From the IMG/VR virus record IMGVR_UViG_3300031669_000001, positions 1-64,000 of that record: a stretch of DNA of 64,000 nucleotides, one strand, 5' to 3'. The notes under the pieces were generated by a model. The model did not search any database and had not been told where the DNA came from. It was given only the letters and a program-made list of their open reading frames with translations. Below are positions 1 to 64,000 of the stretch, piece by piece. How positions within the stretch are numbered: the first letter of the stretch is position 1; the number at the start of each line of letters is the position of its first letter. The translations under genes were made by a program, and so were the position numbers.

Positions 1-285
1 AGTCGGCAACTTCTTCAGGCAGACGTTCACGCTTGACCTTCTTGAGAGCGCGGAATACTGCACGAGCAGAGTCTTCCACGGTGCCAGATTTTTCCATCAG
101 GCTGCCGAGCAGTTCATTGCGAGAAGCCTTTGAAAGAAAGCGGAACAGATTGTCACCGCGAAGCTTGTTGATTTGTACGACGATGGCGTTCAGATCATCA
201 AGCTGAGCGTTCAGCTCAGCCAGTGCTACGTCATCTTGCGTGGTTGGTACGACGGTTGTGTCTTGGTCAGTCATTGTAAATCTCC

Positions 286-780
286 TTAAAGGCCAGGTAA
301 ATCTGACGTGGGTAGGAGTCCATCTCCGTAGAGAGATTCTCCATGAACCCGCATCAGGGTTGAAAAAACGTGCTTGTTGTAAATGCTGTACTGCTCTGGA
401 AAGCTCAAATTGTAAATTAAAGCGATAAACTTTGAAACTGCTGCTGATCTGGAGATGCCTGCTTCACAGTGAACTAGTGCGTAGACGGTATCGTCTTGAT
501 GCTTCTTCAGAAACTTCAAAATCTTCACAGCGTCATCTTCATTGAAGAGACGATACTGCGTCGCTTGTGAAGCGTTCATGTGAGATGGATCTGCATCATC
601 AAACTCAAGACGAAGAACATCTTTCCATGAAGCATCATGAAGGACCGCAGGCGTACAGTGTGCTGAAAGGCTATCAGGAACCGCTGGAGTCGTGATCGAG
701 ATCAACACTCGGTCATCTCGTCCTGACGGCTCTACAAACCTTTCAGCAGATCTTTTTGAGAAGAAGTTTGTATTTTTCAT
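286..780 (-). CDS. Cys-dependent protein-tyrosine/dual-specificity-like phosphatase
   Basis: HCxAGxSRS active-site loop (VHCEAGISRSAA); first gene after an early promoter. Confidence 0.8.
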   Translation of the reverse strand: MKNTNFFSKRSAERFVEPSGRDDRVLISITTPAVPDSLSAHCTPAVLHDASWKDVLRLEFDDADPSHMNASQATQYRLFNEDDAVKILKFLKKHQDDTVYALVHCEAGISRSAAVSKFIALIYNLSFPEQYSIYNKHVFSTLMRVHGESLYGDGLLPTSDLPGL

Positions 781-813
781 GTATTTTTTAAGTCAGGTTA
801 ATTCAGTTGATCA

Positions 814-843
814 ATTTTATCATCTATCTCGCAAAAAGTAAAC
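814..843 (-). promoter_or_regulatory. T4-early-like sigma70 promoter
   Basis: GTTTAC-18 nt-TAAAAT with extended TG; member of a repeated family. Confidence 0.7.
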
Positions 844-861
844 ATATATTTGCGCGCTGCG

Positions 862-869
862 TATAAATA
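862..869 (+). promoter_or_regulatory. T4-like late promoter
   Basis: Exact TATAAATA upstream of GAGG SD and ATG at 898. Confidence 0.75.
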
Positions 870-897
870 TTCGTAGATCTTCCTACGAGGTAACACA

Positions 898-1470
898 ATG
901 AAGCTTAAAGAATTCTTGCTCGAATCAACTATACAGTCAGCGACAACTCACATCAGAGATAATCTCTTCGAGAGTATCGTCGATTATCTTTCTCTAGTCA
1001 TCGCGCAAATTAACAACAAAAAGCCTGATGAACTCTTCAAACCAGGTCCAAACGCGCTCGATTTAGATCATCTCGCTACAATTCTTACGGGTCTCAAGAT
1101 CGTCGCAGATCCAGATTATCGTGCAGGTATCACAAAGCGAGATGTTGGTATGAATCCTAATGATGCAAAAGAACTCTTTAACGTTCTCAATCAAGTCGAC
1201 AAGCAAGGTAAAGATCCAGAAGCAATAAAGAACGTGTTCGTCGCTCTCTGTAAGTTAGCACCTCAAGCTCTCAAGCTTCAACGTTCTGAACTCGACATAC
1301 TCAGCGCTGGAGATGAAGCGGAGCGTAAACATGAAGCTCAATCTCTTCAACAGGTTCTTACAAAGGCAACTCAACTATTCAACAAAGTTCGTGTGTCAGC
1401 CACAAGCACTCGCGGCGTTGATGTACCATCCTTGGGTACTCCCGGTCACACATCCATTAGCACCAGCTAA
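898..1470 (+). CDS. Late protein, candidate internal head protein
   Basis: Late promoter and SD; N-terminus MKLKEFLLE-S resembles T4 capsid-targeting sequence. Confidence 0.65.
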   Translation: MKLKEFLLESTIQSATTHIRDNLFESIVDYLSLVIAQINNKKPDELFKPGPNALDLDHLATILTGLKIVADPDYRAGITKRDVGMNPNDAKELFNVLNQVDKQGKDPEAIKNVFVALCKLAPQALKLQRSELDILSAGDEAERKHEAQSLQQVLTKATQLFNKVRVSATSTRGVDVPSLGTPGHTSISTS

Positions 1471-2274
1471 CACTCCATTATCCGAATCATCAATCCTCAT
1501 CTTTTCACGAAGATGAGGATGTTTCAAAGCTATCAAGTGCCTTAATTCTTTATCTTCAGTCAGACCGGGATAATTTGCTTGCCGCAGGATCTGATCTTCA
1601 TCTCCCGATCTTATGAACATAATCATGGCGAGAACTTGATCTAGAACCGGTGTGCTTTCCATGATCACACAAAGCTTAGACACAAACAAGTTTTCTTTGG
1701 TGTACAGCTCAAGCTTATAAGGAGTACTGTAACCTGGGTATTGTGTTCTTTGAATGATAGATTGATCCTTCGTAAGCACAAACTTAAAGTCGCTTTCAGG
1801 GTGATAAACTTCTACTCCTGATCCTCCCAAGAAGCACCTAATCTCATCATTGAATCCTAAGCCCGTAATGAGCTTGAGACCTTTCTTTATGGCAGACCTT
1901 ATAGGTCTTGGATTCGGTCTCAATAACTTTCCAGCGACTTTTATGTTGTTAGCTTCAGCGTATAATCTCGCCTCATTCCAATTGTTCATCGTCCAAGTTG
2001 CACATGTTGTAGCCGTATCCCAGCCAGTGCCAGTCCAACTATGAATTGGAGAAGAACTTGTCAAGAATGAGAGGTAAATGTCATTCATGATGTCCTGTCC
2101 TGTCCTAGTAATAGACACAACATTGGTTGTTGAAGTTGCGATAACCCCATTGCTAATCGCTGATACGGTCCCCGACGGTCTAATGTTATTCACAAGGAAC
2201 ACAGTAGAATTAGTATCAATCACATTTGTAGGAACGTTGTGATTGTGAGTCGGAGATTCTGTTGGGGCTGCCAT
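1396..2274 (-). CDS. Hypothetical protein; partner of the GG-terminated protein
   Basis: 292 aa; TAATG overlap with upstream gene; low-complexity T/N/S N-terminus; C-terminal LCV...TP..DQ..A...AN segment. Confidence 0.7.
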   Translation of the reverse strand: MAAPTESPTHNHNVPTNVIDTNSTVFLVNNIRPSGTVSAISNGVIATSTTNVVSITRTGQDIMNDIYLSFLTSSSPIHSWTGTGWDTATTCATWTMNNWNEARLYAEANNIKVAGKLLRPNPRPIRSAIKKGLKLITGLGFNDEIRCFLGGSGVEVYHPESDFKFVLTKDQSIIQRTQYPGYSTPYKLELYTKENLFVSKLCVIMESTPVLDQVLAMIMFIRSGDEDQILRQANYPGLTEDKELRHLIALKHPHLREKMRIDDSDNGVLAGANGCVTGSTQGWYINAASACG

Positions 2275-2687
2275 TAGCCGCCGGCTATCTTACGAACTGC
2301 GACAGCCTTTGAGTTTGCAACCTTTGTCGGGTCACGCTCGATGACTGGATCAGCTTTTGATCCTTTGCCGAAGAGATTTGGACGGGCGAAACTTGCATTG
2401 CCGCTGCGAACCTGCTCTGCCACATCGCGATCATCAACAGACTTTACCATACGCTCGAATGCATCATCGTCGATGACAACATGTTCACACTTGTCGAGAG
2501 TCTCTTCCGTAACTTTAACCTTGCGGTAAAGCTTAACGATTGGAATCTTCTTTGTGGTGAAGAATGTGTAGCCTTCAGACATCTTCTTCTTGATCATCTC
2601 TATGATCTTGTCTTTGTTGTGTTCATCCCAGGTGATCGTGATGTCGCCTGAACCGTTCAGAAATGTGATGCTTGGTTGTTCGTTCAT
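2274..2687 (-). CDS. Hypothetical protein ending in di-glycine (possible ubiquitin-like)
   Basis: 137 aa, C-terminus AVAVRKIAGG-stop. Confidence 0.7.
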   Translation of the reverse strand: MNEQPSITFLNGSGDITITWDEHNKDKIIEMIKKKMSEGYTFFTTKKIPIVKLYRKVKVTEETLDKCEHVVIDDDAFERMVKSVDDRDVAEQVRSGNASFARPNLFGKGSKADPVIERDPTKVANSKAVAVRKIAGG

Positions 2688-2688
2688 T

Positions 2689-2919
2689 TTAGCTCCAGTA
2701 AATTTTACATTGAATTGAGGTGACAGATTTAAGCATCTCTGTCATTCTGTAACCATCACTTCCAAGGCGTCCAAGAATATCCTTAGCTTCAGACATCTCT
2801 ACAATGATGTATGCCTCGTATTCGCCTTTTTGAGCTGCAGCTTTAATTACCGATATCACATCAATATACCCCGGTAAATTAGCATCACGTGCGATCTTAT
2901 ATGCTTCACTTGCTAGCAT
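2689..2919 (-). CDS. Hypothetical protein
   Basis: ORF tightly packed in minus-strand operon. Confidence 0.6.
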   Translation of the reverse strand: MLASEAYKIARDANLPGYIDVISVIKAAAQKGEYEAYIIVEMSEAKDILGRLGSDGYRMTEMLKSVTSIQCKIYWS

Positions 2920-3293
2920 TTATTTTCTCCTAAGATTGTTGCGATGAAAGGCGCAGAATCTTTTACGGTCATGTACCTTGCATACGCTCCATTTGCATTC
3001 TCGATTGCCTGCTCCATAGCTTCTTGTGGAGAATTAGCCTTAAGAGTCATCGTTTTACTCTGCGTGATGATCCTAAAAACATTAACCTCATATTCTTGAG
3101 GTGCAAATGGGTCGGTAGAAACTTTTGCTATGCACCCACATTCGAATCTTGGACTGTTGTGATCATCACACCAATCACATCCCAAATGCGAAATTTGGCC
3201 GGCTCCCTTACAGTTACAGCGCTCAAGATCGTCGTTCTCTGGAGCGCGACCTGTTGCTTCCTCGAATATTTTGGCAGTGATTCTTTTAGACAT
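2913..3293 (-). CDS. Hypothetical protein with Cys/His cluster
   Basis: CNC...H.GC.WC..H...RFECGC; overlapping operon junctions. Confidence 0.6.
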   Translation of the reverse strand: MSKRITAKIFEEATGRAPENDDLERCNCKGAGQISHLGCDWCDDHNSPRFECGCIAKVSTDPFAPQEYEVNVFRIITQSKTMTLKANSPQEAMEQAIENANGAYARYMTVKDSAPFIATILGENKC

Positions 3294-3834
3294 CTTTCTT
3301 ATCCCAGTTGTAATTTTCTCTGATTGCTATCTCGTTTGGACGACCGTCGTCGAATGAGTTATTGATCCACCAGAAGGCATGGTAAATCTGCTTGTTGTAA
3401 CGATAGCGTTTCTCCACCGCGTGGAAAGATGCTTCATTGTAAAATGGTTTCTTATCCTTTAAGATCTGCCACAAATCCCACCAGGCTTGCCTGTCATCAC
3501 GTGATTGCGGAAGTTCAACAGTGTGCCATTCGCCCATAATCTTTCGGAGCATCTCTACATCAGTCGTCTTCTTTCCACGAGCAGATATCAAAGACCATCC
3601 TGCATCTTGATAATGTTCTTTTGGTGAACCATCGAAATACTTTGGTACCCAACCGGTCAAGTTTGCGAAGGTTGCAACTAATCTACTGGTGGCTAAGTTG
3701 AGACCTTTTGAGGCGTCAGCAGCCCCTTCATTAGTAGAAAATTCACCCGAGTTTCCTTCTCCTTGAACCTCTCCAGTAGCATCAGCGTAATCCTCTATCG
3801 CATTCCACAACTTTTCTGCATCAGACTTTTTCAT
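3286..3834 (-). CDS. Hypothetical protein
   Basis: 182 aa, operon packing. Confidence 0.6.
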   Translation of the reverse strand: MKKSDAEKLWNAIEDYADATGEVQGEGNSGEFSTNEGAADASKGLNLATSRLVATFANLTGWVPKYFDGSPKEHYQDAGWSLISARGKKTTDVEMLRKIMGEWHTVELPQSRDDRQAWWDLWQILKDKKPFYNEASFHAVEKRYRYNKQIYHAFWWINNSFDDGRPNEIAIRENYNWDKKDV

Positions 3835-4174
3835 GTTCGGCGCACCATTGACATTCTTGCATCTCTTGTTCTTGTTGCGGAACAGGATTACCGCAACACT
3901 CTCCAGAAAGTGTAGGACGATTGCAGCAGACAGCGATTGTCCTAACAGAAACTATCGCTCCACTTCCATCGCAATGAGGACATGCAGTCAGCAAATTGTA
4001 ATAGACGTACCACTTTGCATCTGCGACCTTACGGAGTTCTTCCCACTTAGGCCATGGCTTTTCAAGTGGTGGGTTGAAGCCGCCTTTCTTAGACAGATAT
4101 GTTGACGCTTCTACAACGGCAGCATCGTTGGCTGCCAACCATTCATCTTTAGCTTTCTGAAGTGTTTCGCTCAT
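3821..4174 (-). CDS. Hypothetical protein with Zn-finger-like Cys motifs
   Basis: CPHC.G.G, CC...CC, CQWC. Confidence 0.6.
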   Translation of the reverse strand: MSETLQKAKDEWLAANDAAVVEASTYLSKKGGFNPPLEKPWPKWEELRKVADAKWYVYYNLLTACPHCDGSGAIVSVRTIAVCCNRPTLSGECCGNPVPQQEQEMQECQWCAEHEKV

Positions 4175-4458
4175 CTTACAACTTCCTTTTCACGTTCCTT
4201 TGCCGGAGCAATTTCAGGATCGATTCGTTGCAAAGTTTCGAGAAGAAAACCTTCTCTTTTACCATCTGGTGCAAAATCTTTCCACGCAAGTGCTTCATCA
4301 AATGTAGCGTGACAACGTCTACAGTAACCTTCCCAACCGTCTGTGAACTTGGAGATTTCAACTATCGTGAAAATCAGGCCGATGCTGTTAGTGTTACCAC
4401 AGCAAGGGTCAGGATAAACAACGATGACTCTATCTCCAACTTGTAACAGCCTAGTCAT
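4171..4458 (-). CDS. Hypothetical protein
   Basis: ATGA overlap, operon packing. Confidence 0.6.
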   Translation of the reverse strand: MTRLLQVGDRVIVVYPDPCCGNTNSIGLIFTIVEISKFTDGWEGYCRRCHATFDEALAWKDFAPDGKREGFLLETLQRIDPEIAPAKEREKEVVR

Positions 4459-5142
4459 TTAAACCTTTAACAGGTTTGGGATGACAGCTCTGCTCATCCA
4501 ATGTTCATCTGTTTGGACGTGTCCCTTGCGAACCCACTTTGCAACCTTCTTGTCAAAGTCGTCAAAGCGAATTTCATCGACTATGCGAACGACGAAACCC
4601 TCTTGCGTGTGTGGATCCAACTCATCAGCCAGATCGTAGAGCACTTGAAGATTAAAGACGCCTCTGTAAAATTCTTCAGGCTGAACGATGCCTAACCTGT
4701 CAAACCAATCCGTCTGAGCGTCGACGCTGAGAGCTACGTTGCGATCATCCCAAATGGAGAAGCCGTAGAAGTAGCTCTTCAAGTCGGTGTAGGGAATTGA
4801 GTGTTGCGCGTACATGTTCTCGCCGCAAATTCTCCAACCATCAGGGATCATGTAGCTCATGTTTCCATGAAAACGTTTGATCCAGTCTCGAGATGGGTGG
4901 TGACGAGAATCCAAGCTGCGCGCGTGGAAGCCGTGATGATAGAGAGTAGTGTTTTCTCCATCCATCTTTTCAGTGACGATGACTTCCTTGCCGATCAGGC
5001 CTACAAGGCTCTCGATCAGGCGGTCATCATTCTGCAGCCCAGGGCTGAATGGAAGATGCATCGTGCGTGGGTATTTGACTTTCATTGCAACTCCTTGTAG
5101 ACGCTGATAGGATATGAATTTGGTACTTCCTTGTACCCACAA
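4459..5142 (-). CDS. RNA ligase family nucleotidyltransferase (likely start 5085)
   Basis: KYPRTMHLPFSPG, motif I EKMDGEN, ICGEN, YGFSIWD, EGFVVR, AKWVR. Confidence 0.85.
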   Translation of the reverse strand: MWVQGSTKFISYQRLQGVAMKVKYPRTMHLPFSPGLQNDDRLIESLVGLIGKEVIVTEKMDGENTTLYHHGFHARSLDSRHHPSRDWIKRFHGNMSYMIPDGWRICGENMYAQHSIPYTDLKSYFYGFSIWDDRNVALSVDAQTDWFDRLGIVQPEEFYRGVFNLQVLYDLADELDPHTQEGFVVRIVDEIRFDDFDKKVAKWVRKGHVQTDEHWMSRAVIPNLLKV

Positions 5143-5423
5143 TTCAACAACCTCAAATGCAATCTAGCATTCAAAATGCTCTCGACAAATACAGCTTCCA
5201 TATCTGCAGCTTTTGCATCAATCTCGGTTTGCGCAAGCCATGCAGTAAATAAGCCGCGTCCACGCTTCTTCTCATCAACATTTATGTTGGCTACATCAAA
5301 GCACTTCTTCACAGTGTCACCGATGCGATGCGCACCACGTCGAACATATATGCTCATGTCGTCATCATGCAACCAGGAATTTCTGAGTCCACTAGCCAAA
5401 AATTCCACAGCAGAAGTGCTCAT
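5082..5423 (-). CDS. GNAT-like acetyltransferase
   Basis: INVDEKKRGRGLFT resembles the acetyl-CoA binding R-x-x-G-x-G motif. Confidence 0.55.
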   Translation of the reverse strand: MSTSAVEFLASGLRNSWLHDDDMSIYVRRGAHRIGDTVKKCFDVANINVDEKKRGRGLFTAWLAQTEIDAKAADMEAVFVESILNARLHLRLLNCGYKEVPNSYPISVYKELQ

Positions 5424-5725
5424 GACTTTTTTGGTATGCGTGAAACGCGGTATCCCTGTCTTGCCGCATATTGCTTCAGCAAGCTAAGCTCAGGTGTCTC
5501 ATCATTCCAGTGCGTCGATGCTACTCGCTGATCAAGTCCACTACCACCACCAAAGGTTCGAAGAGTAACGTTGTCGTTGTGCACCTGTTCAACAACTTGA
5601 CCTAGACCGCATTGGATTCTTCCAGCAGACACTATCGCGTCATAAAGTGCATCTGCTTTTTTGAGAAAGTCTTCACGACCACATATTGCATCATTTTGAA
5701 ATACAAACACTGTACGAAATCCCAT
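5420..5725 (-). CDS. Early hypothetical protein
   Basis: GGAG SD; first gene after early promoter. Confidence 0.65.
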   Translation of the reverse strand: MGFRTVFVFQNDAICGREDFLKKADALYDAIVSAGRIQCGLGQVVEQVHNDNVTLRTFGGGSGLDQRVASTHWNDETPELSLLKQYAARQGYRVSRIPKKS

Positions 5726-5751
5726 GCTGTTCTCCTATGGTTGATGGAGTA

Positions 5752-5780
5752 ATTATAACACATCGGGCAGAAAAGTACAC
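5752..5780 (-). promoter_or_regulatory. T4-early-like promoter
   Basis: GTGTAC-17-TATAAT with TGTG extension. Confidence 0.8.
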
Positions 5781-5790
5781 ACTTTATATT

Positions 5791-6051
5791 TTAAACAAAC
5801 AGCTTCAATTGTTCAGAAAAACGATATGTTTCTGTCACAATCATTAAGTCGGCAGCTTTTGGAATACTAAAGTGTTTCCCTATTGGCAACCCAAAATGCT
5901 TAGTCCAAATGTCTCCGATGGCTTGATAGAGTTCTGGGTACTCGCTACGGAGAACAGACCCACCATCTGCAGGAATGTATTTCAAGTCTCTGGGAAAGTA
6001 AAGTGCAAACTCCTTTGGAAATAGGATTCCAGCCACTGGAAGAAACATCAT
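5791..6051 (-). CDS. Small protein with phage tail-collar-like motif
   Basis: YIPADGGSVLRSEYPELYQAIG resembles the collar-domain consensus. Confidence 0.5.
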   Translation of the reverse strand: MMFLPVAGILFPKEFALYFPRDLKYIPADGGSVLRSEYPELYQAIGDIWTKHFGLPIGKHFSIPKAADLMIVTETYRFSEQLKLFV

Positions 6052-6365
6052 AGCTTTCTAGCCAACTTTTCAGAGGCTTCAACAGCCTTCGCGTGAGAGC
6101 TGTATATTTTCTTGTAAAGATCTTCTGGCGCAAATCCAGGTGCAGCTTCTCCAGTCGAGTGGAAAAGCTCAGCTAACTGATGATGGATGGTGCACAGCGT
6201 GATGCCGTTTTCCTTAACGTATCCACCGTTAGGCATCTCATTTCGATCAGTGATGTGATGAGCGTCAAGGTCTGTTGTGATGTTACAGAAGCGACACTTG
6301 TGGCCGTCTCGCTTGAACACCGCGATCCTGAATGCATCTCTAACTGCTTTCTTCTTGCTACTCAT
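6048..6365 (-). CDS. HNH endonuclease
   Basis: VFKRDGHKCRFC...AHHI...NGITLCTIHH. Confidence 0.85.
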   Translation of the reverse strand: MSSKKKAVRDAFRIAVFKRDGHKCRFCNITTDLDAHHITDRNEMPNGGYVKENGITLCTIHHQLAELFHSTGEAAPGFAPEDLYKKIYSSHAKAVEASEKLARKL

Positions 6366-6511
6366 CTTCTACTTTCCTATAAATTCCGTCTTTCAAAGTT
6401 ATAACACCGTCATAGATTAAATCTGTAAGAGCTTTATGCAAATCAATGCTCAGAAATTGATCGTAGATCAATCCACTTTTATCAAGTTCATCTAAGACCA
6501 TTTGCCTATAT

Positions 6512-6835
6512 TCAAGCTTGTTCATATTTCACAACTCCATGTTTATCTTCAGCCTTAACAACTTGACCGTAGATGATCCTTGTCCAGCCGTTGTCATACC
6601 CATGATTGTTGCTGATGAGGTAACGATCTCCATCTTTCTTCGTGATCTTGTGAGCGTCTATGTAACGACCATTCACCTTACAAAAGACGATATCGTCTAT
6701 CTCGTAAACTTCTTTGCGCTCATACTCACACGTCACCGGGTTAGGTAGGATAGGCTTCATTGAGTTTCCAGCGCACTTCATCCTGCCCTTACCAGTCTCT
6801 TCAAGAGATCTTTTTAGGTTCTCGTACTTGTTCAC
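6512..6835 (-). CDS. Peptidase S24/S26-like protein
   Basis: GNSMKPIL, DIVFCKV...AHKI, D/N-N motif. Confidence 0.6.
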   Translation of the reverse strand: MNKYENLKRSLEETGKGRMKCAGNSMKPILPNPVTCEYERKEVYEIDDIVFCKVNGRYIDAHKITKKDGDRYLISNNHGYDNGWTRIIYGQVVKAEDKHGVVKYEQA

Positions 6836-7119
6836 TCGATGATTCCTCGCTTCAAAATTTCTTTAGCCTTGTTACAAAGTTCCGGTTGAATGTACCACAG
6901 AGCTTTCGTCTCTATGATCTTTGTTAGATAACCAACTTTTGATCTCCAGGCTGCAGGTAACGTGTAGAACGCGGAAGATCCTACCAAGTGTCTTCGACCC
7001 CTGTGGATAGCCCACGTCCACTTCCTATCTCCGTTAGGTGAAAGAACTTCTACGTCAACTTCCTTTATCTTCCTACAAGGATGCAACGCTGATATGAGGT
7101 ACATTTTCATTTGGTTCAC
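6832..7119 (-). CDS. Hypothetical protein
   Basis: ATGA overlap. Confidence 0.55.
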   Translation of the reverse strand: MNQMKMYLISALHPCRKIKEVDVEVLSPNGDRKWTWAIHRGRRHLVGSSAFYTLPAAWRSKVGYLTKIIETKALWYIQPELCNKAKEILKRGIIE

Positions 7120-8192
7120 ACGTTAAAGAATGCTGACACGATCGCCTGATTTGCGTTGACAAAATGCCACGCACCATAGAACATCAGACCTATGACACCG
7201 AGCTTAATTCCGAGGGCTATCGCACCATCGGTTTTGATCTCGACAATCTTGTCAGCGATGAAGAAGATGATGAAAGCTCCGACCATCGTAGTCAGTTCCC
7301 TGATACCGTAGATCGCGGCTGTTGTACCAAAGCCGATGAACACGACTGGTGTGATGACATTCATCAGAGCGTAATTTGCTCTGTCGTAGTAGCGACTTGA
7401 CAGGATGAGCAGTCCTACGAATCCTGCAAGACTACCTAACCAAAACGCGCCAGATTGAAACAAGTCAATGATAGGATAATGAATTCCAACTGCTCGATAC
7501 ACGGTGAACAGAATAAGTATGATCACGCTAGCAGATGTTCCACGATAGATAGAATCTTTATCATCGTAACCAAAGGCGTAACAAAGCGGAGTTACGACGA
7601 CTGAGAATCCTAACAGCGAGATGACAGCGGCCATCGTTAAAAAGCCTATCGAAGGCGCCATGAAGACTATAGCGAGAGCACCCCAAACGACAGTCAGAAT
7701 CGTTGAAAAGCGCGTCATGTTAGGTTTGAGTTTACGAACGTGTGCGCTGAAGGAGATAGCACCTGGTATCAGCAGCGATCCAATGATGAGAGCCCATGAT
7801 GAAAAATCGTCTGTTGGACCATGGCCGTGCATCGTATAATATGCCTTAACTATGAGACCCACAGTAAGCACCCACAAGCCCACCTCGATGAATGCAGTTT
7901 GTTCTAGCAAAGCCGCAACGATTCCTTTGAAAATGAGCAAGATCGCAGACGTAAGCAACACTACACCGATCACCCACAAGAAATTTTCAAGACTCACGTA
8001 GGCTGCGGCCTTCTGCAGCGTTGTGAGGCTGGGACATGCAGTATCAGCCAACGCTATCGCCGGCATCAACATCAAACTTGCTAATAATTTTTTCATGATT
8101 TTCCTTTTATTTCCTGAATTGGATAAATTACTCCATAGTTTCCACCGGTCTTCTTGCAGACCACCCACTTGAATTGAACTGGGTGACAGCAT
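7116..8192 (-). CDS. Multi-pass membrane protein (likely start 8096, MKKLLAS)
   Basis: Signal-like N-terminus and about 9-10 hydrophobic segments. Confidence 0.75.
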   Translation of the reverse strand: MLSPSSIQVGGLQEDRWKLWSNLSNSGNKRKIMKKLLASLMLMPAIALADTACPSLTTLQKAAAYVSLENFLWVIGVVLLTSAILLIFKGIVAALLEQTAFIEVGLWVLTVGLIVKAYYTMHGHGPTDDFSSWALIIGSLLIPGAISFSAHVRKLKPNMTRFSTILTVVWGALAIVFMAPSIGFLTMAAVISLLGFSVVVTPLCYAFGYDDKDSIYRGTSASVIILILFTVYRAVGIHYPIIDLFQSGAFWLGSLAGFVGLLILSSRYYDRANYALMNVITPVVFIGFGTTAAIYGIRELTTMVGAFIIFFIADKIVEIKTDGAIALGIKLGVIGLMFYGAWHFVNANQAIVSAFFNV

Positions 8193-8235
8193 TTGTCTGC
8201 AAGAGGCACAGCCAAAATATTCTTTCGTTCTTCGC

Positions 8236-9111
8236 TCATATCTCGAACACCTTATGCTTTACAAAATGTTGTGATTCAAACTCTTGACTCTTGTAGCCGA
8301 CGCAGTTGTTTACCAACAACGTTTCACCCACCAAAGTTTCCTTCTGATAGTGAGTGTGACCGTAGCACCACATCTTGATGTGTGGATTGTCCAAGATCAA
8401 GTCGCTCAGGTCGCTGTGATAGTAACCGTTACCTGCAGTGTTTGTAGCAAACATTGGGTTGCTCAAGCCTGGCATAGGCAAGTGATGAGTGATCACCACT
8501 ATCTTCTTGTCTTTGTTCTGCTCAATGATGATCTTCAGGTAATCACGATGCTTCATGAAAGTTTGCACCCACTTCTCACTCGTGAACCGGCTCCAACCCA
8601 TTTGAGAGTAGCTGTTAGTTTTTAGATCCAAGCTTTTCAAACCTGTATCAAATGCTATCTTGCCATCGTAGCGCATGTAACCCGGCATGTTGTACATCGT
8701 CAACGGATCAAACTTGTTCATGTCAGTCCACAACGTGCAACCAACGAACAACACATCTTCGTCAATCACCACGTCGCAGTCAAGAACCTTGACGTTCATG
8801 ATTCCTAGGTCAGCCAGCATGTTGTTGCACTTCTGACCGCCCTTCACGATAGACAGATACTTTTCAGTAGGCCAGTAGTCATGGTTACCGAGAACAATTA
8901 ACACTCGCTTGAAGTGCTGCGCGACGTTGCTGATCCAGGAATCCTCTGCGTGCATGATGAAGTGAGTACCAATCCACAGATCGCCAGCAAGAATCAGAGT
9001 AGTCTCTGCATCGTCAGGCATCTTCGGCGGGTACCACATGACATCGCGTGCCTCGTAGTGGTCTAAGTGCATGTCGGAATAAACTCGAATCTTCTTCATA
9101 GGTCTGTTCAT
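8236..9111 (-). CDS. Calcineurin-like metallophosphoesterase
   Basis: SDMH, AGD, GNHDY, THH, GHTH motifs; ATGA overlap with PurA-like gene. Confidence 0.9.
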   Translation of the reverse strand: MNRPMKKIRVYSDMHLDHYEARDVMWYPPKMPDDAETTLILAGDLWIGTHFIMHAEDSWISNVAQHFKRVLIVLGNHDYWPTEKYLSIVKGGQKCNNMLADLGIMNVKVLDCDVVIDEDVLFVGCTLWTDMNKFDPLTMYNMPGYMRYDGKIAFDTGLKSLDLKTNSYSQMGWSRFTSEKWVQTFMKHRDYLKIIIEQNKDKKIVVITHHLPMPGLSNPMFATNTAGNGYYHSDLSDLILDNPHIKMWCYGHTHYQKETLVGETLLVNNCVGYKSQEFESQHFVKHKVFEI

Positions 9112-10367
9112 AAGGTAAATCTTTCCTTGATATTGTCTCTTGTAGGCCCACGGCTTTCCAACACGTAAGGTAATCCAATTTCACGAGCAAGTGAAACTGA
9201 GAAGTTATCCTTTGACGCACGCTTACGCTTTCCATTTGAAATGTAACGACCTACGTCGTCGAGATGATCAACGCAAGTAACGGCTAGCTTTGGGTTTACA
9301 TTGAAGCTAGAACCAAACACAGAATCTTTCAGATCAACAGCGATGCGATGACGTAGTTCATCGACATCCAAGTTACCATAACGGAACTTTCCTTGGAACT
9401 CATTTGTAAAGTTCGTAGTTTCCTTGATTCCTTTGTAAGGCTTTTCCTTCAACTCGTTTTCCATTGGACCAGCGCCGTGACGCGTCAAGTAGGCTCTAGT
9501 TACGTAGTAGACGTCGATCGCGTTGATTCCAGCTTCCTTGCAGATTTCTCTAACGTTTGTCAGACCGGTGAAGGACTTAGTTACGTGAGGGTGATGACCA
9601 TTCACTTGATCTAGACCGAGACCTTGACCGCCTTCAAATATCAACGAGTCATGCTTGCTCAAATTTTTTGTGTGCGTGATGGATATTGACTTTCCGAAGA
9701 GAATGATGTCTTCTAGGAACTTCCAGATCAAATTATCGTCCATCACCCGCTTCAGCATTTCATGAGTGTAGGGAATTCCGAGTTGTTGTAACCGCAGTGG
9801 AACCCACTCTTTGCGAATCAACTGTAATTTGTAGTGAAGCTCATCAGTTTTATCGTAGATTGAGTTGTAGTAAACGTCATCTGCATTCAGCTTGAAGATT
9901 GATTTCAGGTCAAATAGCTTGCCATCATTCGCAGACACCACTTCACAATTATTTCGATCGATGGTGTCTGTGACACCTAGACCGCAACTTCCATGTTTGA
10001 AATGTTTCTCGCGATACTCATTGACCATCATGTCGTATGGTGTAGACACCATCACTCTTGGATCAACGAACATCTTTGGAATCTTAACACCGGCGCTCTC
10101 AAGAACTGTGCGTTCTTTGAGGTAGATCATCGGGTTAGCGACGAAGTACTTGCTCAGGAATGTATCGGCACCATGAAACGTTCCCGATCCAAAGTGACTG
10201 AAGACGTGTCGATGACCGCCTGGTGTTACCACTGTGTGACCAGCCTGGGCACCACCATTGAATCGAACAACCAGCTTAGATTTTTCTCGATGTACAAGAT
10301 AGTCAGTGATGAGACCTTTACCCTCGTCACCATAGTTGGCGCCTATTACTACGTGTACGTTGCTCAT
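9108..10367 (-). CDS. purA: Divergent adenylosuccinate synthetase (PurA)-like ligase
   Basis: GANYGDEGKG, GGAQAGHT, EGGQG, TRHGAGP, SRGP; aspartate loop and TKLD motif diverged. Confidence 0.85.
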   Translation of the reverse strand: MSNVHVVIGANYGDEGKGLITDYLVHREKSKLVVRFNGGAQAGHTVVTPGGHRHVFSHFGSGTFHGADTFLSKYFVANPMIYLKERTVLESAGVKIPKMFVDPRVMVSTPYDMMVNEYREKHFKHGSCGLGVTDTIDRNNCEVVSANDGKLFDLKSIFKLNADDVYYNSIYDKTDELHYKLQLIRKEWVPLRLQQLGIPYTHEMLKRVMDDNLIWKFLEDIILFGKSISITHTKNLSKHDSLIFEGGQGLGLDQVNGHHPHVTKSFTGLTNVREICKEAGINAIDVYYVTRAYLTRHGAGPMENELKEKPYKGIKETTNFTNEFQGKFRYGNLDVDELRHRIAVDLKDSVFGSSFNVNPKLAVTCVDHLDDVGRYISNGKRKRASKDNFSVSLAREIGLPYVLESRGPTRDNIKERFTL

Positions 10368-10552
10368 TTTATCGTCTTCAAAAAGCCTGTTAGCAGGCGT
10401 TCATTGTCATAAGTTCGAGTTGACTGTTTGCGCTTTGGCTTCGCTGCTTCAGCCATCGCTTGCTTTTTCTTCGAACACGCATCATGATTGCCTTTTCGCC
10501 GAGAACGATGGCAAATTTCGCAGATATTTAGATTGTTCGAGTTGAATTGCAT
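10364..10552 (-). CDS. Small basic early protein with CxxC
   Basis: First ORF after early promoter; CEIC...H..C. Confidence 0.55.
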   Translation of the reverse strand: MQFNSNNLNICEICHRSRRKGNHDACSKKKQAMAEAAKPKRKQSTRTYDNERLLTGFLKTIK

Positions 10553-10581
10553 TGTGATTACCTTTTAATTTCGATGGGTTA

Positions 10582-10611
10582 ATTTTATCACAATATGAAT
10601 AAAAAGTAAAC
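10582..10611 (-). promoter_or_regulatory. T4-early-like promoter
   Basis: GTTTAC-18-TAAAAT. Confidence 0.75.
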
Positions 10612-10621
10612 ACTTAAATGA

Positions 10622-10655
10622 AAAAAGAGCAAGAATTTCCATCCTTGCTCTTTTT
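10622..10655. terminator. Intrinsic terminator after vWA gene
   Basis: AAAAAGAGCAAG...CTTGCTCTTTTT inverted repeat with T-tracts on both strands. Confidence 0.8.
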
Positions 10656-10670
10656 GATAGGTGCTACGAT

Positions 10671-11633
10671 TTAAACAGAGGCTTTTGCTTTGACTTTCTT
10701 CTTGTCGAAGCGAACTACTCCGCCGCGCTTCACTGCAACGTCTGTAGAGCTCGACATGCCAGCGACTGCTTTCGCTACCACGACCGAGGTATCTCCAGAC
10801 CAGGTAGCTGCAACCACTGCAGCCGATGATCCTTCGACCACTTGAATCGCCGATACGATCACTTCAGACAGCTTGGTATAATCTGCCAGAGGCAGAACGC
10901 GTTCAGCTCCGATCAAGTTGTTCCAGGATTTGATGACGGAATCTCTTCCATACATACAACCATTTCCTTGTTCAATCACAACGTGGAAGATGTGGTACAT
11001 CTTCGAAGCCATCGCGAACAGTTCCTTCGAGCTGATGAAATCAGGAACGTCATCACCGATGAACCTTTTGATCTGTGCAGGATTCAGACCAGGCGGTGCA
11101 GGTTCATCGCCTACTGTGAACAGATAACCCTTCTTGCCGCGCTTTTCGAAGCAATCGATAGAAGTGTGTTGAGCTGCGAAGTACCATGGCAGATCATACG
11201 ATTCGAAGTTATTGCCGCCGCCACGACCTTCCAAGAAGATGTCTGTCAGCTGTTCGATGATTCGATTGTCTGCCTCAAACTGAGACACCTGCAGCGGGTA
11301 ATTGTCACAGTAAGCATCACCATTGGCCATGAACATCAGGTGTGGATCAGATACAGGTTTGCGATCCAGAATTTCATTGAACAGAACACCCAGGCCTTCG
11401 CGAGCGATACTTTCAGCGATCATACCCATGGATCCAGTAACGTCCAAGGTGACGATGATGGCTGTAGAATTTGGATTGTCAACTGAATCGCGAGATTCAC
11501 GGACTGCAACGTTCAACGGGCTCAGGTGATCTTTGGCTGCGCTTTTGGTTGCAAAAATTTTATCGGCGGACTTACCGACGGTGCTTCTAGAGTATGAGTC
11601 CCAGTCCTTGGAACTCCAGCTGCCTCCACCCAT
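10671..11633 (-). CDS. von Willebrand factor A (vWA) domain protein
   Basis: MIDAS DVTGSM, GDA..D, EG.GGGN..ESY, TVGDE. Confidence 0.8.
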   Translation of the reverse strand: MGGGSWSSKDWDSYSRSTVGKSADKIFATKSAAKDHLSPLNVAVRESRDSVDNPNSTAIIVTLDVTGSMGMIAESIAREGLGVLFNEILDRKPVSDPHLMFMANGDAYCDNYPLQVSQFEADNRIIEQLTDIFLEGRGGGNNFESYDLPWYFAAQHTSIDCFEKRGKKGYLFTVGDEPAPPGLNPAQIKRFIGDDVPDFISSKELFAMASKMYHIFHVVIEQGNGCMYGRDSVIKSWNNLIGAERVLPLADYTKLSEVIVSAIQVVEGSSAAVVAATWSGDTSVVVAKAVAGMSSSTDVAVKRGGVVRFDKKKVKAKASV

Positions 11634-11634
11634 T

Positions 11635-11982
11635 TTAGTTCTCCTTTTTAAAGATAAAGTATGATGATTCTGTTTCGTAATAAGGTTGTTTTAAATACTG
11701 CACTTTCCAACCTGCCGTTTCAAAGAGTGGTTCAACGTCGAGCCAACCTTTGTTGTATGCATCTACATCTCCAAACTCTTCCTTATGAGCTTCAATGTAA
11801 GATTGAATCTGTTTGTAGACAGTCGTCTGTTTCACCTCGGCGTAATTGCTAGTTGAATTAAAATTCTTGGCGATTTCCGCGTTGAAGATTCCAATTACAA
11901 AGTATGGAATCTTCTGAGCCTTTTCCAACTTAATCTGACGCTTAAAGCTCAGTACTTCATCAGGTCCTATCGGTTCCATCAT
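11635..11982 (-). CDS. Hypothetical protein
   Basis: Operon packing between J-domain and vWA genes. Confidence 0.65.
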   Translation of the reverse strand: MMEPIGPDEVLSFKRQIKLEKAQKIPYFVIGIFNAEIAKNFNSTSNYAEVKQTTVYKQIQSYIEAHKEEFGDVDAYNKGWLDVEPLFETAGWKVQYLKQPYYETESSYFIFKKEN

Positions 11983-13070
11983 TTGCTCCCATAAAGATCA
12001 TCTGCGGTCAACTTCAAATCCACGAACCTCCGAGGACCAAAGCTGTCTATTACTGTCTTGGTGTGCCAAGTCTTGTACTCTTCGTAGGCATCACCTTTGC
12101 TCATAGTTCTCAACCAACTTATCAGTTGAGGTGGAATGCTCTTGTTCATGAGCAGCTTTGAGCCTACGATGTCACCAAGTAACTGTCTAGCGGTAGCGTG
12201 AAGAAGTTCCAGATCGATTTTTGGATCAGCTTTTTGAGCATCCAGAACATCTTCTGGTGAAAATTCTACAGCTACTCCAGGTAACGCGTCAAGCGGTTTC
12301 CCTATCTCTCGAGCATACCACCAACCACCAAGCAGGTGAACAGTGTGTTCTCCTGGTGAGATCAGACAGGAATCTACTGTGATTCCAGCGTGCATCAAAT
12401 TTGCATACTTTAGATAGCAGCAGATGCTATACAGACGGCTGATCATCCAAGCAACATGCTTTGGATCAACCTCGCCGTTGAAGTGAGAGAGAACATCGCT
12501 CATCAACAATTGGTCAGGAGTCTTCTTGATCAGCATCACCAAGCGCTCGTCAGTGACCAACTCAGAATGAATTTCAGGCAACAGCTTCTTTACCTCATTC
12601 TTCATCTTGTCATCTGCAAACTTGAAGTTCTTGATGATGCGTTGAGCGTTCTTGTAGAGGTCTTCATTGTCCTTGTACAGAGAGTACGCAACGACGGTAT
12701 CACCGACGTAGATGTCTCCTAGCTCGAATGCTCTGGTGGCTTTGTACTTCAATTTGAATTTTTTGCCATCCACAGTTTTGAATACAATGACTCCTGGAGT
12801 GACCCAGGTGTCTGTGGCGAGTCTGAAGACGGCGAGATTATAGACTACATTAACGTGCGCCATAACGTCTTCATCGACCATTGGGTTCTGATCGGGGTGC
12901 CAGGCGGAGACGAGTTTACGATACTCTACCTTGGCGACTTCAGTGTCGGCGGTGAACAATTGTTCAGGTTGGTCTACAGGGATGGCTAAGATGTCATCGG
13001 CTGTGAGCGTTGAGATGTCTTTCATCACTTCCTCACTTTGTAAAGGCTCTTGAAGAAACTCCTTCTTCAA
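11979..13070 (-). CDS. J-domain plus degenerate protein-kinase-like fold protein (likely start 13025)
   Basis: YRKLVSAWHPDQN J-domain motif; kinase C-lobe-like region with HAG in place of HRD and GGW in place of DFG. Confidence 0.7.
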   Translation of the reverse strand: MKKEFLQEPLQSEEVMKDISTLTADDILAIPVDQPEQLFTADTEVAKVEYRKLVSAWHPDQNPMVDEDVMAHVNVVYNLAVFRLATDTWVTPGVIVFKTVDGKKFKLKYKATRAFELGDIYVGDTVVAYSLYKDNEDLYKNAQRIIKNFKFADDKMKNEVKKLLPEIHSELVTDERLVMLIKKTPDQLLMSDVLSHFNGEVDPKHVAWMISRLYSICCYLKYANLMHAGITVDSCLISPGEHTVHLLGGWWYAREIGKPLDALPGVAVEFSPEDVLDAQKADPKIDLELLHATARQLLGDIVGSKLLMNKSIPPQLISWLRTMSKGDAYEEYKTWHTKTVIDSFGPRRFVDLKLTADDLYGSK

Positions 13071-13083
13071 GATAGTATTTATC
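13048..13083 (-). promoter_or_regulatory. Late-like box GATAAATA followed by 10-bp hairpin with GGAG loop
   Basis: TCTTGAAGAA-GGAGT-TTCTTCAAGA directly after GATAAATA. Confidence 0.5.
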
Positions 13084-13122
13084 TATGGAAAGATTATAAT
13101 CCAATTTTTGATGAATGTACAA

Positions 13123-13266
13123 TTATTTGTTGCAACCTTGAGAAGTAGCAGCGGTGCCGACTTTACCATGCCCAGTAAGAACGGGGATAGTTACAGCGGC
13201 AATGATTCCGATGATTGCAATGACGATCATCAGTTCTGTCAAGGTAAAACCTTTAGTTGCTTTCAT
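13123..13266 (-). CDS. Mini type IV pilin-like peptide 1 (47 aa; not in ORF track)
   Basis: GGAG SD; MKATKG/FTLTELMIVIAIIGIIAAVTIPVLTGHGKVGTAATSQGCNK; prepilin cleavage site, E5, G14, P22. Confidence 0.85.
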   Translation of the reverse strand: MKATKGFTLTELMIVIAIIGIIAAVTIPVLTGHGKVGTAATSQGCNK

Positions 13267-13324
13267 TTCATTCTCCTTAGTATATTCACAATCAGGCGCC
13301 GAGCAGCCACATAGTGGACAATGG

Positions 13325-13465
13325 CTAGAACTTCAAGTGTTGTGTTTGATTCATTGGGATGATCTTGTCATGTTTCAAAAACGGAGTGACGAGAGCGGTG
13401 ATGATGATCAGAATTGCGACAACGATCAACATCTCGATTACTGTAAAGCCTTTGTTTGCTTTCAT
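13325..13465 (-). CDS. Mini type IV pilin-like peptide 2 (46 aa; not in ORF track)
   Basis: AAGGAG SD; MKANKG/FTVIEMLIVVAILIIITALVTPFLKHDKIIPMNQTQHLKF; E5, P22. Confidence 0.85.
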   Translation of the reverse strand: MKANKGFTVIEMLIVVAILIIITALVTPFLKHDKIIPMNQTQHLKF

Positions 13466-13466
13466 G

Positions 13467-13742
13467 TTAACTCCTTGGTACTTCAACTAACTGGAAAATT
13501 TTCCATTTGCGATCTGGGGCTTTTGACTTGACATACTTGAGAAACTTATTCGCTGATGACCAAGTCCCATAATGAACTTCGTTACCATAGGCGTACACTC
13601 CGATAGCACCAGAATCTTTCACCCAATAGTGACCGACAGAGTAGTTGAATGACTTTTCTTCTTCTTTAGGCTTTGCTTTCTTCTTTGTCTTCTCGGTCTG
13701 ATCGATAGCTTCTTCAAGAGCCTTTATTCCGTCACTCATCAT
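13467..13742 (-). CDS. Hypothetical protein
   Basis: Operon packing. Confidence 0.65.
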   Translation of the reverse strand: MMSDGIKALEEAIDQTEKTKKKAKPKEEEKSFNYSVGHYWVKDSGAIGVYAYGNEVHYGTWSSANKFLKYVKSKAPDRKWKIFQLVEVPRS

Positions 13743-13751
13743 TTTCCCCGA

Positions 13752-14000
13752 TCAATAGTTGAAGTTTCTGCGCTCATCAAGTTGAGCTTGCATTGGCTTT
13801 GCGAGGTTATAAACCTCCATTACGTTCTGCATGTTGTTGCCATTACGAACAGAAACTTCATAACGAGGGTCTTGACCTGGCATGATGTAGACGGGATAAT
13901 CATCCCAGTCAAAAGTGTCCACCATCACCACCATGTGGGTTGCCTGAATCTCAACACCCTTTTCAAACCACTCTTTAATGTCTTCTCTAGTTGCTGCCAT
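13752..14000 (-). CDS. Hypothetical protein
   Basis: GGAG SD, operon packing. Confidence 0.7.
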   Translation of the reverse strand: MAATREDIKEWFEKGVEIQATHMVVMVDTFDWDDYPVYIMPGQDPRYEVSVRNGNNMQNVMEVYNLAKPMQAQLDERRNFNY

Positions 14001-14009
14001 ATCTTTCTC

Positions 14010-14276
14010 CTAAATTGGGATACCTTTATCCCAATTATCTGCGCTTGCAATTTCCTGATACTCTCGCGATTCTCCTAAAATCTCTATTTGAATCACTTCG
14101 CCTTTGCTCGTAGTAAACTCTGTGATGTCCAATGGGCTTCCAGTTAAAGCGCGCACCATCTGATCGATGATCCAAGCATTTTGCCCCAGCGTAGTCTCAA
14201 CGTTCGCGTACCGCTTGGCAATGTTGAGAGCATGAACAGCTGGAATAGGGTCCCAACAGGGATTCCTTATGAGCAT
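14010..14276 (-). CDS. Hypothetical protein
   Basis: Operon packing. Confidence 0.6.
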   Translation of the reverse strand: MLIRNPCWDPIPAVHALNIAKRYANVETTLGQNAWIIDQMVRALTGSPLDITEFTTSKGEVIQIEILGESREYQEIASADNWDKGIPI

Positions 14277-14277
14277 C

Positions 14278-14625
14278 TTACTTTACGATTTCAACTTTTG
14301 TGATCATGCGGCCAGATGACGTACAGAACGCTACACGCTTTGCATCGTATGTCAGCTTGACGAGTTCGCCTGTTTCATTTGCGCGCAGAAGAATCTTCAG
14401 GTCAGCAGGATTGATCACGTTGGCGTAGATGTCTTGAGTAGACATCGAACCTGTTCCATTGCGCATCACACCAAGGCTGAGATCGATGTCGATGTAGTTA
14501 TCACAAAACATTGGAGTGTTGTGAACGACGCGCTTTACTTGACCTACGACTTCTACGTCACGAGCTTGATAACCACAAGCTGTAAGGCTCATTGCGATTG
14601 CTATAACTGCTAAAATCTTTTTCAA
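14278..14625 (-). CDS. Putative lipoprotein
   Basis: MKKILAVIAIAMSLTAC lipobox; TTG start with GGAG SD. Confidence 0.75.
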   Translation of the reverse strand: MKKILAVIAIAMSLTACGYQARDVEVVGQVKRVVHNTPMFCDNYIDIDLSLGVMRNGTGSMSTQDIYANVINPADLKILLRANETGELVKLTYDAKRVAFCTSSGRMITKVEIVK

Positions 14626-14635
14626 AATATTCTCC

Positions 14636-14989
14636 TTAAATGCTCAATGCTCTTTGAATTTGAATAGCCTTGTCGCGACGACCTGCGTCAAAGAATTCTT
14701 CTTGTGATTCCCGAATCTTGCGCTTCAGAACCTTGACGTCAATGTTACGCAAAGCTGTTGAGTTAACCCACTCGTTAATCAGTACAGCTTCAACTTTATC
14801 TTTGATCATCGCATTCAATTCCTGACCTTCAGGCGAAGACTTGAAGATCGTCATTCCGATTTTCAAGATGCAATCAGATATCCAGTATGATGTGGAGTTT
14901 TGAGAGATCGAGTGATCGCCTTCAATGTGAAAAACCTTACATGCGCTGCATTGCCGATCACCCGTTCCAATTACAACGTCATCCCACAT
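14636..14989 (-). CDS. Hypothetical protein
   Basis: Operon packing. Confidence 0.6.
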   Translation of the reverse strand: MWDDVVIGTGDRQCSACKVFHIEGDHSISQNSTSYWISDCILKIGMTIFKSSPEGQELNAMIKDKVEAVLINEWVNSTALRNIDVKVLKRKIRESQEEFFDAGRRDKAIQIQRALSI

Positions 14990-15185
14990 TAGATTATCCT
15001 CTCATTTATCATGCCGCACTTGCTACAAGTCCGACGCTGTCTCTCTATACAGTTGTTATCGTTTTTACTATCTCTCCCCAAACAGACCACTTATGTCCCC
15101 AAGCACAAGGATCATTCCTAGTAGCAAAGTAGATTATGATCGTGACAAAAGCGACAAAAATTGAAATGAAAATTATTGCAGTCAT
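14989..15185 (-). pseudogene. Small membrane-anchored Zn-ribbon protein interrupted by a 1-nt frameshift
   Basis: TM then CAWGHKW in frame 0, stopping at TAG; -1 frame after the A5 run continues ERQRRTCSKCG. Confidence 0.5.
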
Positions 15186-15194
15186 ATATTTCTC

Positions 15195-16631
15195 CTATTT
15201 GTCATCCCTCAGGCAGGTAAAGAATGGGAAACGCAGAGCGTAGGTGTCAGAGTTTTCAGCCAGGGATAGTTCTTGACATTCGATAGTGCAGGTCTCGCCG
15301 ATAAACTTGTCTTGGTTGTTCCAAGCGTAGGTGCGGAAGAACTCATCGTTAGATACTCCGCTTGCCAGGATAGCTGCGATGTCGATCTTGTTGGCTTTTG
15401 CGAACTTCGCCAACCAAGCTTTGTAGTTCTTGTGGCTGACCTTGATGCCGCCGCAACGAGACTTGATCTTGTTACCATTTTCGTCCTTGCCTTCAACGAA
15501 GAAGCCACCGAGACGGCCTTCATTCTTGGTACCGGCGCGGCCTTCGAAGCAACCAACGATCTTGACGTCCACGTCGATGACAGGCTTCCACTTCGACCAA
15601 GTAGCTGTACGCTTCTTGTTGTTCCATTCATACTTGCCGCTGAGGTACTTGATGATCAGACCTTCATCTTGACCAGCGATACCGAGCTCAGTAACTTCGG
15701 CGTAGAATTCTTGGGCTTCTGCCAAGTTTTTCAAGATGCGATACTTTGACTTCACGATTGTGGTCAGGTTGAGCTTCTTGATTACCTTTTCAAGATCACC
15801 AGATCGTGCATATTGAGGCTTAGGGCAGCTTTGAGCTTCCCATTCAGTGAGAGTCATCGTGTCGAATACGTAGAAGCGCATTCCAGATTTGTCACCTTTG
15901 GAACCTTTTGCTTTCGCTGTAGCAGACATTCCACCATCAGCCAAAGCTTCACCATCGACGATGATAGGTTGACCAACTTCTTGTTCCATCTTGATGAGTT
16001 CATCATCGAACAAACCATTCCATTGATCTGCAGATTTGCCGGAGCGAGACAGGTACTCGACTTCACCGTTCTGAACCTTTGCAACCAAGCGCATACCGTC
16101 ATATTTGACTTCGCCCATGCACGGGAATTCCCAACGATATTTTGGGTAAACGATTTCACCCTTTGCGTTCTTACGATGCTCGATCTTTTCGCAGAGCATC
16201 AACTCGAAGCCAGGAATCTTCAACTGAGGGTAAACTTTTTCGAAGGTGTTGGTGTTACCACCGCACTTCAGGTCTTTCAGGAGGACACGTTCGAGGACGG
16301 AAGCAGTACGTTCATCGTACAGTCCGAGGACGGCAGTTACTGCATTCTTTGCAGCGTTGCCAGTCAGAACTCGATCATTAAGTTGGTCTAGGAGTTCGAA
16401 GAAGAGCTTGAAAGAACCATTGCGTCCATCCAAGTTGCCGAATGCCTGTGGTTGTTCCCACTTGCGAATACCAAAGACACGATAAGGATTTTCAGTTTCC
16501 AGCAACAGACGAACACCGTCTGCATCCAGGCCGGAAAGTGCTTCGAATTTTTCTTTCTTCGTTGAAATCTTTTCAGCTGTAAGAATTGCATCTGCGAAGG
16601 ACTTTGCCATTGATAATCTCCTGTTTTCCAA
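15195..16631 (-). CDS. ATP-dependent DNA ligase (likely start 16610)
   Basis: EVKYDGMR, SRSG, DGE, FDT, EGLIIK, KWKP, OB domain LRFP. Confidence 0.95.
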   Translation of the reverse strand: MENRRLSMAKSFADAILTAEKISTKKEKFEALSGLDADGVRLLLETENPYRVFGIRKWEQPQAFGNLDGRNGSFKLFFELLDQLNDRVLTGNAAKNAVTAVLGLYDERTASVLERVLLKDLKCGGNTNTFEKVYPQLKIPGFELMLCEKIEHRKNAKGEIVYPKYRWEFPCMGEVKYDGMRLVAKVQNGEVEYLSRSGKSADQWNGLFDDELIKMEQEVGQPIIVDGEALADGGMSATAKAKGSKGDKSGMRFYVFDTMTLTEWEAQSCPKPQYARSGDLEKVIKKLNLTTIVKSKYRILKNLAEAQEFYAEVTELGIAGQDEGLIIKYLSGKYEWNNKKRTATWSKWKPVIDVDVKIVGCFEGRAGTKNEGRLGGFFVEGKDENGNKIKSRCGGIKVSHKNYKAWLAKFAKANKIDIAAILASGVSNDEFFRTYAWNNQDKFIGETCTIECQELSLAENSDTYALRFPFFTCLRDDK

Positions 16632-16638
16632 TAAGGTA

Positions 16639-16667
16639 ATTATAACACAGCAGCGATAGAAGTAAAC
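16639..16667 (-). promoter_or_regulatory. T4-early-like promoter
   Basis: GTTTAC-17-TATAAT. Confidence 0.8.
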
Positions 16668-16669
16668 AC

Positions 16670-16954
16670 TTATTTTGGGATCGTGCTCTTTTCATGCTCT
16701 TCAAGAGAAGATAGGAACATCTGTAGCATCTGAAGTTTTGACTTGACACTTTGAAGAGACGTGTGAGCTCGATCATAATCAAGAACACCATCCGGGTACG
16801 CAAAATCAGCGCTAGTTGTCATTGAATCTACAGTTTTCTTCAAGAATTTGACGGTGTCCAGCGACACTTGTGTTTCGATGTTCATGTTATTCTCCATTTG
16901 GGTTGAGTTCGTCAAGATACTTGTTAACAATTCTGATGTACCTGCGAAGGTCAT
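16670..16954 (-). CDS. Hypothetical protein
   Basis: ORF with internal GGAG-ATG start. Confidence 0.55.
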   Translation of the reverse strand: MTFAGTSELLTSILTNSTQMENNMNIETQVSLDTVKFLKKTVDSMTTSADFAYPDGVLDYDRAHTSLQSVKSKLQMLQMFLSSLEEHEKSTIPK

Positions 16955-16975
16955 CAGAAATCAAAGCTGGATAGG

Positions 16976-17392
16976 TCATCGTGAACGGTGCCCCGCTGGA
17001 AAGTGAACAGGCAACGCTTTACCTTCCTTCTTCTTAAATTTTTGAACCTTGTGACGAATGTGAGGGAGATAGTGATTACCCCTGTTCATCACGGTGACGA
17101 TGTAGCGACCACTGGGATTTGAGATCCCGACGAAGACGTTGTCGTCACGAACGAACAGCGTGTAGCAATTATCAAATCCATACTTCTCACCGAGCATCGT
17201 CATGAAGATGCTATTGTTCAGGAAGCTTTTTTCTTCCTTTGATTCCGCCATTAGCTTGTAGGCTTCCTTCAGCCGTAAAGCTGGCGGTAGCGCTTCTACT
17301 TTTGTAGAAAATTCATGATTGCGTTCACAAAGCCGTTCAACGGCATGTTTTGTTAAGATGTAGTCAAGCGATTTAGACATTCTTACCTCCAC
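16976..17392 (-). CDS. Hypothetical protein
   Basis: LTKHAVERLCER N-terminus; operon packing. Confidence 0.6.
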   Translation of the reverse strand: MEVRMSKSLDYILTKHAVERLCERNHEFSTKVEALPPALRLKEAYKLMAESKEEKSFLNNSIFMTMLGEKYGFDNCYTLFVRDDNVFVGISNPSGRYIVTVMNRGNHYLPHIRHKVQKFKKKEGKALPVHFPAGHRSR

Positions 17393-17756
17393 GAAGCGCT
17401 TGCAATCTCTTCTCAGCTAACTCAGCTAACTCACGAGCCCTTTCTGACTGTGCGATTGCTGCTTTCAGACGCTGAACCGTTTTCTTTTCTGTGGCGATCC
17501 GCTTTCTTTTATTGGCTTCACCTTTTATCTGAGACAGCGGTGTCTTCTTGATGACTGACATTGAACCGTCATCCTCATTAATGTCATACTCAATAAGGAT
17601 TAAATTGCTCATGTCTCGACCATAGTTTGCATAGTTTAGGTGACAGCTAACGTGACCAAGTGCAGACCACATCTTTCCCTTCTTTGAAAAATTACAGCGT
17701 TCTCCGCCACAGGAAAATAATTTGTCGGTATTTCTTTGAATCTTGAAGATCTTCAC
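17373..17756 (-). CDS. Hypothetical protein
   Basis: Operon packing, coiled-coil tail. Confidence 0.6.
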   Translation of the reverse strand: MKIFKIQRNTDKLFSCGGERCNFSKKGKMWSALGHVSCHLNYANYGRDMSNLILIEYDINEDDGSMSVIKKTPLSQIKGEANKRKRIATEKKTVQRLKAAIAQSERARELAELAEKRLQALRGGKNV

Positions 17757-18250
17757 GCTAACACATCCACCTCTTCAATGTTGTAATCGACGTTTTCAAT
17801 GTAAAGATACCGTTGCTCGAAGAATGGATGTCCCTTAGGATATCCCAATGACAACAGCAAGGCTTTTTCACGGGCTGTAATTATCTTCTGACGAGCTTTA
17901 AAGAACGCCTCGTTACGCTTCGCGATTCGTTTGTTCTTTAGTTCGATCTTCGTGCGCTCATTGCGCATCTTCTGGGTGATCTGTTCTTTGCCGAGTCCTG
18001 GCGCCCAGCGAGGATACGGCAAGAGATGTTCACACTCAACCTTACCAAGTTCACCGTCTATAACGTCGCGGAGTTCTCGAAGCTTTTCAGCAGCTTCCGT
18101 GTCTTTTACATGTTCCGCTTCTAACTCCAAGACTTTGGCTTCTGCCTTTGCCTTGTCAGCTGTTACAGCTTCATTTTTAGACCAAGAATCGTCGTAGCGG
18201 CCGCCAGATGCAACTATCAGGTACATGATGTCTGTCATTATGTGTTCCAC
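17753..18250 (-). CDS. Hypothetical protein
   Basis: Operon packing. Confidence 0.6.
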   Translation of the reverse strand: MEHIMTDIMYLIVASGGRYDDSWSKNEAVTADKAKAEAKVLELEAEHVKDTEAAEKLRELRDVIDGELGKVECEHLLPYPRWAPGLGKEQITQKMRNERTKIELKNKRIAKRNEAFFKARQKIITAREKALLLSLGYPKGHPFFEQRYLYIENVDYNIEEVDVLA

Positions 18251-18423
18251 AAAATGGTTGTAAAAATTATCAGAGCTTCAATCCACCATAATCCTATCAA
18301 CATTGGACGAAGATTTCGATTCAAACGTTCGTAGTACATTGCGATCAAAATTCCAGGAACGAACAGTGGAATGACCAACAATGAGAAGAAGAAAGAGTTA
18401 TCCATTTCAGAACTTTGGATCAA
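18238..18423 (-). CDS. Small two-TM membrane protein
   Basis: Two hydrophobic stretches. Confidence 0.55.
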   Translation of the reverse strand: MIQSSEMDNSFFFSLLVIPLFVPGILIAMYYERLNRNLRPMLIGLWWIEALIIFTTILWNT

Positions 18424-18685
18424 ACTCGCAGCCTACATCGACTGGCGCAAACTCTGGATTTTGTTGGAGAAGATATTCTACTTCCGCTGCATCTTCTTCA
18501 GCAAGAAAGGCTTCGAAATCATTCAATAGAGAAGAAACGAGGCAATTGTCGATCTTGGCATCGCCATCGATAACCATGATGCCATACTTAACATTACGAG
18601 AAATGGCAAATTCTACAAGATCAGCTTCAGGAAAACCGTTATGATTTGCGATCATAGCTACTGTGCTCCACATAGTTACCTCCAT
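18407..18685 (-). CDS. Acidic early protein
   Basis: First ORF after early promoter; GGAGG SD; D/E-rich. Confidence 0.65.
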   Translation of the reverse strand: MEVTMWSTVAMIANHNGFPEADLVEFAISRNVKYGIMVIDGDAKIDNCLVSSLLNDFEAFLAEEDAAEVEYLLQQNPEFAPVDVGCEFDPKF

Positions 18686-18704
18686 TGCAATTTACGATAA
18701 GGTA

Positions 18705-18733
18705 ATTATAACACAATGGCACAAAAAGTAAAC
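18705..18733 (-). promoter_or_regulatory. T4-early-like promoter
   Basis: GTTTAC-17-TATAAT. Confidence 0.8.
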
Positions 18734-18742
18734 ACTTTTGTG

Positions 18743-19108
18743 CTATCCGCGACGCATCTTAGAGATATCGATAGCATTCTCAGCAGAAAATACTGGAACA
18801 GAGTTTGACTTGTGCATCGTTGCAATGCCAATCATGGCGGTGCCGGTGTAGACGTTGCGATCTTTCTTGAAAGTTTCGATAGCGTTTGATTTGAGAGACT
18901 CAACGCGCTTGAAGTCCTCAGCTCCTTCTCGAAGAGGCTGAGGACTTTTCAGATCGATAGGTTGAAACTTCGTGCTTTCATTCTTGACACCATAGTGCTT
19001 AAGGTGTCTTTCCCATTCCAATGATCTTTTTGTTTTCTGTTTCCTCGTTAACTTTGAAGTTTGCAGAGTGTAGATCAACATGCTTGTGCCTCTTCTTATT
19101 GCGCTCAT
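18743..19108 (-). CDS. Conserved T4-like phage hypothetical protein
   Basis: YTGT..IGIATMHKSNSVPVFS...ISKMRR motif recalled from T4-like phages. Confidence 0.6.
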   Translation of the reverse strand: MSAIRRGTSMLIYTLQTSKLTRKQKTKRSLEWERHLKHYGVKNESTKFQPIDLKSPQPLREGAEDFKRVESLKSNAIETFKKDRNVYTGTAMIGIATMHKSNSVPVFSAENAIDISKMRRG

Positions 19109-19481
19109 AGCGCTCGTGTTCTAACCATTTTCTATTCAGTTCTTCTTTTCGAATCTTTTCTTCTTTATGGCGTTGTTCTTCAACCTGGTGTTCTCGAATC
19201 AAAGCTTCCTTCTTATAAATCTGAGACATCAGATCGTAACCAACTGAGGTGCACATCTGATAGAAAGCGATGTAAGCGTCAGCTGGATTTTTTGTTTTTA
19301 ACTTGTAAGCGTCAGTGTTGAGACCACTGTAAGGGAAATCTTTCGAAGAAACGGTGCGGGAGTTTATCTGTTCAAGAGGAACCCCAACGTCACGGAGAGT
19401 GACAACGCTGCGAGCATACAACCCAATTTTATCACACTGTTTATCGATAGGTTTTGTTGGTGCCGAAGCACATCCTACCAA
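18999..19481 (-). CDS. Lipoprotein-like protein with truncated signal peptide
   Basis: LVGCAS lipobox, but in-frame TAA directly upstream. Confidence 0.45.
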   Translation of the reverse strand: MVGCASAPTKPIDKQCDKIGLYARSVVTLRDVGVPLEQINSRTVSSKDFPYSGLNTDAYKLKTKNPADAYIAFYQMCTSVGYDLMSQIYKKEALIREHQVEEQRHKEEKIRKEELNRKWLEHERYERNKKRHKHVDLHSANFKVNEETENKKIIGMGKTP

Positions 19482-19489
19482 TAATTATT

Positions 19490-20863
19490 TCAATGTTTGA
19501 GGATAGGAACAGTCTTGCCATGTATCTCTAACGAGAACGTGTAAAATTTGTTCTTGTTGACTTCAGCAACCAGCTCCTCGAAAAACTTCTCAGGCTCTAC
19601 CTTGTATTTCTGCACGTTACCTTGCTGCCAATTGCGAGGTAGCTCCTTGTTCGACAAGATAGCATCATCCCATTTAAGGTTGACGGTGTTACCATCAACT
19701 ATAACAGGTAAGAATCCTTGAGTGTCACAATTGCTACGTTTAACGCTCAACGCCAGACAATGTCTTATAATTTCACGGGCATTGAGATCCGTATTGATAA
19801 ACTGTGGAAGGTAAAAGTTTCCATCCTTCTCCATCACTACAAATTGGCTCATCAAATCTGTCTTCGATAACACTTCAGCATCCTGAAGATCTTCGACGTA
19901 CATATTGTTAGCGGAATTGTAACGTTGATTCTTCAAGACTATCTTTTCCCTGGTGAAGATATTCTTCACCTCATTCTTGATGAGCATTGCGTCGCTCTCT
20001 GCAAACTTGGCTTTAGCAGCGTAAACCACCTTGGCGCCGTAGGTGTCTCCAGCGATGGAGAGTGAAGGTTGCTGTTGGTTAACCCTGTCCAGCGCCCAAT
20101 TGAGAATGAAATCGTGATCACCTTGAAAAGCTTTCTTAAGCTCAGCGATCTTTGGAGTGCTTGGAAGATCGATAGAAGATTTTGCGGTTGGAATCATCAG
20201 GTAACGGTCCTTTACTACAAACTTCGTCAGTTGGTGTTGAACGTAGTTGCGACCGTAGTAAGTAACAGTAGGCTTACCATCTTTGTCAAGCTTCAAATCT
20301 TCAGTGGTTTGAACGAGACAGCAGACCTTACCAAAGTATTGAGCTTCTGTTCCATCCACCATCGTTACCAGATCGCCAGGTTTGAGGCTCTTGAGAGTGA
20401 ACTTGTCAGAGCTCTTCATGCGTGTGGTTTGAGCGAAGGCAGCCTGATACTCTTCTGAATTTTCAAGCAACAGCGCGTTCTTAGCACCATCACGGGCGTA
20501 CAGACACTTACCCTTGATCAAACCGTTCTCGATGGTTGTCAACTCCATGAGCATCATGAGGTTGCCAGACGTGATCTCAATCTCGAAACCGCGAGGGTCT
20601 TCAACGCGCCAGACAGACGCGCCGCTACCAAACCAATCCCTTGAACGAGTAACGTCGCCGACGAAGCGGAAGCCTTCGACAGGTACGTTGTCGATGGTTA
20701 CGTAAGAGGCATTTTTTCCTGCCCAGCCTTCAACTGTACTCTTACGTTTATTGGCTGCAGAATCTTTTCCTTCTGGTGTTGCAAATCCAAGTGGAAACTT
20801 TCCACCCATTCCACAGCTTGTACCACTACGCTTACCTACAAAGTATTGGTCAGGAAAGTGCAT
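19490..20863 (-). CDS. Large phage hypothetical protein
   Basis: 457 aa ORF, GGAG SD. Confidence 0.75.
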   Translation of the reverse strand: MHFPDQYFVGKRSGTSCGMGGKFPLGFATPEGKDSAANKRKSTVEGWAGKNASYVTIDNVPVEGFRFVGDVTRSRDWFGSGASVWRVEDPRGFEIEITSGNLMMLMELTTIENGLIKGKCLYARDGAKNALLLENSEEYQAAFAQTTRMKSSDKFTLKSLKPGDLVTMVDGTEAQYFGKVCCLVQTTEDLKLDKDGKPTVTYYGRNYVQHQLTKFVVKDRYLMIPTAKSSIDLPSTPKIAELKKAFQGDHDFILNWALDRVNQQQPSLSIAGDTYGAKVVYAAKAKFAESDAMLIKNEVKNIFTREKIVLKNQRYNSANNMYVEDLQDAEVLSKTDLMSQFVVMEKDGNFYLPQFINTDLNAREIIRHCLALSVKRSNCDTQGFLPVIVDGNTVNLKWDDAILSNKELPRNWQQGNVQKYKVEPEKFFEELVAEVNKNKFYTFSLEIHGKTVPILKH

Positions 20864-20865
20864 CG

Positions 20866-21126
20866 TTATTCTCCGTCGTCGAAATTGTCTTCGTTGTCTT
20901 CAGCTTTCTTACGCCCTTCAAGATCAGTTGGCTGCAGTGGGAACTCACCTTGAATCTGGCCACAGTCTGCACAGTATTCAAATTGAATGTCATCTCCACC
21001 ACCAACGCCTAGATCATCAGGCACGTAGCCTTCATGTTCTTTTTCTCCGATGGAGCACACGCACAAGTCGCTGACCTTACCATACAGGTTGACTATCCTG
21101 TCACTCTTACACTTTTGACATCTCAT
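20866..21126 (-). CDS. Acidic Zn-ribbon protein
   Basis: CQKC...CADC; acidic tail. Confidence 0.65.
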   Translation of the reverse strand: MRCQKCKSDRIVNLYGKVSDLCVCSIGEKEHEGYVPDDLGVGGGDDIQFEYCADCGQIQGEFPLQPTDLEGRKKAEDNEDNFDDGE

Positions 21127-21205
21127 TGCTTTTTCCTTTACTTAGTTATTTGTGCTCTAATTGCAGACCATGGAACTTCTATAGTTGTTCCATCCTCGTC
21201 TCCAT

Positions 21206-22348
21206 TCATCGTGAACCTCTCAAGTTATAAAATTTGCGCAGCCATTCTACCATCCACGCGTCGAACTTCTTCATAAATTCAGCGTTACACTCTGGAAGGT
21301 CTGTTGTTTTTTCCAGATCCTTTAGCTCGTCAAGCTTTGAAGCAAGCTCTTCCTTGATAGGATCGAGTGGAAGTTCTCCACGCTTGATTGACAGGAGGTG
21401 GTTTACGTAATTTTCATCAAATGGGAACGACAGCTTCCGAGTTGACAGGATTTGAAGACCCTCATCAACGATGCGCAGCGCGTGCATGGTAGCCTTCCAA
21501 TCAACGTTGTTTGCAGTCGCAGCGTCGGCACGAGATCCATATTTCTTCTCAAGAGCGTGAACAACTTTGAGGGTCTGGATCAAACTGTTTGTGAACGGTA
21601 GGGTCTTCTCGAGGATCACAGCGCAAGGCTTCATCACACCGCCACCGATGTCATATTCTTCCAGGCGGAAGTACTTTGGAAACTTCTTGGCTAGATCGTT
21701 GAGCAGGCCGGAGTACCGAGGAGTCTGATAGATTTCGCTCAGCTTCATCTCATCTTCTTTGTAGTAGACGTCAGCGTCACCTATGATCACTTGAAGTTCA
21801 CGCACAGCGTTCAGCCTCTCACCCTTGAATGAGTAAAGAGAAGCTTGGTTGACAACGTAACCCATCATCGCTTTGATGTTAGACGTCAGGAATTTGGTGC
21901 GAAGTTCACGCACGAACTGTACGAAGAGAGGAACTTCGTAGTCGTAATCGTCAAACTGAACATCACGAATTGCAATCATAAAGTCATACATTGGTCCATC
22001 AACTGCAGAAGTTCCAATGCAGTATCGTCCAACCTCTCCACGCGGATCGAAGATCTTCTGTTCAGCGTGATCGCCTTCCATAGCGAACGCAAGTTCGATT
22101 GCGTATGTTTGACCTTCAACGAAGTGACGAGCGAAGATTTGCAGAGGGATGAACTCTTCATCCACGTCATCTGCAGAGTTTCGGGTGTGCTCTACTTTGT
22201 TTGTCTTCTTAACCTTCGCTTCGAGCTTCTTACCTAACAACATATCGTCAAGATCAGGCAGCACGATATGCTTGATGTCGCGATCAGAGGCTGGAGTAGA
22301 AGTTCCGTAGAGCTTCGATCCATAGAGAGTTGTAAAAAGTTTTTTCAC
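21206..22348 (-). CDS. Pol-beta-superfamily nucleotidyltransferase (GTG start 22348)
   Basis: LYGSKLYGTSTPASDRD (GS...DxD); C-terminal DWKATMHALR...LL.IKRGE. Confidence 0.8.
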   Translation of the reverse strand: MKKLFTTLYGSKLYGTSTPASDRDIKHIVLPDLDDMLLGKKLEAKVKKTNKVEHTRNSADDVDEEFIPLQIFARHFVEGQTYAIELAFAMEGDHAEQKIFDPRGEVGRYCIGTSAVDGPMYDFMIAIRDVQFDDYDYEVPLFVQFVRELRTKFLTSNIKAMMGYVVNQASLYSFKGERLNAVRELQVIIGDADVYYKEDEMKLSEIYQTPRYSGLLNDLAKKFPKYFRLEEYDIGGGVMKPCAVILEKTLPFTNSLIQTLKVVHALEKKYGSRADAATANNVDWKATMHALRIVDEGLQILSTRKLSFPFDENYVNHLLSIKRGELPLDPIKEELASKLDELKDLEKTTDLPECNAEFMKKFDAWMVEWLRKFYNLRGSR

Positions 22349-22506
22349 GTTAGGAGGTTCTTTCTTTTGACGGTTCCACATTTTGTACATTGAAGGTCGT
22401 AATAGCTTCCACAGGGTACGCCATTATTTGTAATTTTGCCCTGAAAGTTAATTTTCCATTGGTGATCACAGCCACCCCAAATCAGATGCCACAAAAATTT
22501 TATCAC
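22345..22506 (-). CDS. Small Zn-ribbon-like protein (53 aa; not in ORF track)
   Basis: CDHQW...QCTKCG; GTGA overlap with the nucleotidyltransferase start. Confidence 0.55.
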   Translation of the reverse strand: MIKFLWHLIWGGCDHQWKINFQGKITNNGVPCGSYYDLQCTKCGTVKRKNLLT

Positions 22507-22703
22507 TTTTTAATCCTGTCGTATTTTGAGTTCATTTCGAGTGAGCGGGGAATTCATCAGTGCATCCCAGATGGGTGTCTATCTTGATTTTGAATGAAAC
22601 TGGCGCGCTTGGCTGCTTCAGCGTTGGAGGCGCGGTTTTTGTCACAGTTTTAGTTTTACTGAACAGCTTAAACACATTACATCCTCATTCAATCTATAGG
22701 CGC

Positions 22704-22733
22704 ATTTTAACACAAAAGAACTCAAAAGTAAAC
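22704..22733 (-). promoter_or_regulatory. T4-early-like promoter
   Basis: GTTTAC-18-TAAAAT. Confidence 0.7.
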
Positions 22734-22794
22734 AGAAAAGTGAGCCGGTGCACCAAATAAATAAATCTAGAAACTAACCTATACGAGATCAAAC

Positions 22795-23211
22795 ATGGCT
22801 AAAGTACATCCAATAATTTTCGAAGAACTTCAAGATGACAAAAATCTTCTTTTCTTGACGCTGATCGAGTACAAGAAGGTCAAGTACCTCACCATCGTCG
22901 AAAACATCATCGACACAGAGATTCAAGCTTACATCCTTGACAACCTAGCTGCAGAAGGTATCGATCAAGATTGGTTCTTGAGCGTGGCTACTAAGTGGTT
23001 CTATGCTGCTTCTGACAGATACCCACTTTCTTTTGAGTTTGCGAAACTTGGCAACGGTGACGTTGTTAGGAAGTCTCTCAAGACTTTCAACATCAACTCT
23101 ACATCTCGAATCATTGGGAAGTTGTTCACCTACGACATCAACAGCAAGCCAAAGATCAAGCGTAGGAAGGTAGTTGCGATGCCTGAAAACGCTGAGATCA
23201 AATTCAAATAG
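22795..23211 (+). CDS. Hypothetical protein
   Basis: Plus-strand two-gene island preceded by AATAAATA (22756-22763). Confidence 0.75.
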   Translation: MAKVHPIIFEELQDDKNLLFLTLIEYKKVKYLTIVENIIDTEIQAYILDNLAAEGIDQDWFLSVATKWFYAASDRYPLSFEFAKLGNGDVVRKSLKTFNINSTSRIIGKLFTYDINSKPKIKRRKVVAMPENAEIKFK

Positions 23212-23219
23212 GAGACATC

Positions 23220-23663
23220 ATGAACTGCTGTGATACAACTTTAGCTGCACAAGGCACTTATTGCTGCCCTATTTGCATGAAAGATACCCCTCACTCGCAT
23301 TCGTTTGACAAGTGGATAGGTGTAGACTTTGATGGAACTGTTGCATACTCTATTCCAAATCGAACTGACGCTTACGTTCTTGGAGAACCAATTCCAACTA
23401 TGATCTATCGCATCAGAGATTGGGTGGCTAAAGGTTACACCGTTAAACTTTTGACAGCTAGGATGAACGAACAATCTAGCACAGGCATCACCAGAGACGT
23501 CAACAAGATGAAGCAATTGCTGCAGGAATGGTGTGTCAAACACATCGGGGTAGCGCTTGAATGTACAAATTCAAAAGACGGTTGGATGGAAGTATTGTGG
23601 GATGACAGAGCTGTTGGAGTTATCCCTGATACAGGAATGCCTACTCAATCGTTTACGGCTTGA
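23220..23663 (+). CDS. HAD-superfamily phosphatase (polynucleotide 3'-phosphatase-like)
   Basis: GVDFDGT motif I, TAR motif II, K..WDDRA motif IV. Confidence 0.8.
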   Translation: MNCCDTTLAAQGTYCCPICMKDTPHSHSFDKWIGVDFDGTVAYSIPNRTDAYVLGEPIPTMIYRIRDWVAKGYTVKLLTARMNEQSSTGITRDVNKMKQLLQEWCVKHIGVALECTNSKDGWMEVLWDDRAVGVIPDTGMPTQSFTA

Positions 23664-23669
23664 GAAATC

Positions 23670-24860
23670 TTACCCATAGTATCCGCGATTAATGTTTACG
23701 CTAAAGCAGTGATCTTTCGCCCATGCATCTACAAGGGTAAGCTCTTCTGCTGTTGCGGCACGGTTAGCGATCCCGCGCGCCTGGACTATCGAACCAGCCT
23801 CAGTTACTTCAATCGTCAACTTACGGTGAGTTCCACCATATTCATCCTCGTTAGAGAGCGACCAGATAGAAACAGAACCCTTGATACAGCGATCTTTGTA
23901 GCTTAATACGCAGTGTCGTTGGGAGTTACCTTCCTGTTGAAGGTCCTTAGCGGTCTTGATCTGCTTGAAGAACCAGCGCTGTACCTTTCCAGTCCTAAAC
24001 TTTCGATTGTAAGTCTGATCTGGAACATCCAAGCCGTCCCAAGTTGCATTACCGATGACCTTCATTCGGCGAAGATCGTAGTGCCAGTCTTTCATCTTCT
24101 TGGTCAGAGATTCAACGGTCTGCCCAGAACCTGCTAGGGTGAAGGTTGGATTTCCAACGTGCTTGTGATTCAAATAGTCGACGAGATCGTTGATCTGATC
24201 GATGGTGATGTTATTTTCGTGAGCGAAGAATCGCATCACGTACTTCCAAAATTCGGTAGGCTTCTTCTCTACGAGCTTAGAACGAGCGACTCTAAGAGCG
24301 CTTCCGTCCTTCGCGCCAACGCACTTGCAGATTGCGTAGATGAGAGCCTGAGGGATGGTAAGATCGTACTTACAGTTCAAGAAGGCGTGAGTCTCCTTCT
24401 TGGACAAAGCTTTGTCCTTGAAGTATTCTTTGTAGAGAGAGCCACCAGTAGCAATGCAGATGTACCACATCTCAAATTCATGGTATCGTTGACGCGTGCC
24501 AGGAGCACGACCATATCCAGGTTGAACTGTATCGCCGCTATATTCCCAGATGTAGTTCATGAAGCTGGGAACAGGATACTTCTGAAAAACATAGCGAACC
24601 AACTCAAGAGTTTGCTTAGCGCGATTAGCGCTCTTGGTCTTCATCACGAAGAGGTTCTCATCGCGAACGAAATACTCTCGATACTCTTCAAGACGATTCA
24701 GCAGCGGAGGGTTAGCTTTTGCAGCAGCTTCTTTCTTCTCTTTATTTTGCTTGGCGATGCGAGCGGAAGCTGCGGCTAGCGCAGCTTCCTCGATTTCCAA
24801 TTTGTTTGGTTTTGGTTTCTTGCTGCTCATTACTGTACGCAGACTCCTGGTGTACCACAC
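23670..24860 (-). CDS. PcfJ-like domain protein
   Basis: L..EG....HCV.SY...C..G...IWSL...TIEV....I.QARG..NR. Confidence 0.75.
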   Translation of the reverse strand: MWYTRSLRTVMSSKKPKPNKLEIEEAALAAASARIAKQNKEKKEAAAKANPPLLNRLEEYREYFVRDENLFVMKTKSANRAKQTLELVRYVFQKYPVPSFMNYIWEYSGDTVQPGYGRAPGTRQRYHEFEMWYICIATGGSLYKEYFKDKALSKKETHAFLNCKYDLTIPQALIYAICKCVGAKDGSALRVARSKLVEKKPTEFWKYVMRFFAHENNITIDQINDLVDYLNHKHVGNPTFTLAGSGQTVESLTKKMKDWHYDLRRMKVIGNATWDGLDVPDQTYNRKFRTGKVQRWFFKQIKTAKDLQQEGNSQRHCVLSYKDRCIKGSVSIWSLSNEDEYGGTHRKLTIEVTEAGSIVQARGIANRAATAEELTLVDAWAKDHCFSVNINRGYYG

Positions 24861-25075
24861 GCACCTGTTACAAGAGCGAACAAGAGATGGAAGATAGAAC
24901 CTAGCACGTTAAAAAATCCGTAAATTATCGGCCAGAGAGCATCTGTCCAGAGCTGCGAAAGCAATCCTGTTTCAGCAAGAAACAGAAAGAAGAAGAAAGT
25001 AAAGATGCAGAGCATGACGAAAGATGTTTTTACCATCCAACGCGGTGCAAAAAAGTAAAAGAGTAGAGTTTTCAT
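24830..25075 (-). CDS. Small membrane protein
   Basis: Hydrophobic, operon packing. Confidence 0.55.
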   Translation of the reverse strand: MKTLLFYFFAPRWMVKTSFVMLCIFTFFFFLFLAETGLLSQLWTDALWPIIYGFFNVLGSIFHLLFALVTGACGTPGVCVQ

Positions 25076-25081
25076 GATAGC

Positions 25082-25384
25082 TTAATCGTTAAAGATCGTC
25101 ACTGTCGATCCGCGAAGATTCGGGAAAGCTTTGCAAGTTTCTTTCGTTGGTACGAGATGCCATGCTACAAAATCACCTTCGGCATCACGTTCGTAGTTGC
25201 TCATGATGAACTGTGCTTGATGAGAAGTACGAGAAGAGATCATCGTGAAACCGAGATCAGCAGAGTCAGGGTAGATTTGATCGAAAGGATTTACATCTTC
25301 GACGAGACGGCTGAGGCTTGACATCTCTGCAACAAATGACTTCTTGACGGCATCGTAAGAAAATTGCTTTGAGTTGACGATCAT
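25082..25384 (-). CDS. Early hypothetical protein
   Basis: GGAGG SD after early promoter. Confidence 0.7.
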   Translation of the reverse strand: MIVNSKQFSYDAVKKSFVAEMSSLSRLVEDVNPFDQIYPDSADLGFTMISSRTSHQAQFIMSNYERDAEGDFVAWHLVPTKETCKAFPNLRGSTVTIFND

Positions 25385-25414
25385 GATTACCTCCTGTATT
25401 GATTTGATGAGATA

Positions 25415-25443
25415 ATTATATCACAACCGTCAGAAAAGTACAC
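25415..25443 (-). promoter_or_regulatory. T4-early-like promoter
   Basis: GTGTAC-17-TATAAT. Confidence 0.8.
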
Positions 25444-25445
25444 AC

Positions 25446-25970
25446 TTATTTGGCTGTAACTTGCTCATCCATGTACTTCCAGCTTGACTCAAGGTTTTGC
25501 TTGCACTGAGCCATGAAGTCTTTGTTGAAGGATGCCATCAAGTTGTTATCGATATCCCACCAGAAGTCAGAACGATAGCGCAAGTGGCGATCCACATATT
25601 CTTTCGCGCTCTTCCCCTTCAAAGTTTCTGGGACCTGAATAGCCTTGAACCAGTTTTCGATGCGGAGGCCTTTCTTCAGGTGACGTTTGTTGGAGCAAGC
25701 TTCTTGAAATTGAGTGCACCACTGTTCAAAGTCTTCATCAGACAGAGAAGTCAAGACCTGTAGGTTATCACCGTCAACGTTGAAGATGTTTGTTTCACGT
25801 AACGTCAGTTTATCTGCAGCGTGCTGCATCGCTCGTAGAGATTTTGGAAGGGCACCAAATTCAAATTCTGCCGAACCCATGTCATCCATGTTGACGGCCT
25901 GGGAGATTCGGTTTTCGATTGAAAGCGGTGTGTTGATAGTACCACGTTGAACCAGATAAACGTTGCGCAT
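25446..25970 (-). CDS. Early hypothetical protein
   Basis: GGAGG SD after early promoter; MGSAEFEFGALP motif. Confidence 0.75.
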   Translation of the reverse strand: MRNVYLVQRGTINTPLSIENRISQAVNMDDMGSAEFEFGALPKSLRAMQHAADKLTLRETNIFNVDGDNLQVLTSLSDEDFEQWCTQFQEACSNKRHLKKGLRIENWFKAIQVPETLKGKSAKEYVDRHLRYRSDFWWDIDNNLMASFNKDFMAQCKQNLESSWKYMDEQVTAK

Positions 25971-25995
25971 ATTTCCTCCTATTTTCGATGGAGTA

Positions 25996-26024
25996 ATTAT
26001 ATCACAGTGCAGCTAAAAGTACAC
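25996..26024 (-). promoter_or_regulatory. T4-early-like promoter
   Basis: GTGTAC-17-TATAAT. Confidence 0.8.
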
Positions 26025-26602
26025 TAAAATTTGATGCCACCTTTTATAAGGTGAAGTTGAAGCACGATAACTAGCGCGTAAGCTACAGCGTGTGCCTTCT
26101 TGAAAGCGTAACCTTCACTACCAGGCTCTCGCTTGTAAAGGTACTCTCTAGTCTCTGTCTTACCCTCGAGGTAGTACTTCAACAAGTAACGCTTTTGAGG
26201 ACGGATGAGAGCTAAGAAGTCTGCGAGCTCAATGATTGATCGAGGCTTGAGCTGCGTTAAAAGTTCATGATGCTTGGAGATTTGGAATAATTGCTGAACG
26301 ACTGATGGAATCTGCAGCAGCTCCCAATCAGGATCATGCTTCAGAAGCTCGGTGATCTCCTCACGGGAAGAGAAGTGATCATACACGTGGACGTGCAAGA
26401 AATCAATCTTGAAGTAACCCAGCTCTTCCGCTTGCTCGTAGGGGATGGCAGACAACCCGGTTAATGGATCCGTTGGAACGTTTTGGAAGTAGAGGCCGCA
26501 GGGGTGTGGCGACAACTTCCCGTCCTTGTACAGGGATGCCTTCACTGCAGATGGAAATGTCGATGAGTTGAAACTGCTCACTACGTCTATGTCGATGTCC
26601 AT
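26024..26602 (-). CDS. dnaE: DNA polymerase III alpha (DnaE)-like catalytic palm/fingers fragment
   Basis: DIDID, HPCGLY, GYFKIDFL, YAFKKAHAVAYA match family C polymerase motifs. Confidence 0.85.
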   Translation of the reverse strand: MDIDIDVVSSFNSSTFPSAVKASLYKDGKLSPHPCGLYFQNVPTDPLTGLSAIPYEQAEELGYFKIDFLHVHVYDHFSSREEITELLKHDPDWELLQIPSVVQQLFQISKHHELLTQLKPRSIIELADFLALIRPQKRYLLKYYLEGKTETREYLYKREPGSEGYAFKKAHAVAYALVIVLQLHLIKGGIKF

Positions 26603-26705
26603 TGCGGCTTTTCAAAAGTTTGAAGACAACCTTTTCATCAGCATGATACTCAGTATCGATACCGATGAACGGGAGGTCGTAGGGGATGTTCTTATTCACG
26701 AGATG

Positions 26706-26735
26706 ATTATAACATAGTCGAGAATGTAAGTAAAC
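26706..26735 (-). promoter_or_regulatory. T4-early-like promoter
   Basis: GTTTAC-18-TATAAT; predicted +1 at the GTG at 26699. Confidence 0.7.
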
Positions 26736-26762
26736 ATTCTAGACGTACAGGAGACGGAGAAT

Positions 26763-26963
26763 TTAACGACTAAAAACGTGATCAAGAAACTTCGCGTAGT
26801 CTTCCATGTCTTGCTCATTCATGTCGATGATGAGCTTAGGACAAAGGTTAGACTGATGAAGCTTAATGTTCAGAATGCAGCCAAATAAAATATCGTCAAG
26901 CTTTGATTTAGCCCAGATCAGGTCTGGTCTAATAACTCGTAGACTTTTGCTCGGTTCTTCCAT
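26763..26963 (-). CDS. Hypothetical protein
   Basis: Operon packing. Confidence 0.5.
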   Translation of the reverse strand: MEEPSKSLRVIRPDLIWAKSKLDDILFGCILNIKLHQSNLCPKLIIDMNEQDMEDYAKFLDHVFSR

Positions 26964-27127
26964 TTGTCGGTTGTTGCGCTTTTAACTTGAGTTGTTCACG
27001 AAGTTCGTAAACTTCTCTGGTAAGATCGTTGATTGTCTTTTTTGAGGCATCAGCGATTTGCTCTAGCTGCTTGACGTATGTTGCTCTGGACATTTTAACT
27101 CCTTCAACTGGTAAAGGACTTGCAATT

Positions 27128-27667
27128 CTATTTATCTGCTTGCAAGGCTGCCGCTTTCTTTTTCTCGATAAATTTTTTCATTGAGATTGACCTTTTAACG
27201 CGAGATTCTAATAGTTGTGGCTTCCCCTTCAATTGAATTGCTAATTTAGCTTTATGTTCATTTGATAATGGACCAATTTTCTTACCCTTATTCCATGGTG
27301 TATGACCTTTAGAATTTGCTATCTGTTCTAACGATCGTGGACGAAGTTTATTACCTACAGTAGAACCGCCTCTGAGACCATCTTCAAATTTCAAGTTTGC
27401 CCATAAATCTGACGTTACTATATTCCACTGTTCAGAGACCATTAATGCAAACTCTTTGATCTCTTCTTTCTCAGTGAATAAACAATACCAAATAGTTTCA
27501 ACTTTATTCCGACCATACTTATTGATATGATTATTCCAATGAAGACCTCCACCTTTATATTTCTCAAGATTTTTATGTAAAGTTTTTCCAAGATAAAATA
27601 GCCCCCTTCCATCAGTTCTAGTTGATGGATCTGTTGGATGCCACTTGATATAAAGATAGACTGTCAT
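27128..27667 (-). mobile_element. Free-standing GIY-YIG homing endonuclease gene
   Basis: VYLYIKWH...FYLGKT...YKGGG..W..HI; C-terminal TPWNKGKK and NUMOD3-like repeats; AT-rich. Confidence 0.8.
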
Positions 27668-27674
27668 GTCGAAG

Positions 27675-27703
27675 AAAAAGCCTGCAAACATTGCAGGCTT
27701 TTT
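27675..27703. terminator. Intrinsic terminator
   Basis: AAAAAGCCTGCAA-aca-TTGCAGGCTTTTT. Confidence 0.8.
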
Positions 27704-27715
27704 CGGTGAATGCGT

Positions 27716-28291
27716 TTAGCGCATTTTGATAGGTGCTGACACACCGCTTGAGAATGCTGCTTCAGTATCTGCCGCTACGACTGGCTTGTACTTGTTCAGG
27801 TCAACTTTTGGAAACCCAGCAATTGACAGGAACCAGCTACGTGGAACTGTTCCGAGCTCAGTAACGTACACTCGCTTTTCATCGATCATTCGAGTTTGTG
27901 CGTTCTGGAATTCGTTTCGTCCAGCTTCGATGATCTGTTGAATCTTGGTGTACAGCGTACTATCGAAGTTCACGCTGTGTTCCTTGATCCACTGCATGCT
28001 TGCCTGGCTGCCGTTTGCGCCGTAACGGCTAGACAGTTCCTTGGACATCACTTCTTTCAGATCATCTTTGTACATCGCAGGGATGGAAGCTGCTTCTTGA
28101 ACCTTGAGGGTGTATTGACCCAGAATGTTCTTGTTGTTTGTCCAGTCGGCTTCTAGACCAGCTTCCGCACGAACGGCGTAGTTTGTTGCAGAGTAGTAAG
28201 CGATCACCAATCCACCACCAACAGTAATCGCAAATCCTATCACAGCCAACGCCACGATCAAACCAACGCTCATTGCACCTTTATTTTTCAT
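27716..28291 (-). CDS. LemA-like membrane-anchored protein
   Basis: N-terminal TM, helical body, C-terminal P..W...AGFP. Confidence 0.55.
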   Translation of the reverse strand: MKNKGAMSVGLIVALAVIGFAITVGGGLVIAYYSATNYAVRAEAGLEADWTNNKNILGQYTLKVQEAASIPAMYKDDLKEVMSKELSSRYGANGSQASMQWIKEHSVNFDSTLYTKIQQIIEAGRNEFQNAQTRMIDEKRVYVTELGTVPRSWFLSIAGFPKVDLNKYKPVVAADTEAAFSSGVSAPIKMR

Positions 28292-28515
28292 TCAATTTCT
28301 CCTAAGTTTACTTCATTAAAAACATCTCGATTGTTGATGCGTCTTTGCTGCCTTCTTCTGTGCGTCTTTTCCTGCTTAATGTCTACTGAATTTCCTTGGT
28401 GACCACCGTCATGTTCCATGCCAGGTACACCAGCTCTAACGCGAGCCATGTAATTCTGATAACTGTAGTTGAATCCTCGTTTGTTTGGATTCTTACGGCG
28501 GTGGTTCGTTTTCAT
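28288..28515 (-). CDS. Small basic protein
   Basis: R/K-rich, stop/start overlaps. Confidence 0.55.
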   Translation of the reverse strand: MKTNHRRKNPNKRGFNYSYQNYMARVRAGVPGMEHDGGHQGNSVDIKQEKTHRRRQQRRINNRDVFNEVNLGEIE

Positions 28516-29579
28516 TAGTACCCGTTCCTCTTTACTACAATCGTTGTGATCACAGAGGCGATGAGTCCCAAGATAATAGCTAACACCAACACCCAGGTGG
28601 GTGGTTGTATCTGAGTCTTTAGATACTCAAAGTCCTTCATCTCCTTGCGCTTAAACATCTTCTGAGTATCAGCTGCGATCACTGGGATGATCTTTGCTCG
28701 ATCAACTGTTCCTATCGCTGAGATGTCATCATGCAGTTCCACCTTGAACAGAGCTGCATCAGTCCAACTCGAGATACCTACCCAGTCGATCTTTGGATAG
28801 TGAGTGACGCCAAGGATGACGATGATGTCATTTTTCTTTCCACCAACCCACTTGCCTTCTAACGAGTGGATGTAACTTTCATCTGCCGTGTTTACAAAGA
28901 TCACGATAACGTTTGCCTGCTTCTCTGGCCCAAGAGTTCGCAAGATGTCAGAGATGTCATTGTCCCATTGAGGAATGTCCGGCACTGGCACCCCTTCAGT
29001 GATCGCGCGATTCAACTTGTAGTAATCGTAGATGCCAGCTGGATAAACTGGAATCATGTTGTCAAATCGATGCGTCAAGTTCTTGTGGAACAGACTGTCA
29101 GGAACAGCCTTCACGTAGTTTGTGAAGTGATGCTTCGCAGAGACTGGATCACCAGGCTTTACTATAGTCCAACGAGGTGGCTCCCTAAGTCCCTGGCTGT
29201 CAAGCGTGTTGATGTCAAAGTCACGAACGTTTGAGTGAACTACCCAATCAACGTCGTAAGGATGCTCATAACAGGTGTCGCATTCTTCTGTCGATGTTCT
29301 ATGCTTTCCATATCCCGAAGACACCATGTGACAGTGACATTGATAACTGTGGCGGCACGGTACCTTCTCATGATACTTTGAGATGACTTGACCGTTCAGA
29401 ATCTCGATGTCATCTGTCTGGCTGTACATTCCCGTTGCATACACGACTAGAGTTAAGATCGTTCCGACGGCGAATGAAGATCCAATCTCGATCCAAGTAA
29501 CCTTTCTTGGAAGGAAGATCTTCGTCAACCAAGGGATGATGAAGATTGGAAAAAGAACAAACAACAGCGTCATGCTCAT
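28515..29579 (-). CDS. Membrane protein with TPM-like periplasmic domain
   Basis: Two N-terminal TMs, one C-terminal TM; K.ANVIVIFV...GGKKNDIIVILG. Confidence 0.6.
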   Translation of the reverse strand: MSMTLLFVLFPIFIIPWLTKIFLPRKVTWIEIGSSFAVGTILTLVVYATGMYSQTDDIEILNGQVISKYHEKVPCRHSYQCHCHMVSSGYGKHRTSTEECDTCYEHPYDVDWVVHSNVRDFDINTLDSQGLREPPRWTIVKPGDPVSAKHHFTNYVKAVPDSLFHKNLTHRFDNMIPVYPAGIYDYYKLNRAITEGVPVPDIPQWDNDISDILRTLGPEKQANVIVIFVNTADESYIHSLEGKWVGGKKNDIIVILGVTHYPKIDWVGISSWTDAALFKVELHDDISAIGTVDRAKIIPVIAADTQKMFKRKEMKDFEYLKTQIQPPTWVLVLAIILGLIASVITTIVVKRNGY

Positions 29580-30052
29580 TTTGATTCCTTCAAAAGTTTA
29601 TCTCGCAATCTGTCAATTACTTCCATCGCTTCTGTGATTCCTACTCCTTTTGTCTTGTAGTAATGCTTCAAAGCTGCGATGCGCCCTTTTGTGTTTAGTA
29701 GTTCCAAACACTCATCGAGAATTGTGTCCTTGTTCTTATCGAACCATTCCTTTTCAAGAGCTGAGCCGTGAAGCGGGCAATTGTCTGCATGATTGTGAGC
29801 CTCTGCGCACAAGCATTTCGGTGAAAGCAGCTCAGGTGGAATTTGATTGACGTAGATTTCTTCGTCTTCAAAAAGATAGTAACGAGTTCCGTAGGTACCA
29901 AGCCCAGCGTTGTAATTCTCGATGAGAGTTTTGATCAGATTTCTGTCCATATCTGAATCAAGCACCGCTACGATGGTATCACCCATCGTGTCAGGAGTAT
30001 GTTTTTTGATTACTAGCATAACTTCTTTCTTATAGCTTCTCAGCGAGGTCAA
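29576..30052 (-). CDS. Hypothetical protein with C-terminal ribosomal L7/L12-like motif
   Basis: GRIAALKHYYKTKGVGITEAMEVID resembles KI.AIK..R..TG.GLKEAK. Confidence 0.5.
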   Translation of the reverse strand: MTSLRSYKKEVMLVIKKHTPDTMGDTIVAVLDSDMDRNLIKTLIENYNAGLGTYGTRYYLFEDEEIYVNQIPPELLSPKCLCAEAHNHADNCPLHGSALEKEWFDKNKDTILDECLELLNTKGRIAALKHYYKTKGVGITEAMEVIDRLRDKLLKESK

Positions 30053-30198
30053 TCAAGAACCTCGATGTCATCAAGTTGTTTGCGAAGAGCGCGAAGAACA
30101 ATCCAAGCGCTACCATCCAGTTTGATCCGTACCACAGCAGGCCAAAACCTACCAGGGATAGAAGGAATTCTATCCAAATTTTTAACACGAACACTCAT
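30049..30198 (-). CDS. Small hypothetical protein (start MSVRVK)
   Basis: AAGGA SD; overlaps HEG end. Confidence 0.45.
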   Translation of the reverse strand: MSVRVKNLDRIPSIPGRFWPAVVRIKLDGSAWIVLRALRKQLDDIEVLD

Positions 30199-31066
30199 GA
30201 GCATCCTTAAATTTGCAATTATTAAAATGCCATTGATGCATTGTTGCTGAGCCGCCTTCTTTATCACAATGTGGACATTTCACAATCTTTTGCTTTTTCC
30301 CTAATGTAGCTGCTGACATATTGGCTTTAGCTTCTTCAGAAACTGAAGTTCTAATTCTAGCTTTAGCACTCAATGACATTTTATCTTTGATTGATTGAAA
30401 CTTAACGGAATCTTTTTTCAACTTATCCCAATGTTCAAAAGCTTGAACTGATCTATCTGTAGGTTTCCAGTCTTCAGCTTGACGTTTTTCTAATAATTTT
30501 TCTTTTCTAGTTTTATGCATTTTATACCAATTTTTGTATCTCGCTTTGGATATTTTACTAAGTCTATTTCCTTGTTGTATTCGTCTTTCATCTGACCATG
30601 CAGCTCTCATTAAAGCTTTAGATTCTAACGTATTCTTTCTCTGAAGACTGCATAATTTCAAACTTGCTTGTTGTCTTTTTTCTGGAGTCCAAAATCGCTC
30701 CATCTTTATAGTGAATTTTTTACGACGCTCATCTGTCCAACTAGCTTTCAGCTTTTCTATTACAGATAGACGTTTAACAGGATCTACAAATAACCATGGA
30801 ACTGCAATTCTTGACAAATTATAATACTTTTTTCCAATTTCGTCTTTATGAATCATCGAAAGAACTCGTTGTTCTTCTAAGAACATTGATTTTTTGTCGT
30901 AGTGGAAAGATAAAATTCTGCGCTTAAAAGATTTTGACCGTTTCTTATACGCGTTTTTCATCCATCTAGAACTACAGATATATCCATCATCCGGAGTCCC
31001 CCAGTGTGCACCGATATAAAAGCGTTTCTTTTCTAAATCATACCAAATGTAGACAAACCCTGACAT
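30182..31066 (-). mobile_element. Free-standing Seg-like GIY-YIG homing endonuclease gene
   Basis: GFVYIWYD....FYIGAHWG..DDGYICSS; C-terminal CPHC...HF.NC; own late promoter; AT-rich. Confidence 0.85.
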
Positions 31067-31746
31067 AATATCACCTTTGCTAAAATGATATTTATACAGA
31101 GTGCAAACACGAAAGAATAGTTTTTAGTTGGAATGCGGCACTTAACTTGCCAGCCTTTGTTTGAATCTGCTTTCATGCAAGCTCTCAGAACAGCCTTAGG
31201 ATTCTTCAACACCAAACCCTCATCTTCAGGCTTCAATTCCAGAAAAAGCTTTGCAAAATCACCCGTGTAGTTTGTAGCCACCGACACGTAATCGTGAACT
31301 CGAGTTTGATCACCTTCATCCGCAACAGGTTCCCATTGAGAAGCCAGCAGAAGTTGACGATCTGCAAATGTGCTACCAACAAGGTGAACACCTTCATCAA
31401 CTATCTTGTCGAAGATGTACAGTTGATTCTTTGGACCGCCAGACACCTTGGAGTGCAGCAGCTCAGCAACGTAGACGTTCCACTTTTTAGAACCTTGGAA
31501 GAAGCGAGTGTGCTCTGGAGTAGGAGACCACATGCGATGATCACCGTTGTCGATGTCATTGTGGCGAGTCTTGAAGATGACCTCGTTACCCTTGGCAAAG
31601 ATGACCGTGCAGGTACCGTTCTTTTTCTTTTGAGCCCAGTAGCCTTGCTTCTCTTGAAAGGTAAGCATCGCTTGAGGAATCTTCTGCTCCGGACGAGGAG
31701 GCCAGAGGTATTGGTATTCGTTGTAATCCATTACACAAGCTCCCAA
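31033..31746 (-). CDS. Stand-alone ATP-dependent ligase/capping-enzyme-like nucleotidyltransferase domain
   Basis: QKKKNG (motif I), AELL, YIFD, EGLVLK, WQVK; no OB domain. Confidence 0.7.
   Translation of the reverse strand: MGACVMDYNEYQYLWPPRPEQKIPQAMLTFQEKQGYWAQKKKNGTCTVIFAKGNEVIFKTRHNDIDNGDHRMWSPTPEHTRFFQGSKKWNVYVAELLHSKVSGGPKNQLYIFDKIVDEGVHLVGSTFADRQLLLASQWEPVADEGDQTRVHDYVSVATNYTGDFAKLFLELKPEDEGLVLKNPKAVLRACMKADSNKGWQVKCRIPTKNYSFVFALCINIILAKVILCQGLSTFGMI
31067..31096 (-). promoter_or_regulatory. Late promoter with SD-sequestering hairpin
   Basis: TATAAATA (31089-31096) overlaps the 5' arm of AATATCATTTT-AGC-AAAGGTGATATT. Confidence 0.75.
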
Positions 31747-31916
31747 AACTTTATCAGTTCACCTTCAGACACAGCTATTCCGTCGCGACTACCGACCTTG
31801 TCTACTTCCCAGGTCGTACTTGCATAAAATTTCCTGATGACCCAGTCACCATATTCAGGATGAGCTATTTGACGAATCTTAACGCCCGGTTTGATTTGAT
31901 CGAGAGCGAGACTCAT
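31731..31916 (-). CDS. Hypothetical protein
   Basis: Operon packing. Confidence 0.55.
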   Translation of the reverse strand: MSLALDQIKPGVKIRQIAHPEYGDWVIRKFYASTTWEVDKVGSRDGIAVSEGELIKFWELV

Positions 31917-32110
31917 TGCAGCACCTCGTGCATGTGATCACCGATCCATTCATAAGGATCGCCAGTGCGGGCTTTGGCAGTACCGTAAGGCATCTCACCG
32001 TTATTGCAGAAGTATTCGTAGAGTTTGAGGTACAGATCTTCAGGAAGATCGCTGTTGTTGTCAATAGCGAATTGAATATCTGCCTTGTCTTCATCGGTGA
32101 ATGTAGTCAT
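31913..32110 (-). CDS. Small acidic phage protein
   Basis: MPYGTAKARTGDPYEW motif; acidic. Confidence 0.65.
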   Translation of the reverse strand: MTTFTDEDKADIQFAIDNNSDLPEDLYLKLYEYFCNNGEMPYGTAKARTGDPYEWIGDHMHEVLQ

Positions 32111-32276
32111 TAGATGTCCATCCCTACGGTAATGTTTGTAGGATAGCCATCTTCGATCAGCTTGCGCTTGATCGCTTTGCAGTTCAAGCGAGATGCAGAG
32201 TAGACTGAATCGTAATATTCACCGAATCGATAAACTGTGTAGTGCATGATTACCTCTAGCTTGATTTGATAGAGTA

Positions 32277-32305
32277 ATTATATCACAGCGCTGCAAAAAG
32301 TACAC
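32277..32305 (-). promoter_or_regulatory. T4-early-like promoter
   Basis: GTGTAC-17-TATAAT. Confidence 0.8.
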
Positions 32306-32332
32306 ACTTTTGTGCAATTATGGTGAAAACTA

Positions 32333-33106
32333 CTACAAAACATCTACTTCTCGATCAACGCTCCAATGTTCCGGCATAAATGCGGGCTTTGCAGTGTCGA
32401 TAAAGTGTTGTCTCCAACGCTTGATGAAAGGTTCAAAGTCTCCACTTGCGTGCAAGTCTTCGACGATCGCTTTTCCAGGATCGATTCTACATGCAATCAA
32501 AACGCTATCGGACAGCTCTTCAAGTTCTTCTAGAGTAGGAGTCTTTCCCAGATATTCAACAATCTCTGCCATCATGTCAGCTTGACGAGAAGCTGGTATG
32601 GTGTTTTTGCGTAACAGAGATTTTGCAAGACGACAGACCTTGTCAAGAATTTTATTGTCAACAGACATCTTGATGACTGGAAGATCTTCACCTGTGAACT
32701 CTATGGAGATTTGCTTCTTGAGGTGCATAGCCTCGGTTTCGTATTCCTCGTGGCATGGAACGCAGATCACGACAACGTCATGAGCTGATCGTGCCTTGAG
32801 CTTCAGGGGAAAGAACTTTCGATACATGTATGGAACTATATGGTGCTTCGTCAGATTTGCCTCAGTTCCACATTTGACGCAGCGATTATGCTTTGGAGCA
32901 AGGCTGAACGCATCACCTTTGTTTCCGTTGCCGTGAGGCTTGAACTTGAGCTTGATGGTAGGTGGATCTTCAGAGATGACGTCTGCAAGACCTCTGTCAA
33001 GGTACCACTTAGCGCGCTTGAGCGCACAGCGGCACATCTCCTCGCCTTCAGGAGAGATCATCAGCCAATTGGAGTAGGCTGGGGTTTGTAGGTTACGAAG
33101 GCTCAT
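32333..33106 (-). CDS. HNH nuclease resembling the EXD2 C-terminal HNH-like domain
   Basis: AKWYLDRGLA, CVKCG, HHIVPYMYRKFFP...HDVVVICVPCH. Confidence 0.75.
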   Translation of the reverse strand: MSLRNLQTPAYSNWLMISPEGEEMCRCALKRAKWYLDRGLADVISEDPPTIKLKFKPHGNGNKGDAFSLAPKHNRCVKCGTEANLTKHHIVPYMYRKFFPLKLKARSAHDVVVICVPCHEEYETEAMHLKKQISIEFTGEDLPVIKMSVDNKILDKVCRLAKSLLRKNTIPASRQADMMAEIVEYLGKTPTLEELEELSDSVLIACRIDPGKAIVEDLHASGDFEPFIKRWRQHFIDTAKPAFMPEHWSVDREVDVL

Positions 33107-33410
33107 TTACAGGAAACACCATGTGAGCGCGGATGCTGACAGTATCTGCATCTGCATAATCCAGCGAAGGAGCATCTTCATGTGGTTCACCGTACAGGAA
33201 CTTCTTGATTGACTCTACACTCAAAGTTACTCGACCGGTCTTTGTGATCTTGATCGCAGTTCCTACTGTAGTGCGAGCCCAGCCACCGTCAGAAGTGCTG
33301 TAACCATATCGTTGTCCTATTGCAATTGGAATTCCAAGAGCATCTTTCCACACCTTTGGAAAGTCAATTGGATTGTCTGTATTTGTCATGTGTACCATGA
33401 TAATCCTCAA
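33093..33410 (-). CDS. Hypothetical protein
   Basis: Operon packing. Confidence 0.6.
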   Translation of the reverse strand: MRIIMVHMTNTDNPIDFPKVWKDALGIPIAIGQRYGYSTSDGGWARTTVGTAIKITKTGRVTLSVESIKKFLYGEPHEDAPSLDYADADTVSIRAHMVFPVNEPS

Positions 33411-33625
33411 AGTAAGGTGATGCGATTCTTTGGAAATAAAACCACAGAGATGATTGGGAAGTCCACCTTCTCATCCCATGCAACTGACTCTCCATTGATG
33501 ATGAGAGCTTTGTTCTGACACCATCTCTTCAGCTCCGAGTTTGAGACAGGACCAACGCGCTTGCCTTCTCTCGTTTGAAAGTGACAAACTTTATTGAGGT
33601 CTCGTAGAAATTCCCAGAAGTTCAT
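33407..33625 (-). CDS. Hypothetical protein
   Basis: ATGA overlaps. Confidence 0.6.
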   Translation of the reverse strand: MNFWEFLRDLNKVCHFQTREGKRVGPVSNSELKRWCQNKALIINGESVAWDEKVDFPIISVVLFPKNRITLL

Positions 33626-33900
33626 GGTATAGTGCAGGGTACAGGATTCTTAGCAACGTTAGTAGTCCTAAATCCGCACTTCTCCAATGCAGCAGCGACG
33701 TCATAGACATCATAGCAATGCATTCCAGAGATGATCACGATGAAGCCGCCAGGTCCTTGAACCCGGCCTTTTGATAAAAGATAGACGTTTTGCGGTTGAA
33801 TGAGAATGTCCATCGTGTGAAGCTCGTAGCGTAGAAAATGTGCGACGAGCTCAAATAGAGGCGTCACAACGTTATCATTTTTGTAGACTGTGAATTTCAT
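33622..33900 (-). CDS. Hypothetical protein
   Basis: ATGA overlaps. Confidence 0.55.
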   Translation of the reverse strand: MKFTVYKNDNVVTPLFELVAHFLRYELHTMDILIQPQNVYLLSKGRVQGPGGFIVIISGMHCYDVYDVAAALEKCGFRTTNVAKNPVPCTIP

Positions 33901-34312
33901 TTTTCGTACTTCTTCATCTTCATGGTGCTGACGCCGTTGAAAACAACGATAGGTTCAGATTTGATTCGGGCTGGAATGTACGCAGCTTGTTTTCCCTTCC
34001 TTATCTCAATCAGCATCCACACTAAGAGAGCTACCAGCAACAGGGAAAAACCAACGTAAAATATTTCTGCATGCATTTTTTTCTCCTTAAAACCAAAATT
34101 TAGTTGAGATGTTGATTACGGTCAACGCTAAAGAATCGACGACCAAGATAGCTAGAAATCCTGTAACCAACCAGTGAAGAGGTATCGAGATCATTCGGCT
34201 TCTCGCGGGTGCACAATTTGAATCCACTTCAGAATCTCGCTCATAGCTTGTACGCGCCAGCGGCGCACTTGACGAGTCTTTGAAAATTTTGCTATTGGTG
34301 CGCGATACACTT

Positions 34313-34516
34313 TCATACTTTCTCCCTAACTAGATCGTAATATTTCTTAGCCCAATCAGGGCAACCTTCTTCATTTTCTTCAAACGAGGAGAATCGAGGG
34401 AACTTTCCAAAAAGCGCCCTACGAATTGAGATGGGATGCTTTTGTTCACGCCGATATTTCCACCATCCATAACGAGTCATCAATCTCCACAGCCACAATG
34501 GAATTTTAACGCGCAT
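34313..34516 (-). CDS. Hypothetical protein
   Basis: Operon packing. Confidence 0.5.
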   Translation of the reverse strand: MRVKIPLWLWRLMTRYGWWKYRREQKHPISIRRALFGKFPRFSSFEENEEGCPDWAKKYYDLVREKV

Positions 34517-35012
34517 AGCAGTTGTCTCTCAACAAATCATGAAGCTCGTTGAGGGTTTCAAATTGTTCGCTTGGTGTGAAATCAGGAAAAACGAGTTGCC
34601 AGCGATCTTCGATGTAATTCACTTCAAGCGTTGCACCGCTGTCGAGCAAATGAATGACGCTACCTGGGTAAATAGAATCTGGTAAGTTCTTGACTCGCAT
34701 CTTGTCAAGAGCTTCTTGGATGTCCTGAGAAGTGAGATCGAGTTTTTCAACTCCATAGTTTATACCACAGCTGCTTAATGGACGCTTCCACTGTGCCTTG
34801 AGAGCGAGCCAACGGGCTGTTAGATAAGCATTGCGCAAACCTTCAACTCGTTTCGACGCTACCACATTGTGGTAGATTCCCCAATAACCGCTAACAATGA
34901 TGGCGTTTGCACGCCACATTCCAGGCTTATCTTCGATGGGCATCTTTGCCTCAAATTCAGGACAGTATTTGCGCATCAACCACATTTGAAGTTTGTTCAT
35001 GTTACCGTTCAT
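34506..35012 (-). CDS. Hypothetical protein
   Basis: GGAGG SD. Confidence 0.65.
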   Translation of the reverse strand: MNGNMNKLQMWLMRKYCPEFEAKMPIEDKPGMWRANAIIVSGYWGIYHNVVASKRVEGLRNAYLTARWLALKAQWKRPLSSCGINYGVEKLDLTSQDIQEALDKMRVKNLPDSIYPGSVIHLLDSGATLEVNYIEDRWQLVFPDFTPSEQFETLNELHDLLRDNCYAR

Positions 35013-35026
35013 TCTTCCTCCTTGAA

Positions 35027-35050
35027 GAGCCTGTAGAATTCTACAGGCTC
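35027..35050. repeat. Perfect 24-nt palindrome (probable terminator or hairpin)
   Basis: GAGCCTGTAGAATTCTACAGGCTC just after the stop of 35059..35691. Confidence 0.6.
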
Positions 35051-35058
35051 GATTTTGA

Positions 35059-35691
35059 TTAAACCAGCAGAGTTTTGACGTTGGTCAGGATGGTGGAGAT
35101 GTCGGTTGTTTCCAGTTTCGGTTTGAACGCGATCACGGTGATAGCTTCGATGATTTCGCGAGGAGCTTTTGAAGAGAACGCTTTGTCCATCGTTGTATCA
35201 CCAACAACGTTCTTCGATTTTTCTTCTTGAACCACGATGAAGTCAGCAGGAACGAACTTGGAGATAGCTTCGGAAACCTTGGAAAGCAGAGCATCGTCAG
35301 AAGCGTAGGCTGGGTTGATGCCGAACAGCTTTTGAACTGCAACAGCTTTTTCGACAGGGAGGTCATACTTTTCGAACAGAGCCACTTCTTCATCGGAAAG
35401 AGCAGAAGCTGTAGAACGCTTGCGCATTTCCACTGAGGCGGATGCATTACCTTCAACGCCGCGGAAGTTGTCAGGACGCTTTGCAGTAGCTTGAGCGATA
35501 TCGAAGAAGTGATCGAATGCTTCAGCTTTGACTGTTGATTCGAGGGTACCTTTTGCAGCTGTAAGAGCCTTGATCAACGCATCGATTTCAGCGAGTTGCT
35601 TCAAACCGTTAATTGCAACTTCATCCTTGGCGGATTTCTTTGCTGCAGGTTTTGCCGCTACTGCTTTAGGATTTGCGAAGAGATTTGCCAT
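35059..35691 (-). CDS. Early hypothetical protein with strongly biased codons
   Basis: First gene after early promoter; Ala/Lys-rich N-terminus. Confidence 0.8.
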   Translation of the reverse strand: MANLFANPKAVAAKPAAKKSAKDEVAINGLKQLAEIDALIKALTAAKGTLESTVKAEAFDHFFDIAQATAKRPDNFRGVEGNASASVEMRKRSTASALSDEEVALFEKYDLPVEKAVAVQKLFGINPAYASDDALLSKVSEAISKFVPADFIVVQEEKSKNVVGDTTMDKAFSSKAPREIIEAITVIAFKPKLETTDISTILTNVKTLLV

Positions 35692-35724
35692 GATCGTGTT
35701 TCCTTATTGATTTATGATAGTGAA

Positions 35725-35753
35725 ATTATATCATAGTGAACCAAAAAGTACAC
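35725..35753 (-). promoter_or_regulatory. T4-early-like promoter
   Basis: GTGTAC-17-TATAAT. Confidence 0.8.
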
Positions 35754-35814
35754 ACATTTGTGATGTTTTTACAAACTATTTGCGCTATTATTATAGACTG
35801 GACTGAAGAACCGC

Positions 35815-36513
35815 TCAGATTCCTAATGCCAGAGCTATTTCCCGAACGTTCTTTACAACCTCAGGGGACCGCTCTAACTTCTCAGACCAGTATGTGATGC
35901 CAATGTTCTTCATCAAGGCAGCCCTTTCACTCTCATGAAGAGTACCTATCCAATCTTTGAAGCTCCTGGAGCAGAATAGAAGCCATGGAGATAGACGACG
36001 CTGTTGGATGAGTTCAGTTATCTCTCCGCTAGTGAACTTTGAGAACACCTCAGAAGGTTGAACTTCAAGACCCTCAGATAGCGCCAAGATGGTCTCAATA
36101 GCAATGTTAACCTGCTCGTAAGGATCTGACTTCTTGTCACTGTACTCGAGGAAGATTTGATAGGCTTCATTCCGCTTCCATAGAGAAGGAGCTATCTTCT
36201 GAGCCAACATTAACTCGATATACTTCTGAGGATCTGGGATGCCTGTCTCACGACACCATTCAGCAAATTTGAAGAATGAGGTATAGTAAGAAGATGAGAT
36301 GAAGCCTTCAGCTGCTGGAGGTTTTCTACGCTGCTTCTCCAACCAAACTTTGTACAGCCCATAAGCTTGTTGTCCTATCACGGTTTGTATCTCACGAGAG
36401 CGAACCATCGAGGTACACTCATGCTTCATGAACGTTCGTTCATTGAAGAACTTCTTTTTGCAAAACTTACAATCGTATAGGGGTATGCTACTCATTTTGG
36501 TCGTCAGGATCAT
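35815..36513 (-). CDS. Protein with N-terminal C2H2-like zinc finger
   Basis: YDCKFCKKKF......KHEC. Confidence 0.7.
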   Translation of the reverse strand: MILTTKMSSIPLYDCKFCKKKFFNERTFMKHECTSMVRSREIQTVIGQQAYGLYKVWLEKQRRKPPAAEGFISSSYYTSFFKFAEWCRETGIPDPQKYIELMLAQKIAPSLWKRNEAYQIFLEYSDKKSDPYEQVNIAIETILALSEGLEVQPSEVFSKFTSGEITELIQQRRLSPWLLFCSRSFKDWIGTLHESERAALMKNIGITYWSEKLERSPEVVKNVREIALALGI

Positions 36514-36676
36514 TATTTGGGATTATATCGAGACACCAGCTCTCAAAATTATTTAGGACATTTGAATAACCATCTGCCATGTCAGTAATGAATTGAGTGA
36601 CAGTTGCAATTATAGCAACAATCAAAAGAGATATGGCTAGGAATGGAAAGGCTACCCAGAATAGTTTACGTTTCAT
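36488..36676 (-). CDS. Small membrane protein
   Basis: N-terminal TM. Confidence 0.5.
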   Translation of the reverse strand: MKRKLFWVAFPFLAISLLIVAIIATVTQFITDMADGYSNVLNNFESWCLDIIPNNDPDDQNE

Positions 36677-36685
36677 GTCATATTA

Positions 36686-37096
36686 TTATCGAGATGGAAC
36701 GGGAAGAAACTGCCAATATGCAGGCAGAAGGGAATTTTCTTTTGCATCCCTTACCAGAAACTTAGAGTGAACCGTACCAGGGGAGAAGAATTCTTTAACG
36801 CAGTCTTCTGCAACATTAGGATCAAAGTACTTACAGCTGAAGACGTCGATGTAAGCTTCTCTGGAAATTTCCATGAAGTGACCTGTGATGTTGCTAGTGG
36901 AGATCAGTTGAACTAAACTGTAACCAACCTTTGGATCACCTTCACACATCATCACGATGGTAGGTTCTCCAACAGCAACCATGTCAATTCGCTTAACAAG
37001 TTCCTTTACAAAGTTGTAAATGTTATCGTAGCTGGAAATTTTTTCAAGATTGCAATCACCGCAGTCCAAAAGTATGTGCCATCCAAAAGTTTTCAT
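36686..37096 (-). CDS. speD: Pyruvoyl-dependent S-adenosylmethionine decarboxylase-like protein
   Basis: GWHILLDC, GYSLVQLISTSNITGHF, YIDVFSCK. Confidence 0.8.
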   Translation of the reverse strand: MKTFGWHILLDCGDCNLEKISSYDNIYNFVKELVKRIDMVAVGEPTIVMMCEGDPKVGYSLVQLISTSNITGHFMEISREAYIDVFSCKYFDPNVAEDCVKEFFSPGTVHSKFLVRDAKENSLLPAYWQFLPVPSR

Positions 37097-37692
37097 AAAA
37101 TGCTCCTCTGCCTAGGTTTACAGTTGACACCATGCCAACGGTTAAAATTTGCTTGTCCGCCAATACTTTTAAGACATTTTGGACAAATTATTTTCTTTTT
37201 TGGTTTACTCAAGTTTGCTTTATGTTCATTTGATTTAGGAATTCCTTTACATGTTACTAAAGTTCCATCTTTACTCTTGCGTAAACGTGTTTCACTTATC
37301 TTCTTACCTACTCCAGGTCTTTTCTTACCTAAAAGTTGATTTAATCTTTTTCTTTGATGTTCATTCGTTTGAATTTTTCCAAGCGCATGACCAGGTTTAA
37401 AATCTCCACCATCTAAACCATTTTCAGGTATTAGATTCAACCAACGATCAGATTTAACAATATCTTGTTGTTGTGAAAAGAGGAATGCTATTCGTGTGCA
37501 TTCATCTTTGTCAGTGAACAATTTATACCACAAAGTTTCAACATGCTCAACACCATGACGTTTTATATGACGTCTCCAATGAATACCAGATCCTAAATAT
37601 TTGATAGGATTTTTTCCTGTGGTCTTACCAAAGTAACATTTGCCAGTAATGGCATGTTGCTTTATGTAGAGATAAGTCGCTGGAAACAGAAT
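37093..37692 (-). mobile_element. GIY-YIG homing endonuclease gene lacking a canonical start codon
   Basis: Frame open from 37692: ILFPATYLYIKQH...YFGKT...YLGSG.HWRRHI; the ORF track starts only at TTG 37533, after the catalytic motifs. Confidence 0.75.
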
Positions 37693-38214
37693 TTATTTTC
37701 CTAGTACGTTCGGGTCAAACTCAAACGGCCAAGGACACTTTGATAGACTTGCATTGCTGTATCGATGGTCGTTGCTAACTTCACCAGCGATCCACATCGG
37801 AAGGATTACTTCCTGATCTTCAGAAGCCAACTCTATCTCAGCGATGATCAAGCCTTTGTTGTTGGTCCTGAATCGATCTACTTCCCAAAGCTGTCCATGT
37901 TGATCAGGGATGATGTGACGAACCTTCTCGATGATCTTTCCTTCATTACAGAAGTTAGTTAGCAGCGCGCTGGCTACATCAAAGTCAATTTGAGTCTCAA
38001 TCTCAACACGCTTGATCCCAACTGATTTCCCCTTGACGGTAAGGAAAGCGTAGATGTCGTTGTCTCCAGTAAGCTCTTCAACAAGACGAACTCTGATCGT
38101 CTTCGCTGGATCAGTAGACAAGAAGCCTTGCGTGATCTTCTCGATCCTAATTGCTTCAGCCCATGGAACATCAGACGTAGTCAAGAACTTTCTTTCTATC
38201 TCAAACATTTGCAT
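37693..38214 (-). CDS. CYTH-domain protein (triphosphatase/adenylate cyclase family)
   Basis: EIERKFL, IRVR, LTVKG, EKVR, WEVD, AEIEL, RYSNASL. Confidence 0.9.
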   Translation of the reverse strand: MQMFEIERKFLTTSDVPWAEAIRIEKITQGFLSTDPAKTIRVRLVEELTGDNDIYAFLTVKGKSVGIKRVEIETQIDFDVASALLTNFCNEGKIIEKVRHIIPDQHGQLWEVDRFRTNNKGLIIAEIELASEDQEVILPMWIAGEVSNDHRYSNASLSKCPWPFEFDPNVLGK

Positions 38215-38611
38215 CTCCTAATAACCACACGTAAGTCGGTCTCAAGTTCTCAACAAACTTGTACACCTGCTTGTTTGACGGGTCAAATAACTCTTCACCA
38301 TCCCAATAAATCATGTGCTCTCCACCCCCATAATTCAAACTTACAACTTGAATGAGAGCCTTGCGTTTCCAGATTAGAGCTTGCACATATTTCTTGTCAA
38401 GATTTTGTGTCCATATAGACAGCGCATTTTGACCTTCAATGAAACCTGCCATCTTCAAAGCTTCTTTCAGCGTGCTGTCGTAGCAACCTTTGGCGAGTTC
38501 TATCTTCTTACGGAATGCAGGCTTGAACATTGAACTGTAAGGTCTTCCCGTCGCCATTGCAAGTGATGCCAATACACAATCAGATTCACCTTTCTGCTTT
38601 ACAATCTTCAT
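38201..38611 (-). CDS. Papain-fold C39-like peptidase
   Basis: Q....DC..A..AM..G; H...WDG....DP. Confidence 0.6.
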   Translation of the reverse strand: MKIVKQKGESDCVLASLAMATGRPYSSMFKPAFRKKIELAKGCYDSTLKEALKMAGFIEGQNALSIWTQNLDKKYVQALIWKRKALIQVVSLNYGGGEHMIYWDGEELFDPSNKQVYKFVENLRPTYVWLLGDANV

Positions 38612-39003
38612 GCTAGTAACCTGTTCACCGCGATTTCTGCTTCTGCCATACTTTTTACCTGGACATCACTATGATGCAGCAGCCAAGGACTTAGTGGTTT
38701 CCCGCTGATGTCAATGACGACGACAGGTTTGCCGAGTGTATGTTTCGCATAGAAAACTTCCATTGAAGTTCCCACGGATGGCTTTTCATAAAACACAACG
38801 ATAAGATCGGAATTGTTGATGTCTTCGATATCTCCATCAACGATTTCTTTTGCTATGCCTGGCTCTAATTCCCTACCGCGATAATCACGATTCATTGGAT
38901 CTATACATTCATAGTTCCAAGTATTCTTGATAAGATCTCTCCAGTTTGTAGCTTCAAAATCAGTGCAACCGTTTATCGGACCGCATAAGTATATCTTCTT
39001 CAT
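38608..39003 (-). CDS. Nucleoside 2-deoxyribosyltransferase-like hydrolase
   Basis: IYLCGP, D...I..SD, SVGTSME. Confidence 0.8.
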   Translation of the reverse strand: MKKIYLCGPINGCTDFEATNWRDLIKNTWNYECIDPMNRDYRGRELEPGIAKEIVDGDIEDINNSDLIVVFYEKPSVGTSMEVFYAKHTLGKPVVVIDISGKPLSPWLLHHSDVQVKSMAEAEIAVNRLLA

Positions 39004-39467
39004 GATGTTACTTCCTTCTTCAATAGTTTAAGTTCATCTTTTTGGAGCCCGTGAGCCTCACCTAGTTCCATGATTTCATCTGCTGAGAACAATCTGACTG
39101 TGTCTTCTGCTTCCTTTAGAGACATGTGATAGTGTTCTGCTATCAACTCCACAGATTTCTTACTCTTCTTTGTTCCACCTGTCTTGTAGTTAATCCAAGT
39201 GTAGCGCTTCTTATCTCCAGATGAACACACTGTCAACAGCTTCAAGAATAGTTCCTTGTGTTCTGGTAAACTGAAGACCGCTAGGTTGACAACCTCATTC
39301 AAGAAGATTATCTGTCTTTGATCAGTAGTTCCAGCCATCCACCTCATGGTAACAAGTGGGGAAAACTCTTTCTTCTGATCATCGCTAAGCGAATCCCATA
39401 GCTTGTAGTTCTTCTTGTCAATTTCACCTAACAGCATGAAAATGTCAAGAGCTCTTTCTTTAACCAT
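39000..39467 (-). CDS. Clamp loader small subunit (T4 gp62-like)
   Basis: K..FSP....RWM...LNE.VN...HKEL pattern; adjacent to gp44-like gene. Confidence 0.6.
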   Translation of the reverse strand: MVKERALDIFMLLGEIDKKNYKLWDSLSDDQKKEFSPLVTMRWMAGTTDQRQIIFLNEVVNLAVFSLPEHKELFLKLLTVCSSGDKKRYTWINYKTGGTKKSKKSVELIAEHYHMSLKEAEDTVRLFSADEIMELGEAHGLQKDELKLLKKEVTS

Positions 39468-39651
39468 CTATCTTGCACCTAACTTTTGCTACGCGAATAT
39501 CTCTGTGTAGATTCTCGATTCGTTCGAGCAGCTCAAGCTCACGAGACCTTGGAACCATCTCTATGTCGTCTGAGTGTTCACCGTTGGTCAACACATATTC
39601 ACCTTGTACTTCACGCACAAATATTTTATTCTTCATCATCATCATCGTCAT
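39460..39651 (-). CDS. Hypothetical protein
   Basis: Operon packing. Confidence 0.5.
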   Translation of the reverse strand: MTMMMMKNKIFVREVQGEYVLTNGEHSDDIEMVPRSRELELLERIENLHRDIRVAKVRCKIDG

Positions 39652-39713
39652 CTGGTCCCAAAAATAAAACTGCTGTTAAAAACATTGCTAGCACCCAAAA
39701 AGCTGGATTCACA

Positions 39714-40664
39714 TCATTCTCCTATTGCGTTGGACAACTTGATACATGTGGCTTCAAAGTTAAGGTGTGGAATCGCGACGAGCGCATGTTTGTAAACCCC
39801 ATCAAGAATGATACAGAGAGCTTGCTCATACGCATTTCTATCAGAGACGTACTTTGGGTGCTTGCCAATGTTGCGATATAAAAACTCGTAAACTTCAGTG
39901 ATCTGTTCTGCTGTACATTGCTCTGTTACGAGCTTGCGAATGTCTCTCAGCTTTCCTTCAAGGATGAAGTCGAGCAGCTTGAACTGATAGTCACCGCCTT
40001 CTGAATCATGAACTGGATTTCCAAGGACACCATTCGTCGTGTTCAACTGCATGTTGTTGATCATCTTGCGGATGTCTGGATAAGCCTGATCTACATACTT
40101 GTCGACTATCTCCGGATCAAATTCTACACCTTCGATTGTGAGAATTTCAAACATTCGCATGAGAACGTCATCACGACTTGGTGCCTTGAATCGCAGTTGC
40201 TGCATCCTTGATTTGATGGCGGGGATGATCTTATTTTCATAGTTGCAAGTGCAGATGAAGCGACATGTATCCGCGTTCTCTTCGAGGACTGCACGTAACA
40301 TGCCTTGAGCTGCTGGTGACATGTAGTCAAACTCTTCTAGCTTGACGACTTTGAACTTTCCAATAGGGTAGGTGCTTGCGAAGCTGAGGATTGTATCACG
40401 GATGTAATCAATGCCGGTTTTGTCAGACGCGTTGATCCGCATGACGTCAGCTTCATCGACACCCATCTCGTTGATTAGAATCTCTGCAAGAGTTGTCTTA
40501 CCTGAACCTTGAATGCCTGTTAAAAGCAGGTGAGGAATCTCACCGCTTCCAACTATACGTTCGATCTGTTCTTTTTGCTTGTCACTTTGAAAAACGTAAC
40601 CGCTTAATGTGCTTGGACGATGAGCTTCAAACCATAACTTTTTGACTGCCATACTAAACTCCAA
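39714..40664 (-). CDS. Clamp loader AAA+ subunit (T4 gp44/RFC-like)
   Basis: LWFEAHRP, GIQGSGKT, INASD, LEEFD, SRM arginine finger. Confidence 0.92.
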   Translation of the reverse strand: MEFSMAVKKLWFEAHRPSTLSGYVFQSDKQKEQIERIVGSGEIPHLLLTGIQGSGKTTLAEILINEMGVDEADVMRINASDKTGIDYIRDTILSFASTYPIGKFKVVKLEEFDYMSPAAQGMLRAVLEENADTCRFICTCNYENKIIPAIKSRMQQLRFKAPSRDDVLMRMFEILTIEGVEFDPEIVDKYVDQAYPDIRKMINNMQLNTTNGVLGNPVHDSEGGDYQFKLLDFILEGKLRDIRKLVTEQCTAEQITEVYEFLYRNIGKHPKYVSDRNAYEQALCIILDGVYKHALVAIPHLNFEATCIKLSNAIGE

Positions 40665-40706
40665 TGATTAGATGGCTATTATAATTCTATTGACGCTACA
40701 AGAACA

Positions 40707-42071
40707 TTATTGGTACAAAGATTTTTTGGTTGATGTAGATTCAGCGACAGAGAATAGAGCTTCTGGCATGTGAATCTTAATGTCCTCTAATGAGCTCTTG
40801 AGAGGTTGTTCTACTATCAAATCGGCTTGAGGAGAACCGGAATAATTGATATCGCCGTTGATTTCAGTAACAGGAATTGCTGGAGTGTAATCTTGAACCA
40901 TCTCTACTAAGACGCCTGCTGTATCTATTTCATACTCATCATCTTCAGGCTTCTCGCCAGTATCTATGTCGTCATAAACCAAAGACATCAATTCACGTTC
41001 TTCCTCTGTCAAAGGCTCTTCTTTAGGAGTTGGAATTTCAATAACGTGATCTGCCCAACCGATGGATTGTGGAGTTACCATCGTAACCTTTTCAGGTATT
41101 ACCTCGCCTTCGTCATCGACAGATACTACCTCAAATGGAAACTCTTCTTTGAATTCTGGACTGAGAGCTTCCGTAAATTCTTGTGCAACAACCTGCTCAG
41201 TCGGCGGTGGACTTTCTTCAGCTTCAGTTGGAATGTATATCTCACCTCGCTTTGAGATAATATCATCGTCATCTTTGTGCGACCATGAAGAATCTGGCAG
41301 CGGAAATTGAACGGGAGGTTCTTCATCGTTAGCCTCGTGTCTTAGCTTAACCAAGAAGTTACCAGCTAACAACAATCCCGTAGCCAATGGATCGAAGACG
41401 AAGATGAGGATCATGATGACCCACTTGCTCGCTTCTTCTATCGAGATGTTGAATGCTTTTGCGACGTAGATGATTGGGCCTGCGTGAACGTTCTGATCGA
41501 TGTTCTCGCTTTGAACTTTGAGAATATCAGCCGTCAACTCATCGTTGCGCTTGTTGATCGTGTTTAGACGAGATCTGATTCTCTCTTGTTCAGGTTTAAA
41601 GGAATAGATCAGACGCTGACGACCTCTAATGTAGTTGCTTGGAAGCTGCGCTACCTGCTTATCCATGTCAGCTTGTTCTGTCTTCAATGAATCTCTCTCA
41701 GCGATCAGAGATGCCTGTTCGTGTTGATAAGATTCTACCTTGAGAGTGACCTCCATGACAGGTTGAACAGCTTTTTGAAACGCTCCAGACAGATATCCAA
41801 ACGCACCAACCGACGTGATCGTCATGAGAACGATAACTGCTGCAAGCATGTAGTACTTGAACTTTGACTTAATTCGATTCCAATATTGATAGAGGAAAGA
41901 AACTGTAACGACCTTCGCGATGTCTAGGATCACCGCCATCGTAAGAATTACAGGATCACCTGCAAACAACGCCCCCAAGCCAAACACTGAGATGTAAGTC
42001 CCAATGGACTCCATCCCAAAAGCGTTTGCAAAAATCGTGAAGATGAAAAGTTTGCTAGGCTTGAGCTTCAT
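40707..42071 (-). CDS. Membrane protein with coiled coil and acidic tail
   Basis: 3-4 N-terminal TMs, coiled coil, GPIIYVA...IFVFDPLA TM, acidic C-terminus. Confidence 0.75.
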   Translation of the reverse strand: MKLKPSKLFIFTIFANAFGMESIGTYISVFGLGALFAGDPVILTMAVILDIAKVVTVSFLYQYWNRIKSKFKYYMLAAVIVLMTITSVGAFGYLSGAFQKAVQPVMEVTLKVESYQHEQASLIAERDSLKTEQADMDKQVAQLPSNYIRGRQRLIYSFKPEQERIRSRLNTINKRNDELTADILKVQSENIDQNVHAGPIIYVAKAFNISIEEASKWVIMILIFVFDPLATGLLLAGNFLVKLRHEANDEEPPVQFPLPDSSWSHKDDDDIISKRGEIYIPTEAEESPPPTEQVVAQEFTEALSPEFKEEFPFEVVSVDDEGEVIPEKVTMVTPQSIGWADHVIEIPTPKEEPLTEEERELMSLVYDDIDTGEKPEDDEYEIDTAGVLVEMVQDYTPAIPVTEINGDINYSGSPQADLIVEQPLKSSLEDIKIHMPEALFSVAESTSTKKSLYQ

Positions 42072-42385
42072 CAGTAAGTTTCACCAGGTTCATCGCTGAC
42101 ACCGATGATCTTGTCTTCATCAGTCTTCCAGTAACGAGCATCACCTATGTAAAAACCGAAGGTCCACTTACCAGGCTCGATCAGAATGAAGTCACCAACG
42201 TTTACCTCTGTAACATCTGGACCAACGAACAAGGCTTCACCCCAACGAGGCATCAGCGTTTGATTGCCGTCGCCTGATGTAACAAGGATTCCTGAAGCTG
42301 CTTTGTTTACGAATCGGGTTTGAGTGACATCTTCGGTGAACTTGAAGATGATGTTACTTTGGATCGCTTCTATCTGCTGTGTCAT
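42071..42385 (-). CDS. groES: Co-chaperonin GroES-like protein
   Basis: ASGILV mobile loop, VGPDV.EVNVGD, DEDKIIG. Confidence 0.75.
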   Translation of the reverse strand: MTQQIEAIQSNIIFKFTEDVTQTRFVNKAASGILVTSGDGNQTLMPRWGEALFVGPDVTEVNVGDFILIEPGKWTFGFYIGDARYWKTDEDKIIGVSDEPGETY

Positions 42386-42800
42386 TTATTTCTTCTTTCG
42401 TATAGTTTGGTGTTGTGGGTAACGGGTTAACTGAGAGAATCGCGCTGTAAGAATCTTCAATTCCATTAGGGTGTAAGCCACAGGGTTCACGACGGTACGT
42501 TACATCCCAAGTTATAGATTCAACGTTGACAGTTTCAAAGGTATAAGGGTTAATAATGTCTCTGTATTCAGGCTTTTCATTTCTACGAGTTGCGATAAAT
42601 GTTGAAGTGCCGCGAGACATCTCGTCTCCACCTATAACTCTATGACAGATCACAGTGTGAACGGCTGGATCCTGATAAGCTCCATAGATGACTTCGCCTT
42701 CACATAAGTTAAACACTCTGACGCCAGGAATCGTGAGTTCAAGCTCATGTTTCCTTGAATTGATCTTCAATGTCTTATCTTTGTGTTTGAGCATCATCAT
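42354..42800 (-). CDS. Hypothetical protein
   Basis: Operon packing. Confidence 0.55.
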   Translation of the reverse strand: MMMLKHKDKTLKINSRKHELELTIPGVRVFNLCEGEVIYGAYQDPAVHTVICHRVIGGDEMSRGTSTFIATRRNEKPEYRDIINPYTFETVNVESITWDVTYRREPCGLHPNGIEDSYSAILSVNPLPTTPNYTKEEINDTADRSDPK

Positions 42801-42801
42801 G

Positions 42802-43029
42802 CTATTCCTGATAATAATCTTTGATCTCTTTAGTAGTCATAGGCTTTTTAGAGAAAACTATACCATGAGTATCTGAACCTTTTGTCATCGGTAAGTCATA
42901 CACAAAAAGTCCTAACTTCTTTAGAATTTTCTTCAGCTCTTTTGCAGTTTCATCGCTCAAATCCCGATGATCAGCCAAGAGCAATTGATGAGTAACTACT
43001 TCTTCTATCAAAAATGATTTGAATAGCAT
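42802..43029 (-). CDS. Small protein with capsid-targeting-like N-terminus
   Basis: MLFKSFLIE-E. Confidence 0.6.
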   Translation of the reverse strand: MLFKSFLIEEVVTHQLLLADHRDLSDETAKELKKILKKLGLFVYDLPMTKGSDTHGIVFSKKPMTTKEIKDYYQE

Positions 43030-43030
43030 T

Positions 43031-43414
43031 TTATTTTTTTCCATAATGAGATGATCCGCCAATGCGAACGCCTAGAAACAGACCCATAGCTTTCCAGTGT
43101 GGAGTACCGGTTGCAATTGCAGCTTCTCTCAACACACAATCACACTTGTAGCGAGAAAATGGTGCTGTTGAATAGACGTAATCGTGCAGCGTTGCAGCTT
43201 CTGATGCGATGTCACCAAAGATGGAGAAAAATAGCGCGGGCCATCTTGGCACAGATGCGAAGTCTGTGACGTAACCAACAGGAACTGTAAGAGTACCAAC
43301 TCCCGTGATATCAGATTTATAAACGAGAGGCGCTGTCAACGACCATGTGCCACGACCTTGTGCTGCGCTTTGATCTACGAGTTCAACTTCTAACTTTGAT
43401 TGGAATGATGCCAT
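43031..43414 (-). CDS. DUF1353-family protein
   Basis: VPVGYVTDFASVP...AATLHDY.Y...CD..L.EA; GGAGG SD at 43414. Confidence 0.8.
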   Translation of the reverse strand: MASFQSKLEVELVDQSAAQGRGTWSLTAPLVYKSDITGVGTLTVPVGYVTDFASVPRWPALFFSIFGDIASEAATLHDYVYSTAPFSRYKCDCVLREAAIATGTPHWKAMGLFLGVRIGGSSHYGKK

Positions 43415-43424
43415 GTTTTCCTCC

Positions 43425-44060
43425 TTAGATGTGTGCAAGCTTTTTAAGAGCTGCAAGTTTTCTGTCATATTTACTAGCCCATGACGTGACGCTTTTGATA
43501 ACCTTTTTGATAGCAGAAACTATTCCAGCTTTCAAGTCACCAATCAAACCTTCGTTCACTTTAGCTTTGACAGATAAAGCTGGAGACTTGTCTTCCTGCT
43601 TGGTGATCGTAGTGTAAGCTGCGGCGATCTCATCAACCTTCGCTTGAAGCTCGTCTGGGATCAGCTTTGCGAGTTCTTCAGCGATGGCTTTGTAGTCAAC
43701 GACAATCTTATCATCTTGCTTTGACTTTTTGGAAACCGTGAGAGTGAATGAAACGGTGTCTATCACTCGCGTAAGCACTATGTCCTCAGCGGCGAAGAGG
43801 TCTTCAACCTTCTCCTTGATGTCTGCGTTCAATTCTTTCTTCTTCTCACCCATAACCTTGATGGCTTTATCAAGACGATCGTAACGAGCTGCAAGCTTGG
43901 TCAACACGCCTGATTCATTGCCGTTGAGTTCGACGATGACGCGATCAAGCTGTTTCTTAACGAGTTTTTCTGTGTAAGTTAGATCTTCACGGCGCTTACG
44001 ATTTTCATCAGCTTCAGTGAGAATCAGGTGTTCTTTAAGGGTTAAATTATTGGGTGTCAT
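43425..44060 (-). CDS. Coiled-coil protein, candidate processed head/core protein
   Basis: LKEHLILTE-A and VNE-G motifs; helical. Confidence 0.65.
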   Translation of the reverse strand: MTPNNLTLKEHLILTEADENRKRREDLTYTEKLVKKQLDRVIVELNGNESGVLTKLAARYDRLDKAIKVMGEKKKELNADIKEKVEDLFAAEDIVLTRVIDTVSFTLTVSKKSKQDDKIVVDYKAIAEELAKLIPDELQAKVDEIAAAYTTITKQEDKSPALSVKAKVNEGLIGDLKAGIVSAIKKVIKSVTSWASKYDRKLAALKKLAHI

Positions 44061-44349
44061 TTACTATGCTTCCTTGTACGTTCTCAAATGGTCCACCATG
44101 TTCTACTATAAGACCGGATACTGATGGTGGTATGCTGATTCTTGCGCCGTGTGCTATGTTTGGTGCGTTAAGAATTTCTATGCCCTTGTAATTCTCTGTT
44201 GCAGGTGGAGTTATAATTCCACCGTGTACTACTGTAGGATCTTCATTATAAGATGCTGTCACTGTCTCAAAGACGTAAGAGTCATTTGAACCTGGCGGTA
44301 CTCCAATTTTCTTTATAGGTCCACCATAATTTGTAGGTCTCATTGACAT
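44047..44349 (-). CDS. HGGP-repeat protein A
   Basis: YGGPI, HGGII, HGARI, HGGPF. Confidence 0.65.
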   Translation of the reverse strand: MSMRPTNYGGPIKKIGVPPGSNDSYVFETVTASYNEDPTVVHGGIITPPATENYKGIEILNAPNIAHGARISIPPSVSGLIVEHGGPFENVQGSIVNDTQ

Positions 44350-44358
44350 CCAGATACC

Positions 44359-44616
44359 TCACATTTCATTATCAACATCACCATAGGTTCCTCTAAAGTT
44401 CAGAGGTAGTTGAATCGGTCCGCCGTGCACTGGTGGTACGTTTGTAGTCTTCTCGTCGATGTTAGAAGTAGCTTCATACGGCAAGATAGCTGAAGGGGTT
44501 TTGATGATCCCACCAGCAGTCACATCGTATTGTGGCGGTATAGTCACGTCTACAGGTTTGATTGGCCCACCGTGAACTGGGTGGTGATTATCGAATTGTG
44601 GACGCTGAGCAGCCAT
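44359..44616 (-). CDS. HGGP-repeat protein B
   Basis: PVHGGPI twice, AGGII. Confidence 0.65.
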   Translation of the reverse strand: MAAQRPQFDNHHPVHGGPIKPVDVTIPPQYDVTAGGIIKTPSAILPYEATSNIDEKTTNVPPVHGGPIQLPLNFRGTYGDVDNEM

Positions 44617-44867
44617 TACTTCTTCTTTTTCGCTGGAGCTTTGACAGGAATTTCCAACTCGACAGCTTCCTGTTCTGTAAAATCAATCACTTCTGTAATC
44701 TCAGTTGTAGCTGCTTTTGATCCGCGAGCTTTTCCTTCTTTTGAATCGATGAATTCTTTACGACGAGCAACCTCGATGTTCATCGGGGCCTGTGCAAGCT
44801 GTTGCTTGATGATAATCGTGTCGAAGTCTAACTGCACTCCACGTGCTGTTCTGACTATTCTTGGCAT
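44616..44867 (-). CDS. Hypothetical protein
   Basis: GGAG SD; RTARG..LD motif. Confidence 0.7.
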   Translation of the reverse strand: MPRIVRTARGVQLDFDTIIIKQQLAQAPMNIEVARRKEFIDSKEGKARGSKAATTEITEVIDFTEQEAVELEIPVKAPAKKKK

Positions 44868-44878
44868 GACATATTCTC

Positions 44879-45439
44879 CTATAATTTTATGAAGTCTGTG
44901 ATCTCGATGTCGTACTCGACGGGATCGACTTCATGTAGACCGAGAAGATACAGTAAGTAGCTTGAACATGAACTTCCACGTCCTACTCCCCAGATGACTT
45001 TCTTTTCCTTCATCACGTCTATCACGTAGATGAGAGTTCTTAGAACATCGTCTAGCTTAAGCTGCTTGAACATCCAGATTTCTGTAGAGAGGCGTTCAAC
45101 ACGTTTCTCATAGAGATCATCTTTCTCAATCCGATCGACCAACCCAATGAGGTAATCTTCGAGATTCAGATCATATTTATAGCGATCGGGCAGCTTCCAT
45201 TCTGGAGGGAACTTAACGTTGCATTCTGTCTTAATCTTCAGCTCATGGTCGCTGATTGAGTTATAGGCGAGGATTTCAGGAGTGATTGATGTGACATATA
45301 ACTTCTCGATACCGTGCGTCTCAGATGACATCCTGAGTATGTACGAGACGATTGAATCAGGGTCTACAGAAATTGTACCATCTGGCCAGAGCAGATGGTC
45401 TTCAACTACTATCGGAAGGAGCTCACTTGAGGGCTTCAT
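44879..45439 (-). CDS. dnaE: DnaE-like polymerase N-terminal fragment
   Basis: WGVGRGSSCSSYLLYLLGLHEVDPVEYDI matches DnaE GPGRGS.AGS..AY.L.IT..DP..YDL. Confidence 0.8.
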   Translation of the reverse strand: MKPSSELLPIVVEDHLLWPDGTISVDPDSIVSYILRMSSETHGIEKLYVTSITPEILAYNSISDHELKIKTECNVKFPPEWKLPDRYKYDLNLEDYLIGLVDRIEKDDLYEKRVERLSTEIWMFKQLKLDDVLRTLIYVIDVMKEKKVIWGVGRGSSCSSYLLYLLGLHEVDPVEYDIEITDFIKL

Positions 45440-46505
45440 CGACGAGTCTCTTTAACCAGCCAAGGTCAGCTACAACGTCAGTTTGAGGTGGATTGAGCAT
45501 GTCCCATTGTTGGATCTGTTGTAGTGCAGTGCGAAGCTTCATAACTTCAGAAGATTCACCCTTTCTGAATTTTGTAACTGCTTCCACAAATTCTTTATCC
45601 GTCTTTGCTTTTAGACGGGTGCGTGGCAACTTGTCTGCTAATTCTAAGATGAGTGGAAGCTTTGCAAGCTTCATTCTCCACTCAAGTGGAATTCCATCTT
45701 CGCCGTAAAATGCTCCTGCAACTTGACCGCAAATAGCAGCTGTGGTGTCTGCATCATCACCGAGATTAGCAGCCTTTAGGATCGCATCTCGAAAATTGTC
45801 TGTCGTGTAGAAACACCAAAGAGCAGCTTCAAGGCTTTGAATAACGTAACCAGATCCCACGATCTCTTTTTCTGACTTGTCGACATAGGTTCCATCTGCA
45901 ATGTCTTGAATGCTCTTTGACATAAAGCTGTCATGTTGACAGAATAGAATTTCTTCTTTGTTCAAATAGTCAGAGTGTAGAGCGTTGAAGATGATAGCTC
46001 CTAACAACTTACAAGCTTCAATGCACTGAGGTGCAGAGTGAGTAGTCCTAGAGCTCAACCCTGAATTGAACACCGCTAAAGTTCTATTGTCATGAAAGAA
46101 CATTGGAACAGGTGCGAGACGCATGATGCTACCATTGCCTAGAGAGTAATCATCGTGCCACGCAACTTCTGAACCGATTTCTTGAAAGTCTCTAAGAGCT
46201 CTCCGAGTAGTTCCACCAATGTCAAAGCAGTGACCGTTGCTGCTCATGTAACCGAGATTGAGCCAATCCACATACTTTTGAAGCTGATCGACAGCATCCA
46301 TTCCACCTTTGTCTACCAAGCTCTGAGCTAAACAGAGAGCCATCGAGGTGTCATCTGTCCATTGACCAGGCTCGAGGTTAAATGCACCACCGCCTACCAT
46401 GTCAGTGACAGGTTCAAATTCACCTCGAGTCTGAAACTCAACAGTTGTACCTACTGCATCGCCGCATGCAAGTCCTAACAACGCACCTCGAAATTTATCG
46501 TTCAT
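45423..46505 (-). CDS. ADP-ribosylglycohydrolase (DraG/ARH family)
   Basis: LGLACGDAVG, GQWTDDT, GNGSIMR, TTH, GDDADTT. Confidence 0.92.
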   Translation of the reverse strand: MNDKFRGALLGLACGDAVGTTVEFQTRGEFEPVTDMVGGGAFNLEPGQWTDDTSMALCLAQSLVDKGGMDAVDQLQKYVDWLNLGYMSSNGHCFDIGGTTRRALRDFQEIGSEVAWHDDYSLGNGSIMRLAPVPMFFHDNRTLAVFNSGLSSRTTHSAPQCIEACKLLGAIIFNALHSDYLNKEEILFCQHDSFMSKSIQDIADGTYVDKSEKEIVGSGYVIQSLEAALWCFYTTDNFRDAILKAANLGDDADTTAAICGQVAGAFYGEDGIPLEWRMKLAKLPLILELADKLPRTRLKAKTDKEFVEAVTKFRKGESSEVMKLRTALQQIQQWDMLNPPQTDVVADLGWLKRLVDEALK

Positions 46506-46611
46506 TCTTTTGCCTTTATTATGTACAGATAGCACAGCCCTAAAGCTACAGCGATAACAGAACCGCCTAAAGCTCCACTTAGAGCAGCAACTGTCATATC
46601 TTCAAATGTTA

Positions 46612-47436
46612 TCATTCTGTTATGTCTTTCAATTCTTTATTCCATCTTTGAAACTTGTCATGCACCTGCAACTTTACTAGCCAATTGTTGAAGTACTCGT
46701 CTATCTCTCTAGAACGAGGATGAGTCTCTGCGTTGTAAATCAAAAAGTCCTTGTAGTTCTGAACCTTGTCAGCTATCAACATTTTCTCAATGCCAAGAAG
46801 AGGACTCATCTCGATGTCGTGAGTGCTTCTTATCTTTCTATGAGATAGATAGCCATTCGCAATGTTGCGATATTCCATGGCTAACGCAACGGCTATAGGA
46901 TTACACTTCACTACGACTCTATCAAAGTTGACTGCAAGATCCATGCTATTTTGAACTAACGGGTGAATGCAATAAGCTTTCATCGCCGTCATTGAAGCGT
47001 CTATCTGCATCATGATGTAGAGACCTTCATCTATGTGATTCATCTTCAACACACCGCTTCTCTTCGCACAATCATTTCCATAAAAGTCCTCAACCATCTT
47101 GTACTCAACGGTATCAAAGATCGATCTAGCAACTTGATGGGGTATGTCGTGCTTCTCAAGAAATGGAATGATGTTGCAATCTTCCATAGTGAGAACTGGA
47201 CAATCTGCCTGCTTCAACAACTTTACACCATGTCCATGACCGCGCATCCTAAATGGAAGGTAGCCAGAACAGAATTTTTCCTCGTCTTTGGTAAAGAACG
47301 TGAGGTAACCATGCTCAGTAGGTTCTACAGTCTTAGACCATTTAAACCCAAGTGACGCCAGCTGCAACGCACGAGTCTTGTAATATTGGACTATGTCCAC
47401 AAGATCATTTGCATCGTGGTTGAGACGGTATGTCAT
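46612..47436 (-). CDS. Putative GNAT-like plus HD-like fusion protein
   Basis: RMRGHGHG; NHIDEG...H...LIADKVQN pattern. Confidence 0.5.
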   Translation of the reverse strand: MTYRLNHDANDLVDIVQYYKTRALQLASLGFKWSKTVEPTEHGYLTFFTKDEEKFCSGYLPFRMRGHGHGVKLLKQADCPVLTMEDCNIIPFLEKHDIPHQVARSIFDTVEYKMVEDFYGNDCAKRSGVLKMNHIDEGLYIMMQIDASMTAMKAYCIHPLVQNSMDLAVNFDRVVVKCNPIAVALAMEYRNIANGYLSHRKIRSTHDIEMSPLLGIEKMLIADKVQNYKDFLIYNAETHPRSREIDEYFNNWLVKLQVHDKFQRWNKELKDITE

Positions 47437-47984
47437 GTTGGTTTGTACTCTACTCCATTGATGATAAGGGGTTTGTAAACGTCGTTGAGGATGAGTTGTT
47501 CTACCGTTAGGCCGTGAGCGTCATGAAGCTTAAACACCTTAACTCCAGCTAACATGAGAAGTGAAAGTCCATTGTCATCATGTCTATCGTAAAATTCACG
47601 GAAGTAAACTTCCTCAATTCCAGCAGCGATGATAAGCTTTGCGCATGGCAGACAAGGTGATACTTGTTGTACCAGCGCGGCACCTACGGTTTCGATGCCG
47701 TGTTTCGCGCACTGTGCTACAACGTTCATCTCTCCATGAAGCTCAAACCGTTCAGAGAATTGTCTGTGAAGGTCTCTGCCTTCGGGAGTCTTGACATCAA
47801 CGTTACAATTCTTAAAGAATCCTGAACAATGATTGAAGCCTGTTGGAACTCCATTCCAACCTGTCATGTTCACTCTACCATCTCTAACGAGTAAGGCAGC
47901 TACGTGAACTCTGGCGCAGGTTGATCGCTTGATGTACGCGTCGAGAATCTCAACACATGTTTGTAAGTCTGCTTGCTTTATCAT
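47433..47984 (-). CDS. dCMP deaminase
   Basis: RSTC....V, GWNG.P, HGEMN, PCLPC. Confidence 0.9.
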   Translation of the reverse strand: MIKQADLQTCVEILDAYIKRSTCARVHVAALLVRDGRVNMTGWNGVPTGFNHCSGFFKNCNVDVKTPEGRDLHRQFSERFELHGEMNVVAQCAKHGIETVGAALVQQVSPCLPCAKLIIAAGIEEVYFREFYDRHDDNGLSLLMLAGVKVFKLHDAHGLTVEQLILNDVYKPLIINGVEYKPT

Positions 47985-48040
47985 TTTACTCTCTTCTTCA
48001 AATGAGAAGATTGTATCACATGCAGAAGATCGTGTAAATT

Positions 48041-48364
48041 TTATAGTAAGTGGAGTTCGTCGTCGATTCGGCTGTCCAAGACAGTGTCTTCAATCTTGTA
48101 ACGCCAGACTTTGAAGCCTTTCTGTTTCAACTGACGAACAACTTCGACAGTGCGATTTGTGATGTCCTCGAGTTCCTTCGAGTGACTCGTCATGAAGGTA
48201 TCTTTAGAAGAACGTTCTTCTGTGTCTGCTTCACGCTTCTTCATGAGCAGGTCTGCAATCCTGAACTTCCAACCTTCAGCGATCAGCTTTGCGGTCTCTA
48301 GCTTACCGTCAAAAACAGGTTCGATGGTGACGTGAGCTTCGTAGTAGTGTTTGGCAGTTGTCAT
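48041..48364 (-). CDS. Hypothetical protein
   Basis: YYEAHVT...RYKIEDTVLDSR. Confidence 0.7.
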   Translation of the reverse strand: MTTAKHYYEAHVTIEPVFDGKLETAKLIAEGWKFRIADLLMKKREADTEERSSKDTFMTSHSKELEDITNRTVEVVRQLKQKGFKVWRYKIEDTVLDSRIDDELHLL

Positions 48365-48672
48365 ATCACAGAAAGGCAGTAATTCTTCTCATTCTCGATC
48401 AACTTGGCAACTGTCACACACGTAATATTAACCGCCGACTGAATGTAGTCTGTCTCATCGTTCTTAGGTTTAATCAGGCCCTGTGATTTCGCGATACACT
48501 CGTTGTAAGCTTCAAGCTTTGCGAGCTTGATCAGGTTAACGAGTTCGCGGTCACCCACTTGATACTTGCTGCCTGATTCAAAAGAATCTTCTATGCTAAT
48601 TCCAGCCTGAATGCGCAGCTTGTCAATACCTTCCATAGTAATCATTTTCTTCCACCTCTCCTTTTTTCCCAC
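48361..48672 (-). CDS. Hypothetical protein
   Basis: Operon packing. Confidence 0.55.
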   Translation of the reverse strand: MGKKERWKKMITMEGIDKLRIQAGISIEDSFESGSKYQVGDRELVNLIKLAKLEAYNECIAKSQGLIKPKNDETDYIQSAVNITCVTVAKLIENEKNYCLSVI

Positions 48673-48875
48673 TCATAGTCAGAATTCGGCGCAGCTACAC
48701 CATCAAGGTGAGTAGCATCTGGATTTTCAGATGACATCGCGATGAAACTTATGCTCCTTCCAGCTATCCGATCTTGTCTCAGCTTCTCGCACAGCTTTAG
48801 AGCTTTATCAATTTCCTCAAAGCTTTCGAAATTTGATAAATCCCCCTCCGTCCAGTATATGCGATGAACGGTCAC
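48642..48875 (-). CDS. Hypothetical protein
   Basis: Operon packing. Confidence 0.55.
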   Translation of the reverse strand: MTVHRIYWTEGDLSNFESFEEIDKALKLCEKLRQDRIAGRSISFIAMSSENPDATHLDGVAAPNSDYEWEKRRGGRK

Positions 48876-48986
48876 GGTAAAACTGCTCCTATGGTAAAGA
48901 GAATTCCAAATACCAAGAATCCTGCTGCAGTTGAATGTACCAAAAATCCAATTGCAGTTCCAATGACAATTATTCCTACGAGATAA

Positions 48987-49307
48987 TCAGCTGATCCCAT
49001 TTTTTGCTCCTAATATTTTGTTCAGCGTCACAGAAAAGATAGATTTTGGTTTACGAGCTGCACGAGCCTTGCGTATTTCCTTGTACAGCGTGTAGCTATA
49101 ATCAGCCATCTTCTTTTCAAACCAAGGCTTCTGCGTTATAGCGTATCGATAAGCTCTGTCACCATAAACATCGCGAGCGCCGTAGCTCGGCCACTCACAC
49201 TTAGGACAACCGCCATGTTTGCTGGCATCTTTCTTCTCAAAGATCCACTCGCATGACATGCAGACCCGCAAGTTTGCTCGTTGTTGAGGGCTGAGTTTCT
49301 GTTTCAT
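48987..49307 (-). CDS. Zn-ribbon protein
   Basis: CMSC...GGCPKC. Confidence 0.65.
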   Translation of the reverse strand: MKQKLSPQQRANLRVCMSCEWIFEKKDASKHGGCPKCEWPSYGARDVYGDRAYRYAITQKPWFEKKMADYSYTLYKEIRKARAARKPKSIFSVTLNKILGAKNGIS

Positions 49308-49645
49308 ACAAAGACCTTAGCTATAGCTGCCCAAGCATCCTTCTTGGAATTTTGCCATTCGATGTGTTGAGTGATGCTGTTCGTTTCCAGGTAAATCATG
49401 TACTTTCCAGAATGATTTGAATAAACACAGTGGGCTTCTGGATACTTGCTCTTTACCTTCTCTTCATTGGACATTTCAAACTCCTTACCTTCGGTAAACA
49501 ATCTTCCTCTATCAACTGCACAGGTTTTATGAGCTGGGTAGATACCGTCTAGCCTCACAAAATCTTTATCTTTGACAACAAATCTGCACAGTCTGCACCG
49601 AGGCTTCGGCTTAATGACGTTTGGATTCCAGTTACCGCGTGCCAT
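49304..49645 (-). CDS. Hypothetical protein with Zn-finger-like motif
   Basis: CRLC...H..C. Confidence 0.55.
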   Translation of the reverse strand: MARGNWNPNVIKPKPRCRLCRFVVKDKDFVRLDGIYPAHKTCAVDRGRLFTEGKEFEMSNEEKVKSKYPEAHCVYSNHSGKYMIYLETNSITQHIEWQNSKKDAWAAIAKVFV

Positions 49646-49871
49646 TTAAGTACAACTTCAATCCAGCTTCCAAAATTTCTATCTTATTGCGATGTTTCAT
49701 GATCTCTTTATTGATCTTATCGACACCGCATTCACGAGCAAGCTGGGCAGCATTTGCAATCTTTTCTTCTAGAGTTAAGATTCCAGAAGGATTTGTTTCT
49801 TGAAGCTTTGGAGCTTTCAAGTCTTTCTTATTCATTTGCTTTTTAATCGTGTGCATAGTAAGTTGCATCAT
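49632..49871 (-). CDS. Hypothetical protein
   Basis: Operon packing. Confidence 0.5.
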   Translation of the reverse strand: MMQLTMHTIKKQMNKKDLKAPKLQETNPSGILTLEEKIANAAQLARECGVDKINKEIMKHRNKIEILEAGLKLYLNGTR

Positions 49872-50893
49872 TCTTTCTCCGTCAGAGCGTAGACTGCAAG
49901 CTTCTTCCAGTCTTTGCAGCTTGAGTTGCGGATTGTGATCAAGTTCATCAGCGAGCGGAAGTTGATGTCGTCAGTCACGTTCATGTGCTCTTCCAGCAGG
50001 TTAAGAGCTTCATGCTTGTGTTCAAGCTCGACGTGCGGAAGAACATCTTCAATCACGTTGCGCATACGTTCGATGCGTTGTGGCTTGGACATCGACAGGT
50101 CAACCTTGAAGCAGCGAGTCTTCACGGCTTCATCGATCTTAGCGAGCTTCATGTTCGAGATGAAGATGATGCGGCCGTTAAACTTGAAGGTCATCGGCAA
50201 ATCTGCATCGCCGAAAGATTGTTCGACTAACCAAGACACCCAACGTTCTTCGTAGGAGTCCAACGCCGATTTCAGCAAGCTGATCGAATCAGCGTCTTTC
50301 AGAACCTTGTCGCAATCATCGAAAACGATAGTGCGATCACGATTTTCCCAAAGCAGACGGTAGAGAGCTTTGGAAGATGCGTGGCCTTTGATGACAACGT
50401 AGTCACCTTTAGGCTGATTGATTTGTGCGTAGACCTTGTCTTTGATCTTTTCTTCTGAATCTTCTACCTGGATGACGTTAAGATCATCGATGCTTGGGAA
50501 GATCGTGTTGCAGTTAACCTTACCGGCCTTGCGCAGCGATTCCATCACGGTGAAGGTCTTACCGACTCCACCTTCGCCGCTAACCATCAGAGATTTAGCA
50601 TCACCTTCAACCACCAGGGTGATCAACTCGTTGAGAAACTCAAAGCGTTCGTTGATGTCGAAGTTAGAATCGACTGAAGATATCGCAACGCCCTTAGGAT
50701 CAGTGATCTTGATGTTGGTTGTAACAACCTCAACGTCCGTGATCTTCGCCTTCACGACGTGAGGGTGAGATTGTTTAGCGACGTAGCGAACTAACGTCTC
50801 CGAGCTTTTTGATGCTACGATAACTTTGTTGCGGGAGATAAGTTGAAACTTGTTCTTTGTTTCATTCCAAACTATCTTAGCTTTTGACATCAT
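49868..50893 (-). CDS. Early AAA+ ATPase
   Basis: Walker A GEGGVGKT, Walker B IVFDDCD, IFISN sensor, KTRC. Confidence 0.85.
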   Translation of the reverse strand: MMSKAKIVWNETKNKFQLISRNKVIVASKSSETLVRYVAKQSHPHVVKAKITDVEVVTTNIKITDPKGVAISSVDSNFDINERFEFLNELITLVVEGDAKSLMVSGEGGVGKTFTVMESLRKAGKVNCNTIFPSIDDLNVIQVEDSEEKIKDKVYAQINQPKGDYVVIKGHASSKALYRLLWENRDRTIVFDDCDKVLKDADSISLLKSALDSYEERWVSWLVEQSFGDADLPMTFKFNGRIIFISNMKLAKIDEAVKTRCFKVDLSMSKPQRIERMRNVIEDVLPHVELEHKHEALNLLEEHMNVTDDINFRSLMNLITIRNSSCKDWKKLAVYALTEKE

Positions 50894-50922
50894 TACCTCT
50901 CTCTGTTTAGATTTGATGGTGT

Positions 50923-50951
50923 ATTATATCACAAGCAGCTGAAAAGTAAAC
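50923..50951 (-). promoter_or_regulatory. T4-early-like promoter
   Basis: GTTTAC-17-TATAAT. Confidence 0.8.
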
Positions 50952-50971
50952 ACTTTTGTGCGGAAAAGACT

Positions 50972-51004
50972 GAAGCCCGATTGAATTTCTTCAAATCGGG
51001 CTTC
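50972..51004 (-). terminator. Intrinsic terminator
   Basis: GAAGCCCGATT...AATCGGGCTTC stem followed by AGTCTTTT on minus. Confidence 0.7.
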
Positions 51005-51035
51005 GGATGCTCCTTCTACACGTGGCAGATGAGTC

Positions 51036-51212
51036 TTATTTTAGAAGTTTTGCAGCTTCATCTAACATATTGATTGCATTACGCAGGCTATCTGGAGCGT
51101 CAGGACCCATAACCCTTTGAATTTCGCCAAGCTCTTTCATTGCCTTGGAAATAATCTTTACGCCTGCTGGAACAGATCGTTCTTCTTTCAGGTATTGCTT
51201 AAAGTCACTCAT
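51036..51212 (-). CDS. Small protein with capsid-targeting-like N-terminus (58 aa; not in ORF track)
   Basis: MSDFKQYLKE-ERSVPAG...AAKLLK; ATGA overlap. Confidence 0.65.
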   Translation of the reverse strand: MSDFKQYLKEERSVPAGVKIISKAMKELGEIQRVMGPDAPDSLRNAINMLDEAAKLLK

Positions 51213-51391
51213 TTCTTCTTTCGCTCGTAAACTACAGCGCGCCTGTCACCATAGATGTACCTTTGATCCTTCTGACCATTTTGAAGGATAACAGTTTCAA
51301 CGTCAATCAAATCGTGTCCGTCGTAACAGATGCCAAATACAACCTCTTCGTCATCAGCGCAGTGTGCTTCTACGGTTACTGTAGTCGTCAT
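51209..51391 (-). CDS. Hypothetical protein
   Basis: Operon packing. Confidence 0.55.
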   Translation of the reverse strand: MTTTVTVEAHCADDEEVVFGICYDGHDLIDVETVILQNGQKDQRYIYGDRRAVVYERKKK

Positions 51392-51392
51392 C

Positions 51393-52478
51393 TTAGTTCT
51401 CCTGCATCGCTTTTCTAGCGACTGCGATTATTTGTTTCTTTTCTGCTTCATTTGGATTTCCAGGATTAGCAACAATTTCTACCTTTCCATTCTTCTTGAA
51501 GACTACCGAAAAGTGACCATACTTTTCACCACGTGAATCAGTGACTTCACACATGTCCGTCTCCATGCTACCAGCCCAATACTTGGCTTCACACAATTGA
51601 GATTCTGTCAGCTTTTCCTTGAACTCACCGCTCATCTTTTTGATGTCAGCTTTACGATCACGCATTGAAACTTCTTCAAGGCGCTTCACTACATTTTCTA
51701 TGAGATTTTCTAGGCGTTCATCCAACTCATCTTCAGTGAATTCGAATGGAGTATCTTCATCATCTTTATGAGTGCGTTCATACTTGACCTTGTCGTCGAC
51801 AAGATAGACGTAAGCCATTCGGATTAAGGTAGGCATCAACGCATTGACAACGTCATGAGAATCTGCACGATCAGGATCTAGCTTGATCACGTCAACGTCT
51901 GGAAAAACATCTGCTTCCATGACGAGAGATTCATTAACAAGTTCTTTAAAATCTACTTCTTTTTCATCGCTCATTCTATAGGTTGCAGCAGCGATATACT
52001 TTCCAGCTTTGGCTTTAGATAAAGCATCGCGAGTGATCCTTGGATGATTCACATCAATGATTGTCTTCATTCCTACAGGCTTAAAATCTTTTTGAGTCTC
52101 ACGTCTCTTGAGATCTGCAGCATCTAACCCGTAAGTTATGTATTTGAAACCTACTGATTCTTCAAGAGGTTCAAATGCATCTTGATCAAGCTTTACACCT
52201 CTAAATCCACGAGCATCGAAAATTTTCACATCTTCAATCTTATTATTTCCACGAATCGCGCAATCAAATTCTATGATGCCTTTACCATGTGCAGAATTAG
52301 TTTCCCAATTAAAAGCTACCATGTACCCTTCTTTTCCATGTGTACGAGATACTGGGTTATCGAGTTCAATAGTGGCAGTATTTTCGATGCCTAAACGCTT
52401 TGCAAATACATTTTCCAGATCATTGATCTGGTCTGCTGTGAAGTGTGTTTCTTCTTTTAGAAATTGTGAGAATTTCAT
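51393..52478 (-). CDS. Candidate multi-module internal head polyprotein
   Basis: MKFSQFLKE-E; linkers LEE-S, VNE-SLVME-A, LTE-SQLCE-A. Confidence 0.7.
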   Translation of the reverse strand: MKFSQFLKEETHFTADQINDLENVFAKRLGIENTATIELDNPVSRTHGKEGYMVAFNWETNSAHGKGIIEFDCAIRGNNKIEDVKIFDARGFRGVKLDQDAFEPLEESVGFKYITYGLDAADLKRRETQKDFKPVGMKTIIDVNHPRITRDALSKAKAGKYIAAATYRMSDEKEVDFKELVNESLVMEADVFPDVDVIKLDPDRADSHDVVNALMPTLIRMAYVYLVDDKVKYERTHKDDEDTPFEFTEDELDERLENLIENVVKRLEEVSMRDRKADIKKMSGEFKEKLTESQLCEAKYWAGSMETDMCEVTDSRGEKYGHFSVVFKKNGKVEIVANPGNPNEAEKKQIIAVARKAMQEN

Positions 52479-53155
52479 GATCTGCTTTCTAATTCTTTTT
52501 CAAGATTTGGATCTATCTTCTTCACGAGAACATCAATCTCGTCTTGGGTCGGGGTGTCACGGTTGATACCTACTAACTTTCTCGCTGCATAACCTGTAGG
52601 ATGATTTGCAGAATCTGCAAAGAAGTCAACGATGACGTTGCTGACTTCTTCGATTGTTATTTCTAGCTCATCTTCTATCTCAGCTAGATCTTCTGCTTTA
52701 TTGAAAGCTTCAAGACACTTATCAAATTGTGGAGTCCAAAACTGATCTGTAGTGCGAGCGAGTTCTGCGGCGTAGGTGAAGTGCATGCCGTGATTTAGCT
52801 CTTTAAGCTTCTTCAACACGTAATCGTAGATCTTTTGTTGCATGACACCAAAGTTGATGCCTTCGAGGATGAGAGATTCTTTGACAGGTTTGTTTGCGAG
52901 CATTGACTTTAGCTCGGCTTTGATCTTCTTGGCAACTTCACCTTTCCAAGTAGAAGCATTTGAGAGGAAGTAGAGAACTACCCCCTTGCCATCATCTGCA
53001 TGATAATTGTCTGTAAGCTTATCAAGGTCTGCCATCGCATCGAGATAAGGCTTTGCGTAAGGACTTATATTTTTCCAGTCCTTACGAATATCGTTCGCAA
53101 TCGCCGACAGTGAACGATAATTCGCTGGCGCTTCTAACAGATCTCTAATTTTCAT
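52475..53155 (-). CDS. Candidate two-module internal head protein
   Basis: MKIRDLLE-A; internal VKE-SLILE-G. Confidence 0.7.
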   Translation of the reverse strand: MKIRDLLEAPANYRSLSAIANDIRKDWKNISPYAKPYLDAMADLDKLTDNYHADDGKGVVLYFLSNASTWKGEVAKKIKAELKSMLANKPVKESLILEGINFGVMQQKIYDYVLKKLKELNHGMHFTYAAELARTTDQFWTPQFDKCLEAFNKAEDLAEIEDELEITIEEVSNVIVDFFADSANHPTGYAARKLVGINRDTPTQDEIDVLVKKIDPNLEKELESRS

Positions 53156-53196
53156 TATTTCACCTTGCATAATTCCTTAGTTTTATTCTTCATGGA

Positions 53197-53204
53197 CATA
53201 AATA
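53197..53204 (+). promoter_or_regulatory. Late-like promoter box
   Basis: CATAAATA upstream of the GAGG SD of the HEG. Confidence 0.55.
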
Positions 53205-53221
53205 ATAATTTTGAGGATTAA

Positions 53222-53908
53222 ATGTATCACTTCACATATCAAACAACAAATCTTATCAATGGTCATATTTATATTGGAGTACACTCAACTCTATTATTAA
53301 ATGACGAATATCTTGGTTCTGGTAAAATACTCAAACAGGCAATCTCAAAATATGGAAAAGAACATTTCAAAAGACAAATTTTATGTTTTTATGATTCATT
53401 TGAGAAAGCACTACAGGCAGAGAAAGAGATCGTAACAGAAGAATTTATCAGCAGGCCAGATACTTATAATCTAAATATTGGAGGTCACGGCTCCTGGCAT
53501 CATAGACGCGGAATTAAAATGTTAGACGAAACGAAACGAAAAATATCTGCAAAATTAAAGGGGCGAGAATTCTCAAAAGAACACAAATCTAAATTAGGTC
53601 ATATTAAAACTATAGAAGAACGAGAAAGAATTTCTAAGGCATTAAAGGGAAGATCTTTTTCAGAAGCTCATAAACAAAAGATAAAAGAATCTCATGCAAA
53701 CGTTTCTGGAAAAAATAATCCAATGTTTGGAAAAGGACCAACAAAAGGTTCTTTTAATAGCGAAAATCATCCCCGTGCAAAAAAGATTACTATAGACGGT
53801 GTTACTTATTCTTCAGGGCTTCAAGCTGTTAAAGCTCTCGGTAGAGCTCGCGTCTATAAATTTGTCAAGTTGCGCCGTGATGATCAACAGGCTGGAATTC
53901 AAGCTTAG
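53222..53908 (+). mobile_element. Seg-like GIY-YIG homing endonuclease gene with NUMOD3 repeats
   Basis: FTYQTTNLINGHIYIGVH...YLGSG; S.EHK.KI repeats; NNPMFGK; opposite strand, AT-rich. Confidence 0.9.
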
Positions 53909-54527
53909 ACATTATATTCTCGACTTCATTAAAACTGATTGGATAGAAATTGTGAGAATCAACACCAACATCCAAAATTTTCCCCTTGAAAGGATATTTT
54001 AATCCACCATGAGAATGGCCATGGAGCATAAACGATGAATGATGAGCTTTATTCCATGTCAGCATCGCGTAGTGACTCATCACGATCATCTGGTTGCCAA
54101 CGTTGATCTCGAGATAGTCAACGCACTTCTCAAACTTCGATTGCAGGAAGTTTGACATCTTGATTCCCTTGTCATGGTTCCCATAGACCAAGATCTTCTT
54201 GCCGTTTAGCTGATCAAGGATGCGACCGGTCTTTGCTTCATCGTAGAATGCAATGTCGCCGATCATATAGACGGTATCATCAGGTTGAATTCTGGAATTG
54301 TGTTTACGGATCATCTCTGTGTCCATGACCTTGACTGCTTCATACAGAGAATTTTTGTAGATGCGCTTGAGTTGATCGACGGTGGATGATCCACTGTATC
54401 GACTTGCAACTGCGTCATCGTAATCCCGCTTGTGTTTGATGAGTGCAGCGTCTGCGAACGGACGCTTGCAGTACCAGATAACGTTGCCGTGTCCGTAATG
54501 TTGATCGCTTGTGAAAAATATTGCCAT
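53865..54527 (-). CDS. Calcineurin-like metallophosphoesterase
   Basis: TSDQHYGH, GD, GNHD, SHY, LHGHSH, DVGVD. Confidence 0.9.
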   Translation of the reverse strand: MAIFFTSDQHYGHGNVIWYCKRPFADAALIKHKRDYDDAVASRYSGSSTVDQLKRIYKNSLYEAVKVMDTEMIRKHNSRIQPDDTVYMIGDIAFYDEAKTGRILDQLNGKKILVYGNHDKGIKMSNFLQSKFEKCVDYLEINVGNQMIVMSHYAMLTWNKAHHSSFMLHGHSHGGLKYPFKGKILDVGVDSHNFYPISFNEVENIMSKLEFQPVDHHGAT

Positions 54528-54552
54528 TTTGTTTTATTTGGTTAGTTTAACT

Positions 54553-54579
54553 CAGGCTATTATAACACAACAGCCTGAA
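54553..54579 (-). promoter_or_regulatory. Hairpin with TATAAT in its loop (terminator and/or promoter)
   Basis: TCAGGCT-attataacacaac-AGCCTGA. Confidence 0.45.
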
Positions 54580-54589
54580 ATGAACATCG

Positions 54590-55168
54590 TTATTTTTTAT
54601 CTAATGACGTTATATAGCTGTCAGTTCGAGTTTCAAAATAAATCCTAGCAGCACGCTCGACCTTACCGCTTGGACCATCCTTAAAGCTGGTGACGTCTAT
54701 TGATAAGTTGTAAAAGAATTTGTAGAGAAGAGCTATCATCTCTGGGCCACCAGGGATGGACTCTGGCAAGTTTCCAATTATTGACTTTGGATCGAATGCA
54801 ACTTGTGTTAAGTTGTGATTTCTAGAACCTCTATAATCGAGCGCATTGACGTGGCTAGTGCTCGTAATGCGACAATCTTTGAATTTCATCTCTTCAAGAA
54901 TGTAATCATTTCCATCTAGAATTTGGATTGACAGGTCAAATTTATCACCTGCATTGCCGACTTCATTGATAGCAGATGCTGCTCCACTTAGAACGTCATC
55001 GTCGTATTCGAAGTAAAGTTCACCATTTTCTGGACCGTTGCAATAATTTTTCTCAGGAGGGTAGATGCTGTTGACCTGTAGCGAAACTGGTGACAGTCGA
55101 GAGTCACTAAAGACTACTCTGAAGCGGTTTGATAGTTTAGGTTGAAGGATTCCGGTAAAGTCTGCCAT
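54590..55168 (-). CDS. Tail tube protein (T4 gp19-like)
   Basis: LQPKLSNRFRV, LQV..I.P, DD, DG....E...F..C.I; late promoter. Confidence 0.65.
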   Translation of the reverse strand: MADFTGILQPKLSNRFRVVFSDSRLSPVSLQVNSIYPPEKNYCNGPENGELYFEYDDDVLSGAASAINEVGNAGDKFDLSIQILDGNDYILEEMKFKDCRITSTSHVNALDYRGSRNHNLTQVAFDPKSIIGNLPESIPGGPEMIALLYKFFYNLSIDVTSFKDGPSGKVERAARIYFETRTDSYITSLDKK

Positions 55169-55176
55169 GATTTTTG

Positions 55177-55208
55177 TATCTCCATTATTTGTTATGGAGA
55201 TATTTATC
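55177..55208 (-). promoter_or_regulatory. Late-like promoter with SD-sequestering hairpin
   Basis: GATAAATA overlaps the 5' arm of TATCTCCAT-N8-ATGGAGATA. Confidence 0.7.
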
Positions 55209-55221
55209 ATGGACAGAAAGT

Positions 55222-55815
55222 TTAGTGGAGATGCTTTTTGTGACGAGGTTCTAACTTGCGTTCACGCGCTAGACGCTTCGTTATCTCACTTAGACGGTTT
55301 TGTAGCTCACGAGGAATTCCATTCTCCTTACCACAACCCAGAGTCTTTCCAAGATTCGTTAGGTGTCGAGGGTAATGAGAGTAGACAGTTCGCTGCAGCA
55401 TAAACTTGTCGTAGTACGCTTCACCCCAAGGTCTCAACTTTCCATGTAGATAGTTTGCTGGGCCGATGTTGTAGGATTTCACCGCGCCTTCAGCCGATCC
55501 GGTCAGCATGTAATATTCTCGAAGCAACGCAACACCACGCGCGATGTTTTCACGAGGATTAAATGGACCGTCCTGTACTTGCATGAGACCATGAGATGAT
55601 TCCCTAGATGATTCGTTCTTTGCATCTTCTCGATAAGCTGATTCGATCCTGATGATGGCGAAGATGTCAGGCGCAGTTGGAAAAGAATTCCGATAAGCTA
55701 AGCGAGTTACAAGCTTTGTTATCTCTTTGTTTGGTTTGATCTCCCCACATGAAAAAGCTGGTTGAGCGAGAGTTAATGCAATTGCACCTAGAAAGAGCTT
55801 ACTTCGCTGTCTCAT
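55222..55815 (-). CDS. Lytic transglycosylase (SLT domain)
   Basis: AIIRIESAY, S.GLMQV, NI..G...L, SYN.G; N-terminal signal-like segment. Confidence 0.85.
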   Translation of the reverse strand: MRQRSKLFLGAIALTLAQPAFSCGEIKPNKEITKLVTRLAYRNSFPTAPDIFAIIRIESAYREDAKNESSRESSHGLMQVQDGPFNPRENIARGVALLREYYMLTGSAEGAVKSYNIGPANYLHGKLRPWGEAYYDKFMLQRTVYSHYPRHLTNLGKTLGCGKENGIPRELQNRLSEITKRLARERKLEPRHKKHLH

Positions 55816-56091
55816 TTCTTCTCCTTAGTTTCATCATTGTCGGCCTTGAAGCCTGGTTTGAATTGAGCTGGAGGTCCCATCATAGGGATGACTCTCAAAC
55901 CCTGATAGATGGGAGGTTTCAGTCCCATCCAGATGTGAATTTCAGTTCCTGTCTGTTTCATTAAAAGTACCTGAGATTTTTGATTGTTTCGATTGCAGCT
56001 TCTTTGAATGTCATATCTTCAAACAACCATAAGCCGTAACGATATTCAGAAATTGTTTGTCCAATCCAATTCGTCTTTTTGAGAGAAGAAT

Positions 56092-56346
56092 TCACAGTCC
56101 AAGCACCTCCTTGAACTTTCCGATGATGAAGTCGACTTCAACGGGTGTGAGATTGACGACATCATTCTGCAGCCTCTTACCCATGGTACGGATGAGATCA
56201 TTGCCAACCGACGGAGGAAGTTTCGAACGACTGCGATTGAAGAGCTGAACGTGCTTGTTGTCGAAGAAGACTTCGAGACGAATGCCGTCCACGAAGATAC
56301 GAGTTGTGTCGGTGTTGATACCGGACTTGATCTCGATATTTCTCAT
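56092..56346 (-). CDS. Early hypothetical protein
   Basis: ATGA overlap with acidic peptide. Confidence 0.6.
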   Translation of the reverse strand: MRNIEIKSGINTDTTRIFVDGIRLEVFFDNKHVQLFNRSRSKLPPSVGNDLIRTMGKRLQNDVVNLTPVEVDFIIGKFKEVLGL

Positions 56347-56405
56347 TCTTCCTCCGCGTTCATAGCAGCAACTTCTTCATCTACATAATCGTAAAATTCG
56401 GACAT
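56343..56405 (-). CDS. 20-aa acidic early peptide (not in ORF track)
   Basis: AAGGA SD; MSEFYDYVDEEVAAMNAEEE. Confidence 0.45.
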   Translation of the reverse strand: MSEFYDYVDEEVAAMNAEEE

Positions 56406-56435
56406 TTTGCATTCCTTGTGATTTATGATAGAGTA

Positions 56436-56464
56436 ATTATATCACAACAAGAACAAAAGTACAC
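56436..56464 (-). promoter_or_regulatory. T4-early-like promoter
   Basis: GTGTAC-17-TATAAT. Confidence 0.8.
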
Positions 56465-56494
56465 ACTTTCGTGCTAAAATCTCAAGATTTAACG

Positions 56495-56704
56495 CTAAAA
56501 CTTAGGAAGTCCAAGCATATAAAGCGCGATGACGGAAGTAGCAGTCATAGCATCTACGAGGCTTATTACGTAGTTATGATCATGGATTGCGCAACGGAAA
56601 ATGTTTATTACCAACTGCGGAACTAGACACAGAAGCCAGAAAGAACAGAAGATTTGAATTACGTAATACATGGAAACTCCTTTATGGAAACATTTTATCG
56701 GCAA
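56495..56704 (-). CDS. Small membrane protein
   Basis: Hydrophobic. Confidence 0.5.
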   Translation of the reverse strand: MPIKCFHKGVSMYYVIQIFCSFWLLCLVPQLVINIFRCAIHDHNYVISLVDAMTATSVIALYMLGLPKF

Positions 56705-56849
56705 ATTTACCGCAAAGCTTGAAGAACTGGATGCAGAAGAAGCCGATGACGATCTCTTTGAAGAAGATGACTATCAAAGAAAATTCTGCGGCGATGATCG
56801 CCAAAACTGCAAATATCTTCAGAGCATACAAAAGTTTTGAGTTCATGGG

Positions 56850-57218
56850 TTAAAAGCCACTTTCATTGTCACGTTCATCGTCACCACCTGAGTTGTATGC
56901 TGCTTGTAACAAAGTCTCAAGATGCTCTATCAAGGACTTATCACCTTTAGTGAGAGCATCATAGGCTTCACGAAGCTCTTTCATCTTGGTGACAGGATCG
57001 CGTTCAGTCCAGTGAATGTAGGTGTCAGTTGCATGATATGGAAGACCGCGAGCGTTCAGACAAGGATCAACATCCTTGACGTCCACCGCCCAATCTGGGT
57101 AACATCCGCGAGAGCCTTCAGATCCGATTTTGATATCGAGAAAGCGCTGACCTTTTGGATCATCTTTGTGTGCGTAGGTAACTTCGGCCATGATTTTATC
57201 CTTGAATGAGTTCAACAA
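56850..57218 (-). CDS. Hypothetical protein
   Basis: Operon packing. Confidence 0.6.
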   Translation of the reverse strand: MLNSFKDKIMAEVTYAHKDDPKGQRFLDIKIGSEGSRGCYPDWAVDVKDVDPCLNARGLPYHATDTYIHWTERDPVTKMKELREAYDALTKGDKSLIEHLETLLQAAYNSGGDDERDNESGF

Positions 57219-57477
57219 ACTCAGAATAGTAGTTGTAGACTTCTTGGTAACCGGAAGAATGACCGTGTTCCCAGGCCAGCGAGAAGCACTTGTCTGCTTT
57301 TGGATGACCTACGACATCAAATTCAGCTTCAAGGTCGGCTTTGAATTTAACTTCGAGACGGGTGTTCTCGGCACGATATGCTGCACGAGCTGCACGACGT
57401 TCTGCGGCTACTGAAGGTGCTGCAGATGAATTGAATTGAGGGTACGGAAGATGATTTTCGTAGTTTGCAAAATTCAT
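57196..57477 (-). CDS. Early hypothetical protein
   Basis: GGAGG SD after early promoter; AWEHGHSSG motif. Confidence 0.75.
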   Translation of the reverse strand: MNFANYENHLPYPQFNSSAAPSVAAERRAARAAYRAENTRLEVKFKADLEAEFDVVGHPKADKCFSLAWEHGHSSGYQEVYNYYSEFVELIQG

Positions 57478-57503
57478 AATTACCTCCTTGTTTCGATGGA
57501 GTA

Positions 57504-57532
57504 ATTATATCACAGGCAACAAAAAAGTACAC
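57504..57532 (-). promoter_or_regulatory. T4-early-like promoter
   Basis: GTGTAC-17-TATAAT. Confidence 0.8.
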
Positions 57533-57536
57533 ACTT

Positions 57537-58823
57537 TTATTCGAAAGTGATCTGATCTATCTTGAAACTTTTAGATTTTGGTGAAATGTAGTGTGCAGAT
57601 GATTCTGTTGGTGTAAGCAACCAAACCCACTTTGTTGGAGCTTTAGGATTTACTGAGTCACCATAGCCATCTGTGATCACGACGACGCAGTCAGGGTAAC
57701 GACCTTGATCTTTCTGAAGCCTCAAGCATTCTTCCTCAATGATTCGAAAGCTCGTGCCGCCGCCGATTCTAACGTGATCTCCAGGTTTTACAGGCGTAAC
57801 GACCGTGTCGAAGATGTAGAGCCTAGTGTCAAATATCCTGCGTTCCTCATCGAACGCCAGAAAGACCTTCTGAAAAATTTCAATGTAAGGTAAGCAAGAT
57901 CCAGAGATGTCCATGAACACGGCTGTTAGGAGACGATCTCTTACAGGTCTTTCAACGGCATTTATGCCTGGAAGAGATGCTTTGCTGCTCCTAATCACGT
58001 CATCGAAGCGGCGACTGTCGTGAGTGAACGTCTCTACATCCTTCTCAACCTGCTTCATGCTTGTCTTTTTAAGCTTGCGAATGATGTGAGAAAAATTGAC
58101 CTTCAACTTCTTGATCTTCTCCGCGATGATGTGTTCAAGCACTCCGGCAACCTTGCCGGCCAACAGACCGCCTGAAGCGCTGAAGAATGGAGGCAAGCTC
58201 TTGATTATCTTTTCAATATCAGCGACATCCAAATCTTCAGCTAAGGTGGCGGCCATCTCTGCTCGAGCGTGCTTCTCGACTTCTGTCATCGTTCCATCAT
58301 CATGAACGTCCAAAGTAGATGGGCCTCCAGCGCCTGAACTCTTAGGTGGTTTCTTGATCAGCTCCTCGAGGTAGTAGGTGAAAGTTTCATTTCTCTTGAT
58401 GAGGATAGGGTTCTCAAAGCAAGTATCGATCCAGCAGTACTTCTTCCAATCTCTAAGGTCTTCACGATCGTAGTGGAAGAGGTCGACTATCATCTCATTG
58501 ATCGTGATGTCCTGAGCGATGTTGACTAACTCTGCAGTAGCGCCTGGAACGTTCATGCCGTCGCGGATGCCGTGATCGAGGATGACGTGCATGCACTCGT
58601 GACAAACTACAAACAACTTCTCCCTGAAGGTCAGCTTATCCCAAAATTCTTGGTTGAGCTTCATCTCCGCTTTACCTTTGCGAGGTAGCCAGACGGCAGC
58701 CGTTGGAACGCTGTCATCAAATACCACGTCAGAGAGCTCAAAGAAGGTGAAGAAGACCTTGTTATAGTCCTCTATCGAAGCTGCGATTTCCAGCTTATCC
58801 TCTGATGACATTGAACGTCTCAT
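57537..58823 (-). CDS. Metallopeptidase-like plus vWA protein (DUF2201-type)
   Basis: HECMH zinc motif, N.AQD..IN, MIDAS DISGSC, GGGT, ITDG. Confidence 0.85.
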   Translation of the reverse strand: MRRSMSSEDKLEIAASIEDYNKVFFTFFELSDVVFDDSVPTAAVWLPRKGKAEMKLNQEFWDKLTFREKLFVVCHECMHVILDHGIRDGMNVPGATAELVNIAQDITINEMIVDLFHYDREDLRDWKKYCWIDTCFENPILIKRNETFTYYLEELIKKPPKSSGAGGPSTLDVHDDGTMTEVEKHARAEMAATLAEDLDVADIEKIIKSLPPFFSASGGLLAGKVAGVLEHIIAEKIKKLKVNFSHIIRKLKKTSMKQVEKDVETFTHDSRRFDDVIRSSKASLPGINAVERPVRDRLLTAVFMDISGSCLPYIEIFQKVFLAFDEERRIFDTRLYIFDTVVTPVKPGDHVRIGGGTSFRIIEEECLRLQKDQGRYPDCVVVITDGYGDSVNPKAPTKWVWLLTPTESSAHYISPKSKSFKIDQITFE

Positions 58824-59023
58824 GAATCAGGCCCACAATCAATTCGCCAGGGACACACTATCAAGCACGCAGTTGAGCAGTCATCTTCTCCGTGACAAGG
58901 CGGAGCTTTATCACCACGAAGTGATTTGATCTCCTCCAATAGCTTGAGTCTCTCAGGAGAGTTGTGAGCTCCTGTATTGCTCAAGAATGCCTCTTCGTCC
59001 AACAGGTCTTGTAAAATGCTCAT
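58820..59023 (-). CDS. Small Cys-rich protein
   Basis: C...C..C.W..C tail; between AAA and vWA genes. Confidence 0.55.
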   Translation of the reverse strand: MSILQDLLDEEAFLSNTGAHNSPERLKLLEEIKSLRGDKAPPCHGEDDCSTACLIVCPWRIDCGPDS

Positions 59024-60318
59024 AGAAAGTTCATGTCATCTACGATCTTGCGACTGTAGAGCTTCTCGTTGATGTAGTTCTTTTCTTTAGGTGTAAAGAA
59101 TCCGCCCACCTTAGCGATGATCTTGACGATCTCGTGGAAGTTTGTTTCTTTGCGAGCATCTTTTCCACCTATACCCCAGAAGATCCTGATCAAAGTCTTT
59201 TCCTGACAATTGAAAAGTACGTCTACACATCTATTTGCCAGCTTTGCTACGAGGTTGTGCTTTGTCGCGCTCAAGCCTCTGATGTCGTTTTCAAGTGAAC
59301 CACCATTCTTGTATAGCAGGTCAAGTCTAACGTTGTTTATGAGAGCTGCGGTACCTTGATTCCCCTTATCGTCTGGAAGTTTATTGATCAAATCTTCCAG
59401 AGAATTTACAACTTCAAAACCCTTCTGCCTAGCGTACACAAACTCAGTGAACGGTTCTACAAGCTCCTTAGGCATTTGCCTTCCATGCTTCTTGAAGAAG
59501 TCCACAGCTACTGGGTCGTTAGCTTTTACAAGGTCAAGCAGCTTCGTAGCGTTGTTTATGTCTGCGACGAACGCTCCCGCTTCCGCGTCATTCGTGACCT
59601 TCTTGATCTGCTCGTGGAACGGTAAGCTCTTCAGCATGCTTCGAAGAGCTGAGACATTTGATTCGGTAGGTAGGAAGTCCTCCAAGCGGCAACCATTTGC
59701 GTACGCTGCCGCTGCGTAGTCAACTCGGCGAGGAGACACCATTCTTTGAATGTCACCAGGCAAATCCTTCCACCATTGAATGAAGATCATCCCGGTGGTC
59801 GGGAATTTTGCGTTGAAGTAGTCCTCGTCTATCTTGTATGGAACTTTGATTGTAACCTGGAAGCGATCAAGTTGTGCGGGATCGATGTGATTGACTGAGT
59901 AGGTGTCGTCATCATCTTCTGGATTGATAGCTGCCCAGATAACTTTCAGATTGTTGAGCTTGTGTCCGTTGATTGACTTGAACTGAATCAGCTCCATGAC
60001 GGCGTTAATCACCTTGTCAGGTGCGCGGTTAAACTCGTCGAGCATGATCGCTTCTATCTCGTCGTTCTCACACCAAGCAGGCCTCACCAACTCAAGAGTT
60101 CGCTTGTTTACACCATCATCGATGACCTTAGGTACCCCTACAAAGTCAACCCAAGGATCGAGGGTACTTGCTGAGAAGTACTTCCAGCGATCGCCGTAAA
60201 GCTCAGTGAAAACTTCCTTAATGACGGTAGTCTTGCCGACACCGTGGAGCCCACTCAGGAGAACGTTATAGTTTAGGATAGCGTACTGTGTCAGCCTAGC
60301 TTTGTTGATGATTGCCAT
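59020..60318 (-). CDS. MoxR-like AAA+ ATPase
   Basis: GLHGVGKT, LDEFNRA, AAINP, DPAQLDRF, SPRR. Confidence 0.9.
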   Translation of the reverse strand: MAIINKARLTQYAILNYNVLLSGLHGVGKTTVIKEVFTELYGDRWKYFSASTLDPWVDFVGVPKVIDDGVNKRTLELVRPAWCENDEIEAIMLDEFNRAPDKVINAVMELIQFKSINGHKLNNLKVIWAAINPEDDDDTYSVNHIDPAQLDRFQVTIKVPYKIDEDYFNAKFPTTGMIFIQWWKDLPGDIQRMVSPRRVDYAAAAYANGCRLEDFLPTESNVSALRSMLKSLPFHEQIKKVTNDAEAGAFVADINNATKLLDLVKANDPVAVDFFKKHGRQMPKELVEPFTEFVYARQKGFEVVNSLEDLINKLPDDKGNQGTAALINNVRLDLLYKNGGSLENDIRGLSATKHNLVAKLANRCVDVLFNCQEKTLIRIFWGIGGKDARKETNFHEIVKIIAKVGGFFTPKEKNYINEKLYSRKIVDDMNFL

Positions 60319-60345
60319 GATGTCTTTCTGATATGGTTGTGGTCT

Positions 60346-60375
60346 ATTATATCACGACATCAACTTAAAGTACAC
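60346..60375 (-). promoter_or_regulatory. T4-early-like promoter
   Basis: GTGTAC-18-TATAAT. Confidence 0.75.
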
Positions 60376-60382
60376 AACAAAA

Positions 60383-60404
60383 AGGGCAGCTTGAGGGCTG
60401 CCCT
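60383..60404 (-). terminator. Intrinsic terminator
   Basis: AGGGCAGC-N6-GCTGCCCT followed by TTTTG on minus. Confidence 0.75.
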
Positions 60405-60425
60405 AAATGAGAGGATGATTGAAGC

Positions 60426-61025
60426 TTAAGCGTAGTTAGGATTGGTGATAGTTGTACCAACCGTTGCAGCCGTAATCTTGAATCCAGATCCGTTTGTTGC
60501 AGGATATGAACTTCCAGAAACACCGATGTAAGCAGACAAAACGTCACCGGCTGTGTAGTCTTCACCACCTGTGAGAAGAGTCACAGAAGTAACAGCTCCA
60601 CCAGAAGCAGTTATCTTTGCACGAGCTCCCTTACCAGTTCCGCCAGTAAGTTGAACAACGAAGTCAGTCAGATTAGGGTAACCTGTACCACCAACCAACG
60701 AGCCAAGAGTTAGAATCTCTGGACGAGGACCAGCAGGAACGAAACTTCCAGCTTCAACGGCTGCTACGATAGCATTAAAAGCTGCAACAACGTGAGCATT
60801 GACACTTAATGTTCCTGGAGCTGCACTAGACGCAGCTGGATAATCAGTTATAACAGCAAATGAATCGCTTGCTGGACCTACATTGCTACCTACTCTGATG
60901 GTAGTTGTAGCTGCAGTAGCTGCAGTAGAATCTGTATAACTGTCGACGGTGATACCATCGAAAACGATAACGTCAGCGCTATCAGTGTGAACGTTGACTG
61001 TGTATTTTGTACCTGTACCTGCCAT
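60426..61025 (-). CDS. Late structural protein (Gly/Thr/Ala-rich)
   Basis: Late promoter; GGTG.GA.A.I...GG.VTSV.....G..Y repeat typical of virion proteins. Confidence 0.7.
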   Translation of the reverse strand: MAGTGTKYTVNVHTDSADVIVFDGITVDSYTDSTAATAATTTIRVGSNVGPASDSFAVITDYPAASSAAPGTLSVNAHVVAAFNAIVAAVEAGSFVPAGPRPEILTLGSLVGGTGYPNLTDFVVQLTGGTGKGARAKITASGGAVTSVTLLTGGEDYTAGDVLSAYIGVSGSSYPATNGSGFKITAATVGTTITNPNYA

Positions 61026-61080
61026 GATGAACTCCTCTTAAATTCGTTGACGAAATGTGCGTCGATGATTGTTATGCAGT

Positions 61081-61088
61081 TATTTATA
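61081..61088 (-). promoter_or_regulatory. T4-like late promoter
   Basis: Exact TATAAATA. Confidence 0.75.
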
Positions 61089-61099
61089 GCGATATATGA

Positions 61100-61125
61100 A
61101 AAAAGACAGCCGAAGCTGTCTTTTT
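61100..61125. terminator. Intrinsic terminator
   Basis: AAAAAGACAGC-TTCG loop (minus)-GCTGTCTTTTT. Confidence 0.85.
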
Positions 61126-61153
61126 CGTTTTGTTACTCGGTCTAAGTTGAAAC

Positions 61154-61651
61154 TTAGATTGTTGCGCCTGTAGGACCAGTAGGAGCGTAAGGTAATGTTG
61201 GACCTGTAACTCCATTTACAACGTGCTGGAAATAACCGCCACCACCAACTGCGTAAGGACCCTGTGGAGTAGCGTTGGTATCAGCAATTACGAGATTGAT
61301 AGCTGTAACAGCATCTGCAACAAGCGTTGCAAAAGTTGTAGTCATTGCTGGAATTACTGCTTGTCCATATTCCAGGAAAACATCATAAGCGATGAATTCT
61401 TGATCTAAACTATATTGTGGTTCAACTTTAACACTACAAACGATAGCTAAATCGCCAGCTGCGGAATTTCCTGGACCGCCTCCTGTATTGATGTTAATTG
61501 GAGCAAGATATCCACTAGAAGAAAGTGGAATATCTGCTGAAGTGTTGAAAGCTGGGCTATATGTGAACTTTTCTGTCTTGATAGAATCAAGTTCAAGAGT
61601 GTTCGCTGCATCTGTGACCATGCGAATTGTTACTTTTTGACCTGTTGCCAT
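61154..61651 (-). CDS. Late structural protein
   Basis: Late-like box; N-terminus paralogous to 60426..61025; GPTGPTG tail. Confidence 0.65.
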   Translation of the reverse strand: MATGQKVTIRMVTDAANTLELDSIKTEKFTYSPAFNTSADIPLSSSGYLAPININTGGGPGNSAAGDLAIVCSVKVEPQYSLDQEFIAYDVFLEYGQAVIPAMTTTFATLVADAVTAINLVIADTNATPQGPYAVGGGGYFQHVVNGVTGPTLPYAPTGPTGATI

Positions 61652-61688
61652 TTTAATGCTCCTCTAGAGAATAAATGTTAGTTGTTTT

Positions 61689-61730
61689 AGCGTTCCGGAA
61701 CGCTTGTATTGTTATACGGAAGTATTTATG
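61689..61730 (-). promoter_or_regulatory. Late-like box CATAAATA plus 16-nt palindrome in the leader
   Basis: CATAAATA at 61723-61730; AGCGTTCCGGAACGCT at 61689-61704. Confidence 0.55.
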
Positions 61731-61757
61731 TCTATGCTTAAAAAGTCAATGATTTTT

Positions 61758-62321
61758 TTACGCCATTGCTAAGCCAAACGCTGAATTTGCAGCTGCCAAC
61801 GCCAGACCTCTAAAATATTCTACGGTTTGAGTCGTATCTGGTCCGGCGCCTGTAAGATATAAGATTTCCACGATGAAATCCTGCGATGGAAATGGTGAGC
61901 CTGGAGTCTCTGGAGCACCGGTCATTGAAGCTGGACTGTAAAGCGCGACATAGTTGAACCCTGTCTGTCCAGCAGCCGGAAGTGGCTGAGCCATACGAGT
62001 GATTCCTGCTACGGTAGCAGTTCCTGTACCCGAGCCTACAACGTGAGGATACATTCCATAAGGAGGATAATCACCAGGGGGGTTAGCTCTTGCTACGAAT
62101 GTAACACCGACTGTATTAGAAGCTGCACCGATCAAAGTAAAGTCTGTAGTGCCGACAGTCGCTATAGTGTACGCAACGCCTACTACAAATTGGCCCGCAA
62201 CAACAGGGGCATCATCGTAGCTCCATTGCTTGTCTGCTGACATGTTATCCAGCGTAAAAGTTACAAAGCGCGGATCAGCGTGTCCGTAGATAGTTAAAAT
62301 TTTTCCTACTTGGGTTGTCAT
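61758..62321 (-). CDS. Late structural protein
   Basis: GATAAATA at 62350-62357; FVVGVAYTIATVGTTDFTLIGAASNTVGVTF virion-type repeat. Confidence 0.7.
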   Translation of the reverse strand: MTTQVGKILTIYGHADPRFVTFTLDNMSADKQWSYDDAPVVAGQFVVGVAYTIATVGTTDFTLIGAASNTVGVTFVARANPPGDYPPYGMYPHVVGSGTGTATVAGITRMAQPLPAAGQTGFNYVALYSPASMTGAPETPGSPFPSQDFIVEILYLTGAGPDTTQTVEYFRGLALAAANSAFGLAMA

Positions 62322-62352
62322 GGTTAGACCCTCATTAATGTTCTAGTTGTAT

Positions 62353-62973
62353 TTATCTTGAGTTCAAGAACGATTGATAATTATAGTCGAAGTATAGTAA
62401 ATCATTTCGAAATGCGCGTTCTACAACTTTGATTGTGTCTTCACTGTATAACTTTGACCTATCTTTCAATTCATTCTTTTTAAGATTGATATTATCATGA
62501 CTTAAGTCATTCTTCAGATTATATTTTTTGCAAAATTTATCATAATCTTCAGATAGATTTTCAAATTTTAATATGTCTGTAGCTATGACTTTATCATTAT
62601 TTTCGACAAAATCATAACAAGGATTAAATTGGATTCTTTTACCTGCAAATTTTAATTCATAAGAAAGCACAAACTGTTCAAATGTCATATCAGGATTGAT
62701 ATCCGTTCTACCCAATTTTTCATATTTTAATTGTTCTTGAGTTTGATTAGTTTTAGGTCTAAATTGATAAAATTCAAAAATTGAATAGAGTCTATCAAAA
62801 GGATTCCTAACAATTGACATTATTGGTAAATGTGAATCTTCTTCTATTAAGACATTTTTAATAAATCCATGAGTTAAATAGCATTTACGTAAAAATCGCG
62901 CATTTTGTTTATCTAAACTGTTACTAATAGATACACCTGCCGTTTTGGGTATATGAATAAAAATTATTTGCAA
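62353..62973 (-). CDS. Sulfotransferase (Sulfotransfer_2-like)
   Basis: FIHIPKTAG (5'-PSB loop), RNPFDRLYS (3'-PB), KFENL. Confidence 0.85.
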
Positions 62974-63509
62974 TTTAAAACCTCATCTATTTTTTCTGAA
63001 CATAATAAAGAAGCATTAGTTTTAATTTTATCAATATCCCAATCCCACCAGCGCAATTCAAGTAATTTTTCTATCTCAATTTCTTTGAAACGATAACGAA
63101 TAATTTTTGAAGGATTACCAATAACAATTGCATAAGGTGGTATATCTTTAGCAATTACGGCTCCTGCTCCAATTACAGCTCCATGTCCTATCGTGACACC
63201 AGAAAGTATCATTGCATTAGATCCTATCCATACATCGTTCCCAATTATAGTTGGGCCTTTAGCGAAAGCTTCACCTAAATTAGAAATCCCAAAAGCTAGT
63301 CCCAACGGGAATGATGTTATATAATTAGTTCGATGTTCTCCTCCACCAAAAATTTGAATGCCATCAGCCATCGAACAAAAAGAACCTATTTTAATTTTAT
63401 CTGTATCAAGCCATAATTTTAGACTTGGTGATGACCCGTATGTAAATCTTCCAATTTCGATTCTAGGATCATCAGAAATTAAATAATCCATTACCATTAC
63501 CATTCCCAA
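62964..63509 (-). CDS. CatB/Vat-related hexapeptide O-acetyltransferase
   Basis: [43 protein letters not shown]. Confidence 0.9.
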
Positions 63510-64000
63510 AAATGACGTTTTAATGGTGTTCCAAGATCAAATTTATGAATGTTTGGATTGTCAGTGTGCTTTAAACCTGGAATATTCTTTACATTAAAAT
63601 GTTTGATATTTGTACGATCAACGTGCCAACCCTTTTTAGTTTCTTTAGTAGAATAGACTCTTTTTAGATATTTTTGTTTAGCATGCTGTTCACTAAGAAT
63701 AATGTAATGTCTTAAAAAGAATATATTTGGTGAAATCTTCAAATTGTGAGCATACGAATCCCATCCCAACATGTAATCTCCATTAGGATTAGTTGTTGTT
63801 CTTTTCCAAGCACGGTGGAGGCGAAACTTATTGTAAAAATAATAAGTTGACATTAGTTCAGCATAATTTTCAACGTAAAAGTCCTCTCCTGTTAGTGGTA
63901 CAAATACAATTTCATAGAAATTGATGCAGTTAAAGCCTGCTGCATCAGCTTCTACTATCCCCTCATATAACGTCTGTCCTTCTACAGAGGAACATAACCA
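63497..64000 (-). CDS. Glycosyltransferase (GT2-like), C-terminal part; runs off the window
   Basis: Frame open to window end: [28 protein letters not shown]...; later LRHYI.LS..HA..KY. Confidence 0.55.

Follow-up and report, generated by a model that had tools for sequence, protein, structure and literature searches.

Several otherwise unrelated proteins encoded in this stretch of phage DNA open with closely similar short peptides, which raises the question of whether these N-termini direct the proteins into the phage head, as in T4. The capsid-targeting sequence (CTS) carried by T4's internal proteins was reportedly described by Mullaney and Black in 1996. The window (the whole stretch analysed, 64,000 nucleotides) covers the initial 64 kb of an uncultured T4-superfamily jumbo phage of 345,069 bp, which belongs to the XacN1/RsoM2USA group and not to Tequatrovirus; among relatives that have a name, Ralstonia phage RsoM2USA is the nearest (capsid protein 57% identical). 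The leader has the consensus M-x(1-3)-F-K-x-[FY]-L-x-E and a looser sister form, MK-[ILV]-x-[DEQ]-[LI]-[LF]-E, and the whole genome holds about seven strong and about eight looser candidates. The reading favoured here, to which a probability of roughly 0.7 is given, is that these N-termini are a clade variant of the T4 CTS that is cut after the Glu. The features considered in the window are collected in Table 1.

Table 1. Leader genes of the window, with neighbouring and weaker features; a slash marks the putative cut.
Positions	Strand	Feature	Remark
862..869	+	T4-type late promoter box TATAAATA	29 nt upstream of ATG at 898
898..1470	+	190-aa protein, leader MKLKEFLLE/S	translation; lone + strand gene, putatively late
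33407..33625	-	72-aa ORF, start MNFWEFLRD	Asp in place of expected Glu
39460..39636	-	58-aa ORF, possible leader MKNKIFVRE/V after run of Met codons	weak
42802..43029	-	75-aa ORFan, leader MLFKSFLIE/E	translation
43425..44060	-	211-aa Lys/Glu-rich protein, start MTPNNLTLKEHLILTE/A, Glu at residue 16	weak candidate
51036..51212	-	58-aa protein, leader MSDFKQYLKE/E, then one TPR_10-like repeat	translation, phmmer
51209..51391	-	60-aa operon member without leader (MTTTVTVE...)	tight coupling to both neighbours
51393..52478	-	361-aa protein, leader MKFSQFLKE/E	start overlaps stop of previous gene
52475..53155	-	226-aa protein, leader MKIRDLLE/A	first gene of four-gene operon; N-domain is phrog_13953

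Six such N-termini had been listed in an earlier note, and translation bore out five of them (starts at 898, 43029, 51212, 52478, and 53155), each with Glu at residue 8-10. The sixth, at 44060, was rejected as an N-terminal decapeptide because its L-x-E ends at residue 16; this lies within the 10-20 residues quoted for T4 propeptides (PMC5694885), and no homologue evidence was found for 43425-44060. The pattern that the same note had suggested for a genome-wide scan overlooks MSDFKQYLKE. Judged by its start, 33407-33625 is probably a look-alike and not a substrate.

The 898-1470 protein has 23 metagenomic homologues (53-75% identity), all with a M[KRL]L[KR]EF[LIV][ILV]ES start; Glu9 is replaced by Q or S in three of the 23, and these three have [LI]-x-E five residues later. 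Its AF2 model predicts an all-alpha fold (pLDDT 82.5), for which no match was found in PDB, BFVD, AFDB clusters, or ESM Atlas, and the protein has no Pfam or PHROG match. Across the genome, ATAAATA is most frequent 20-39 nt upstream of start codons, where 29 of its 74 copies lie, and the genes that it precedes include that of the prohead protease and one of 731 aa that adjoins a sheath-like gene. Among the leader genes of the window, a late promoter box lies within 60 nt only at 898-1470, and the others have none within that distance.

The leader assignments at 43029 and 53155 hinge on which in-frame ATG is taken, as both lie inside longer open frames, which could also start at 43044/43062 and at 53170, respectively. 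The ATG at 43029 lies 1 nt past the stop of the upstream DUF1353 gene, the public gene call places the start five codons earlier, at 43044, and no homologue of 42802-43029 was found among 5.8 billion proteins. For 53155, the homologues P0006 and P0007 carry the canonical leaders MKTKFSQYIAE and MSSFKSFLKE at exactly the same position, ahead of the same YR.L..IA..I.KDWKN domain as in 52475-53155. Seven homologues of 51393-52478 (AF2 model poor, pLDDT 50) have in common only a central module of about 100 aa, and five of them have leader-like N-termini (MKFSRFINE, MNTFKKFLKD, MKITQILKLNE, MKTKFSQYIAE, and MSSFKSFLKE). With the leader on three of its four genes, the operon at 51036-53155 may be called ip-locus-like by analogy with T4, and it is mirrored by three consecutive leader-bearing genes on a 2.4-kb relative contig. 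The putative cargo proteins of the window are ORFans encoded in accessory regions, far from the head gene cluster, and they have no RsoM2USA homologue, except for part of 52475-53155.

A Peptidase_S77 (gp21-type) prohead protease is encoded in the genome (95 bits, 37% identical to T4 gp21), and its GELNHP and GVS-x-RG motifs are conserved relative to T4 gp21. Since both positions are Ala in 5JBL, the T4 chain that was crystallised, the His and Ser of these motifs are likely to form the catalytic pair. In the Gp23-type capsid protein (312 bits), YLTE40/T aligns with FLTE65/A of T4, and Glu40 is invariant in a four-way alignment; maturation would thus involve a cut at YLTE40 with hydrophobic-x-Glu specificity. 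The scaffold opens MDSILKKLLE/S and the protease MHGKDMILIE/E, resembling T4 gp24 (MAKINELLRE/S), gp22 (MLKEQLIAE/A), and gp21 (MNEPQLLIE/T), and the gene just downstream of the protease opens MKVEDLLE/A.

Virion proteins of RsoM2USA were compared with these leaders. In PMC8504454, virion bands are assigned to ORF38, 86, 89, 132, 257, 356, 359, 361, 383, and 438, by LC-MS/MS on excised bands together with predicted masses and as the matches that the authors consider 'most likely'. Of the five proteins so attributed that are unassigned (hypothetical or uncharacterized), three carry the same leader as the window proteins: ORF89 opens MKTFKQFLSE/S, ORF132 opens MKTFKQFLNTLME/A, and ORF438 contains MLTFKQYAQPILTE/G. 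The leader is not remarked on in the passages of that paper that were searched. A homologue of ORF438 in the present genome (179645-181150, 35% identical) opens MKLNFKRYSSKFFLAE/G, a leader of comparable length (16 residues), and has a late promoter box. XacN1, the next relative, gave a single match to the leader DNA pattern, so this variant is not universal in the clade.

It was considered whether the leader enters the prohead core on carriers that mostly serve in assembly or in the core, like gp67, gp68, and gp22 of T4, or are enzymes residing in the head; such carriers would be degraded or retained and be neither injected nor directed against host defences. The similar N-termini of the scaffold, the protease, and the MKVEDLLE/A gene fit this alternative, as do the sites of the same kind in T4 core proteins and the PRTase and Zn-protease domains on some leader-bearing proteins elsewhere in the genome. 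These domains also mean that the leader set is not simply one of 'IPI*-like' inhibitors, as the earlier note would have had it. The carriers of the window, however, are poorly conserved ORFans of accessory regions without RsoM2USA counterparts, much like the T4 ip genes, and each of the three leader-tagged internal proteins of T4 (Ip1-3) is injected and inhibits a distinct GmrSD restriction enzyme (PMC12373910). The alternative is therefore regarded as unlikely.

It was also considered whether the shared start owes its conservation to a role of the 5' gene end in cassette shuffling at the DNA level or in translation initiation, and not in protein sorting. The codons concerned are A/T-rich (AAA, TTT, GAA), a bias common at gene starts, and the ip loci of T-even phages are recombination hot spots (PMC12373910). 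Synonymous codons for Leu, Ser, Phe, and Lys nevertheless vary freely between leader copies while the residues are kept, which indicates that selection acts on the peptide and not at the codon level. A scan of IMG/VR for MKTFKQF[LF] returned matches in at least 120 contigs; in 76 of 82 matches examined, no further in-frame ATG lies between the match and the nearest upstream stop, which places these at ORF starts, and at least 40 loci had T4-type structural genes within a few kb. Of 98 distinct sequences, 89 have Glu, which the search did not select, as residue 9 or 10, and position 11 is mostly Ala or Ser. The codon variation, these kept residues, and the tentative assignment of carriers to RsoM2USA virion bands make an explanation at the DNA level highly improbable.

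The frequency of the motif was then set against expectation. The 508 gene calls, with 99,731 residues in all, contain 27 copies of the pattern [KSQ].[FY][LIV].E, and six to eight of these end at residue 9-10 of a protein. A refined pattern, [FLY][KSRQ].[FYW][LIVF].E, gave 6 N-terminal matches against 0.1 expected (Poisson P 1.6e-9, for a pattern defined post hoc) and 12 against 0.2 in RsoM2USA, where a pattern taken from the present genome alone gave 9 against 0.2 (P 1e-12); the patterns behind these P values were shaped after the data were seen. The leader thus opens 6-7 proteins of this genome against 0.1-0.2 expected, and these are non-paralogous, since no candidate matched another when all were compared by BLASTP with the complete set of predicted proteins. 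Within homologue families the leader is kept and the domains are shuffled. The loose [LIVFM]-x-E rule at residues 7-11 fits about 10% of all proteins here, so [LIV]-x-E alone is uninformative. Chance resemblance, on the ground that any proteome has many short hydrophobic-x-Glu strings close to Met1, is possible for weak items such as 44060 and 39636, and the motif of 22795-23211, among others, is lost in the RsoM2USA homologue, but for the canonical form it is largely refuted by the 30- to 60-fold N-terminal enrichment of F-K-x-[FY]-L-x-E in two genomes and its recurrence in IMG/VR, and as a general explanation it is barely credible.

Capsid targeting thus remains the preferred reading. The earlier proposal that the leader is a CTS removed by a gp21-type protease draws indirect support from the protease motifs, the capsid site, the non-paralogous carriers, the conserved Glu, and the RsoM2USA bands with their 'most likely' assignments. 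By analogy with T4, the short amphipathic leader would dock the nascent protein onto the scaffolding core during prohead assembly; the Peptidase_S77 protease would cut after the Glu, and would do likewise on the capsid protein, on the scaffold, and on its own chain; the trimmed cargo would stay in the head with the DNA; and at least part of it might leave together with the DNA when a cell is infected. Within the window, this cargo would comprise the products of the putative late gene 898-1470, the ORFan 42802-43029, and the operon 51036-53155. Capsid loading of the leader proteins is held with moderate-to-good confidence; by the same analogy, the small tagged proteins are probably packaged in the head and possibly injected. 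The mechanism is probably a known one, found here in a new phage group and with new cargo.

The product of 51036-51212 was searched separately. With phmmer, 287 matches were obtained, mostly to NACHT/AAA_16 proteins with TPR_10/TPR_12 repeats, each matched 4-10 times, and residues 11-49 align with one 42-aa repeat unit, including its RV[LM]GPD.PD[ST]L core. Pfam TPR_10 (PF13374) gave no match even at E <= 10, below the gathering cut-off, and the likeness is visible only by phmmer and BLASTP against repeat arrays. A 63-aa homologue (P0048) opens MSAFKKYLEE/E. The TPR_10/TPR_12 arrays of bacterial STAND (NACHT/NB-ARC) proteins thus match it in one repeat unit, whereas the phage protein is a single repeat without an NTPase domain and with the leader in front. 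It is a speculative and rather improbable proposal that uncultured T4-superfamily phages make wide use of MxxFKQFLxE as an 'address label' and that the 48-residue TPR_10 product is injected to act, as a decoy or as a poison, on the TPR sensor arrays of STAND/NLR-type antiphage proteins; if the label were real, sequence alone would show which proteins are loaded into the head and injected.

A leader recognisable across a jumbo-phage clade and the metagenomic contigs offers a cheap, sequence-only listing of candidate first-strike proteins of unculturable phages. It could also serve for loading such capsids with foreign proteins, a use for which T4 provides the precedent. As the putative cargo belongs to no known fold or family, whatever function it proved to have would be a new one.

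The closest known counterparts are IPI, IPII, and IPIII of T4, reviewed with their CTS in PMC3012670 and PMC5694885. There too, a leader of about 10 residues ending in hydrophobic-x-Glu stands on otherwise unrelated small proteins, a gp21-type protease is encoded in the genome, and the genes are scattered or clustered in accessory regions. Both ipII and ipIII open MKTYQEFIAE/A, as the earlier note had stated for the decapeptide, and this start shares with the local MxxFKQ[FY]LxE an aromatic, a second aromatic, an aliphatic, and a Glu residue at the same spacing, although the consensus differs (F-K-x-F-L here, Y-Q-E-F-I in T4). The likeness is one of sequence, and packaging, cleavage, and injection would apply here by analogy with T4; the mature parts have no PHROG or Pfam match to internal proteins, and the 898 model has no fold match to any IP. 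In the head ejection proteins of phiKZ and SPN3US, the protease likewise has its cut behind a Glu and the propeptide presumably directs proteins into the head, but these propeptides are mostly longer than 100 residues and are cut at [SAG]-x-E (PMC5694885, PMC10052503), whereas the leaders described here, with 8-16 residues and [LIF]-x-E, are of the T4 style.

Genes were called by our own procedure (508 crude calls, 99,731 residues) over the whole IMG/VR record, which comprised 345,069 bp with direct terminal repeats and 42.8% G+C and of which the window covers positions 1-64000. A T4-type prohead protease (Peptidase_S77, 95 bits) and a major capsid protein of the Gp23 type (312 bits) were identified. 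By capsid-protein identity the nearest named phages were Ralstonia phage RsoM2USA (57%) and Xanthomonas phage XacN1 (54%), together with Xoo-sp13 and two Stenotrophomonas phages, followed by the Rak2-like jumbo phages at about 39%. On the basis of these T4-type head proteins and capsid-protein relatives, the phage is placed by sequence in the XacN1/RsoM2USA group of T4-superfamily jumbo myoviruses. In the window nearly every gene lies on the minus strand, and the recognisable ones are accessory (AAA ATPases, a VWA/metallopeptidase protein, an ADP-ribosylglycohydrolase, and a GIY-YIG endonuclease). A near-identity DNA search of the phage collection with positions 50000-56000 returned no match. 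At the 3' end of the gene starting at 898, the gene caller omitted a convergent 292-aa ORF and called two small plus-strand ORFs, probably spurious, instead.

An earlier note had listed six N-termini in the window as resembling the capsid-targeting sequence (CTS) of phage T4. Translation reproduced five of them exactly, and the sixth, at 44060, was found not to be an N-terminus. The leader is described here by the consensus M-x(1-3)-F-K-x-[FY]-L-x-E and by a looser form, MK-[ILV]-x-[DEQ]-[LI]-[LF]-E. Two of the leaders hinge on the choice among in-frame ATGs: at 43029 the ATG lies one base after the stop of the upstream gene and the public gene call begins five codons earlier, and at 53155 two homologues have a canonical leader at exactly the same position, ahead of the same domain. 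Four genes between 51036 and 53155, with stop and start codons that overlap or lie 1 nt apart, form a predicted operon in which three of the four products carry the leader. A scan of 42-56 kb for sigma-70 promoters and terminators gave counts at background and was therefore uninformative on operon boundaries.

Leader-bearing proteins, candidates and neighbouring features of the phage and RsoM2USA (a slash marks the presumed cut after Glu)
Feature	Coordinates (strand)	N-terminus	Remarks
190-aa protein	898-1470 (+)	MKLKEFLLE/S	
75-aa protein	42802-43029 (-)	MLFKSFLIE/E	
ORF at 44060		MTPNNLTLKEHLILTE/A	
58-aa protein	51036-51212 (-)	MSDFKQYLKE/E	operon
Operon gene	51209-51391		operon
361-aa protein	51393-52478 (-)	MKFSQFLKE/E	operon
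First operon gene	52475-53155 (-)	MKIRDLLE/A	operon
Carrier outside the four canonical window genes	112703-113509	MITFKQFLSE/T	C-terminal PRTase domain
Carrier outside the four canonical window genes	147613-148521	MFAFKTFLFE/S	C-terminal Zn_protease domain
Carrier outside the four canonical window genes	252497-252694	MKFKNFVTE/S	
Homologue of RsoM2USA ORF438	179645-181150	MKLNFKRYSSKFFLAE/G	35% identity; behind late promoter box
RsoM2USA ORF89		MKTFKQFLSE/S	
RsoM2USA ORF132		MKTFKQFLNTLME/A	
RsoM2USA ORF438		MLTFKQYAQPILTE/G (contained)	
Prohead protease	125213-125854 (-)	MHGKDMILIE/E	
Rejected candidate	22795-23211	MAKVHPIIFE/E	late promoter; motif absent from RsoM2USA homologue
Probable chance match	102147-102824		SLT domain and hydrophobic Ala/Gly-rich stretch
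ATAAATA boxes in window	upstream of starts 898, 13025, 22795, 27093, 53222, 55168, 61025, 62321		
292-aa ORF	1396-2274 (-)		overlaps final 75 nt of the gene at 898
Tandem 46-47-aa ORFs	13123-13266 (-), 13325-13465 (-)	MKATKGFTLTELMIVIAI, MKANKGFTVIEMLIVVAI	starts look like type IV prepilin leader/N-methylation motifs, in a phage genome
ADP-ribosylglycohydrolase	45423-46535 (-)		strong (PF03747, 257 bits); accessory region near genes at 43029 and 44060
341-aa P-loop protein	49868-50893 (-)		just downstream of 51036-51212; weak AAA_16/AAA_22/NB-ARC matches, E 2e-4 to 6e-4
SegE-like GIY-YIG/NUMOD3 homing endonuclease	53222-53908 (+)		directly upstream of the operon, opposite strand; ATAAATA 18 nt before start; 3' end overlaps gene 53865-54527
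Four ORFs of ~165-200 aa	54590-55168, 60426-61025, 61154-61651, 61758-62321 (all -)		no Pfam match; late boxes at first, second and fourth
ORF sharing the ILQPK-type N-terminus of 54590-55168	98927-99523		homologue of RsoM2USA structural protein ORF356
Leader-bearing paralogue family	174999-175829 (-); RsoM2USA_403-405 (segment L016:21370-24009)		neck/head gene region

The preferred interpretation, to which a probability of roughly 70% is assigned, is that the leaders are clade-variant CTSs, which would dock on the scaffolding core and be removed after Glu by the prohead protease, the mature protein being retained in the head. By analogy with T4 alone, at least part of this cargo may then leave the head with the DNA at infection. 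The protease shares 37% identity with T4 gp21, with GELNHP and GVS-x-RG conserved; in chain 5JBL, the crystallised T4 enzyme, Ala occupies the positions of the His and the Ser of these motifs, which we infer to be the catalytic pair. In a four-way capsid-protein alignment, YLTE40/TAGA stands opposite T4 FLTE/AEIGG, the corresponding sites are RMIAE/TA in RsoM2USA and IMLAE/TA in XacN1, and the Glu is invariant. Comparable N-termini are found on head-assembly proteins: the scaffold begins MDSILKKLLE/S (T4 gp22, MLKEQLIAE/A), the protease is paired with T4 gp21 (MNEPQLLIE/T), the gene after the protease begins MKVEDLLE/A, and T4 gp24 begins MAKINELLRE/S. The T4 IPII and IPIII start quoted in the earlier note, MKTYQEFIAE, was seen in the T4 record, where Ala follows it, and its aromatic, aromatic, aliphatic, and Glu residues are spaced equally to those of the local consensus. 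With leader-like starts on the scaffold and protease themselves, the carriers could instead be mainly assembly or head-resident proteins, not injected effectors, a reading considered unlikely beside that of clade-variant CTSs on packaged cargo.

In PMC8504454, abundant RsoM2USA virion bands were excised and, using LC-MS/MS and predicted masses, assigned to ORFs 38, 86, 89, 132, 257, 356, 359, 361, 383, and 438, assignments that its authors phrase as 'most likely'; ORF86, 89, 132, 257, and 438 are called hypothetical, unknown, or uncharacterized in the passages searched, which make no mention of a leader. The leader is present in three of these five (ORF89, ORF132, and ORF438), whose virion location is taken from that source. 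At 175-211 kb of RsoM2USA, paralogues of ~190-210 aa are arrayed in tandem in very large number on both strands, and many of them start MKL.EI.E, MRFKKWLSE, or MSFKQWLKE; this array may be a diversified head-cargo family. The leader-bearing family that includes RsoM2USA_403-405 has invariant Arg46 ([FY]-R-G), Ser126, and Glu252, a pattern on which it might be an Alt-like ADP-ribosyltransferase, comparable to R-S-E enzymes such as T4 Alt; it gave no Pfam match, and its Atlas leads (DUF2441, DUF3841) were all weak.

Uncultured phages in IMG/VR were scanned with back-translated MKTFKQF[LF], and the outcome was judged by features outside this pattern (Glu at position 9 or 10, Ala or Ser at position 11), not by chance expectation. 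Matches occurred on at least 120 contigs. Among those listed, 76 of the 82 examined had no in-frame ATG upstream before the nearest stop, which places the matches at real ORF starts, and the proteins that they head are 17-533 residues long and unrelated in sequence. Glu stood at position 9 or 10 in 89 of the 98 distinct sequences among the matches listed, and position 11 was mostly Ala or Ser. At least 40 loci lay within a few kb of T4-type genes for sheath, portal, protease, or capsid, and a 2.4-kb contig with a homologue of the window operon carried the leader on three genes in a row (MSSFKSFLKE, MSSFKEFIQE, and MQTFKQYIRAVME). A start common to unrelated proteins might also be a DNA-level or translational feature, which is very improbable: the Glu is present though not selected by the search, and the Leu, Ser, Phe, and Lys codons of the leader vary between copies, so that the conserved element is the peptide and not the DNA. 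The leader carriers are not paralogues of one another.

Motif counts depended strongly on the pattern chosen. The regular expression proposed earlier, M-x(2,4)-[FY]-[LI]-x-E, and a loose [LIV]-x-E rule proved too permissive or too narrow, with enrichment of only 2-3-fold; the loose hydrophobic-x-Glu rule matches about one protein in ten and is thus uninformative. The pattern [KSQ].[FY][LIV].E gave 27 matches in the called proteins, of which 6-8 end at residue 9-10, and a refined [FLY][KSRQ].[FYW][LIVF].E gave six N-terminal occurrences where 0.1 would be expected (P 1.6e-9). As the patterns behind these P values are post hoc, shaped after the data had been seen, replication was sought on a second genome. 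The whole RsoM2USA genome, with genes called in the same way, contained at least 12 proteins starting M-x(0-2)-TFK-x-[FY]-L-x-E where 0.2 would be expected, and a pattern built from the studied genome alone found nine against 0.2 expected (P 1e-12). Chance resemblance is accordingly the least probable explanation, viable only for weak items, namely the ORF at 44060, a 58-aa ORF at 39636 (MKNKIFVRE), and a 72-aa ORF at 33625 (MNFWEFLRD). In the whole XacN1 record the F-K-x-[FY]-x-x-E DNA pattern matched once, so the leader variant is not shared by the whole clade; starts near its head genes include MKQDLISMLE/A, MKIQNILSE/D, and MKSLFQELKE/A, and XacN1 may use the looser form only.

The T4 late-promoter core ATAAATA was not over-represented genome-wide, yet 29 of its 74 copies formed a peak 20-39 nt upstream of start codons, so that the phage probably uses T4-type late promoters. 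Among the genes so preceded are that of the protease and, next to the sheath-like gene, one for a 731-aa protein. A full TATAAATA box stands 29 nt ahead of the gene at 898, which on this ground is very likely expressed late; the remaining window candidates have no late box within 60 nt. Among first genes behind late boxes, leader-like starts were enriched about 3-5-fold (P about 0.01-0.03).

Searches of the six listed items against Pfam and PHROG matched only the first operon gene (phrog_13953, unknown function), the rest being sub-threshold noise. The 190-aa protein falls in a metagenomic family of 24 members (53-75% identity) in which the leader is retained; in three members Gln or Ser replaces Glu9, and another [LI]-x-E follows five residues on. 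Its AF2 model is confident and all-alpha (pLDDT 82.5), and no structure in PDB, BFVD, AFDB clusters, or ESM Atlas exceeded TM 0.5 on both sides of the comparison. The 361-aa protein had no relatives in IMG/VR, an unusable AF2 model (pLDDT 50), and no usable match in the Atlas. Only its central module of ~100 residues is common with seven metagenomic proteins, five of which have leader-like N-termini; two combine the module with the N-domain of the first operon product, which indicates that domains have been shuffled while the leader stayed constant. A homologue search with the 75-aa protein recovered only itself. The mature part of the 58-aa protein can be aligned to a single 42-residue TPR_10 unit from NACHT/AAA_16-TPR (STAND) proteins and is unscored by the Pfam TPR_10 model; the protein is essentially one TPR_10-like repeat of the kind arrayed in NACHT/NB-ARC STAND proteins; a 63-aa homologue retains the leader (MSAFKKYLEE).

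An anti-defence role of leader-bearing cargo is plausible by analogy with T4, in which Ip1, Ip2, and Ip3 are reported each to inhibit a different GmrSD enzyme and to share only the leader (PMC12373910; PMC3012670). Recognising T-even ip genes from the leader is an established approach (Repoila 1994, cited in PMC12373910), the CTS concept goes back to Mullaney & Black 1996 (cited in PMC5694885), and the strings MKTFKQFL and MKTFKQF were not found in the literature searched. Given this precedent, and with no mention of the leader in the sources consulted, the mechanism is regarded as already known, and what is new is its extension to RsoM2USA-type jumbo phages, the variant consensus, and the cargo. 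The giant phiKZ-like phages differ in having much longer propeptides, which are described as cut at [SA]-x-E (PMC5694885, PMC10052503).

What the first reader, a model, noticed from the sequence alone, without database searches (positions are those of the whole stretch)
1396..2687. Coupled pair: di-glycine-terminated protein plus Cys-containing partner (possible phage ubiquitin-like system)
Seen: the 137-aa ORF ends AVAVRKIAGG-stop, like MoaD/ThiS/Ubl tails, and its TAA overlaps the ATG of a 292-aa gene. The partner's C-terminal domain has an isolated Cys in LCVIMESTPVLDQVLA...EDQILRQAN, behind a low-complexity arm. I recall similar small GG-ending plus 'LC..P..D..LA...AN' pairs in other phages, but cannot verify this. 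No E1 was recognised in the window. Inference: a minimal conjugation or thioester system, possibly using host E1-like enzymes or decoying bacterial ubiquitin-like defences. Candidate deconjugases (C39-like, S24-like) lie elsewhere in the window.
Basis: partly seen in the sequence, partly recalled or inferred. Interest (0 to 1): 0.7.

Follow-up and report, generated by a model that had tools for sequence, protein, structure and literature searches.

The report
Phage Gly-Gly protein with cysteine partner
A soil jumbo phage carries a widespread, unannotated two-gene module: a small protein that always ends in Gly-Gly, and a partner with one invariant cysteine and lysine-free arms; it looks like a stripped-down ubiquitin-type tagging pair with no activating enzyme of its own, but neither protein could be shown to have the ubiquitin or E2 fold.

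Summary
On the minus strand, a 137-aa ORF (2274-2687) ends ...AVAVRKIAGG-stop. Its TAA shares one base with the ATG of a 292-aa ORF (1396-2274).

- **Gly-Gly end.** The small protein belongs to a family of at least 224 proteins. Of 124 sequences inspected, 123 end exactly in Gly-Gly and one in Ala-Gly. The Gly codons vary synonymously.
- **Partner.** Its family has 670 representatives at 50% identity. Cys202, Asp212 and Asn234 are invariant in an alpha/beta sandwich domain.
- **Lysine-free arms.** The N-terminal arms evolve fast and hold 2 Lys in 2,665 residues, against 9.2% Lys in the core.
- **Linkage.** The two genes are the only ones shared by all 10 loci clustered, and the same adjacent pair occurs in an eleventh, the cultured phage. 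The loci include jumbo phages (among them the cultured Sinorhizobium phage Phosso) and mobile elements of Achromobacter, Burkholderia and Agitococcus.
- **No accessory enzymes.** No ThiF-type E1 was found in this 345-kb phage or in Phosso, and no JAB protease in this phage.
- **Fold evidence is weak.** No beta-grasp match was found for the small protein. For the partner, frataxin/CyaY scores at least as well as E2 enzymes.

Best reading (about 0.35): a minimal ubiquitin-like carrier plus E2-like thioester protein that depends on an unlinked, probably host, activating enzyme. It is unannotated and experimentally tractable.

The parts
2274..2687 (-). Gene for the 137-aa Lys-rich protein with an invariant free C-terminal Gly-Gly (P0001). 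Predicted element order is beta-beta-alpha-beta, three helices, then a last strand (residues 129-133) followed by the tail IAGG.
   Evidence: family alignments; 123 of 124 members end in GG; AF2 model.
2277..2282 (-). The two terminal Gly codons (GGC GGC), followed directly by TAA at 2274-2276.
   Evidence: Synonymous codon variation in homologous loci (GGT GGT, GGG GGC, GGA GGT) shows that selection acts on the protein, not on the DNA or a ribosome-binding site.
2272..2276 (-). TAATG stop/start overlap that couples the two genes.
   Evidence: Gaps in other loci range from a 1-nt overlap (Phosso) to 45 nt; in L008 two small ORFs lie between the genes.
1396..2274 (-). Gene for the 292-aa partner protein (P0002).
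   Evidence: homologues.
1918..2274 (-). Hypervariable N-terminal arm (residues 1-119). It is Thr/Ser/Asn/Gly/Ile-rich and has no Lys in its first 110 residues (Lys111 and Lys115 lie at the border with the core).
   Evidence: AF2 pLDDT is below 50. In 24 homologues the arms hold 2 Lys in 2,665 residues, against 2.1% Arg and 9.2% Lys in the core. Arm identity is 24-73% where core identity is 71-94%.
1489..1917 (-). Conserved alpha/beta sandwich domain (residues 120-262): N-terminal helix, five-stranded antiparallel sheet, Cys-containing loop, C-terminal helices.
   Evidence: AF2 pLDDT is mostly 70-93, with dips to about 52 and 67. Alignments. Structural matches: frataxin/CyaY Z 5.6-6.0, bacterial E2 chain 8tyz_C Z 5.0, other E2s Z 3.7-4.1.
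1669..1671 (-). Codon TGT for the invariant Cys202, at the end of the last sheet strand. It is followed by the conserved motif xxxx(T/S)PxLDQ and later SGxExxxLxxAN.
   Evidence: C202, P209, D212 and N234 are invariant in 40 diverse members.
1399..1488 (-). Variable, Lys-free C-terminal tail (residues 263-292); the stop codon lies at 1396-1398.
   Evidence: The tail is conserved in the closest homologue P0030, so it is coding even though the convergent ORF 898-1470 overlaps it.

Best explanation
The two genes form a self-contained module that works like a minimal ubiquitin-type relay.

The small protein is made in its mature form, with a free C-terminal Gly-Gly carboxylate on a flexible tail after its last beta-strand (tail consensus [VL]-A-[VI]-[RK]-[PRK]-[IVL]-x-G-G). 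That carboxylate is activated by an enzyme the module does not encode. The most likely candidate is a host ThiF/MoeB-type or Cap2-type adenylating enzyme. The activated protein is then passed as a thioester to the invariant Cys202 of the partner.

The partner's fast-evolving, lysine-free arms (short class) or helical N-terminal domain (long class) would choose the target and escape self-modification. The carrier then ends up on a lysine of a host or competitor protein.

Shown here: the sequence conservation, the gene linkage, the lysine desert and the absence of an E1. Inferred: activation, the thioester, transfer and the target.
For: 1. The terminal GG is kept in 123 of 124 family members with nothing after it, and the Gly codons vary synonymously.
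2. The last strand plus a four-residue tail ending in GG is the arrangement seen in ubiquitin, ThiS and MoaD. MoaD tails fetched here read VAFFPPVTGG against the family's VAVRPIAGG.
3. The partner's invariant residues are Cys, Asp and Asn, with no invariant His. This fits an E2-type aminolysis site better than a Cys protease (the E2 comparison is from general knowledge).
4. The Cys sits right after the last sheet strand, before a loop and a helix. The local motif LC[VY]xxxxxxLDQ resembles the catalytic LCYLxxxxxxLD(Q) of Cap2 E2 domains, and hhalign lines up Cys on Cys over a colinear 111 columns.
5. Eight E2 or E2-like chains, including a bacterial E2 (8tyz_C, Z 5.0, rank 4 of 48,161), appear among the top 50 structural matches.
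6. The arms are a lysine-specific desert (K 0.1%, R 2.1%, core K 9.2%). This is a known hallmark of ubiquitin-system components that avoid self-tagging (PMC10169902, PMC10665810).
7. Only these two genes are shared by all 10 loci clustered, usually with overlapping or closely spaced stop and start, and the same adjacent pair occurs in phage Phosso.
8. The genomes of the two bacteria that carry the module hold several ThiF-family proteins, and Achromobacter anxifer also has a Cap2-type E2-E1 fusion.
Against: - No E1, JAB or other accessory gene is linked, and no ThiF-family gene exists in two complete jumbo phages that carry the module.
- The small protein's model (pLDDT 63) finds no beta-grasp protein in PDB Foldseek, the VIA-align wide search or the ESM Atlas.
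- The partner's best structural matches are frataxin/CyaY, and no E2 appears in the top 30 Swiss-Prot models. All Z scores are below the noise mark.
- Pfam, PHROGs and PADLOC give nothing credible: no Pfam or PHROG family for the partner, none for the small protein below E 0.06, and only a weak AbiN match to it (PADLOC, E 0.0012, 16.7 bits).
- hhalign against Cap2 E2 (P 0.11) and against ThiS/MoaD (P 0.21, tail only) is not significant.
- There is no HPN motif next to the Cys.
- Thr/Ser-rich, Lys-poor composition also marks this phage's tail proteins, so composition alone is not proof.
Confidence: 0.35

Rival explanations
1. Decoy or poison of host ubiquitin-like defence enzymes. The GG tail mimics the C-terminus that Cap2 (type II CBASS) or Bil-type E1/E2 enzymes activate. 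The phage protein would soak up or jam the host enzyme, and the partner would help to dock or trap it. No productive conjugation by the phage pair itself would be needed.
For: The module sits among early or accessory genes of phages and in mobile elements. No E1 is encoded, so any contact with an E1 must be with a host enzyme. Achromobacter anxifer carries both the module and a Cap2-type E2-E1 fusion. Hypervariable arms suit an arms race.
Against: A decoy would not need an obligatory partner with an invariant Cys/Asp/Asn site. The module is also kept inside bacterial genomes, where it would poison the host's own defence. No similarity to CD-NTase or BilA C-terminal domains was found, and PADLOC gave only a weak AbiN match to the small protein.
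Confidence: 0.15
2. Sulfur-carrier or Urm1-like pair, or a tight non-covalent complex of the MoaD-MoaE type. The GG tail would be thiocarboxylated by host MoeB/ThiF plus a sulfurtransferase, and would deliver sulfur to, or react through, the partner's Cys. Alternatively, the tail would simply plug into the partner's active site.
For: The GG tail resembles MoaD tails. The partner's best structural matches are frataxin/CyaY, proteins of the sulfur/Fe-S relay. MoaD/MoaE-type gene pairs are also coupled, two-gene and E1-less within the operon (general knowledge). Urm1 conjugation needs no E2 or E3 and runs through a target Cys (PMC9574740).
Against: No homology to MoaE, ThiG, TusA, rhodanese or any PP-loop enzyme was found. 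No downstream sulfur-using enzyme is linked in any locus. The lysine-specific desert is unexplained by pure sulfur transfer. Frataxin has no equivalent Cys.
Confidence: 0.15
3. No acyl chemistry at all. The partner would be a structural or virion-associated protein with a fibre-like variable arm and a conserved anchoring domain, and the small protein would be its chaperone or adaptor. The GG end and the Cys would be conserved for packing or binding.
For: The arm's composition (Thr/Ser-rich, few charges) resembles this phage's tail fibre and sheath proteins. In Phosso the pair lies beside the small terminase and major capsid genes. No fold or family evidence for enzymatic function exists.
Against: Near-absolute conservation of a terminal Gly-Gly with nothing after it is hard to explain by packing. 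The module also occurs beside DNA polymerase and primase genes in bacterial mobile elements. The long class replaces the arm with a helical domain. The arms avoid Lys but not Arg, unlike the tail proteins, which lack both.
Confidence: 0.25

Closest known systems
Bacterial Bil (BilA Ubl / BilB E2 / BilC DUB / BilD E1) and type II CBASS Cap2 systems
   Same: A small protein or domain with a C-terminal Gly is passed to a catalytic Cys on an E2-like alpha/beta domain. The local Cys motif resembles Cap2 E2 (LCYLxxxxxxLD). The BilB-type E2 chain 8tyz_C is among the best structural matches (Z 5.0). Both belong to phage-host conflict.
   Different: There is no E1 and no deubiquitinase. The module is encoded by phages and mobile elements rather than by the defending cell. 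No detectable sequence homology exists, no beta-grasp fold is shown, and the partner carries lysine-free variable arms.
ThiS/MoaD sulfur carriers with their partner enzymes (MoaD-MoaE, ThiS-ThiG)
   Same: A small protein is encoded in mature form and ends in x-G-G after its last strand. It is translationally coupled to a partner gene, and the activating E1-like enzyme is encoded elsewhere.
   Different: The small protein is 137 aa instead of 65-80. It has no Pfam ThiS match, and hhalign aligns only the tail (P 0.21). The partner is unrelated to MoaE or ThiG and has an invariant Cys. No cofactor pathway genes are linked.
Eukaryotic E2 (UBC) enzymes and E2-like Atg10/Atg3
   Same: The secondary-structure order is alpha, beta-meander, Cys loop, helices. 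The conserved residue set is Cys plus Asp/Asn, without His. Several E2s appear at Z 3.7-4.1.
   Different: There is no HPN motif next to the Cys, the sheet has five strands rather than four, frataxin matches better, and there is no statistical support.
Frataxin/CyaY fold
   Same: These are the best structural matches (Z 5.6-6.0; Foldseek probability 0.57-0.69): an N-terminal helix, an antiparallel sheet and a C-terminal helix.
   Different: There is no sequence similarity, frataxin has no equivalent catalytic Cys or TPxLDQ/SGxE...AN motifs, and it has no GG-ended partner.
Lysine deserts of ubiquitin-proteasome and pupylation components (PMC10169902, PMC10665810)
   Same: Long, conserved, disordered stretches without Lys lie next to a conjugation-related domain.
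   Different: These deserts were described in eukaryotes and Actinobacteria. Here they occur in a phage/proteobacterial protein whose link to conjugation is not yet shown.

Membership tests
Ubiquitin-like / beta-grasp modifiers and sulfur carriers (Ub, ThiS, MoaD, SAMP, BilA) | Exposed C-terminal Gly-Gly (or Gly) used for activation | tested here: met
   123 of 124 members end in GG directly before the stop, and the Gly codons vary synonymously. Chemical use of the end was not tested.
Ubiquitin-like / beta-grasp modifiers and sulfur carriers (Ub, ThiS, MoaD, SAMP, BilA) | Beta-grasp fold | tested here: inconclusive
   The AF2 model has pLDDT 63. The order of elements (b-b-a-b ... b-tail) is compatible, but no beta-grasp protein appears among Foldseek PDB, VIA-align wide or Atlas matches.
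Ubiquitin-like / beta-grasp modifiers and sulfur carriers (Ub, ThiS, MoaD, SAMP, BilA) | Sequence or profile similarity to a known Ubl family | tested here: not met
   No Pfam hit in 25 members. A PDB profile search found nothing. hhalign against 26 ThiS/MoaD sequences aligned the tail only, P 0.21.
Ubiquitin-like / beta-grasp modifiers and sulfur carriers (Ub, ThiS, MoaD, SAMP, BilA) | Cognate ThiF-family E1 in the operon or genome | tested here: not met
   No ThiF match in the 345-kb phage or in the 469-kb phage Phosso, and none next to the pair in any locus. Host genomes do carry ThiF-family genes elsewhere.
Ubiquitin-like / beta-grasp modifiers and sulfur carriers (Ub, ThiS, MoaD, SAMP, BilA) | Formation of covalent conjugates or a thiocarboxylate | not testable with these tools
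   This needs biochemistry.
E2 / UBC-like conjugating enzymes (including Cap2 and BilB E2) | UBC-type alpha/beta fold | tested here: inconclusive
   8tyz_C scores Z 5.0, and Atg10, UBE2O, UBE2G2 and others Z 3.7-4.1. Frataxin scores Z 5.6-6.0, and no E2 is in the Swiss-Prot top 30. All are below the noise mark.
E2 / UBC-like conjugating enzymes (including Cap2 and BilB E2) | Invariant catalytic Cys in the loop after the sheet | tested here: met
   C202 is invariant in 40 diverse members and sits at the end of strand 197-202, before loop 203-212 and helix 213-223. Catalysis itself was not tested.
E2 / UBC-like conjugating enzymes (including Cap2 and BilB E2) | HPN motif a few residues before the Cys | tested here: not met
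   The only HP motif (HP[DE]S, residues 158-161) lies 44 residues upstream and is lost in many long-class members.
E2 / UBC-like conjugating enzymes (including Cap2 and BilB E2) | Sequence or profile similarity | tested here: not met
   No Pfam hit. hhalign against four Cap2 E2 domains gave probability 0.5% and P 0.11, although the alignment is colinear and Cys-on-Cys.
MoaD-MoaE / ThiS-ThiG type carrier-enzyme pairs | Partner homologous to MoaE, ThiG or another sulfur-accepting enzyme | tested here: not met
   No Pfam family on the partner or on 40 relatives.
Double-glycine leader peptides cut by C39 peptidases | GG followed by a core peptide, with a linked C39 peptidase or ABC transporter | tested here: not met
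   The stop codon follows GG in every member. The only C39-like match in the genome is sub-threshold, 36 kb away and has no counterpart near the pair in any other locus.
Frataxin/CyaY | Sequence family membership (Pfam Frataxin_Cyay) | tested here: not met
   No Pfam hit. The resemblance is fold-level only.

The most novel reading that the evidence does not exclude
Phages and mobile elements of Proteobacteria encode their own ubiquitin-like tagging system, reduced to a carrier and an E2-like ligase. The system hijacks a host E1-type adenylating enzyme (MoeB, ThiF or Cap2) to tag host or rival proteins. The ligase's hypervariable, lysine-free arms would act as built-in, rapidly evolving substrate receptors. 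This would be the first virus-encoded protein-conjugation system in bacteria and the first that parasitises the host's sulfur-carrier or defence E1.
Probability: 0.2. Interest if true: 0.9.

Novelty: new variant of a known kind. Interest (0 to 1): 0.68.

Why it matters
Ubiquitin-like conjugation in bacteria is currently known as a host defence (Bil, type II CBASS, Bub) or as sulfur transfer. A virus-side module with the two most diagnostic sequence hallmarks, a free terminal Gly-Gly and a single invariant Cys, but no E1, would open two questions. First, do phages tag host proteins? Second, can host E1-like enzymes be hijacked?

Both protein families are large (hundreds of members) and entirely unannotated. 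The module occurs in a cultured phage (Sinorhizobium phage Phosso, genes 346 and 345) and in cultured bacteria (Achromobacter anxifer LMG 26857, Burkholderia ubonensis). The hypothesis can therefore be tested directly with simple mutants.

Even if the ubiquitin-like reading is wrong, an invariant Gly-Gly end and a lysine-specific desert still call for a chemical explanation.

Tried and rejected
- **Family libraries.** Pfam and PHROGs on both proteins, PADLOC on the two plus four relatives, and Pfam on 25 and 40 further relatives gave no credible family; the only match near threshold is AbiN to the small protein (PADLOC, E 0.0012, 16.7 bits).
- **GenBank phages.** tblastn with the window proteins found nothing. 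A distant member found only phage Phosso.
- **PDB profile searches.** Only a spurious match to designed repeat proteins appeared.
- **ESM Atlas feature search.** No usable hit.
- **Complex prediction.** The partner core plus the GG protein gave no verdict (score 0.00, partner pLDDT about 50). This is not evidence either way.
- **R2K ATP-grasp as the missing activator.** One lies next to the pair in Burkholderia ubonensis, one lies at 287 kb in this phage and three are in Phosso. The family is absent from the Achromobacter and Agitococcus genomes that carry the pair, and it is not linked in the other loci. Rejected.
- **GG as a by-product of a ribosome-binding site for the downstream gene.** Rejected, because the Gly codons vary and the spacing ranges from a 1-nt overlap to 45 nt.
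- **Read-through or fusion of the two ORFs as a double-glycine leader.** No fused homologue was seen among the relatives examined (224 GG-family hits, 124 of them inspected).
- **C39-like and S24-like 'deconjugases'.** Both are sub-threshold, and no gene beyond the pair is conserved across the loci.
- **Long-class N-terminal domain as a hidden E1.** It is helical, weakly conserved and shows no nucleotide-binding motif.
- **Promoter and terminator scan.** Nothing above the shuffled background.
- **First scan of genome contigs.** It found nothing because its patterns were specific to the short class.
Full report
**1. What is in the sequence**

The window is the first 64 kb of a 345,069-bp virus record with direct terminal repeats, a jumbo phage from a soil metagenome. 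Almost all its genes lie on the minus strand.

At the reported coordinates there are two minus-strand ORFs:
- ORF 2274-2687 encodes 137 aa (P0001) and ends ...AVAVRKIAGG.
- ORF 1396-2274 encodes 292 aa (P0002).
- The stop TAA and the start ATG share base 2274.

The pair closes a tightly packed run of small genes that also contains an RNA ligase. It meets a convergent ORF (898-1470) and, beyond that, a dual-specificity phosphatase gene. No sigma-70-type promoter or intrinsic terminator stands out.

**2. The small protein**

A word-based search found 28 relatives. A profile search with distant members found 224. None carries a meaningful name or Pfam domain.

- Of the 124 sequences in hand, 123 end exactly in Gly-Gly and one in Ala-Gly. 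The stop codon always follows directly.
- The tail consensus is [VL]-A-[VI]-[RK]-[PRK]-[IVL]-x-G-G.
- The Gly codons differ between loci (GGC GGC, GGT GGT, GGG GGC, GGA GGT). The distance to the next gene ranges from a 1-nt overlap to 45 nt. The conservation is therefore at the protein level and is not a ribosome-binding site.
- Other invariant residues are G14, D15, W20, K35, M36, G39, F42, F43 and D86.
- The protein is Lys-rich, at 10.4%.

AlphaFold2 gave a modest model (pLDDT 63). Its elements run strand 7-10, strand 16-19, helix 22-37, strand 40-44, three helices, strand 129-133, and then the four-residue tail. This order and spacing are compatible with a beta-grasp carrying a helical insert. 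No search recovered a ubiquitin-like protein:
- Foldseek against PDB gave nothing below E = 2.
- The VIA-align wide search gave Z of at most 3.7, all generic two-layer sandwiches.
- The Atlas returned small unnamed proteins.
- hhalign against 26 ThiS/MoaD proteins fetched from Betaproteobacteria aligned only the tail, with P = 0.21.

**3. The partner**

P0002 has 25 close relatives. An exhaustive profile search with its conserved domain found 670 representatives at 50% identity, 127 of them below 1e-30.

There are two architectures:
- A short class of 230-330 aa, with a variable N-terminal arm.
- A long class of 400-550 aa, with a weakly conserved helical N-terminal domain of about 200 residues.

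Across 40 diverse members, mostly 17-29% identical to P0002, the invariant columns are C202, P209, D212 and N234. G151, P185, V203, T208, L211, Q213, G224, E226 and L230 are nearly invariant. No His is invariant.

AF2 models the domain (residues 120-262) with pLDDT mostly 70-93. It consists of a helix, five antiparallel strands, a loop that starts right after Cys202, and then helices.

Structural searches gave the following:
- Frataxin/CyaY scored best, with Z 5.6-6.0 and Foldseek probability up to 0.69.
- A bacterial E2 from an E1-E2-Ubl complex (8tyz_C) scored Z 5.0, rank 4 of 48,161 chains.
- Atg10, UBE2O, UBE2G2, UbcH10, E2S and Pex4 scored Z 3.7-4.0.
- RWD-like Mediator and kinetochore domains also appeared.
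- All of these lie below the tool's noise mark of about 7-8.

Four Cap2 E2 domains were fetched from Betaproteobacteria. Their catalytic motif is LCYLxxxxxxLD(Q), and the family reads LC[VY]xxx[TS]PxLDQ. hhalign aligns the two domains colinearly, Cys on Cys, but without significance (probability 0.5%, P 0.11).

**4. A lysine-specific desert**

The N-terminal arms of 24 short-class partners total 2,665 residues.
- They contain two lysines (0.1%), and 23 of the 24 arms have none.
- Arg is 2.1%, Asp plus Glu 5.3% and Thr 18.8%.
- The adjoining cores have 9.2% Lys.

The arms diverge much faster than the cores, for example 35% against 89% identity for P0002 and P0030. Their composition is conserved while their sequence is not. 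In the long class the flanks are also Lys-poor (K 2.3%, R 7.2%) compared with the core (K 7.3%, R 5.6%).

Such deserts are described for ubiquitin-system and pupylation-exposed proteins, which avoid adventitious tagging (PMC10169902, PMC10665810).

One caveat applies. This phage's tail proteins (sheath, collagen-like fibres and others) are also Lys-poor and Thr/Ser-rich. They lack Arg as well, however, whereas the arms avoid Lys specifically.

**5. Linkage and distribution**

The GG gene and the partner gene lie together in every locus examined:
- Four metagenomic phage contigs (L002, L005, L008, L012).
- Two contigs with bacterial-looking neighbours (L004, L007).
- An Agitococcus MAG (L009).
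- Achromobacter anxifer LMG 26857 (L010).
- Burkholderia ubonensis (L011).
- The cultured 469-kb Sinorhizobium phage Phosso, genes 346 and 345 (L017).

In L008, two small ORFs separate the pair.

Clustering all ORFs of ten loci (the window and the nine metagenomic and bacterial loci above) shows that these two genes are the only ones shared by all. Neighbours vary: DHFR and DHH in T4-like contigs; DNA polymerase A, Toprim primase and NUDIX in the Burkholderiales elements; small terminase and major capsid in Phosso.

No ThiF-family E1 and no Prok-JAB are encoded by the 345-kb phage, and Phosso also has no ThiF. The bacterial carriers have the usual ThiF-family genes elsewhere, and A. anxifer also has a Cap2-type E2-E1 fusion.

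**6. Interpretation**

Four features together are most simply read as acyl-transfer chemistry on the C-terminal carboxylate of the small protein, with the partner's Cys as acceptor:
- The encoded, never-extended Gly-Gly end.
- The coupled partner with one invariant Cys plus Asp and Asn, and no His.
- The position of that Cys after the last sheet strand.
- The lysine-specific desert.

This would be a ubiquitin-type relay reduced to two parts. Because a free carboxylate cannot react with a thiol without activation, an unlinked, probably host, adenylating enzyme has to be assumed. That is the weakest link.

Membership in the Ubl or E2 families is not shown. The fold tests are inconclusive and the sequence tests negative.

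I put about 0.35 on the relay. The rest is spread over three rivals:
- A decoy of host E1/E2 defence enzymes (0.15).
- A sulfur-carrier or Urm1-like or MoaD-MoaE-like pair, favoured somewhat by the frataxin-like fold (0.15).
- A non-catalytic structural protein with its chaperone (0.25).

The complex prediction gave no verdict.

**7. Novelty and value**

Literature searches for phage-encoded ubiquitin-like systems returned only host defence systems (Bil, type II CBASS, Bub) and general Ubl work. None described this module.

Both families are unannotated, large and present in cultured organisms. The finding is therefore a real, conserved and unexplained module. Simple GG and Cys mutants in a host with defined E1 genes would decide it.

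Noticed in passing
G000 (whole phage, outside the window): 113575-115770, 162448-166674, 168912-171578, 253634-256360, 295067-299299, 299301-300185, 302364-304442; in the window 60426-62321 (-): Nineteen of 251 ORFs of at least 150 aa have under 3% Lys, against a proteome median of 7.7%. The seven with the longest Lys-free runs were annotated. Five are tail or virion proteins: tail sheath (K 1.2%, with a 328-aa Lys-free run), two collagen-like tail fibres (K 0.7%), an FN3 minor tail protein and a virion structural protein. The sixth has a Gly-rich domain and the seventh has no match. They are also Arg-poor and Thr/Ser-rich. This could be ordinary fibre composition, or avoidance of lysine-directed tagging such as Bil-type defence.
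   Followed up: partly
window 57537-58823 (-) and 59020-60318 (-); L005 3106-6166: A MoxR-type AAA ATPase and a DUF2201/VWA (CoxE-like) protein form a pair in the window. A similar pair (AAA ATPase plus DUF2201/VWA, both weak precomputed Pfam hits) lies 2-5 kb upstream of the GG/Cys module in the metagenomic phage contig L005. This suggests a related phage lineage rather than a functional link.
   Followed up: no
window 286-780 (-), 4459-5142 (-), 9108-10367 (-), 15195-16631 (-), 23670-24860 (-): Recognisable genes near the finding are a dual-specificity phosphatase-like protein (HCxxGxxRS motif, below the Pfam cut-off), an RNA ligase (PF09414), adenylosuccinate synthetase, an ATP-dependent DNA ligase and a PcfJ-like protein.
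   Followed up: partly
No gene beyond the GG/Cys pair was shared across the ten loci clustered.
   Followed up: yes
window 898-1470 (+): A convergent 190-aa ORF overlaps the last 75 nt of the partner gene. The partner's tail is conserved in its closest homologue, so that overlap is coding on the minus strand. Whether the plus-strand ORF is real was not checked.
   Followed up: no
G000:C1:287131-287634 (-); L011 8550-9332; phage Phosso 18690-19064, 35093-35608 and 169065-169490: R2K-clade ATP-grasp genes occur in both jumbo phages, and one lies two genes from the module in Burkholderia ubonensis. They are absent from the two other bacterial carriers, so they are not a required partner.
   Followed up: yes
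G001 (Achromobacter anxifer) C1:504768-506168 (L022/L028): The bacterial genome that carries the module on one contig also encodes a Cap2-type E2-E1 fusion (Prok-E2_B plus ThiF, open frame 618 aa, called ORF 542 aa). This is a possible activator or target of the GG protein.
   Followed up: no
P0010 (metagenomic homologue of the GG protein); L008 1848-2371: One GG-family member carries a DUF2934-like insert of about 40 aa in the linker before the tail. In L008 two small ORFs (49 and 126 aa) are inserted between the GG gene and the partner gene.
   Followed up: no
L004 3260-5807 and L009 9941-12621: Two loci share an additional gene pair near the module: a PP2C-type phosphatase and a protein of about 580 aa with no known domain. 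It is not found in the other loci.
   Followed up: no

What the first reader, a model, noticed from the sequence alone, without database searches (positions are those of the whole stretch)
8236..10367. PurA-fold ligase with rewired substrate sites, coupled to a phosphoesterase
It keeps the catalytic Asp (GDEGKG) and His (AGHT), so it is not PurZ, which has Ser there. Versus E. coli PurA: GTTGRG becomes GSCGLG, the aspartate-binding loop GATTGRRR becomes TNFTNEFQGKFR, and the GTP-specificity motif TKLD becomes TCVD. No PurB-like lyase was seen. Its stop overlaps the start of a metallophosphoesterase, and it has its own early promoter. Inference: it ligates a different amine to a different nucleotide, giving a modified nucleotide or signal, analogous to PurZ evolution.
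Basis: partly seen in the sequence, partly recalled or inferred. Interest (0 to 1): 0.7.

Follow-up and report, generated by a model that had tools for sequence, protein, structure and literature searches.

The report
PurA-like ligase paired with vWA protein
This jumbo-phage gene belongs to a large, unstudied third branch of the adenylosuccinate-synthetase family that no longer fits aspartate and always sits next to a metal-binding vWA protein rather than the phosphoesterase, so it probably makes something other than an adenine precursor.

Summary
ORF 9108-10367(-) is a 419-aa PurA-fold protein. It keeps the catalytic Asp, Lys, His and Gln, but its aspartate loop, part of its IMP-phosphate site and its TKLD motif are replaced. 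It overlaps a metallophosphoesterase gene by ATGA.

It is neither PurA nor PurZ/PurZ0; it falls in a third, well-supported clade. The changed residues are not peculiar to this phage: they are near-invariant across 171 family members.

The phosphoesterase is not the conserved partner. It was absent from all 80 bacterial loci and present in 6 of 80 viral loci.

The obligate partner is the 320-aa MIDAS-type vWA protein two genes upstream (10671-11633). It lies directly upstream of the PurA-like gene in every locus with enough sequence to test (77 bacterial, 74 viral). A J-domain plus kinase-fold protein (11979-13070) joins it in 60 of 80 bacterial and 26 of 80 viral loci.

Context points to NAD+/ADP-ribose metabolism:
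- NrtR-type regulators flank 32 of 80 bacterial operons.
- NAMPT, NMNAT-Nudix or NADAR genes flank 14 of 80 viral loci.

The phage has no PurB, DatZ or MazZ. Substrate and product remain unknown. I found no published description of this module.

The parts
9108..10367 (-). PurA-like ligase (419 aa), a member of a third clade of the adenylosuccinate-synthetase superfamily
   Evidence: PF00709 E 1.8e-41. Far below the PurA and PurZ NCBIfam cut-offs. Residue map against E. coli PurA. Maximum-likelihood tree: clade support 99/98.
10671..11633 (-). MIDAS-type vWA-fold protein (320 aa) with an invariant N-terminal Met-Gly; the obligate genomic partner of the PurA-like gene
   Evidence: No Pfam family; phrog_2971. 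AlphaFold2 pLDDT 87.7, with Foldseek hits to integrin I-like, Ku80 and other vWA domains. 33-53% identical to the gene directly upstream of PurA-like genes in bacteria and in three phage groups. Adjacent in 77 of 80 bacterial and 79 of 80 viral loci.
11979..13070 (-). J-domain (HPD motif) fused to a protein-kinase fold that lacks the canonical catalytic Asp residues. The true start is probably the ATG at 13025.
   Evidence: Weak DnaJ Pfam hit and phrog_3043 'kinase'. 38% identical over its full length to the Acidobacteria operon gene. AlphaFold2 pLDDT 94, with the J-PKAc chimera as the top PDB match. HPD conserved; HRD and DFG Asp not conserved. Start inferred. Present in 60 of 80 bacterial and 26 of 80 viral loci.
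8236..9111 (-). Calcineurin-like metallophosphoesterase (291 aa), coupled to the PurA-like gene by an ATGA overlap; a lineage-specific accessory, not a core part
   Evidence: PF00149, phrog_1649. Overlap read. Syntenic only in close relatives L013-L015 and a few viral contigs. 0 of 80 bacterial loci. Weak similarity to the nucleotide phosphodiesterase SMPDL3A (E 0.001).
10364..10552 (-). 62-aa basic ORF with a CxxC...HxxC pattern, coupled to the PurA-like start by an ATGA overlap; not conserved outside close relatives
   Evidence: A tblastn homolog in only 1 of 80 viral loci and 0 of 80 bacterial loci.
11635..11982 (-). 115-aa ORF between the J-domain/kinase-fold gene and the vWA gene; function unknown
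   Evidence: No Pfam, PHROG or NCBIfam match. Homologs near the module in 5 of 80 viral loci and in L013.
10582..10652 (-). Terminator-like hairpin followed by a sigma-70-like promoter match with an extended -10, between the vWA gene and the 62-aa ORF
   Evidence: Read; promoter match listed. Matches in the region are not above shuffle expectation, so this is weak evidence.

Best explanation
**What it is**
The gene encodes the enzymatic subunit of a conserved, uncharacterised module. The module has three parts:
- a PurA-superfamily ligase of a third clade, neither PurA nor PurZ/PurZ0;
- always, a MIDAS-type vWA protein;
- often, a J-domain protein built on a kinase fold.

**Shown**
- The ligase keeps the residues that in PurA carry out GTP-dependent phosphorylation of the purine 6-oxo group: Asp13, Lys16, His41 and Gln224.
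- It keeps most guanine contacts (Asp333, Ser414) and one 5'-phosphate contact (Thr239).
- The aspartate-binding loop is replaced by a family-invariant set of other residues.

**Inferred**
- It still activates a 6-oxopurine-type nucleotide with GTP, but joins it to an amine that is not aspartate.
- It works with, or on, its vWA partner.
- The J-domain protein recruits host DnaK/Hsp70.
- The module belongs to the NAD+/ADP-ribose network. ADP-ribose-sensing NrtR-type regulators flank it in bacteria, and NAD-salvage and ADP-ribose-processing genes flank it in phages. In this phage it would therefore be an auxiliary gene set for the nucleotide/NAD economy of the infected cell.

**What it is not**
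- It is not a DNA-base modification pathway.
- The overlapping metallophosphoesterase is a lineage-specific add-on. It may trim a product or by-product.

The 0.55 confidence applies to the general statement. My rough split within it is 35% small-molecule amine, 35% protein amine, 15% GTP-dependent switch and 15% something else.
For: **Catalytic core**
- The core is kept and the new residues are near-invariant in 171 family members: N38Q, T129C, V273H, G298N, T301Q, K331C, and R303 deleted.

**Separate clade**
- Support is 99/98 for the PurA-like group, against 100/99 for PurA and 100/99 for PurZ plus PurZ0.
- Five bacterial genomes hold a canonical PurA (581-639 bits) as well as this paralog (137-177 bits).

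**vWA partner**
- It is directly upstream in 77 of 80 bacterial loci; the other three are cut by a contig end.
- It is upstream in 79 of 80 viral loci, and in all 74 with enough upstream sequence to test.
- The same pairing is seen in Vibrio phage Va1, Rhizobium phage RHph_TM30 and Mycobacterium phage Catera.
- The vWA fold and MIDAS motif are supported.

**J-domain/kinase-fold protein**
- Supported.

**NAD+/ADP-ribose context**
- An NrtR-family regulator is adjacent in 32 of 80 bacterial loci.
- NAMPT lies within 10 kb in 12 viral loci, NMNAT-Nudix in 8 and NADAR in 3 to 7.

**Not a Z-genome or adenine pathway**
- The genome has no PurB, HD or MazG gene.
Against: - No biochemical data exist. 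Substrate, amine and product are all inferred.
- The complex prediction for the ligase and the vWA protein gave no verdict.
- The NAD link in phages is moderate (14 of 80 loci), and accessory genes cluster in large phages anyway.
- In this phage the NAMPT and NMNAT-Nudix genes lie about 275 kb along the record from the module.
- NrtR-family regulators also control non-NAD pathways; PMC9503650 cites one that regulates arabinose use.
- Loss of Arg143 and the changes at Asn38 and Thr129 mean the nucleotide substrate may not be a simple 5'-monophosphate.
- In this phage a terminator-like hairpin separates the vWA gene from the ligase gene.
Confidence: 0.55

Rival explanations
1. One reading: the PurA-like ligase and the overlapping metallophosphoesterase form a two-enzyme pathway. 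It would make a modified nucleotide or signal, in the way PurZ evolved.
For: - ATGA translational coupling in this phage.
- The pair stays syntenic in related jumbo-phage contigs L013, L014, L015, L110 and L111.
- The phosphoesterase has all its catalytic motifs.
- Its nearest solved relatives by sequence are nucleotide phosphodiesterases (E 0.001).
Against: - The phosphoesterase is absent from all 80 bacterial loci and present in only 6 of 80 viral loci.
- In relatives it is separated from the ligase by one or two unrelated small genes.
- Its family is spread over 126 phage records, mostly from organisms other than those that carry the PurA-like gene.
- ATGA overlaps are routine in dense phage genomes.
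Confidence: 0.12
2. It is a divergent but genuine adenylosuccinate synthetase that boosts AMP synthesis during infection, using host PurB.
For: - Pfam and PHROG assign it to the family.
- Catalytic Asp, Lys, His and Gln are retained.
- Public annotations call its relatives adenylosuccinate synthase.
Against: - Thr300, Thr301, Arg303 and Arg305 of the aspartate and ribose site are replaced or deleted across the family.
- It scores 110-119 bits against cut-offs of 395-402 for the PurA equivalog models.
- Bacteria with the family also keep a canonical PurA.
- It forms a separate clade.
- The obligate vWA partner has no role in AMP synthesis.
Confidence: 0.05
3. It is a PurZ or PurZ0-type enzyme for 2-aminoadenine (Z) DNA.
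For: PHROG labels phrog_1211 with the PurZ name, and RefSeq phage records copy that label.
Against: - Asp, not Ser, sits at the PurZ-defining position.
- NF038379 scores 57 bits against a cut-off of 300.
- PDB 7VF6, identified as a PurZ0 in PMC12884076, matches at only E 8e-4, against about 1e-19 to 1e-22 for the best PurA entries.
- The tree separates the groups.
- The genome has no DatZ-type HD, MazG or PurB gene.
- The phage sets found with a PurZ query and with this protein hardly overlap by organism.
Confidence: 0.02
4. The PurA-like protein has become a GTP-dependent switch or assembly factor for the vWA/MIDAS protein, comparable to the GTPases and AAA+ partners of vWA proteins in chelatases, and makes no new nucleotide.
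For: - vWA proteins commonly pair with NTPase partners, for example the MoxR-vWA pair described in PMC7824862.
- The P-loop and guanine contacts are retained.
- A chaperone-recruiting J-domain protein sits in the same operon.
Against: Residues needed only for chemistry on the purine substrate are invariant: Asp13 as the base, His41 as the acid, Gln224 at the base and Thr239 at the phosphate. A new, equally invariant pocket replaces the aspartate site. This argues for a second and third substrate rather than bare GTP hydrolysis.
Confidence: 0.12

Closest known systems
Adenylosuccinate synthetase PurA (E. coli PurA, PDB 1ADE and related entries)
   Same: - Same fold and superfamily (PF00709).
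- Same P-loop GDEGKG with the catalytic Asp and Lys.
- Same His in the GHT motif, Gln224, Thr239, and the guanine contacts Asp333 and Ser414.
   Different: - 25% identity.
- The aspartate loop GATTGRRR is replaced; Arg303 is deleted.
- Asn38 becomes Gln, Thr129 becomes Cys, Val273 becomes His and Lys331 becomes Cys. Arg143 is not conserved.
- An insertion of about 60 residues in the C-terminal part is missing.
- It is a separate clade and coexists with a true PurA in bacteria.
- It is always paired with a vWA protein.
PurZ and PurZ0 (N6-succino-2-amino-2'-deoxyadenylate synthases of Z-genome phages; phiVC8, S-2L, Gordonia phage Ghobes)
   Same: A phage-borne PurA paralog with altered substrate use. 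It shares the PHROG family phrog_1211.
   Different: - 19% identity.
- PurZ has Ser where this protein has Asp.
- PurZ still uses aspartate and relies on PurB, DatZ and MazZ or DutZ/DmtZ (PMC12884076). None of these was found here.
- It is a separate clade.
'PurA-like adenylosuccinate synthetase' of Mycobacterium cluster C phages (Catera gp252 and Bxz1 relatives)
   Same: - Same clade.
- Same gene order: kinase-like gp249, vWA-like gp250, small gp251, PurA-like gp252.
   Different: - Only 32-33% identical, on a long branch.
- No phosphoesterase downstream.
- Function equally unknown.
NrtR-regulated systems with vWA chaperones and phosphatases, predicted to handle ADP-ribose adducts (Viruses 2022, PMC9503650, section 3.8)
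   Same: - A Nudix-wHTH (NrtR-type) regulator next to an operon that holds a vWA protein.
- A calcineurin-like phosphatase as an occasional component.
- Occurrence in conflict-prone contexts.
   Different: - Those systems are centred on an ADP-ribosylglycohydrolase; none was seen here.
- No PurA-like ligase or J-domain/kinase-fold protein is described there.

Membership tests
PurA (adenylosuccinate synthetase, EC 6.3.4.4) | Full-length match above the curated equivalog cut-off (TIGR00184, NF002223) | tested here: not met
   110.2 bits against 395.55, and 119.4 bits against 402. The Pfam match covers only profile positions 1-317 of 416.
PurA (adenylosuccinate synthetase, EC 6.3.4.4) | Catalytic Asp13, Lys16, His41 and Gln224 | tested here: met
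   D14, K17, H44 and Q248 in the window protein; 100% conserved in 171 family members.
PurA (adenylosuccinate synthetase, EC 6.3.4.4) | Aspartate-binding residues Thr300, Thr301, Arg303 and Arg305. The roles of these residues are taken from my own knowledge of the E. coli structures. | tested here: not met
   They become an aromatic residue, Gln, a deletion, and Leu or Phe.
PurA (adenylosuccinate synthetase, EC 6.3.4.4) | Groups with housekeeping PurA in a tree and is the genome's only copy | tested here: not met
   Separate clade, 99/98. Five bacterial genomes have both a canonical PurA and this paralog.
PurA (adenylosuccinate synthetase, EC 6.3.4.4) | Converts IMP, L-aspartate and GTP to adenylosuccinate; complements a purA deletion | not testable with these tools
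   Needs an enzyme assay or a genetic test.
PurZ / PurZ0 | Ser in place of the catalytic Asp13 | tested here: not met
   Asp is retained. PurZ of phiVC8 and S-2L have Ser in the same column. PMC12884076 reports Ser in 100% of phage PurZ sequences.
PurZ / PurZ0 | Match to NF038379 above its cut-off, and clade membership | tested here: not met
   57.2 bits against 300. The PurZ plus PurZ0 clade (100/99) excludes it.
PurZ / PurZ0 | Companion genes for Z-DNA (DatZ HD hydrolase, MazZ/MazG or DutZ/DmtZ) | tested here: not met
   No HD and no MazG match in the 345-kb genome. DutZ and DmtZ were not searched.
vWA / MIDAS domain (for the partner, 10671-11633) | vWA fold with a DxSxS-type metal site | tested here: met
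   AlphaFold2 pLDDT 87.7. Foldseek probability 1.00 to integrin I-like, Ku80 and anthrax-receptor vWA domains. AFDB hits are named VWFA. The D64-x-T-G-S68 motif is invariant or nearly so, and G175-D176-E177 is conserved. No Pfam vWA model is matched.
J-domain co-chaperone (for 11979-13070) | HPD tripeptide between helices II and III | tested here: met
   WHPDQNP in the window protein; HPD is at least 90% conserved in 35-54 orthologs. The Pfam DnaJ hit is below its cut-off (17 bits against 27.8). The fold matches the J-PKAc chimera.
Active protein kinase (for 11979-13070) | Catalytic-loop Asp (HRD) and Mg-binding Asp (DFG) | tested here: not met
   A kinase fold was found, but the catalytic-loop position is Gly in this protein and Ala in the consensus, and the DFG position reads GGWW. 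It is probably a pseudokinase or an atypical enzyme.
Calcineurin-like metallophosphoesterase (for 8236-9111) | Pfam PF00149 above its cut-off and the five metal-binding motifs | tested here: met
   44.8 bits against 21.5. Motifs read in the translation. The substrate is unknown.

The most novel reading that the evidence does not exclude
The PurA-like enzyme uses a protein amine instead of aspartate. The most attractive candidate is the alpha-amine of the N-terminal glycine of its vWA partner, which is almost invariant. The vWA protein starts Met-Gly in 113 of 120 gene calls, and the motif sits at the same position in 137 of 141 ORFs. The reaction would attach a purine nucleotide through N6, adding about 330 Da. 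That would be a new kind of protein-nucleotide conjugate. It would be made by a module that recruits Hsp70 and is switched on by ADP-ribose-sensing regulators.
Probability: 0.12. Interest if true: 0.92.

Novelty: new variant of a known kind. Interest (0 to 1): 0.72.

Why it matters
PurA paralogs have already yielded one surprise: PurZ and Z-DNA. This third clade is at least as widespread. About 200 Mycobacterium phage records carry the PurA-like gene.

Its function is unknown, and I found no description of its fixed partnership with a vWA protein and a J-domain/kinase-fold protein in the literature searched.

The module is small and occurs in culturable bacteria (Massilia, Clostridium drakei, Acetobacter malorum, Paracoccus homiensis). 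It also occurs in phages that are isolated and propagated on culturable hosts (Mycobacterium phage Catera and its cluster C relatives, Vibrio phage Va1). The question is therefore directly testable.

If the NAD+/ADP-ribose link holds, the module could be a new element of NAD homeostasis, or of the phage response to NAD-depleting immunity. If the amine is a protein, it would be new chemistry.

Tried and rejected
- **Near-identical DNA in GenBank phages:** none found.
- **PADLOC defence models:** no match for any of the seven module proteins.
- **Complex prediction of the ligase with the vWA protein:** score 0.14 against a mark of 0.34. This is no verdict, and so no evidence either way.
- **Fusion proteins as Rosetta-stone evidence:** two longer homologs (586 and 477 aa) showed only the PurA domain.
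- **Sequence search of the vWA profile against the PDB:** nothing.
- **Protein-atlas feature search excluding PF00709:** nothing usable.
- **Literature searches** for the ligase together with vWA, NrtR, jumbo phages, mycobacteriophages or anti-defence found no description of the module.
- **First tree attempt:** it contained two wrongly picked ORFs and was discarded. It was rebuilt.
- **Predicted structures:** I used the two jobs on the vWA and J-domain/kinase-fold partners, so I made no model of the ligase. The tools return no coordinates, so distances between the new invariant residues could not have been measured in any case.
- **Promoter claim:** promoter-like matches in the region are not above chance.
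Full report
**Setting**

The window is the first 64 kb of a 345,069-bp virus record with direct terminal repeats, so this is a jumbo phage. Nearly all genes in the region are on the minus strand. The only GenBank phage with a moderately similar DNA ligase is Ralstonia phage RsoM2USA, at 38%. No GenBank phage has near-identical DNA for the finding.

**Check of the observation**

- ORF 9108-10367(-) encodes 419 aa. It matches the adenylosuccinate-synthetase Pfam family (E 1.8e-41), but only over profile positions 1-317 of 416.
- ORF 8236-9111(-) encodes a 291-aa calcineurin-like metallophosphoesterase with all five metal-binding motifs.
- The two genes overlap by ATGA. A 62-aa ORF upstream overlaps the ligase start in the same way.
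- The whole genome lacks a PurB-type lyase.
- The 'early promoter' cannot be confirmed. A terminator-like hairpin and a sigma-70-like site lie upstream of the 62-aa ORF. Such matches are no more frequent here than in shuffled sequence.

**What the ligase is**

- It is 25% identical to E. coli PurA and 19% identical to PurZ of phiVC8 and of S-2L.
- It falls far below the curated cut-offs of the PurA equivalog models (110-119 bits against 395-402). It also falls below the PurZ model (57 bits against 300).
- Against solved structures it matches the best PurA entries at about 1e-19 to 1e-22. It matches 7VF6 only at 8e-4. PMC12884076 identifies 7VF6 as a PurZ0.
- I built a maximum-likelihood tree with six canonical PurA, three PurZ, two PurZ0 and 23 relatives of the window protein. 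It gives three cleanly separated groups: PurA-like 99/98, PurA 100/99, PurZ plus PurZ0 100/99.
- Five bacterial genomes that carry a relative also carry a full-scoring canonical PurA, so the family is an extra paralog.
- The 2026 NAR survey of viral PurA homologs (PMC12884076) sorted 481 phage proteins into PurA and PurZ groups. It used the remaining homologs only as a root and did not discuss them.

**The 'rewiring' is a family signature**

I mapped 171 family members onto E. coli PurA. The residue roles below come from my own knowledge of the E. coli structures.

| Status | Residues (E. coli numbering) |
|---|---|
| Retained, essentially invariant | Asp13, Lys16, His41, Gln224, Thr239 |
| Retained, largely | Asp333, Ser414 |
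| Replaced by equally conserved residues | Asn38 to Gln (100%); Thr128 to Ser (100%); Thr129 to Cys (98%); Thr226 to Leu (100%); Ser240 to Arg (91%; Lys in the window protein); Val273 to His (100%); Gly298 to Asn (98%); Thr300 to an aromatic residue; Thr301 to Gln (100%); Arg305 to Leu or Phe; Lys331 to Cys (96%) |
| Replaced, variable | Arg131 to a hydrophobic residue |
| Deleted | Arg303 |
| Not conserved | Arg143, which in PurA reaches the IMP phosphate from the other subunit |

So the machinery for GTP-driven activation of a purine 6-oxo group is intact. The aspartate pocket has been exchanged for a different, strongly constrained pocket.

**The real partners**

The gene two positions upstream, 10671-11633(-), encodes a 320-aa protein.
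- It has no Pfam family.
- It is 53% identical to the gene directly upstream of PurA-like genes in unrelated bacterial chromosomes.
- It is 48%, 41% and 33% identical to the corresponding genes of Vibrio phage Va1, Rhizobium phage RHph_TM30 and Mycobacterium phage Catera.

I scanned one genome per species with an alignment of this protein.
- In the best 80 loci the PurA-like gene is immediately downstream in 77. The other three end at a contig edge.

I then scanned viral contigs with a PurA-like alignment.
- At least 547 contigs had hits.
- The vWA gene lies upstream in 79 of the best 80, and in all 74 with enough sequence to test.

The protein models confidently (pLDDT 87.7) as a vWA domain. 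It has a D-x-T-G-S metal site and a GDE motif. Its profile finds 879 clusters at E 1e-30 or better among 1.84 billion representatives. Its N-terminus is unusually fixed. It begins Met-Gly in 113 of 120 database gene calls. The motif MGxx[R/S][W/F] is found at the same position in 137 of 141 ORFs.

The next conserved component is 11979-13070(-).
- It is 38% identical over its full length to the gene preceding the vWA gene in an Acidobacteria operon.
- It is present in 60 of 80 bacterial and 26 of 80 viral loci.
- It has a conserved HPD motif.
- It models at pLDDT 94. The best structural matches are the J-domain/PKA chimera followed by protein kinases.
- The canonical catalytic Asp residues are not conserved.
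- Mycobacterium phage Catera has the same order: gp249 'kinase', gp250, a small gene, gp252.
- In other phages the position upstream of the vWA gene is taken by one of two methionine-rich proteins of unknown function.

**The phosphoesterase**

- It was found in none of the 80 bacterial loci and within 10 kb in 6 of the 80 viral loci.
- It stays downstream of the ligase in the phage's nearest relatives, sometimes with one or two small genes between.
- Its family occurs in 126 GenBank phage records, mostly from organisms other than those that carry the PurA-like gene.
- Its best solved relatives by sequence, weakly (E 0.001), are SMPDL3A-type phosphodiesterases.

It is therefore a lineage-specific neighbour. 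A local functional link is possible but is not part of the conserved system.

**Context**

- In bacteria, a Nudix plus winged-helix regulator of the NrtR family (PF21906) lies next to the operon in 32 of 80 loci, mostly divergently transcribed. NrtR regulators are reported to sense ADP-ribose and control NAD metabolism (as cited in PMC9503650).
- In viral loci, NAMPT lies within 10 kb in 12 of 80, often directly beside the ligase. A bifunctional NMNAT-Nudix lies there in 8. NADAR was found in 3 of 80 by tblastn, and in 7 of the 87 loci used for clustering.
- The Rhizobium phage also has a Nudix gene and a phosphoribosyltransferase-like gene a few kilobases upstream.
- This phage has NAMPT, NMNAT-Nudix and NADAR genes too, but far from the module: 284.9-289.4 kb and 186 kb.
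- No defence-system model matches any module protein.

**Mechanism**

- Shown: conservation of the phosphotransfer core, loss of the aspartate site, the obligate vWA neighbour, the frequent J-domain/kinase-fold neighbour, and NAD/ADP-ribose-related neighbours.
- Inferred: the enzyme still phosphorylates a 6-oxopurine-type substrate with GTP and couples it to a non-aspartate amine. It acts with or on the vWA protein. The J-domain brings in DnaK.
- Open: whether the amine is a small molecule or a protein group. The invariant N-terminal glycine of the partner is an attractive but untested candidate.
- The complex prediction gave no verdict.

**Novelty**

The family's existence is visible in annotations ('PurA-like adenylosuccinate synthetase' in cluster C mycobacteriophages). 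I found no description of its distinct active site, its obligate vWA partner, the J-domain/kinase-fold component or the NrtR/NAD context. I class it as a new variant of a known kind of enzyme, set in an undescribed module.

Noticed in passing
G000:C1:284859-289416 (outside the window): The phage carries an NAMPT gene and a bifunctional NMNAT-Nudix gene about 2 kb apart. Together these would form a KVP40-type NAD+ salvage pair. It also has a NADAR gene at 186027-186476 and a Thg1-like gene at 204042-204722.
   Followed up: partly
L153:8495-9088, L007:3252-3965 and 23 other viral loci: Two families of methionine- and glycine-rich proteins (about 197 and 237 aa, no Pfam match) sit directly upstream of the vWA gene in phages that lack the J-domain/kinase-fold gene. 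They may be alternative third components.
   Followed up: partly
L014:7303-7956: An HNH/NUMOD3 homing-endonuclease gene is inserted on the opposite strand between the vWA and PurA-like genes of a related phage contig.
   Followed up: no
AFDB cluster hit A0A2A4U119: A 526-aa protein aligns over residues 1-277 with the vWA partner (31% identity) and is named as containing a U-box domain. This would link a homolog of the partner to protein-conjugation machinery.
   Followed up: no
L009:3671-4726 (Mycobacterium phage Catera gp250): The annotated start is 12 codons upstream of the conserved Met-Gly N-terminus shared by the whole family, so the annotated start is probably too early.
   Followed up: no
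window 11979-13070: The first listed start (TTG at 13070) is probably wrong. Orthologs and the protein-atlas record begin at the ATG 15 codons downstream (13025).
   Followed up: partly
window 4459-5142, 6048-6365, 6512-6835, 15195-16631: Nearby accessory genes are an RNA ligase (PF09414), an HNH endonuclease, a weak S24-peptidase-like ORF and an ATP-dependent DNA ligase. The RNA ligase and DNA ligase keep their synteny with the module in related contigs L013 and L014.
   Followed up: no
window 7116-8192: A 358-aa ORF whose translation shows several long hydrophobic stretches, so it is probably a membrane protein. It has no family match and lies directly downstream of the phosphoesterase. No homolog was found near the module elsewhere (0 of 160 loci).
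   Followed up: no
L007:2233-2889 and L007:6125-6769 (Vibrio phage Va1): In Va1 the vWA/PurA-like pair is flanked by a NADAR-domain gene upstream and an Rv2179c-like 3'-5' exoribonuclease downstream.
   Followed up: no
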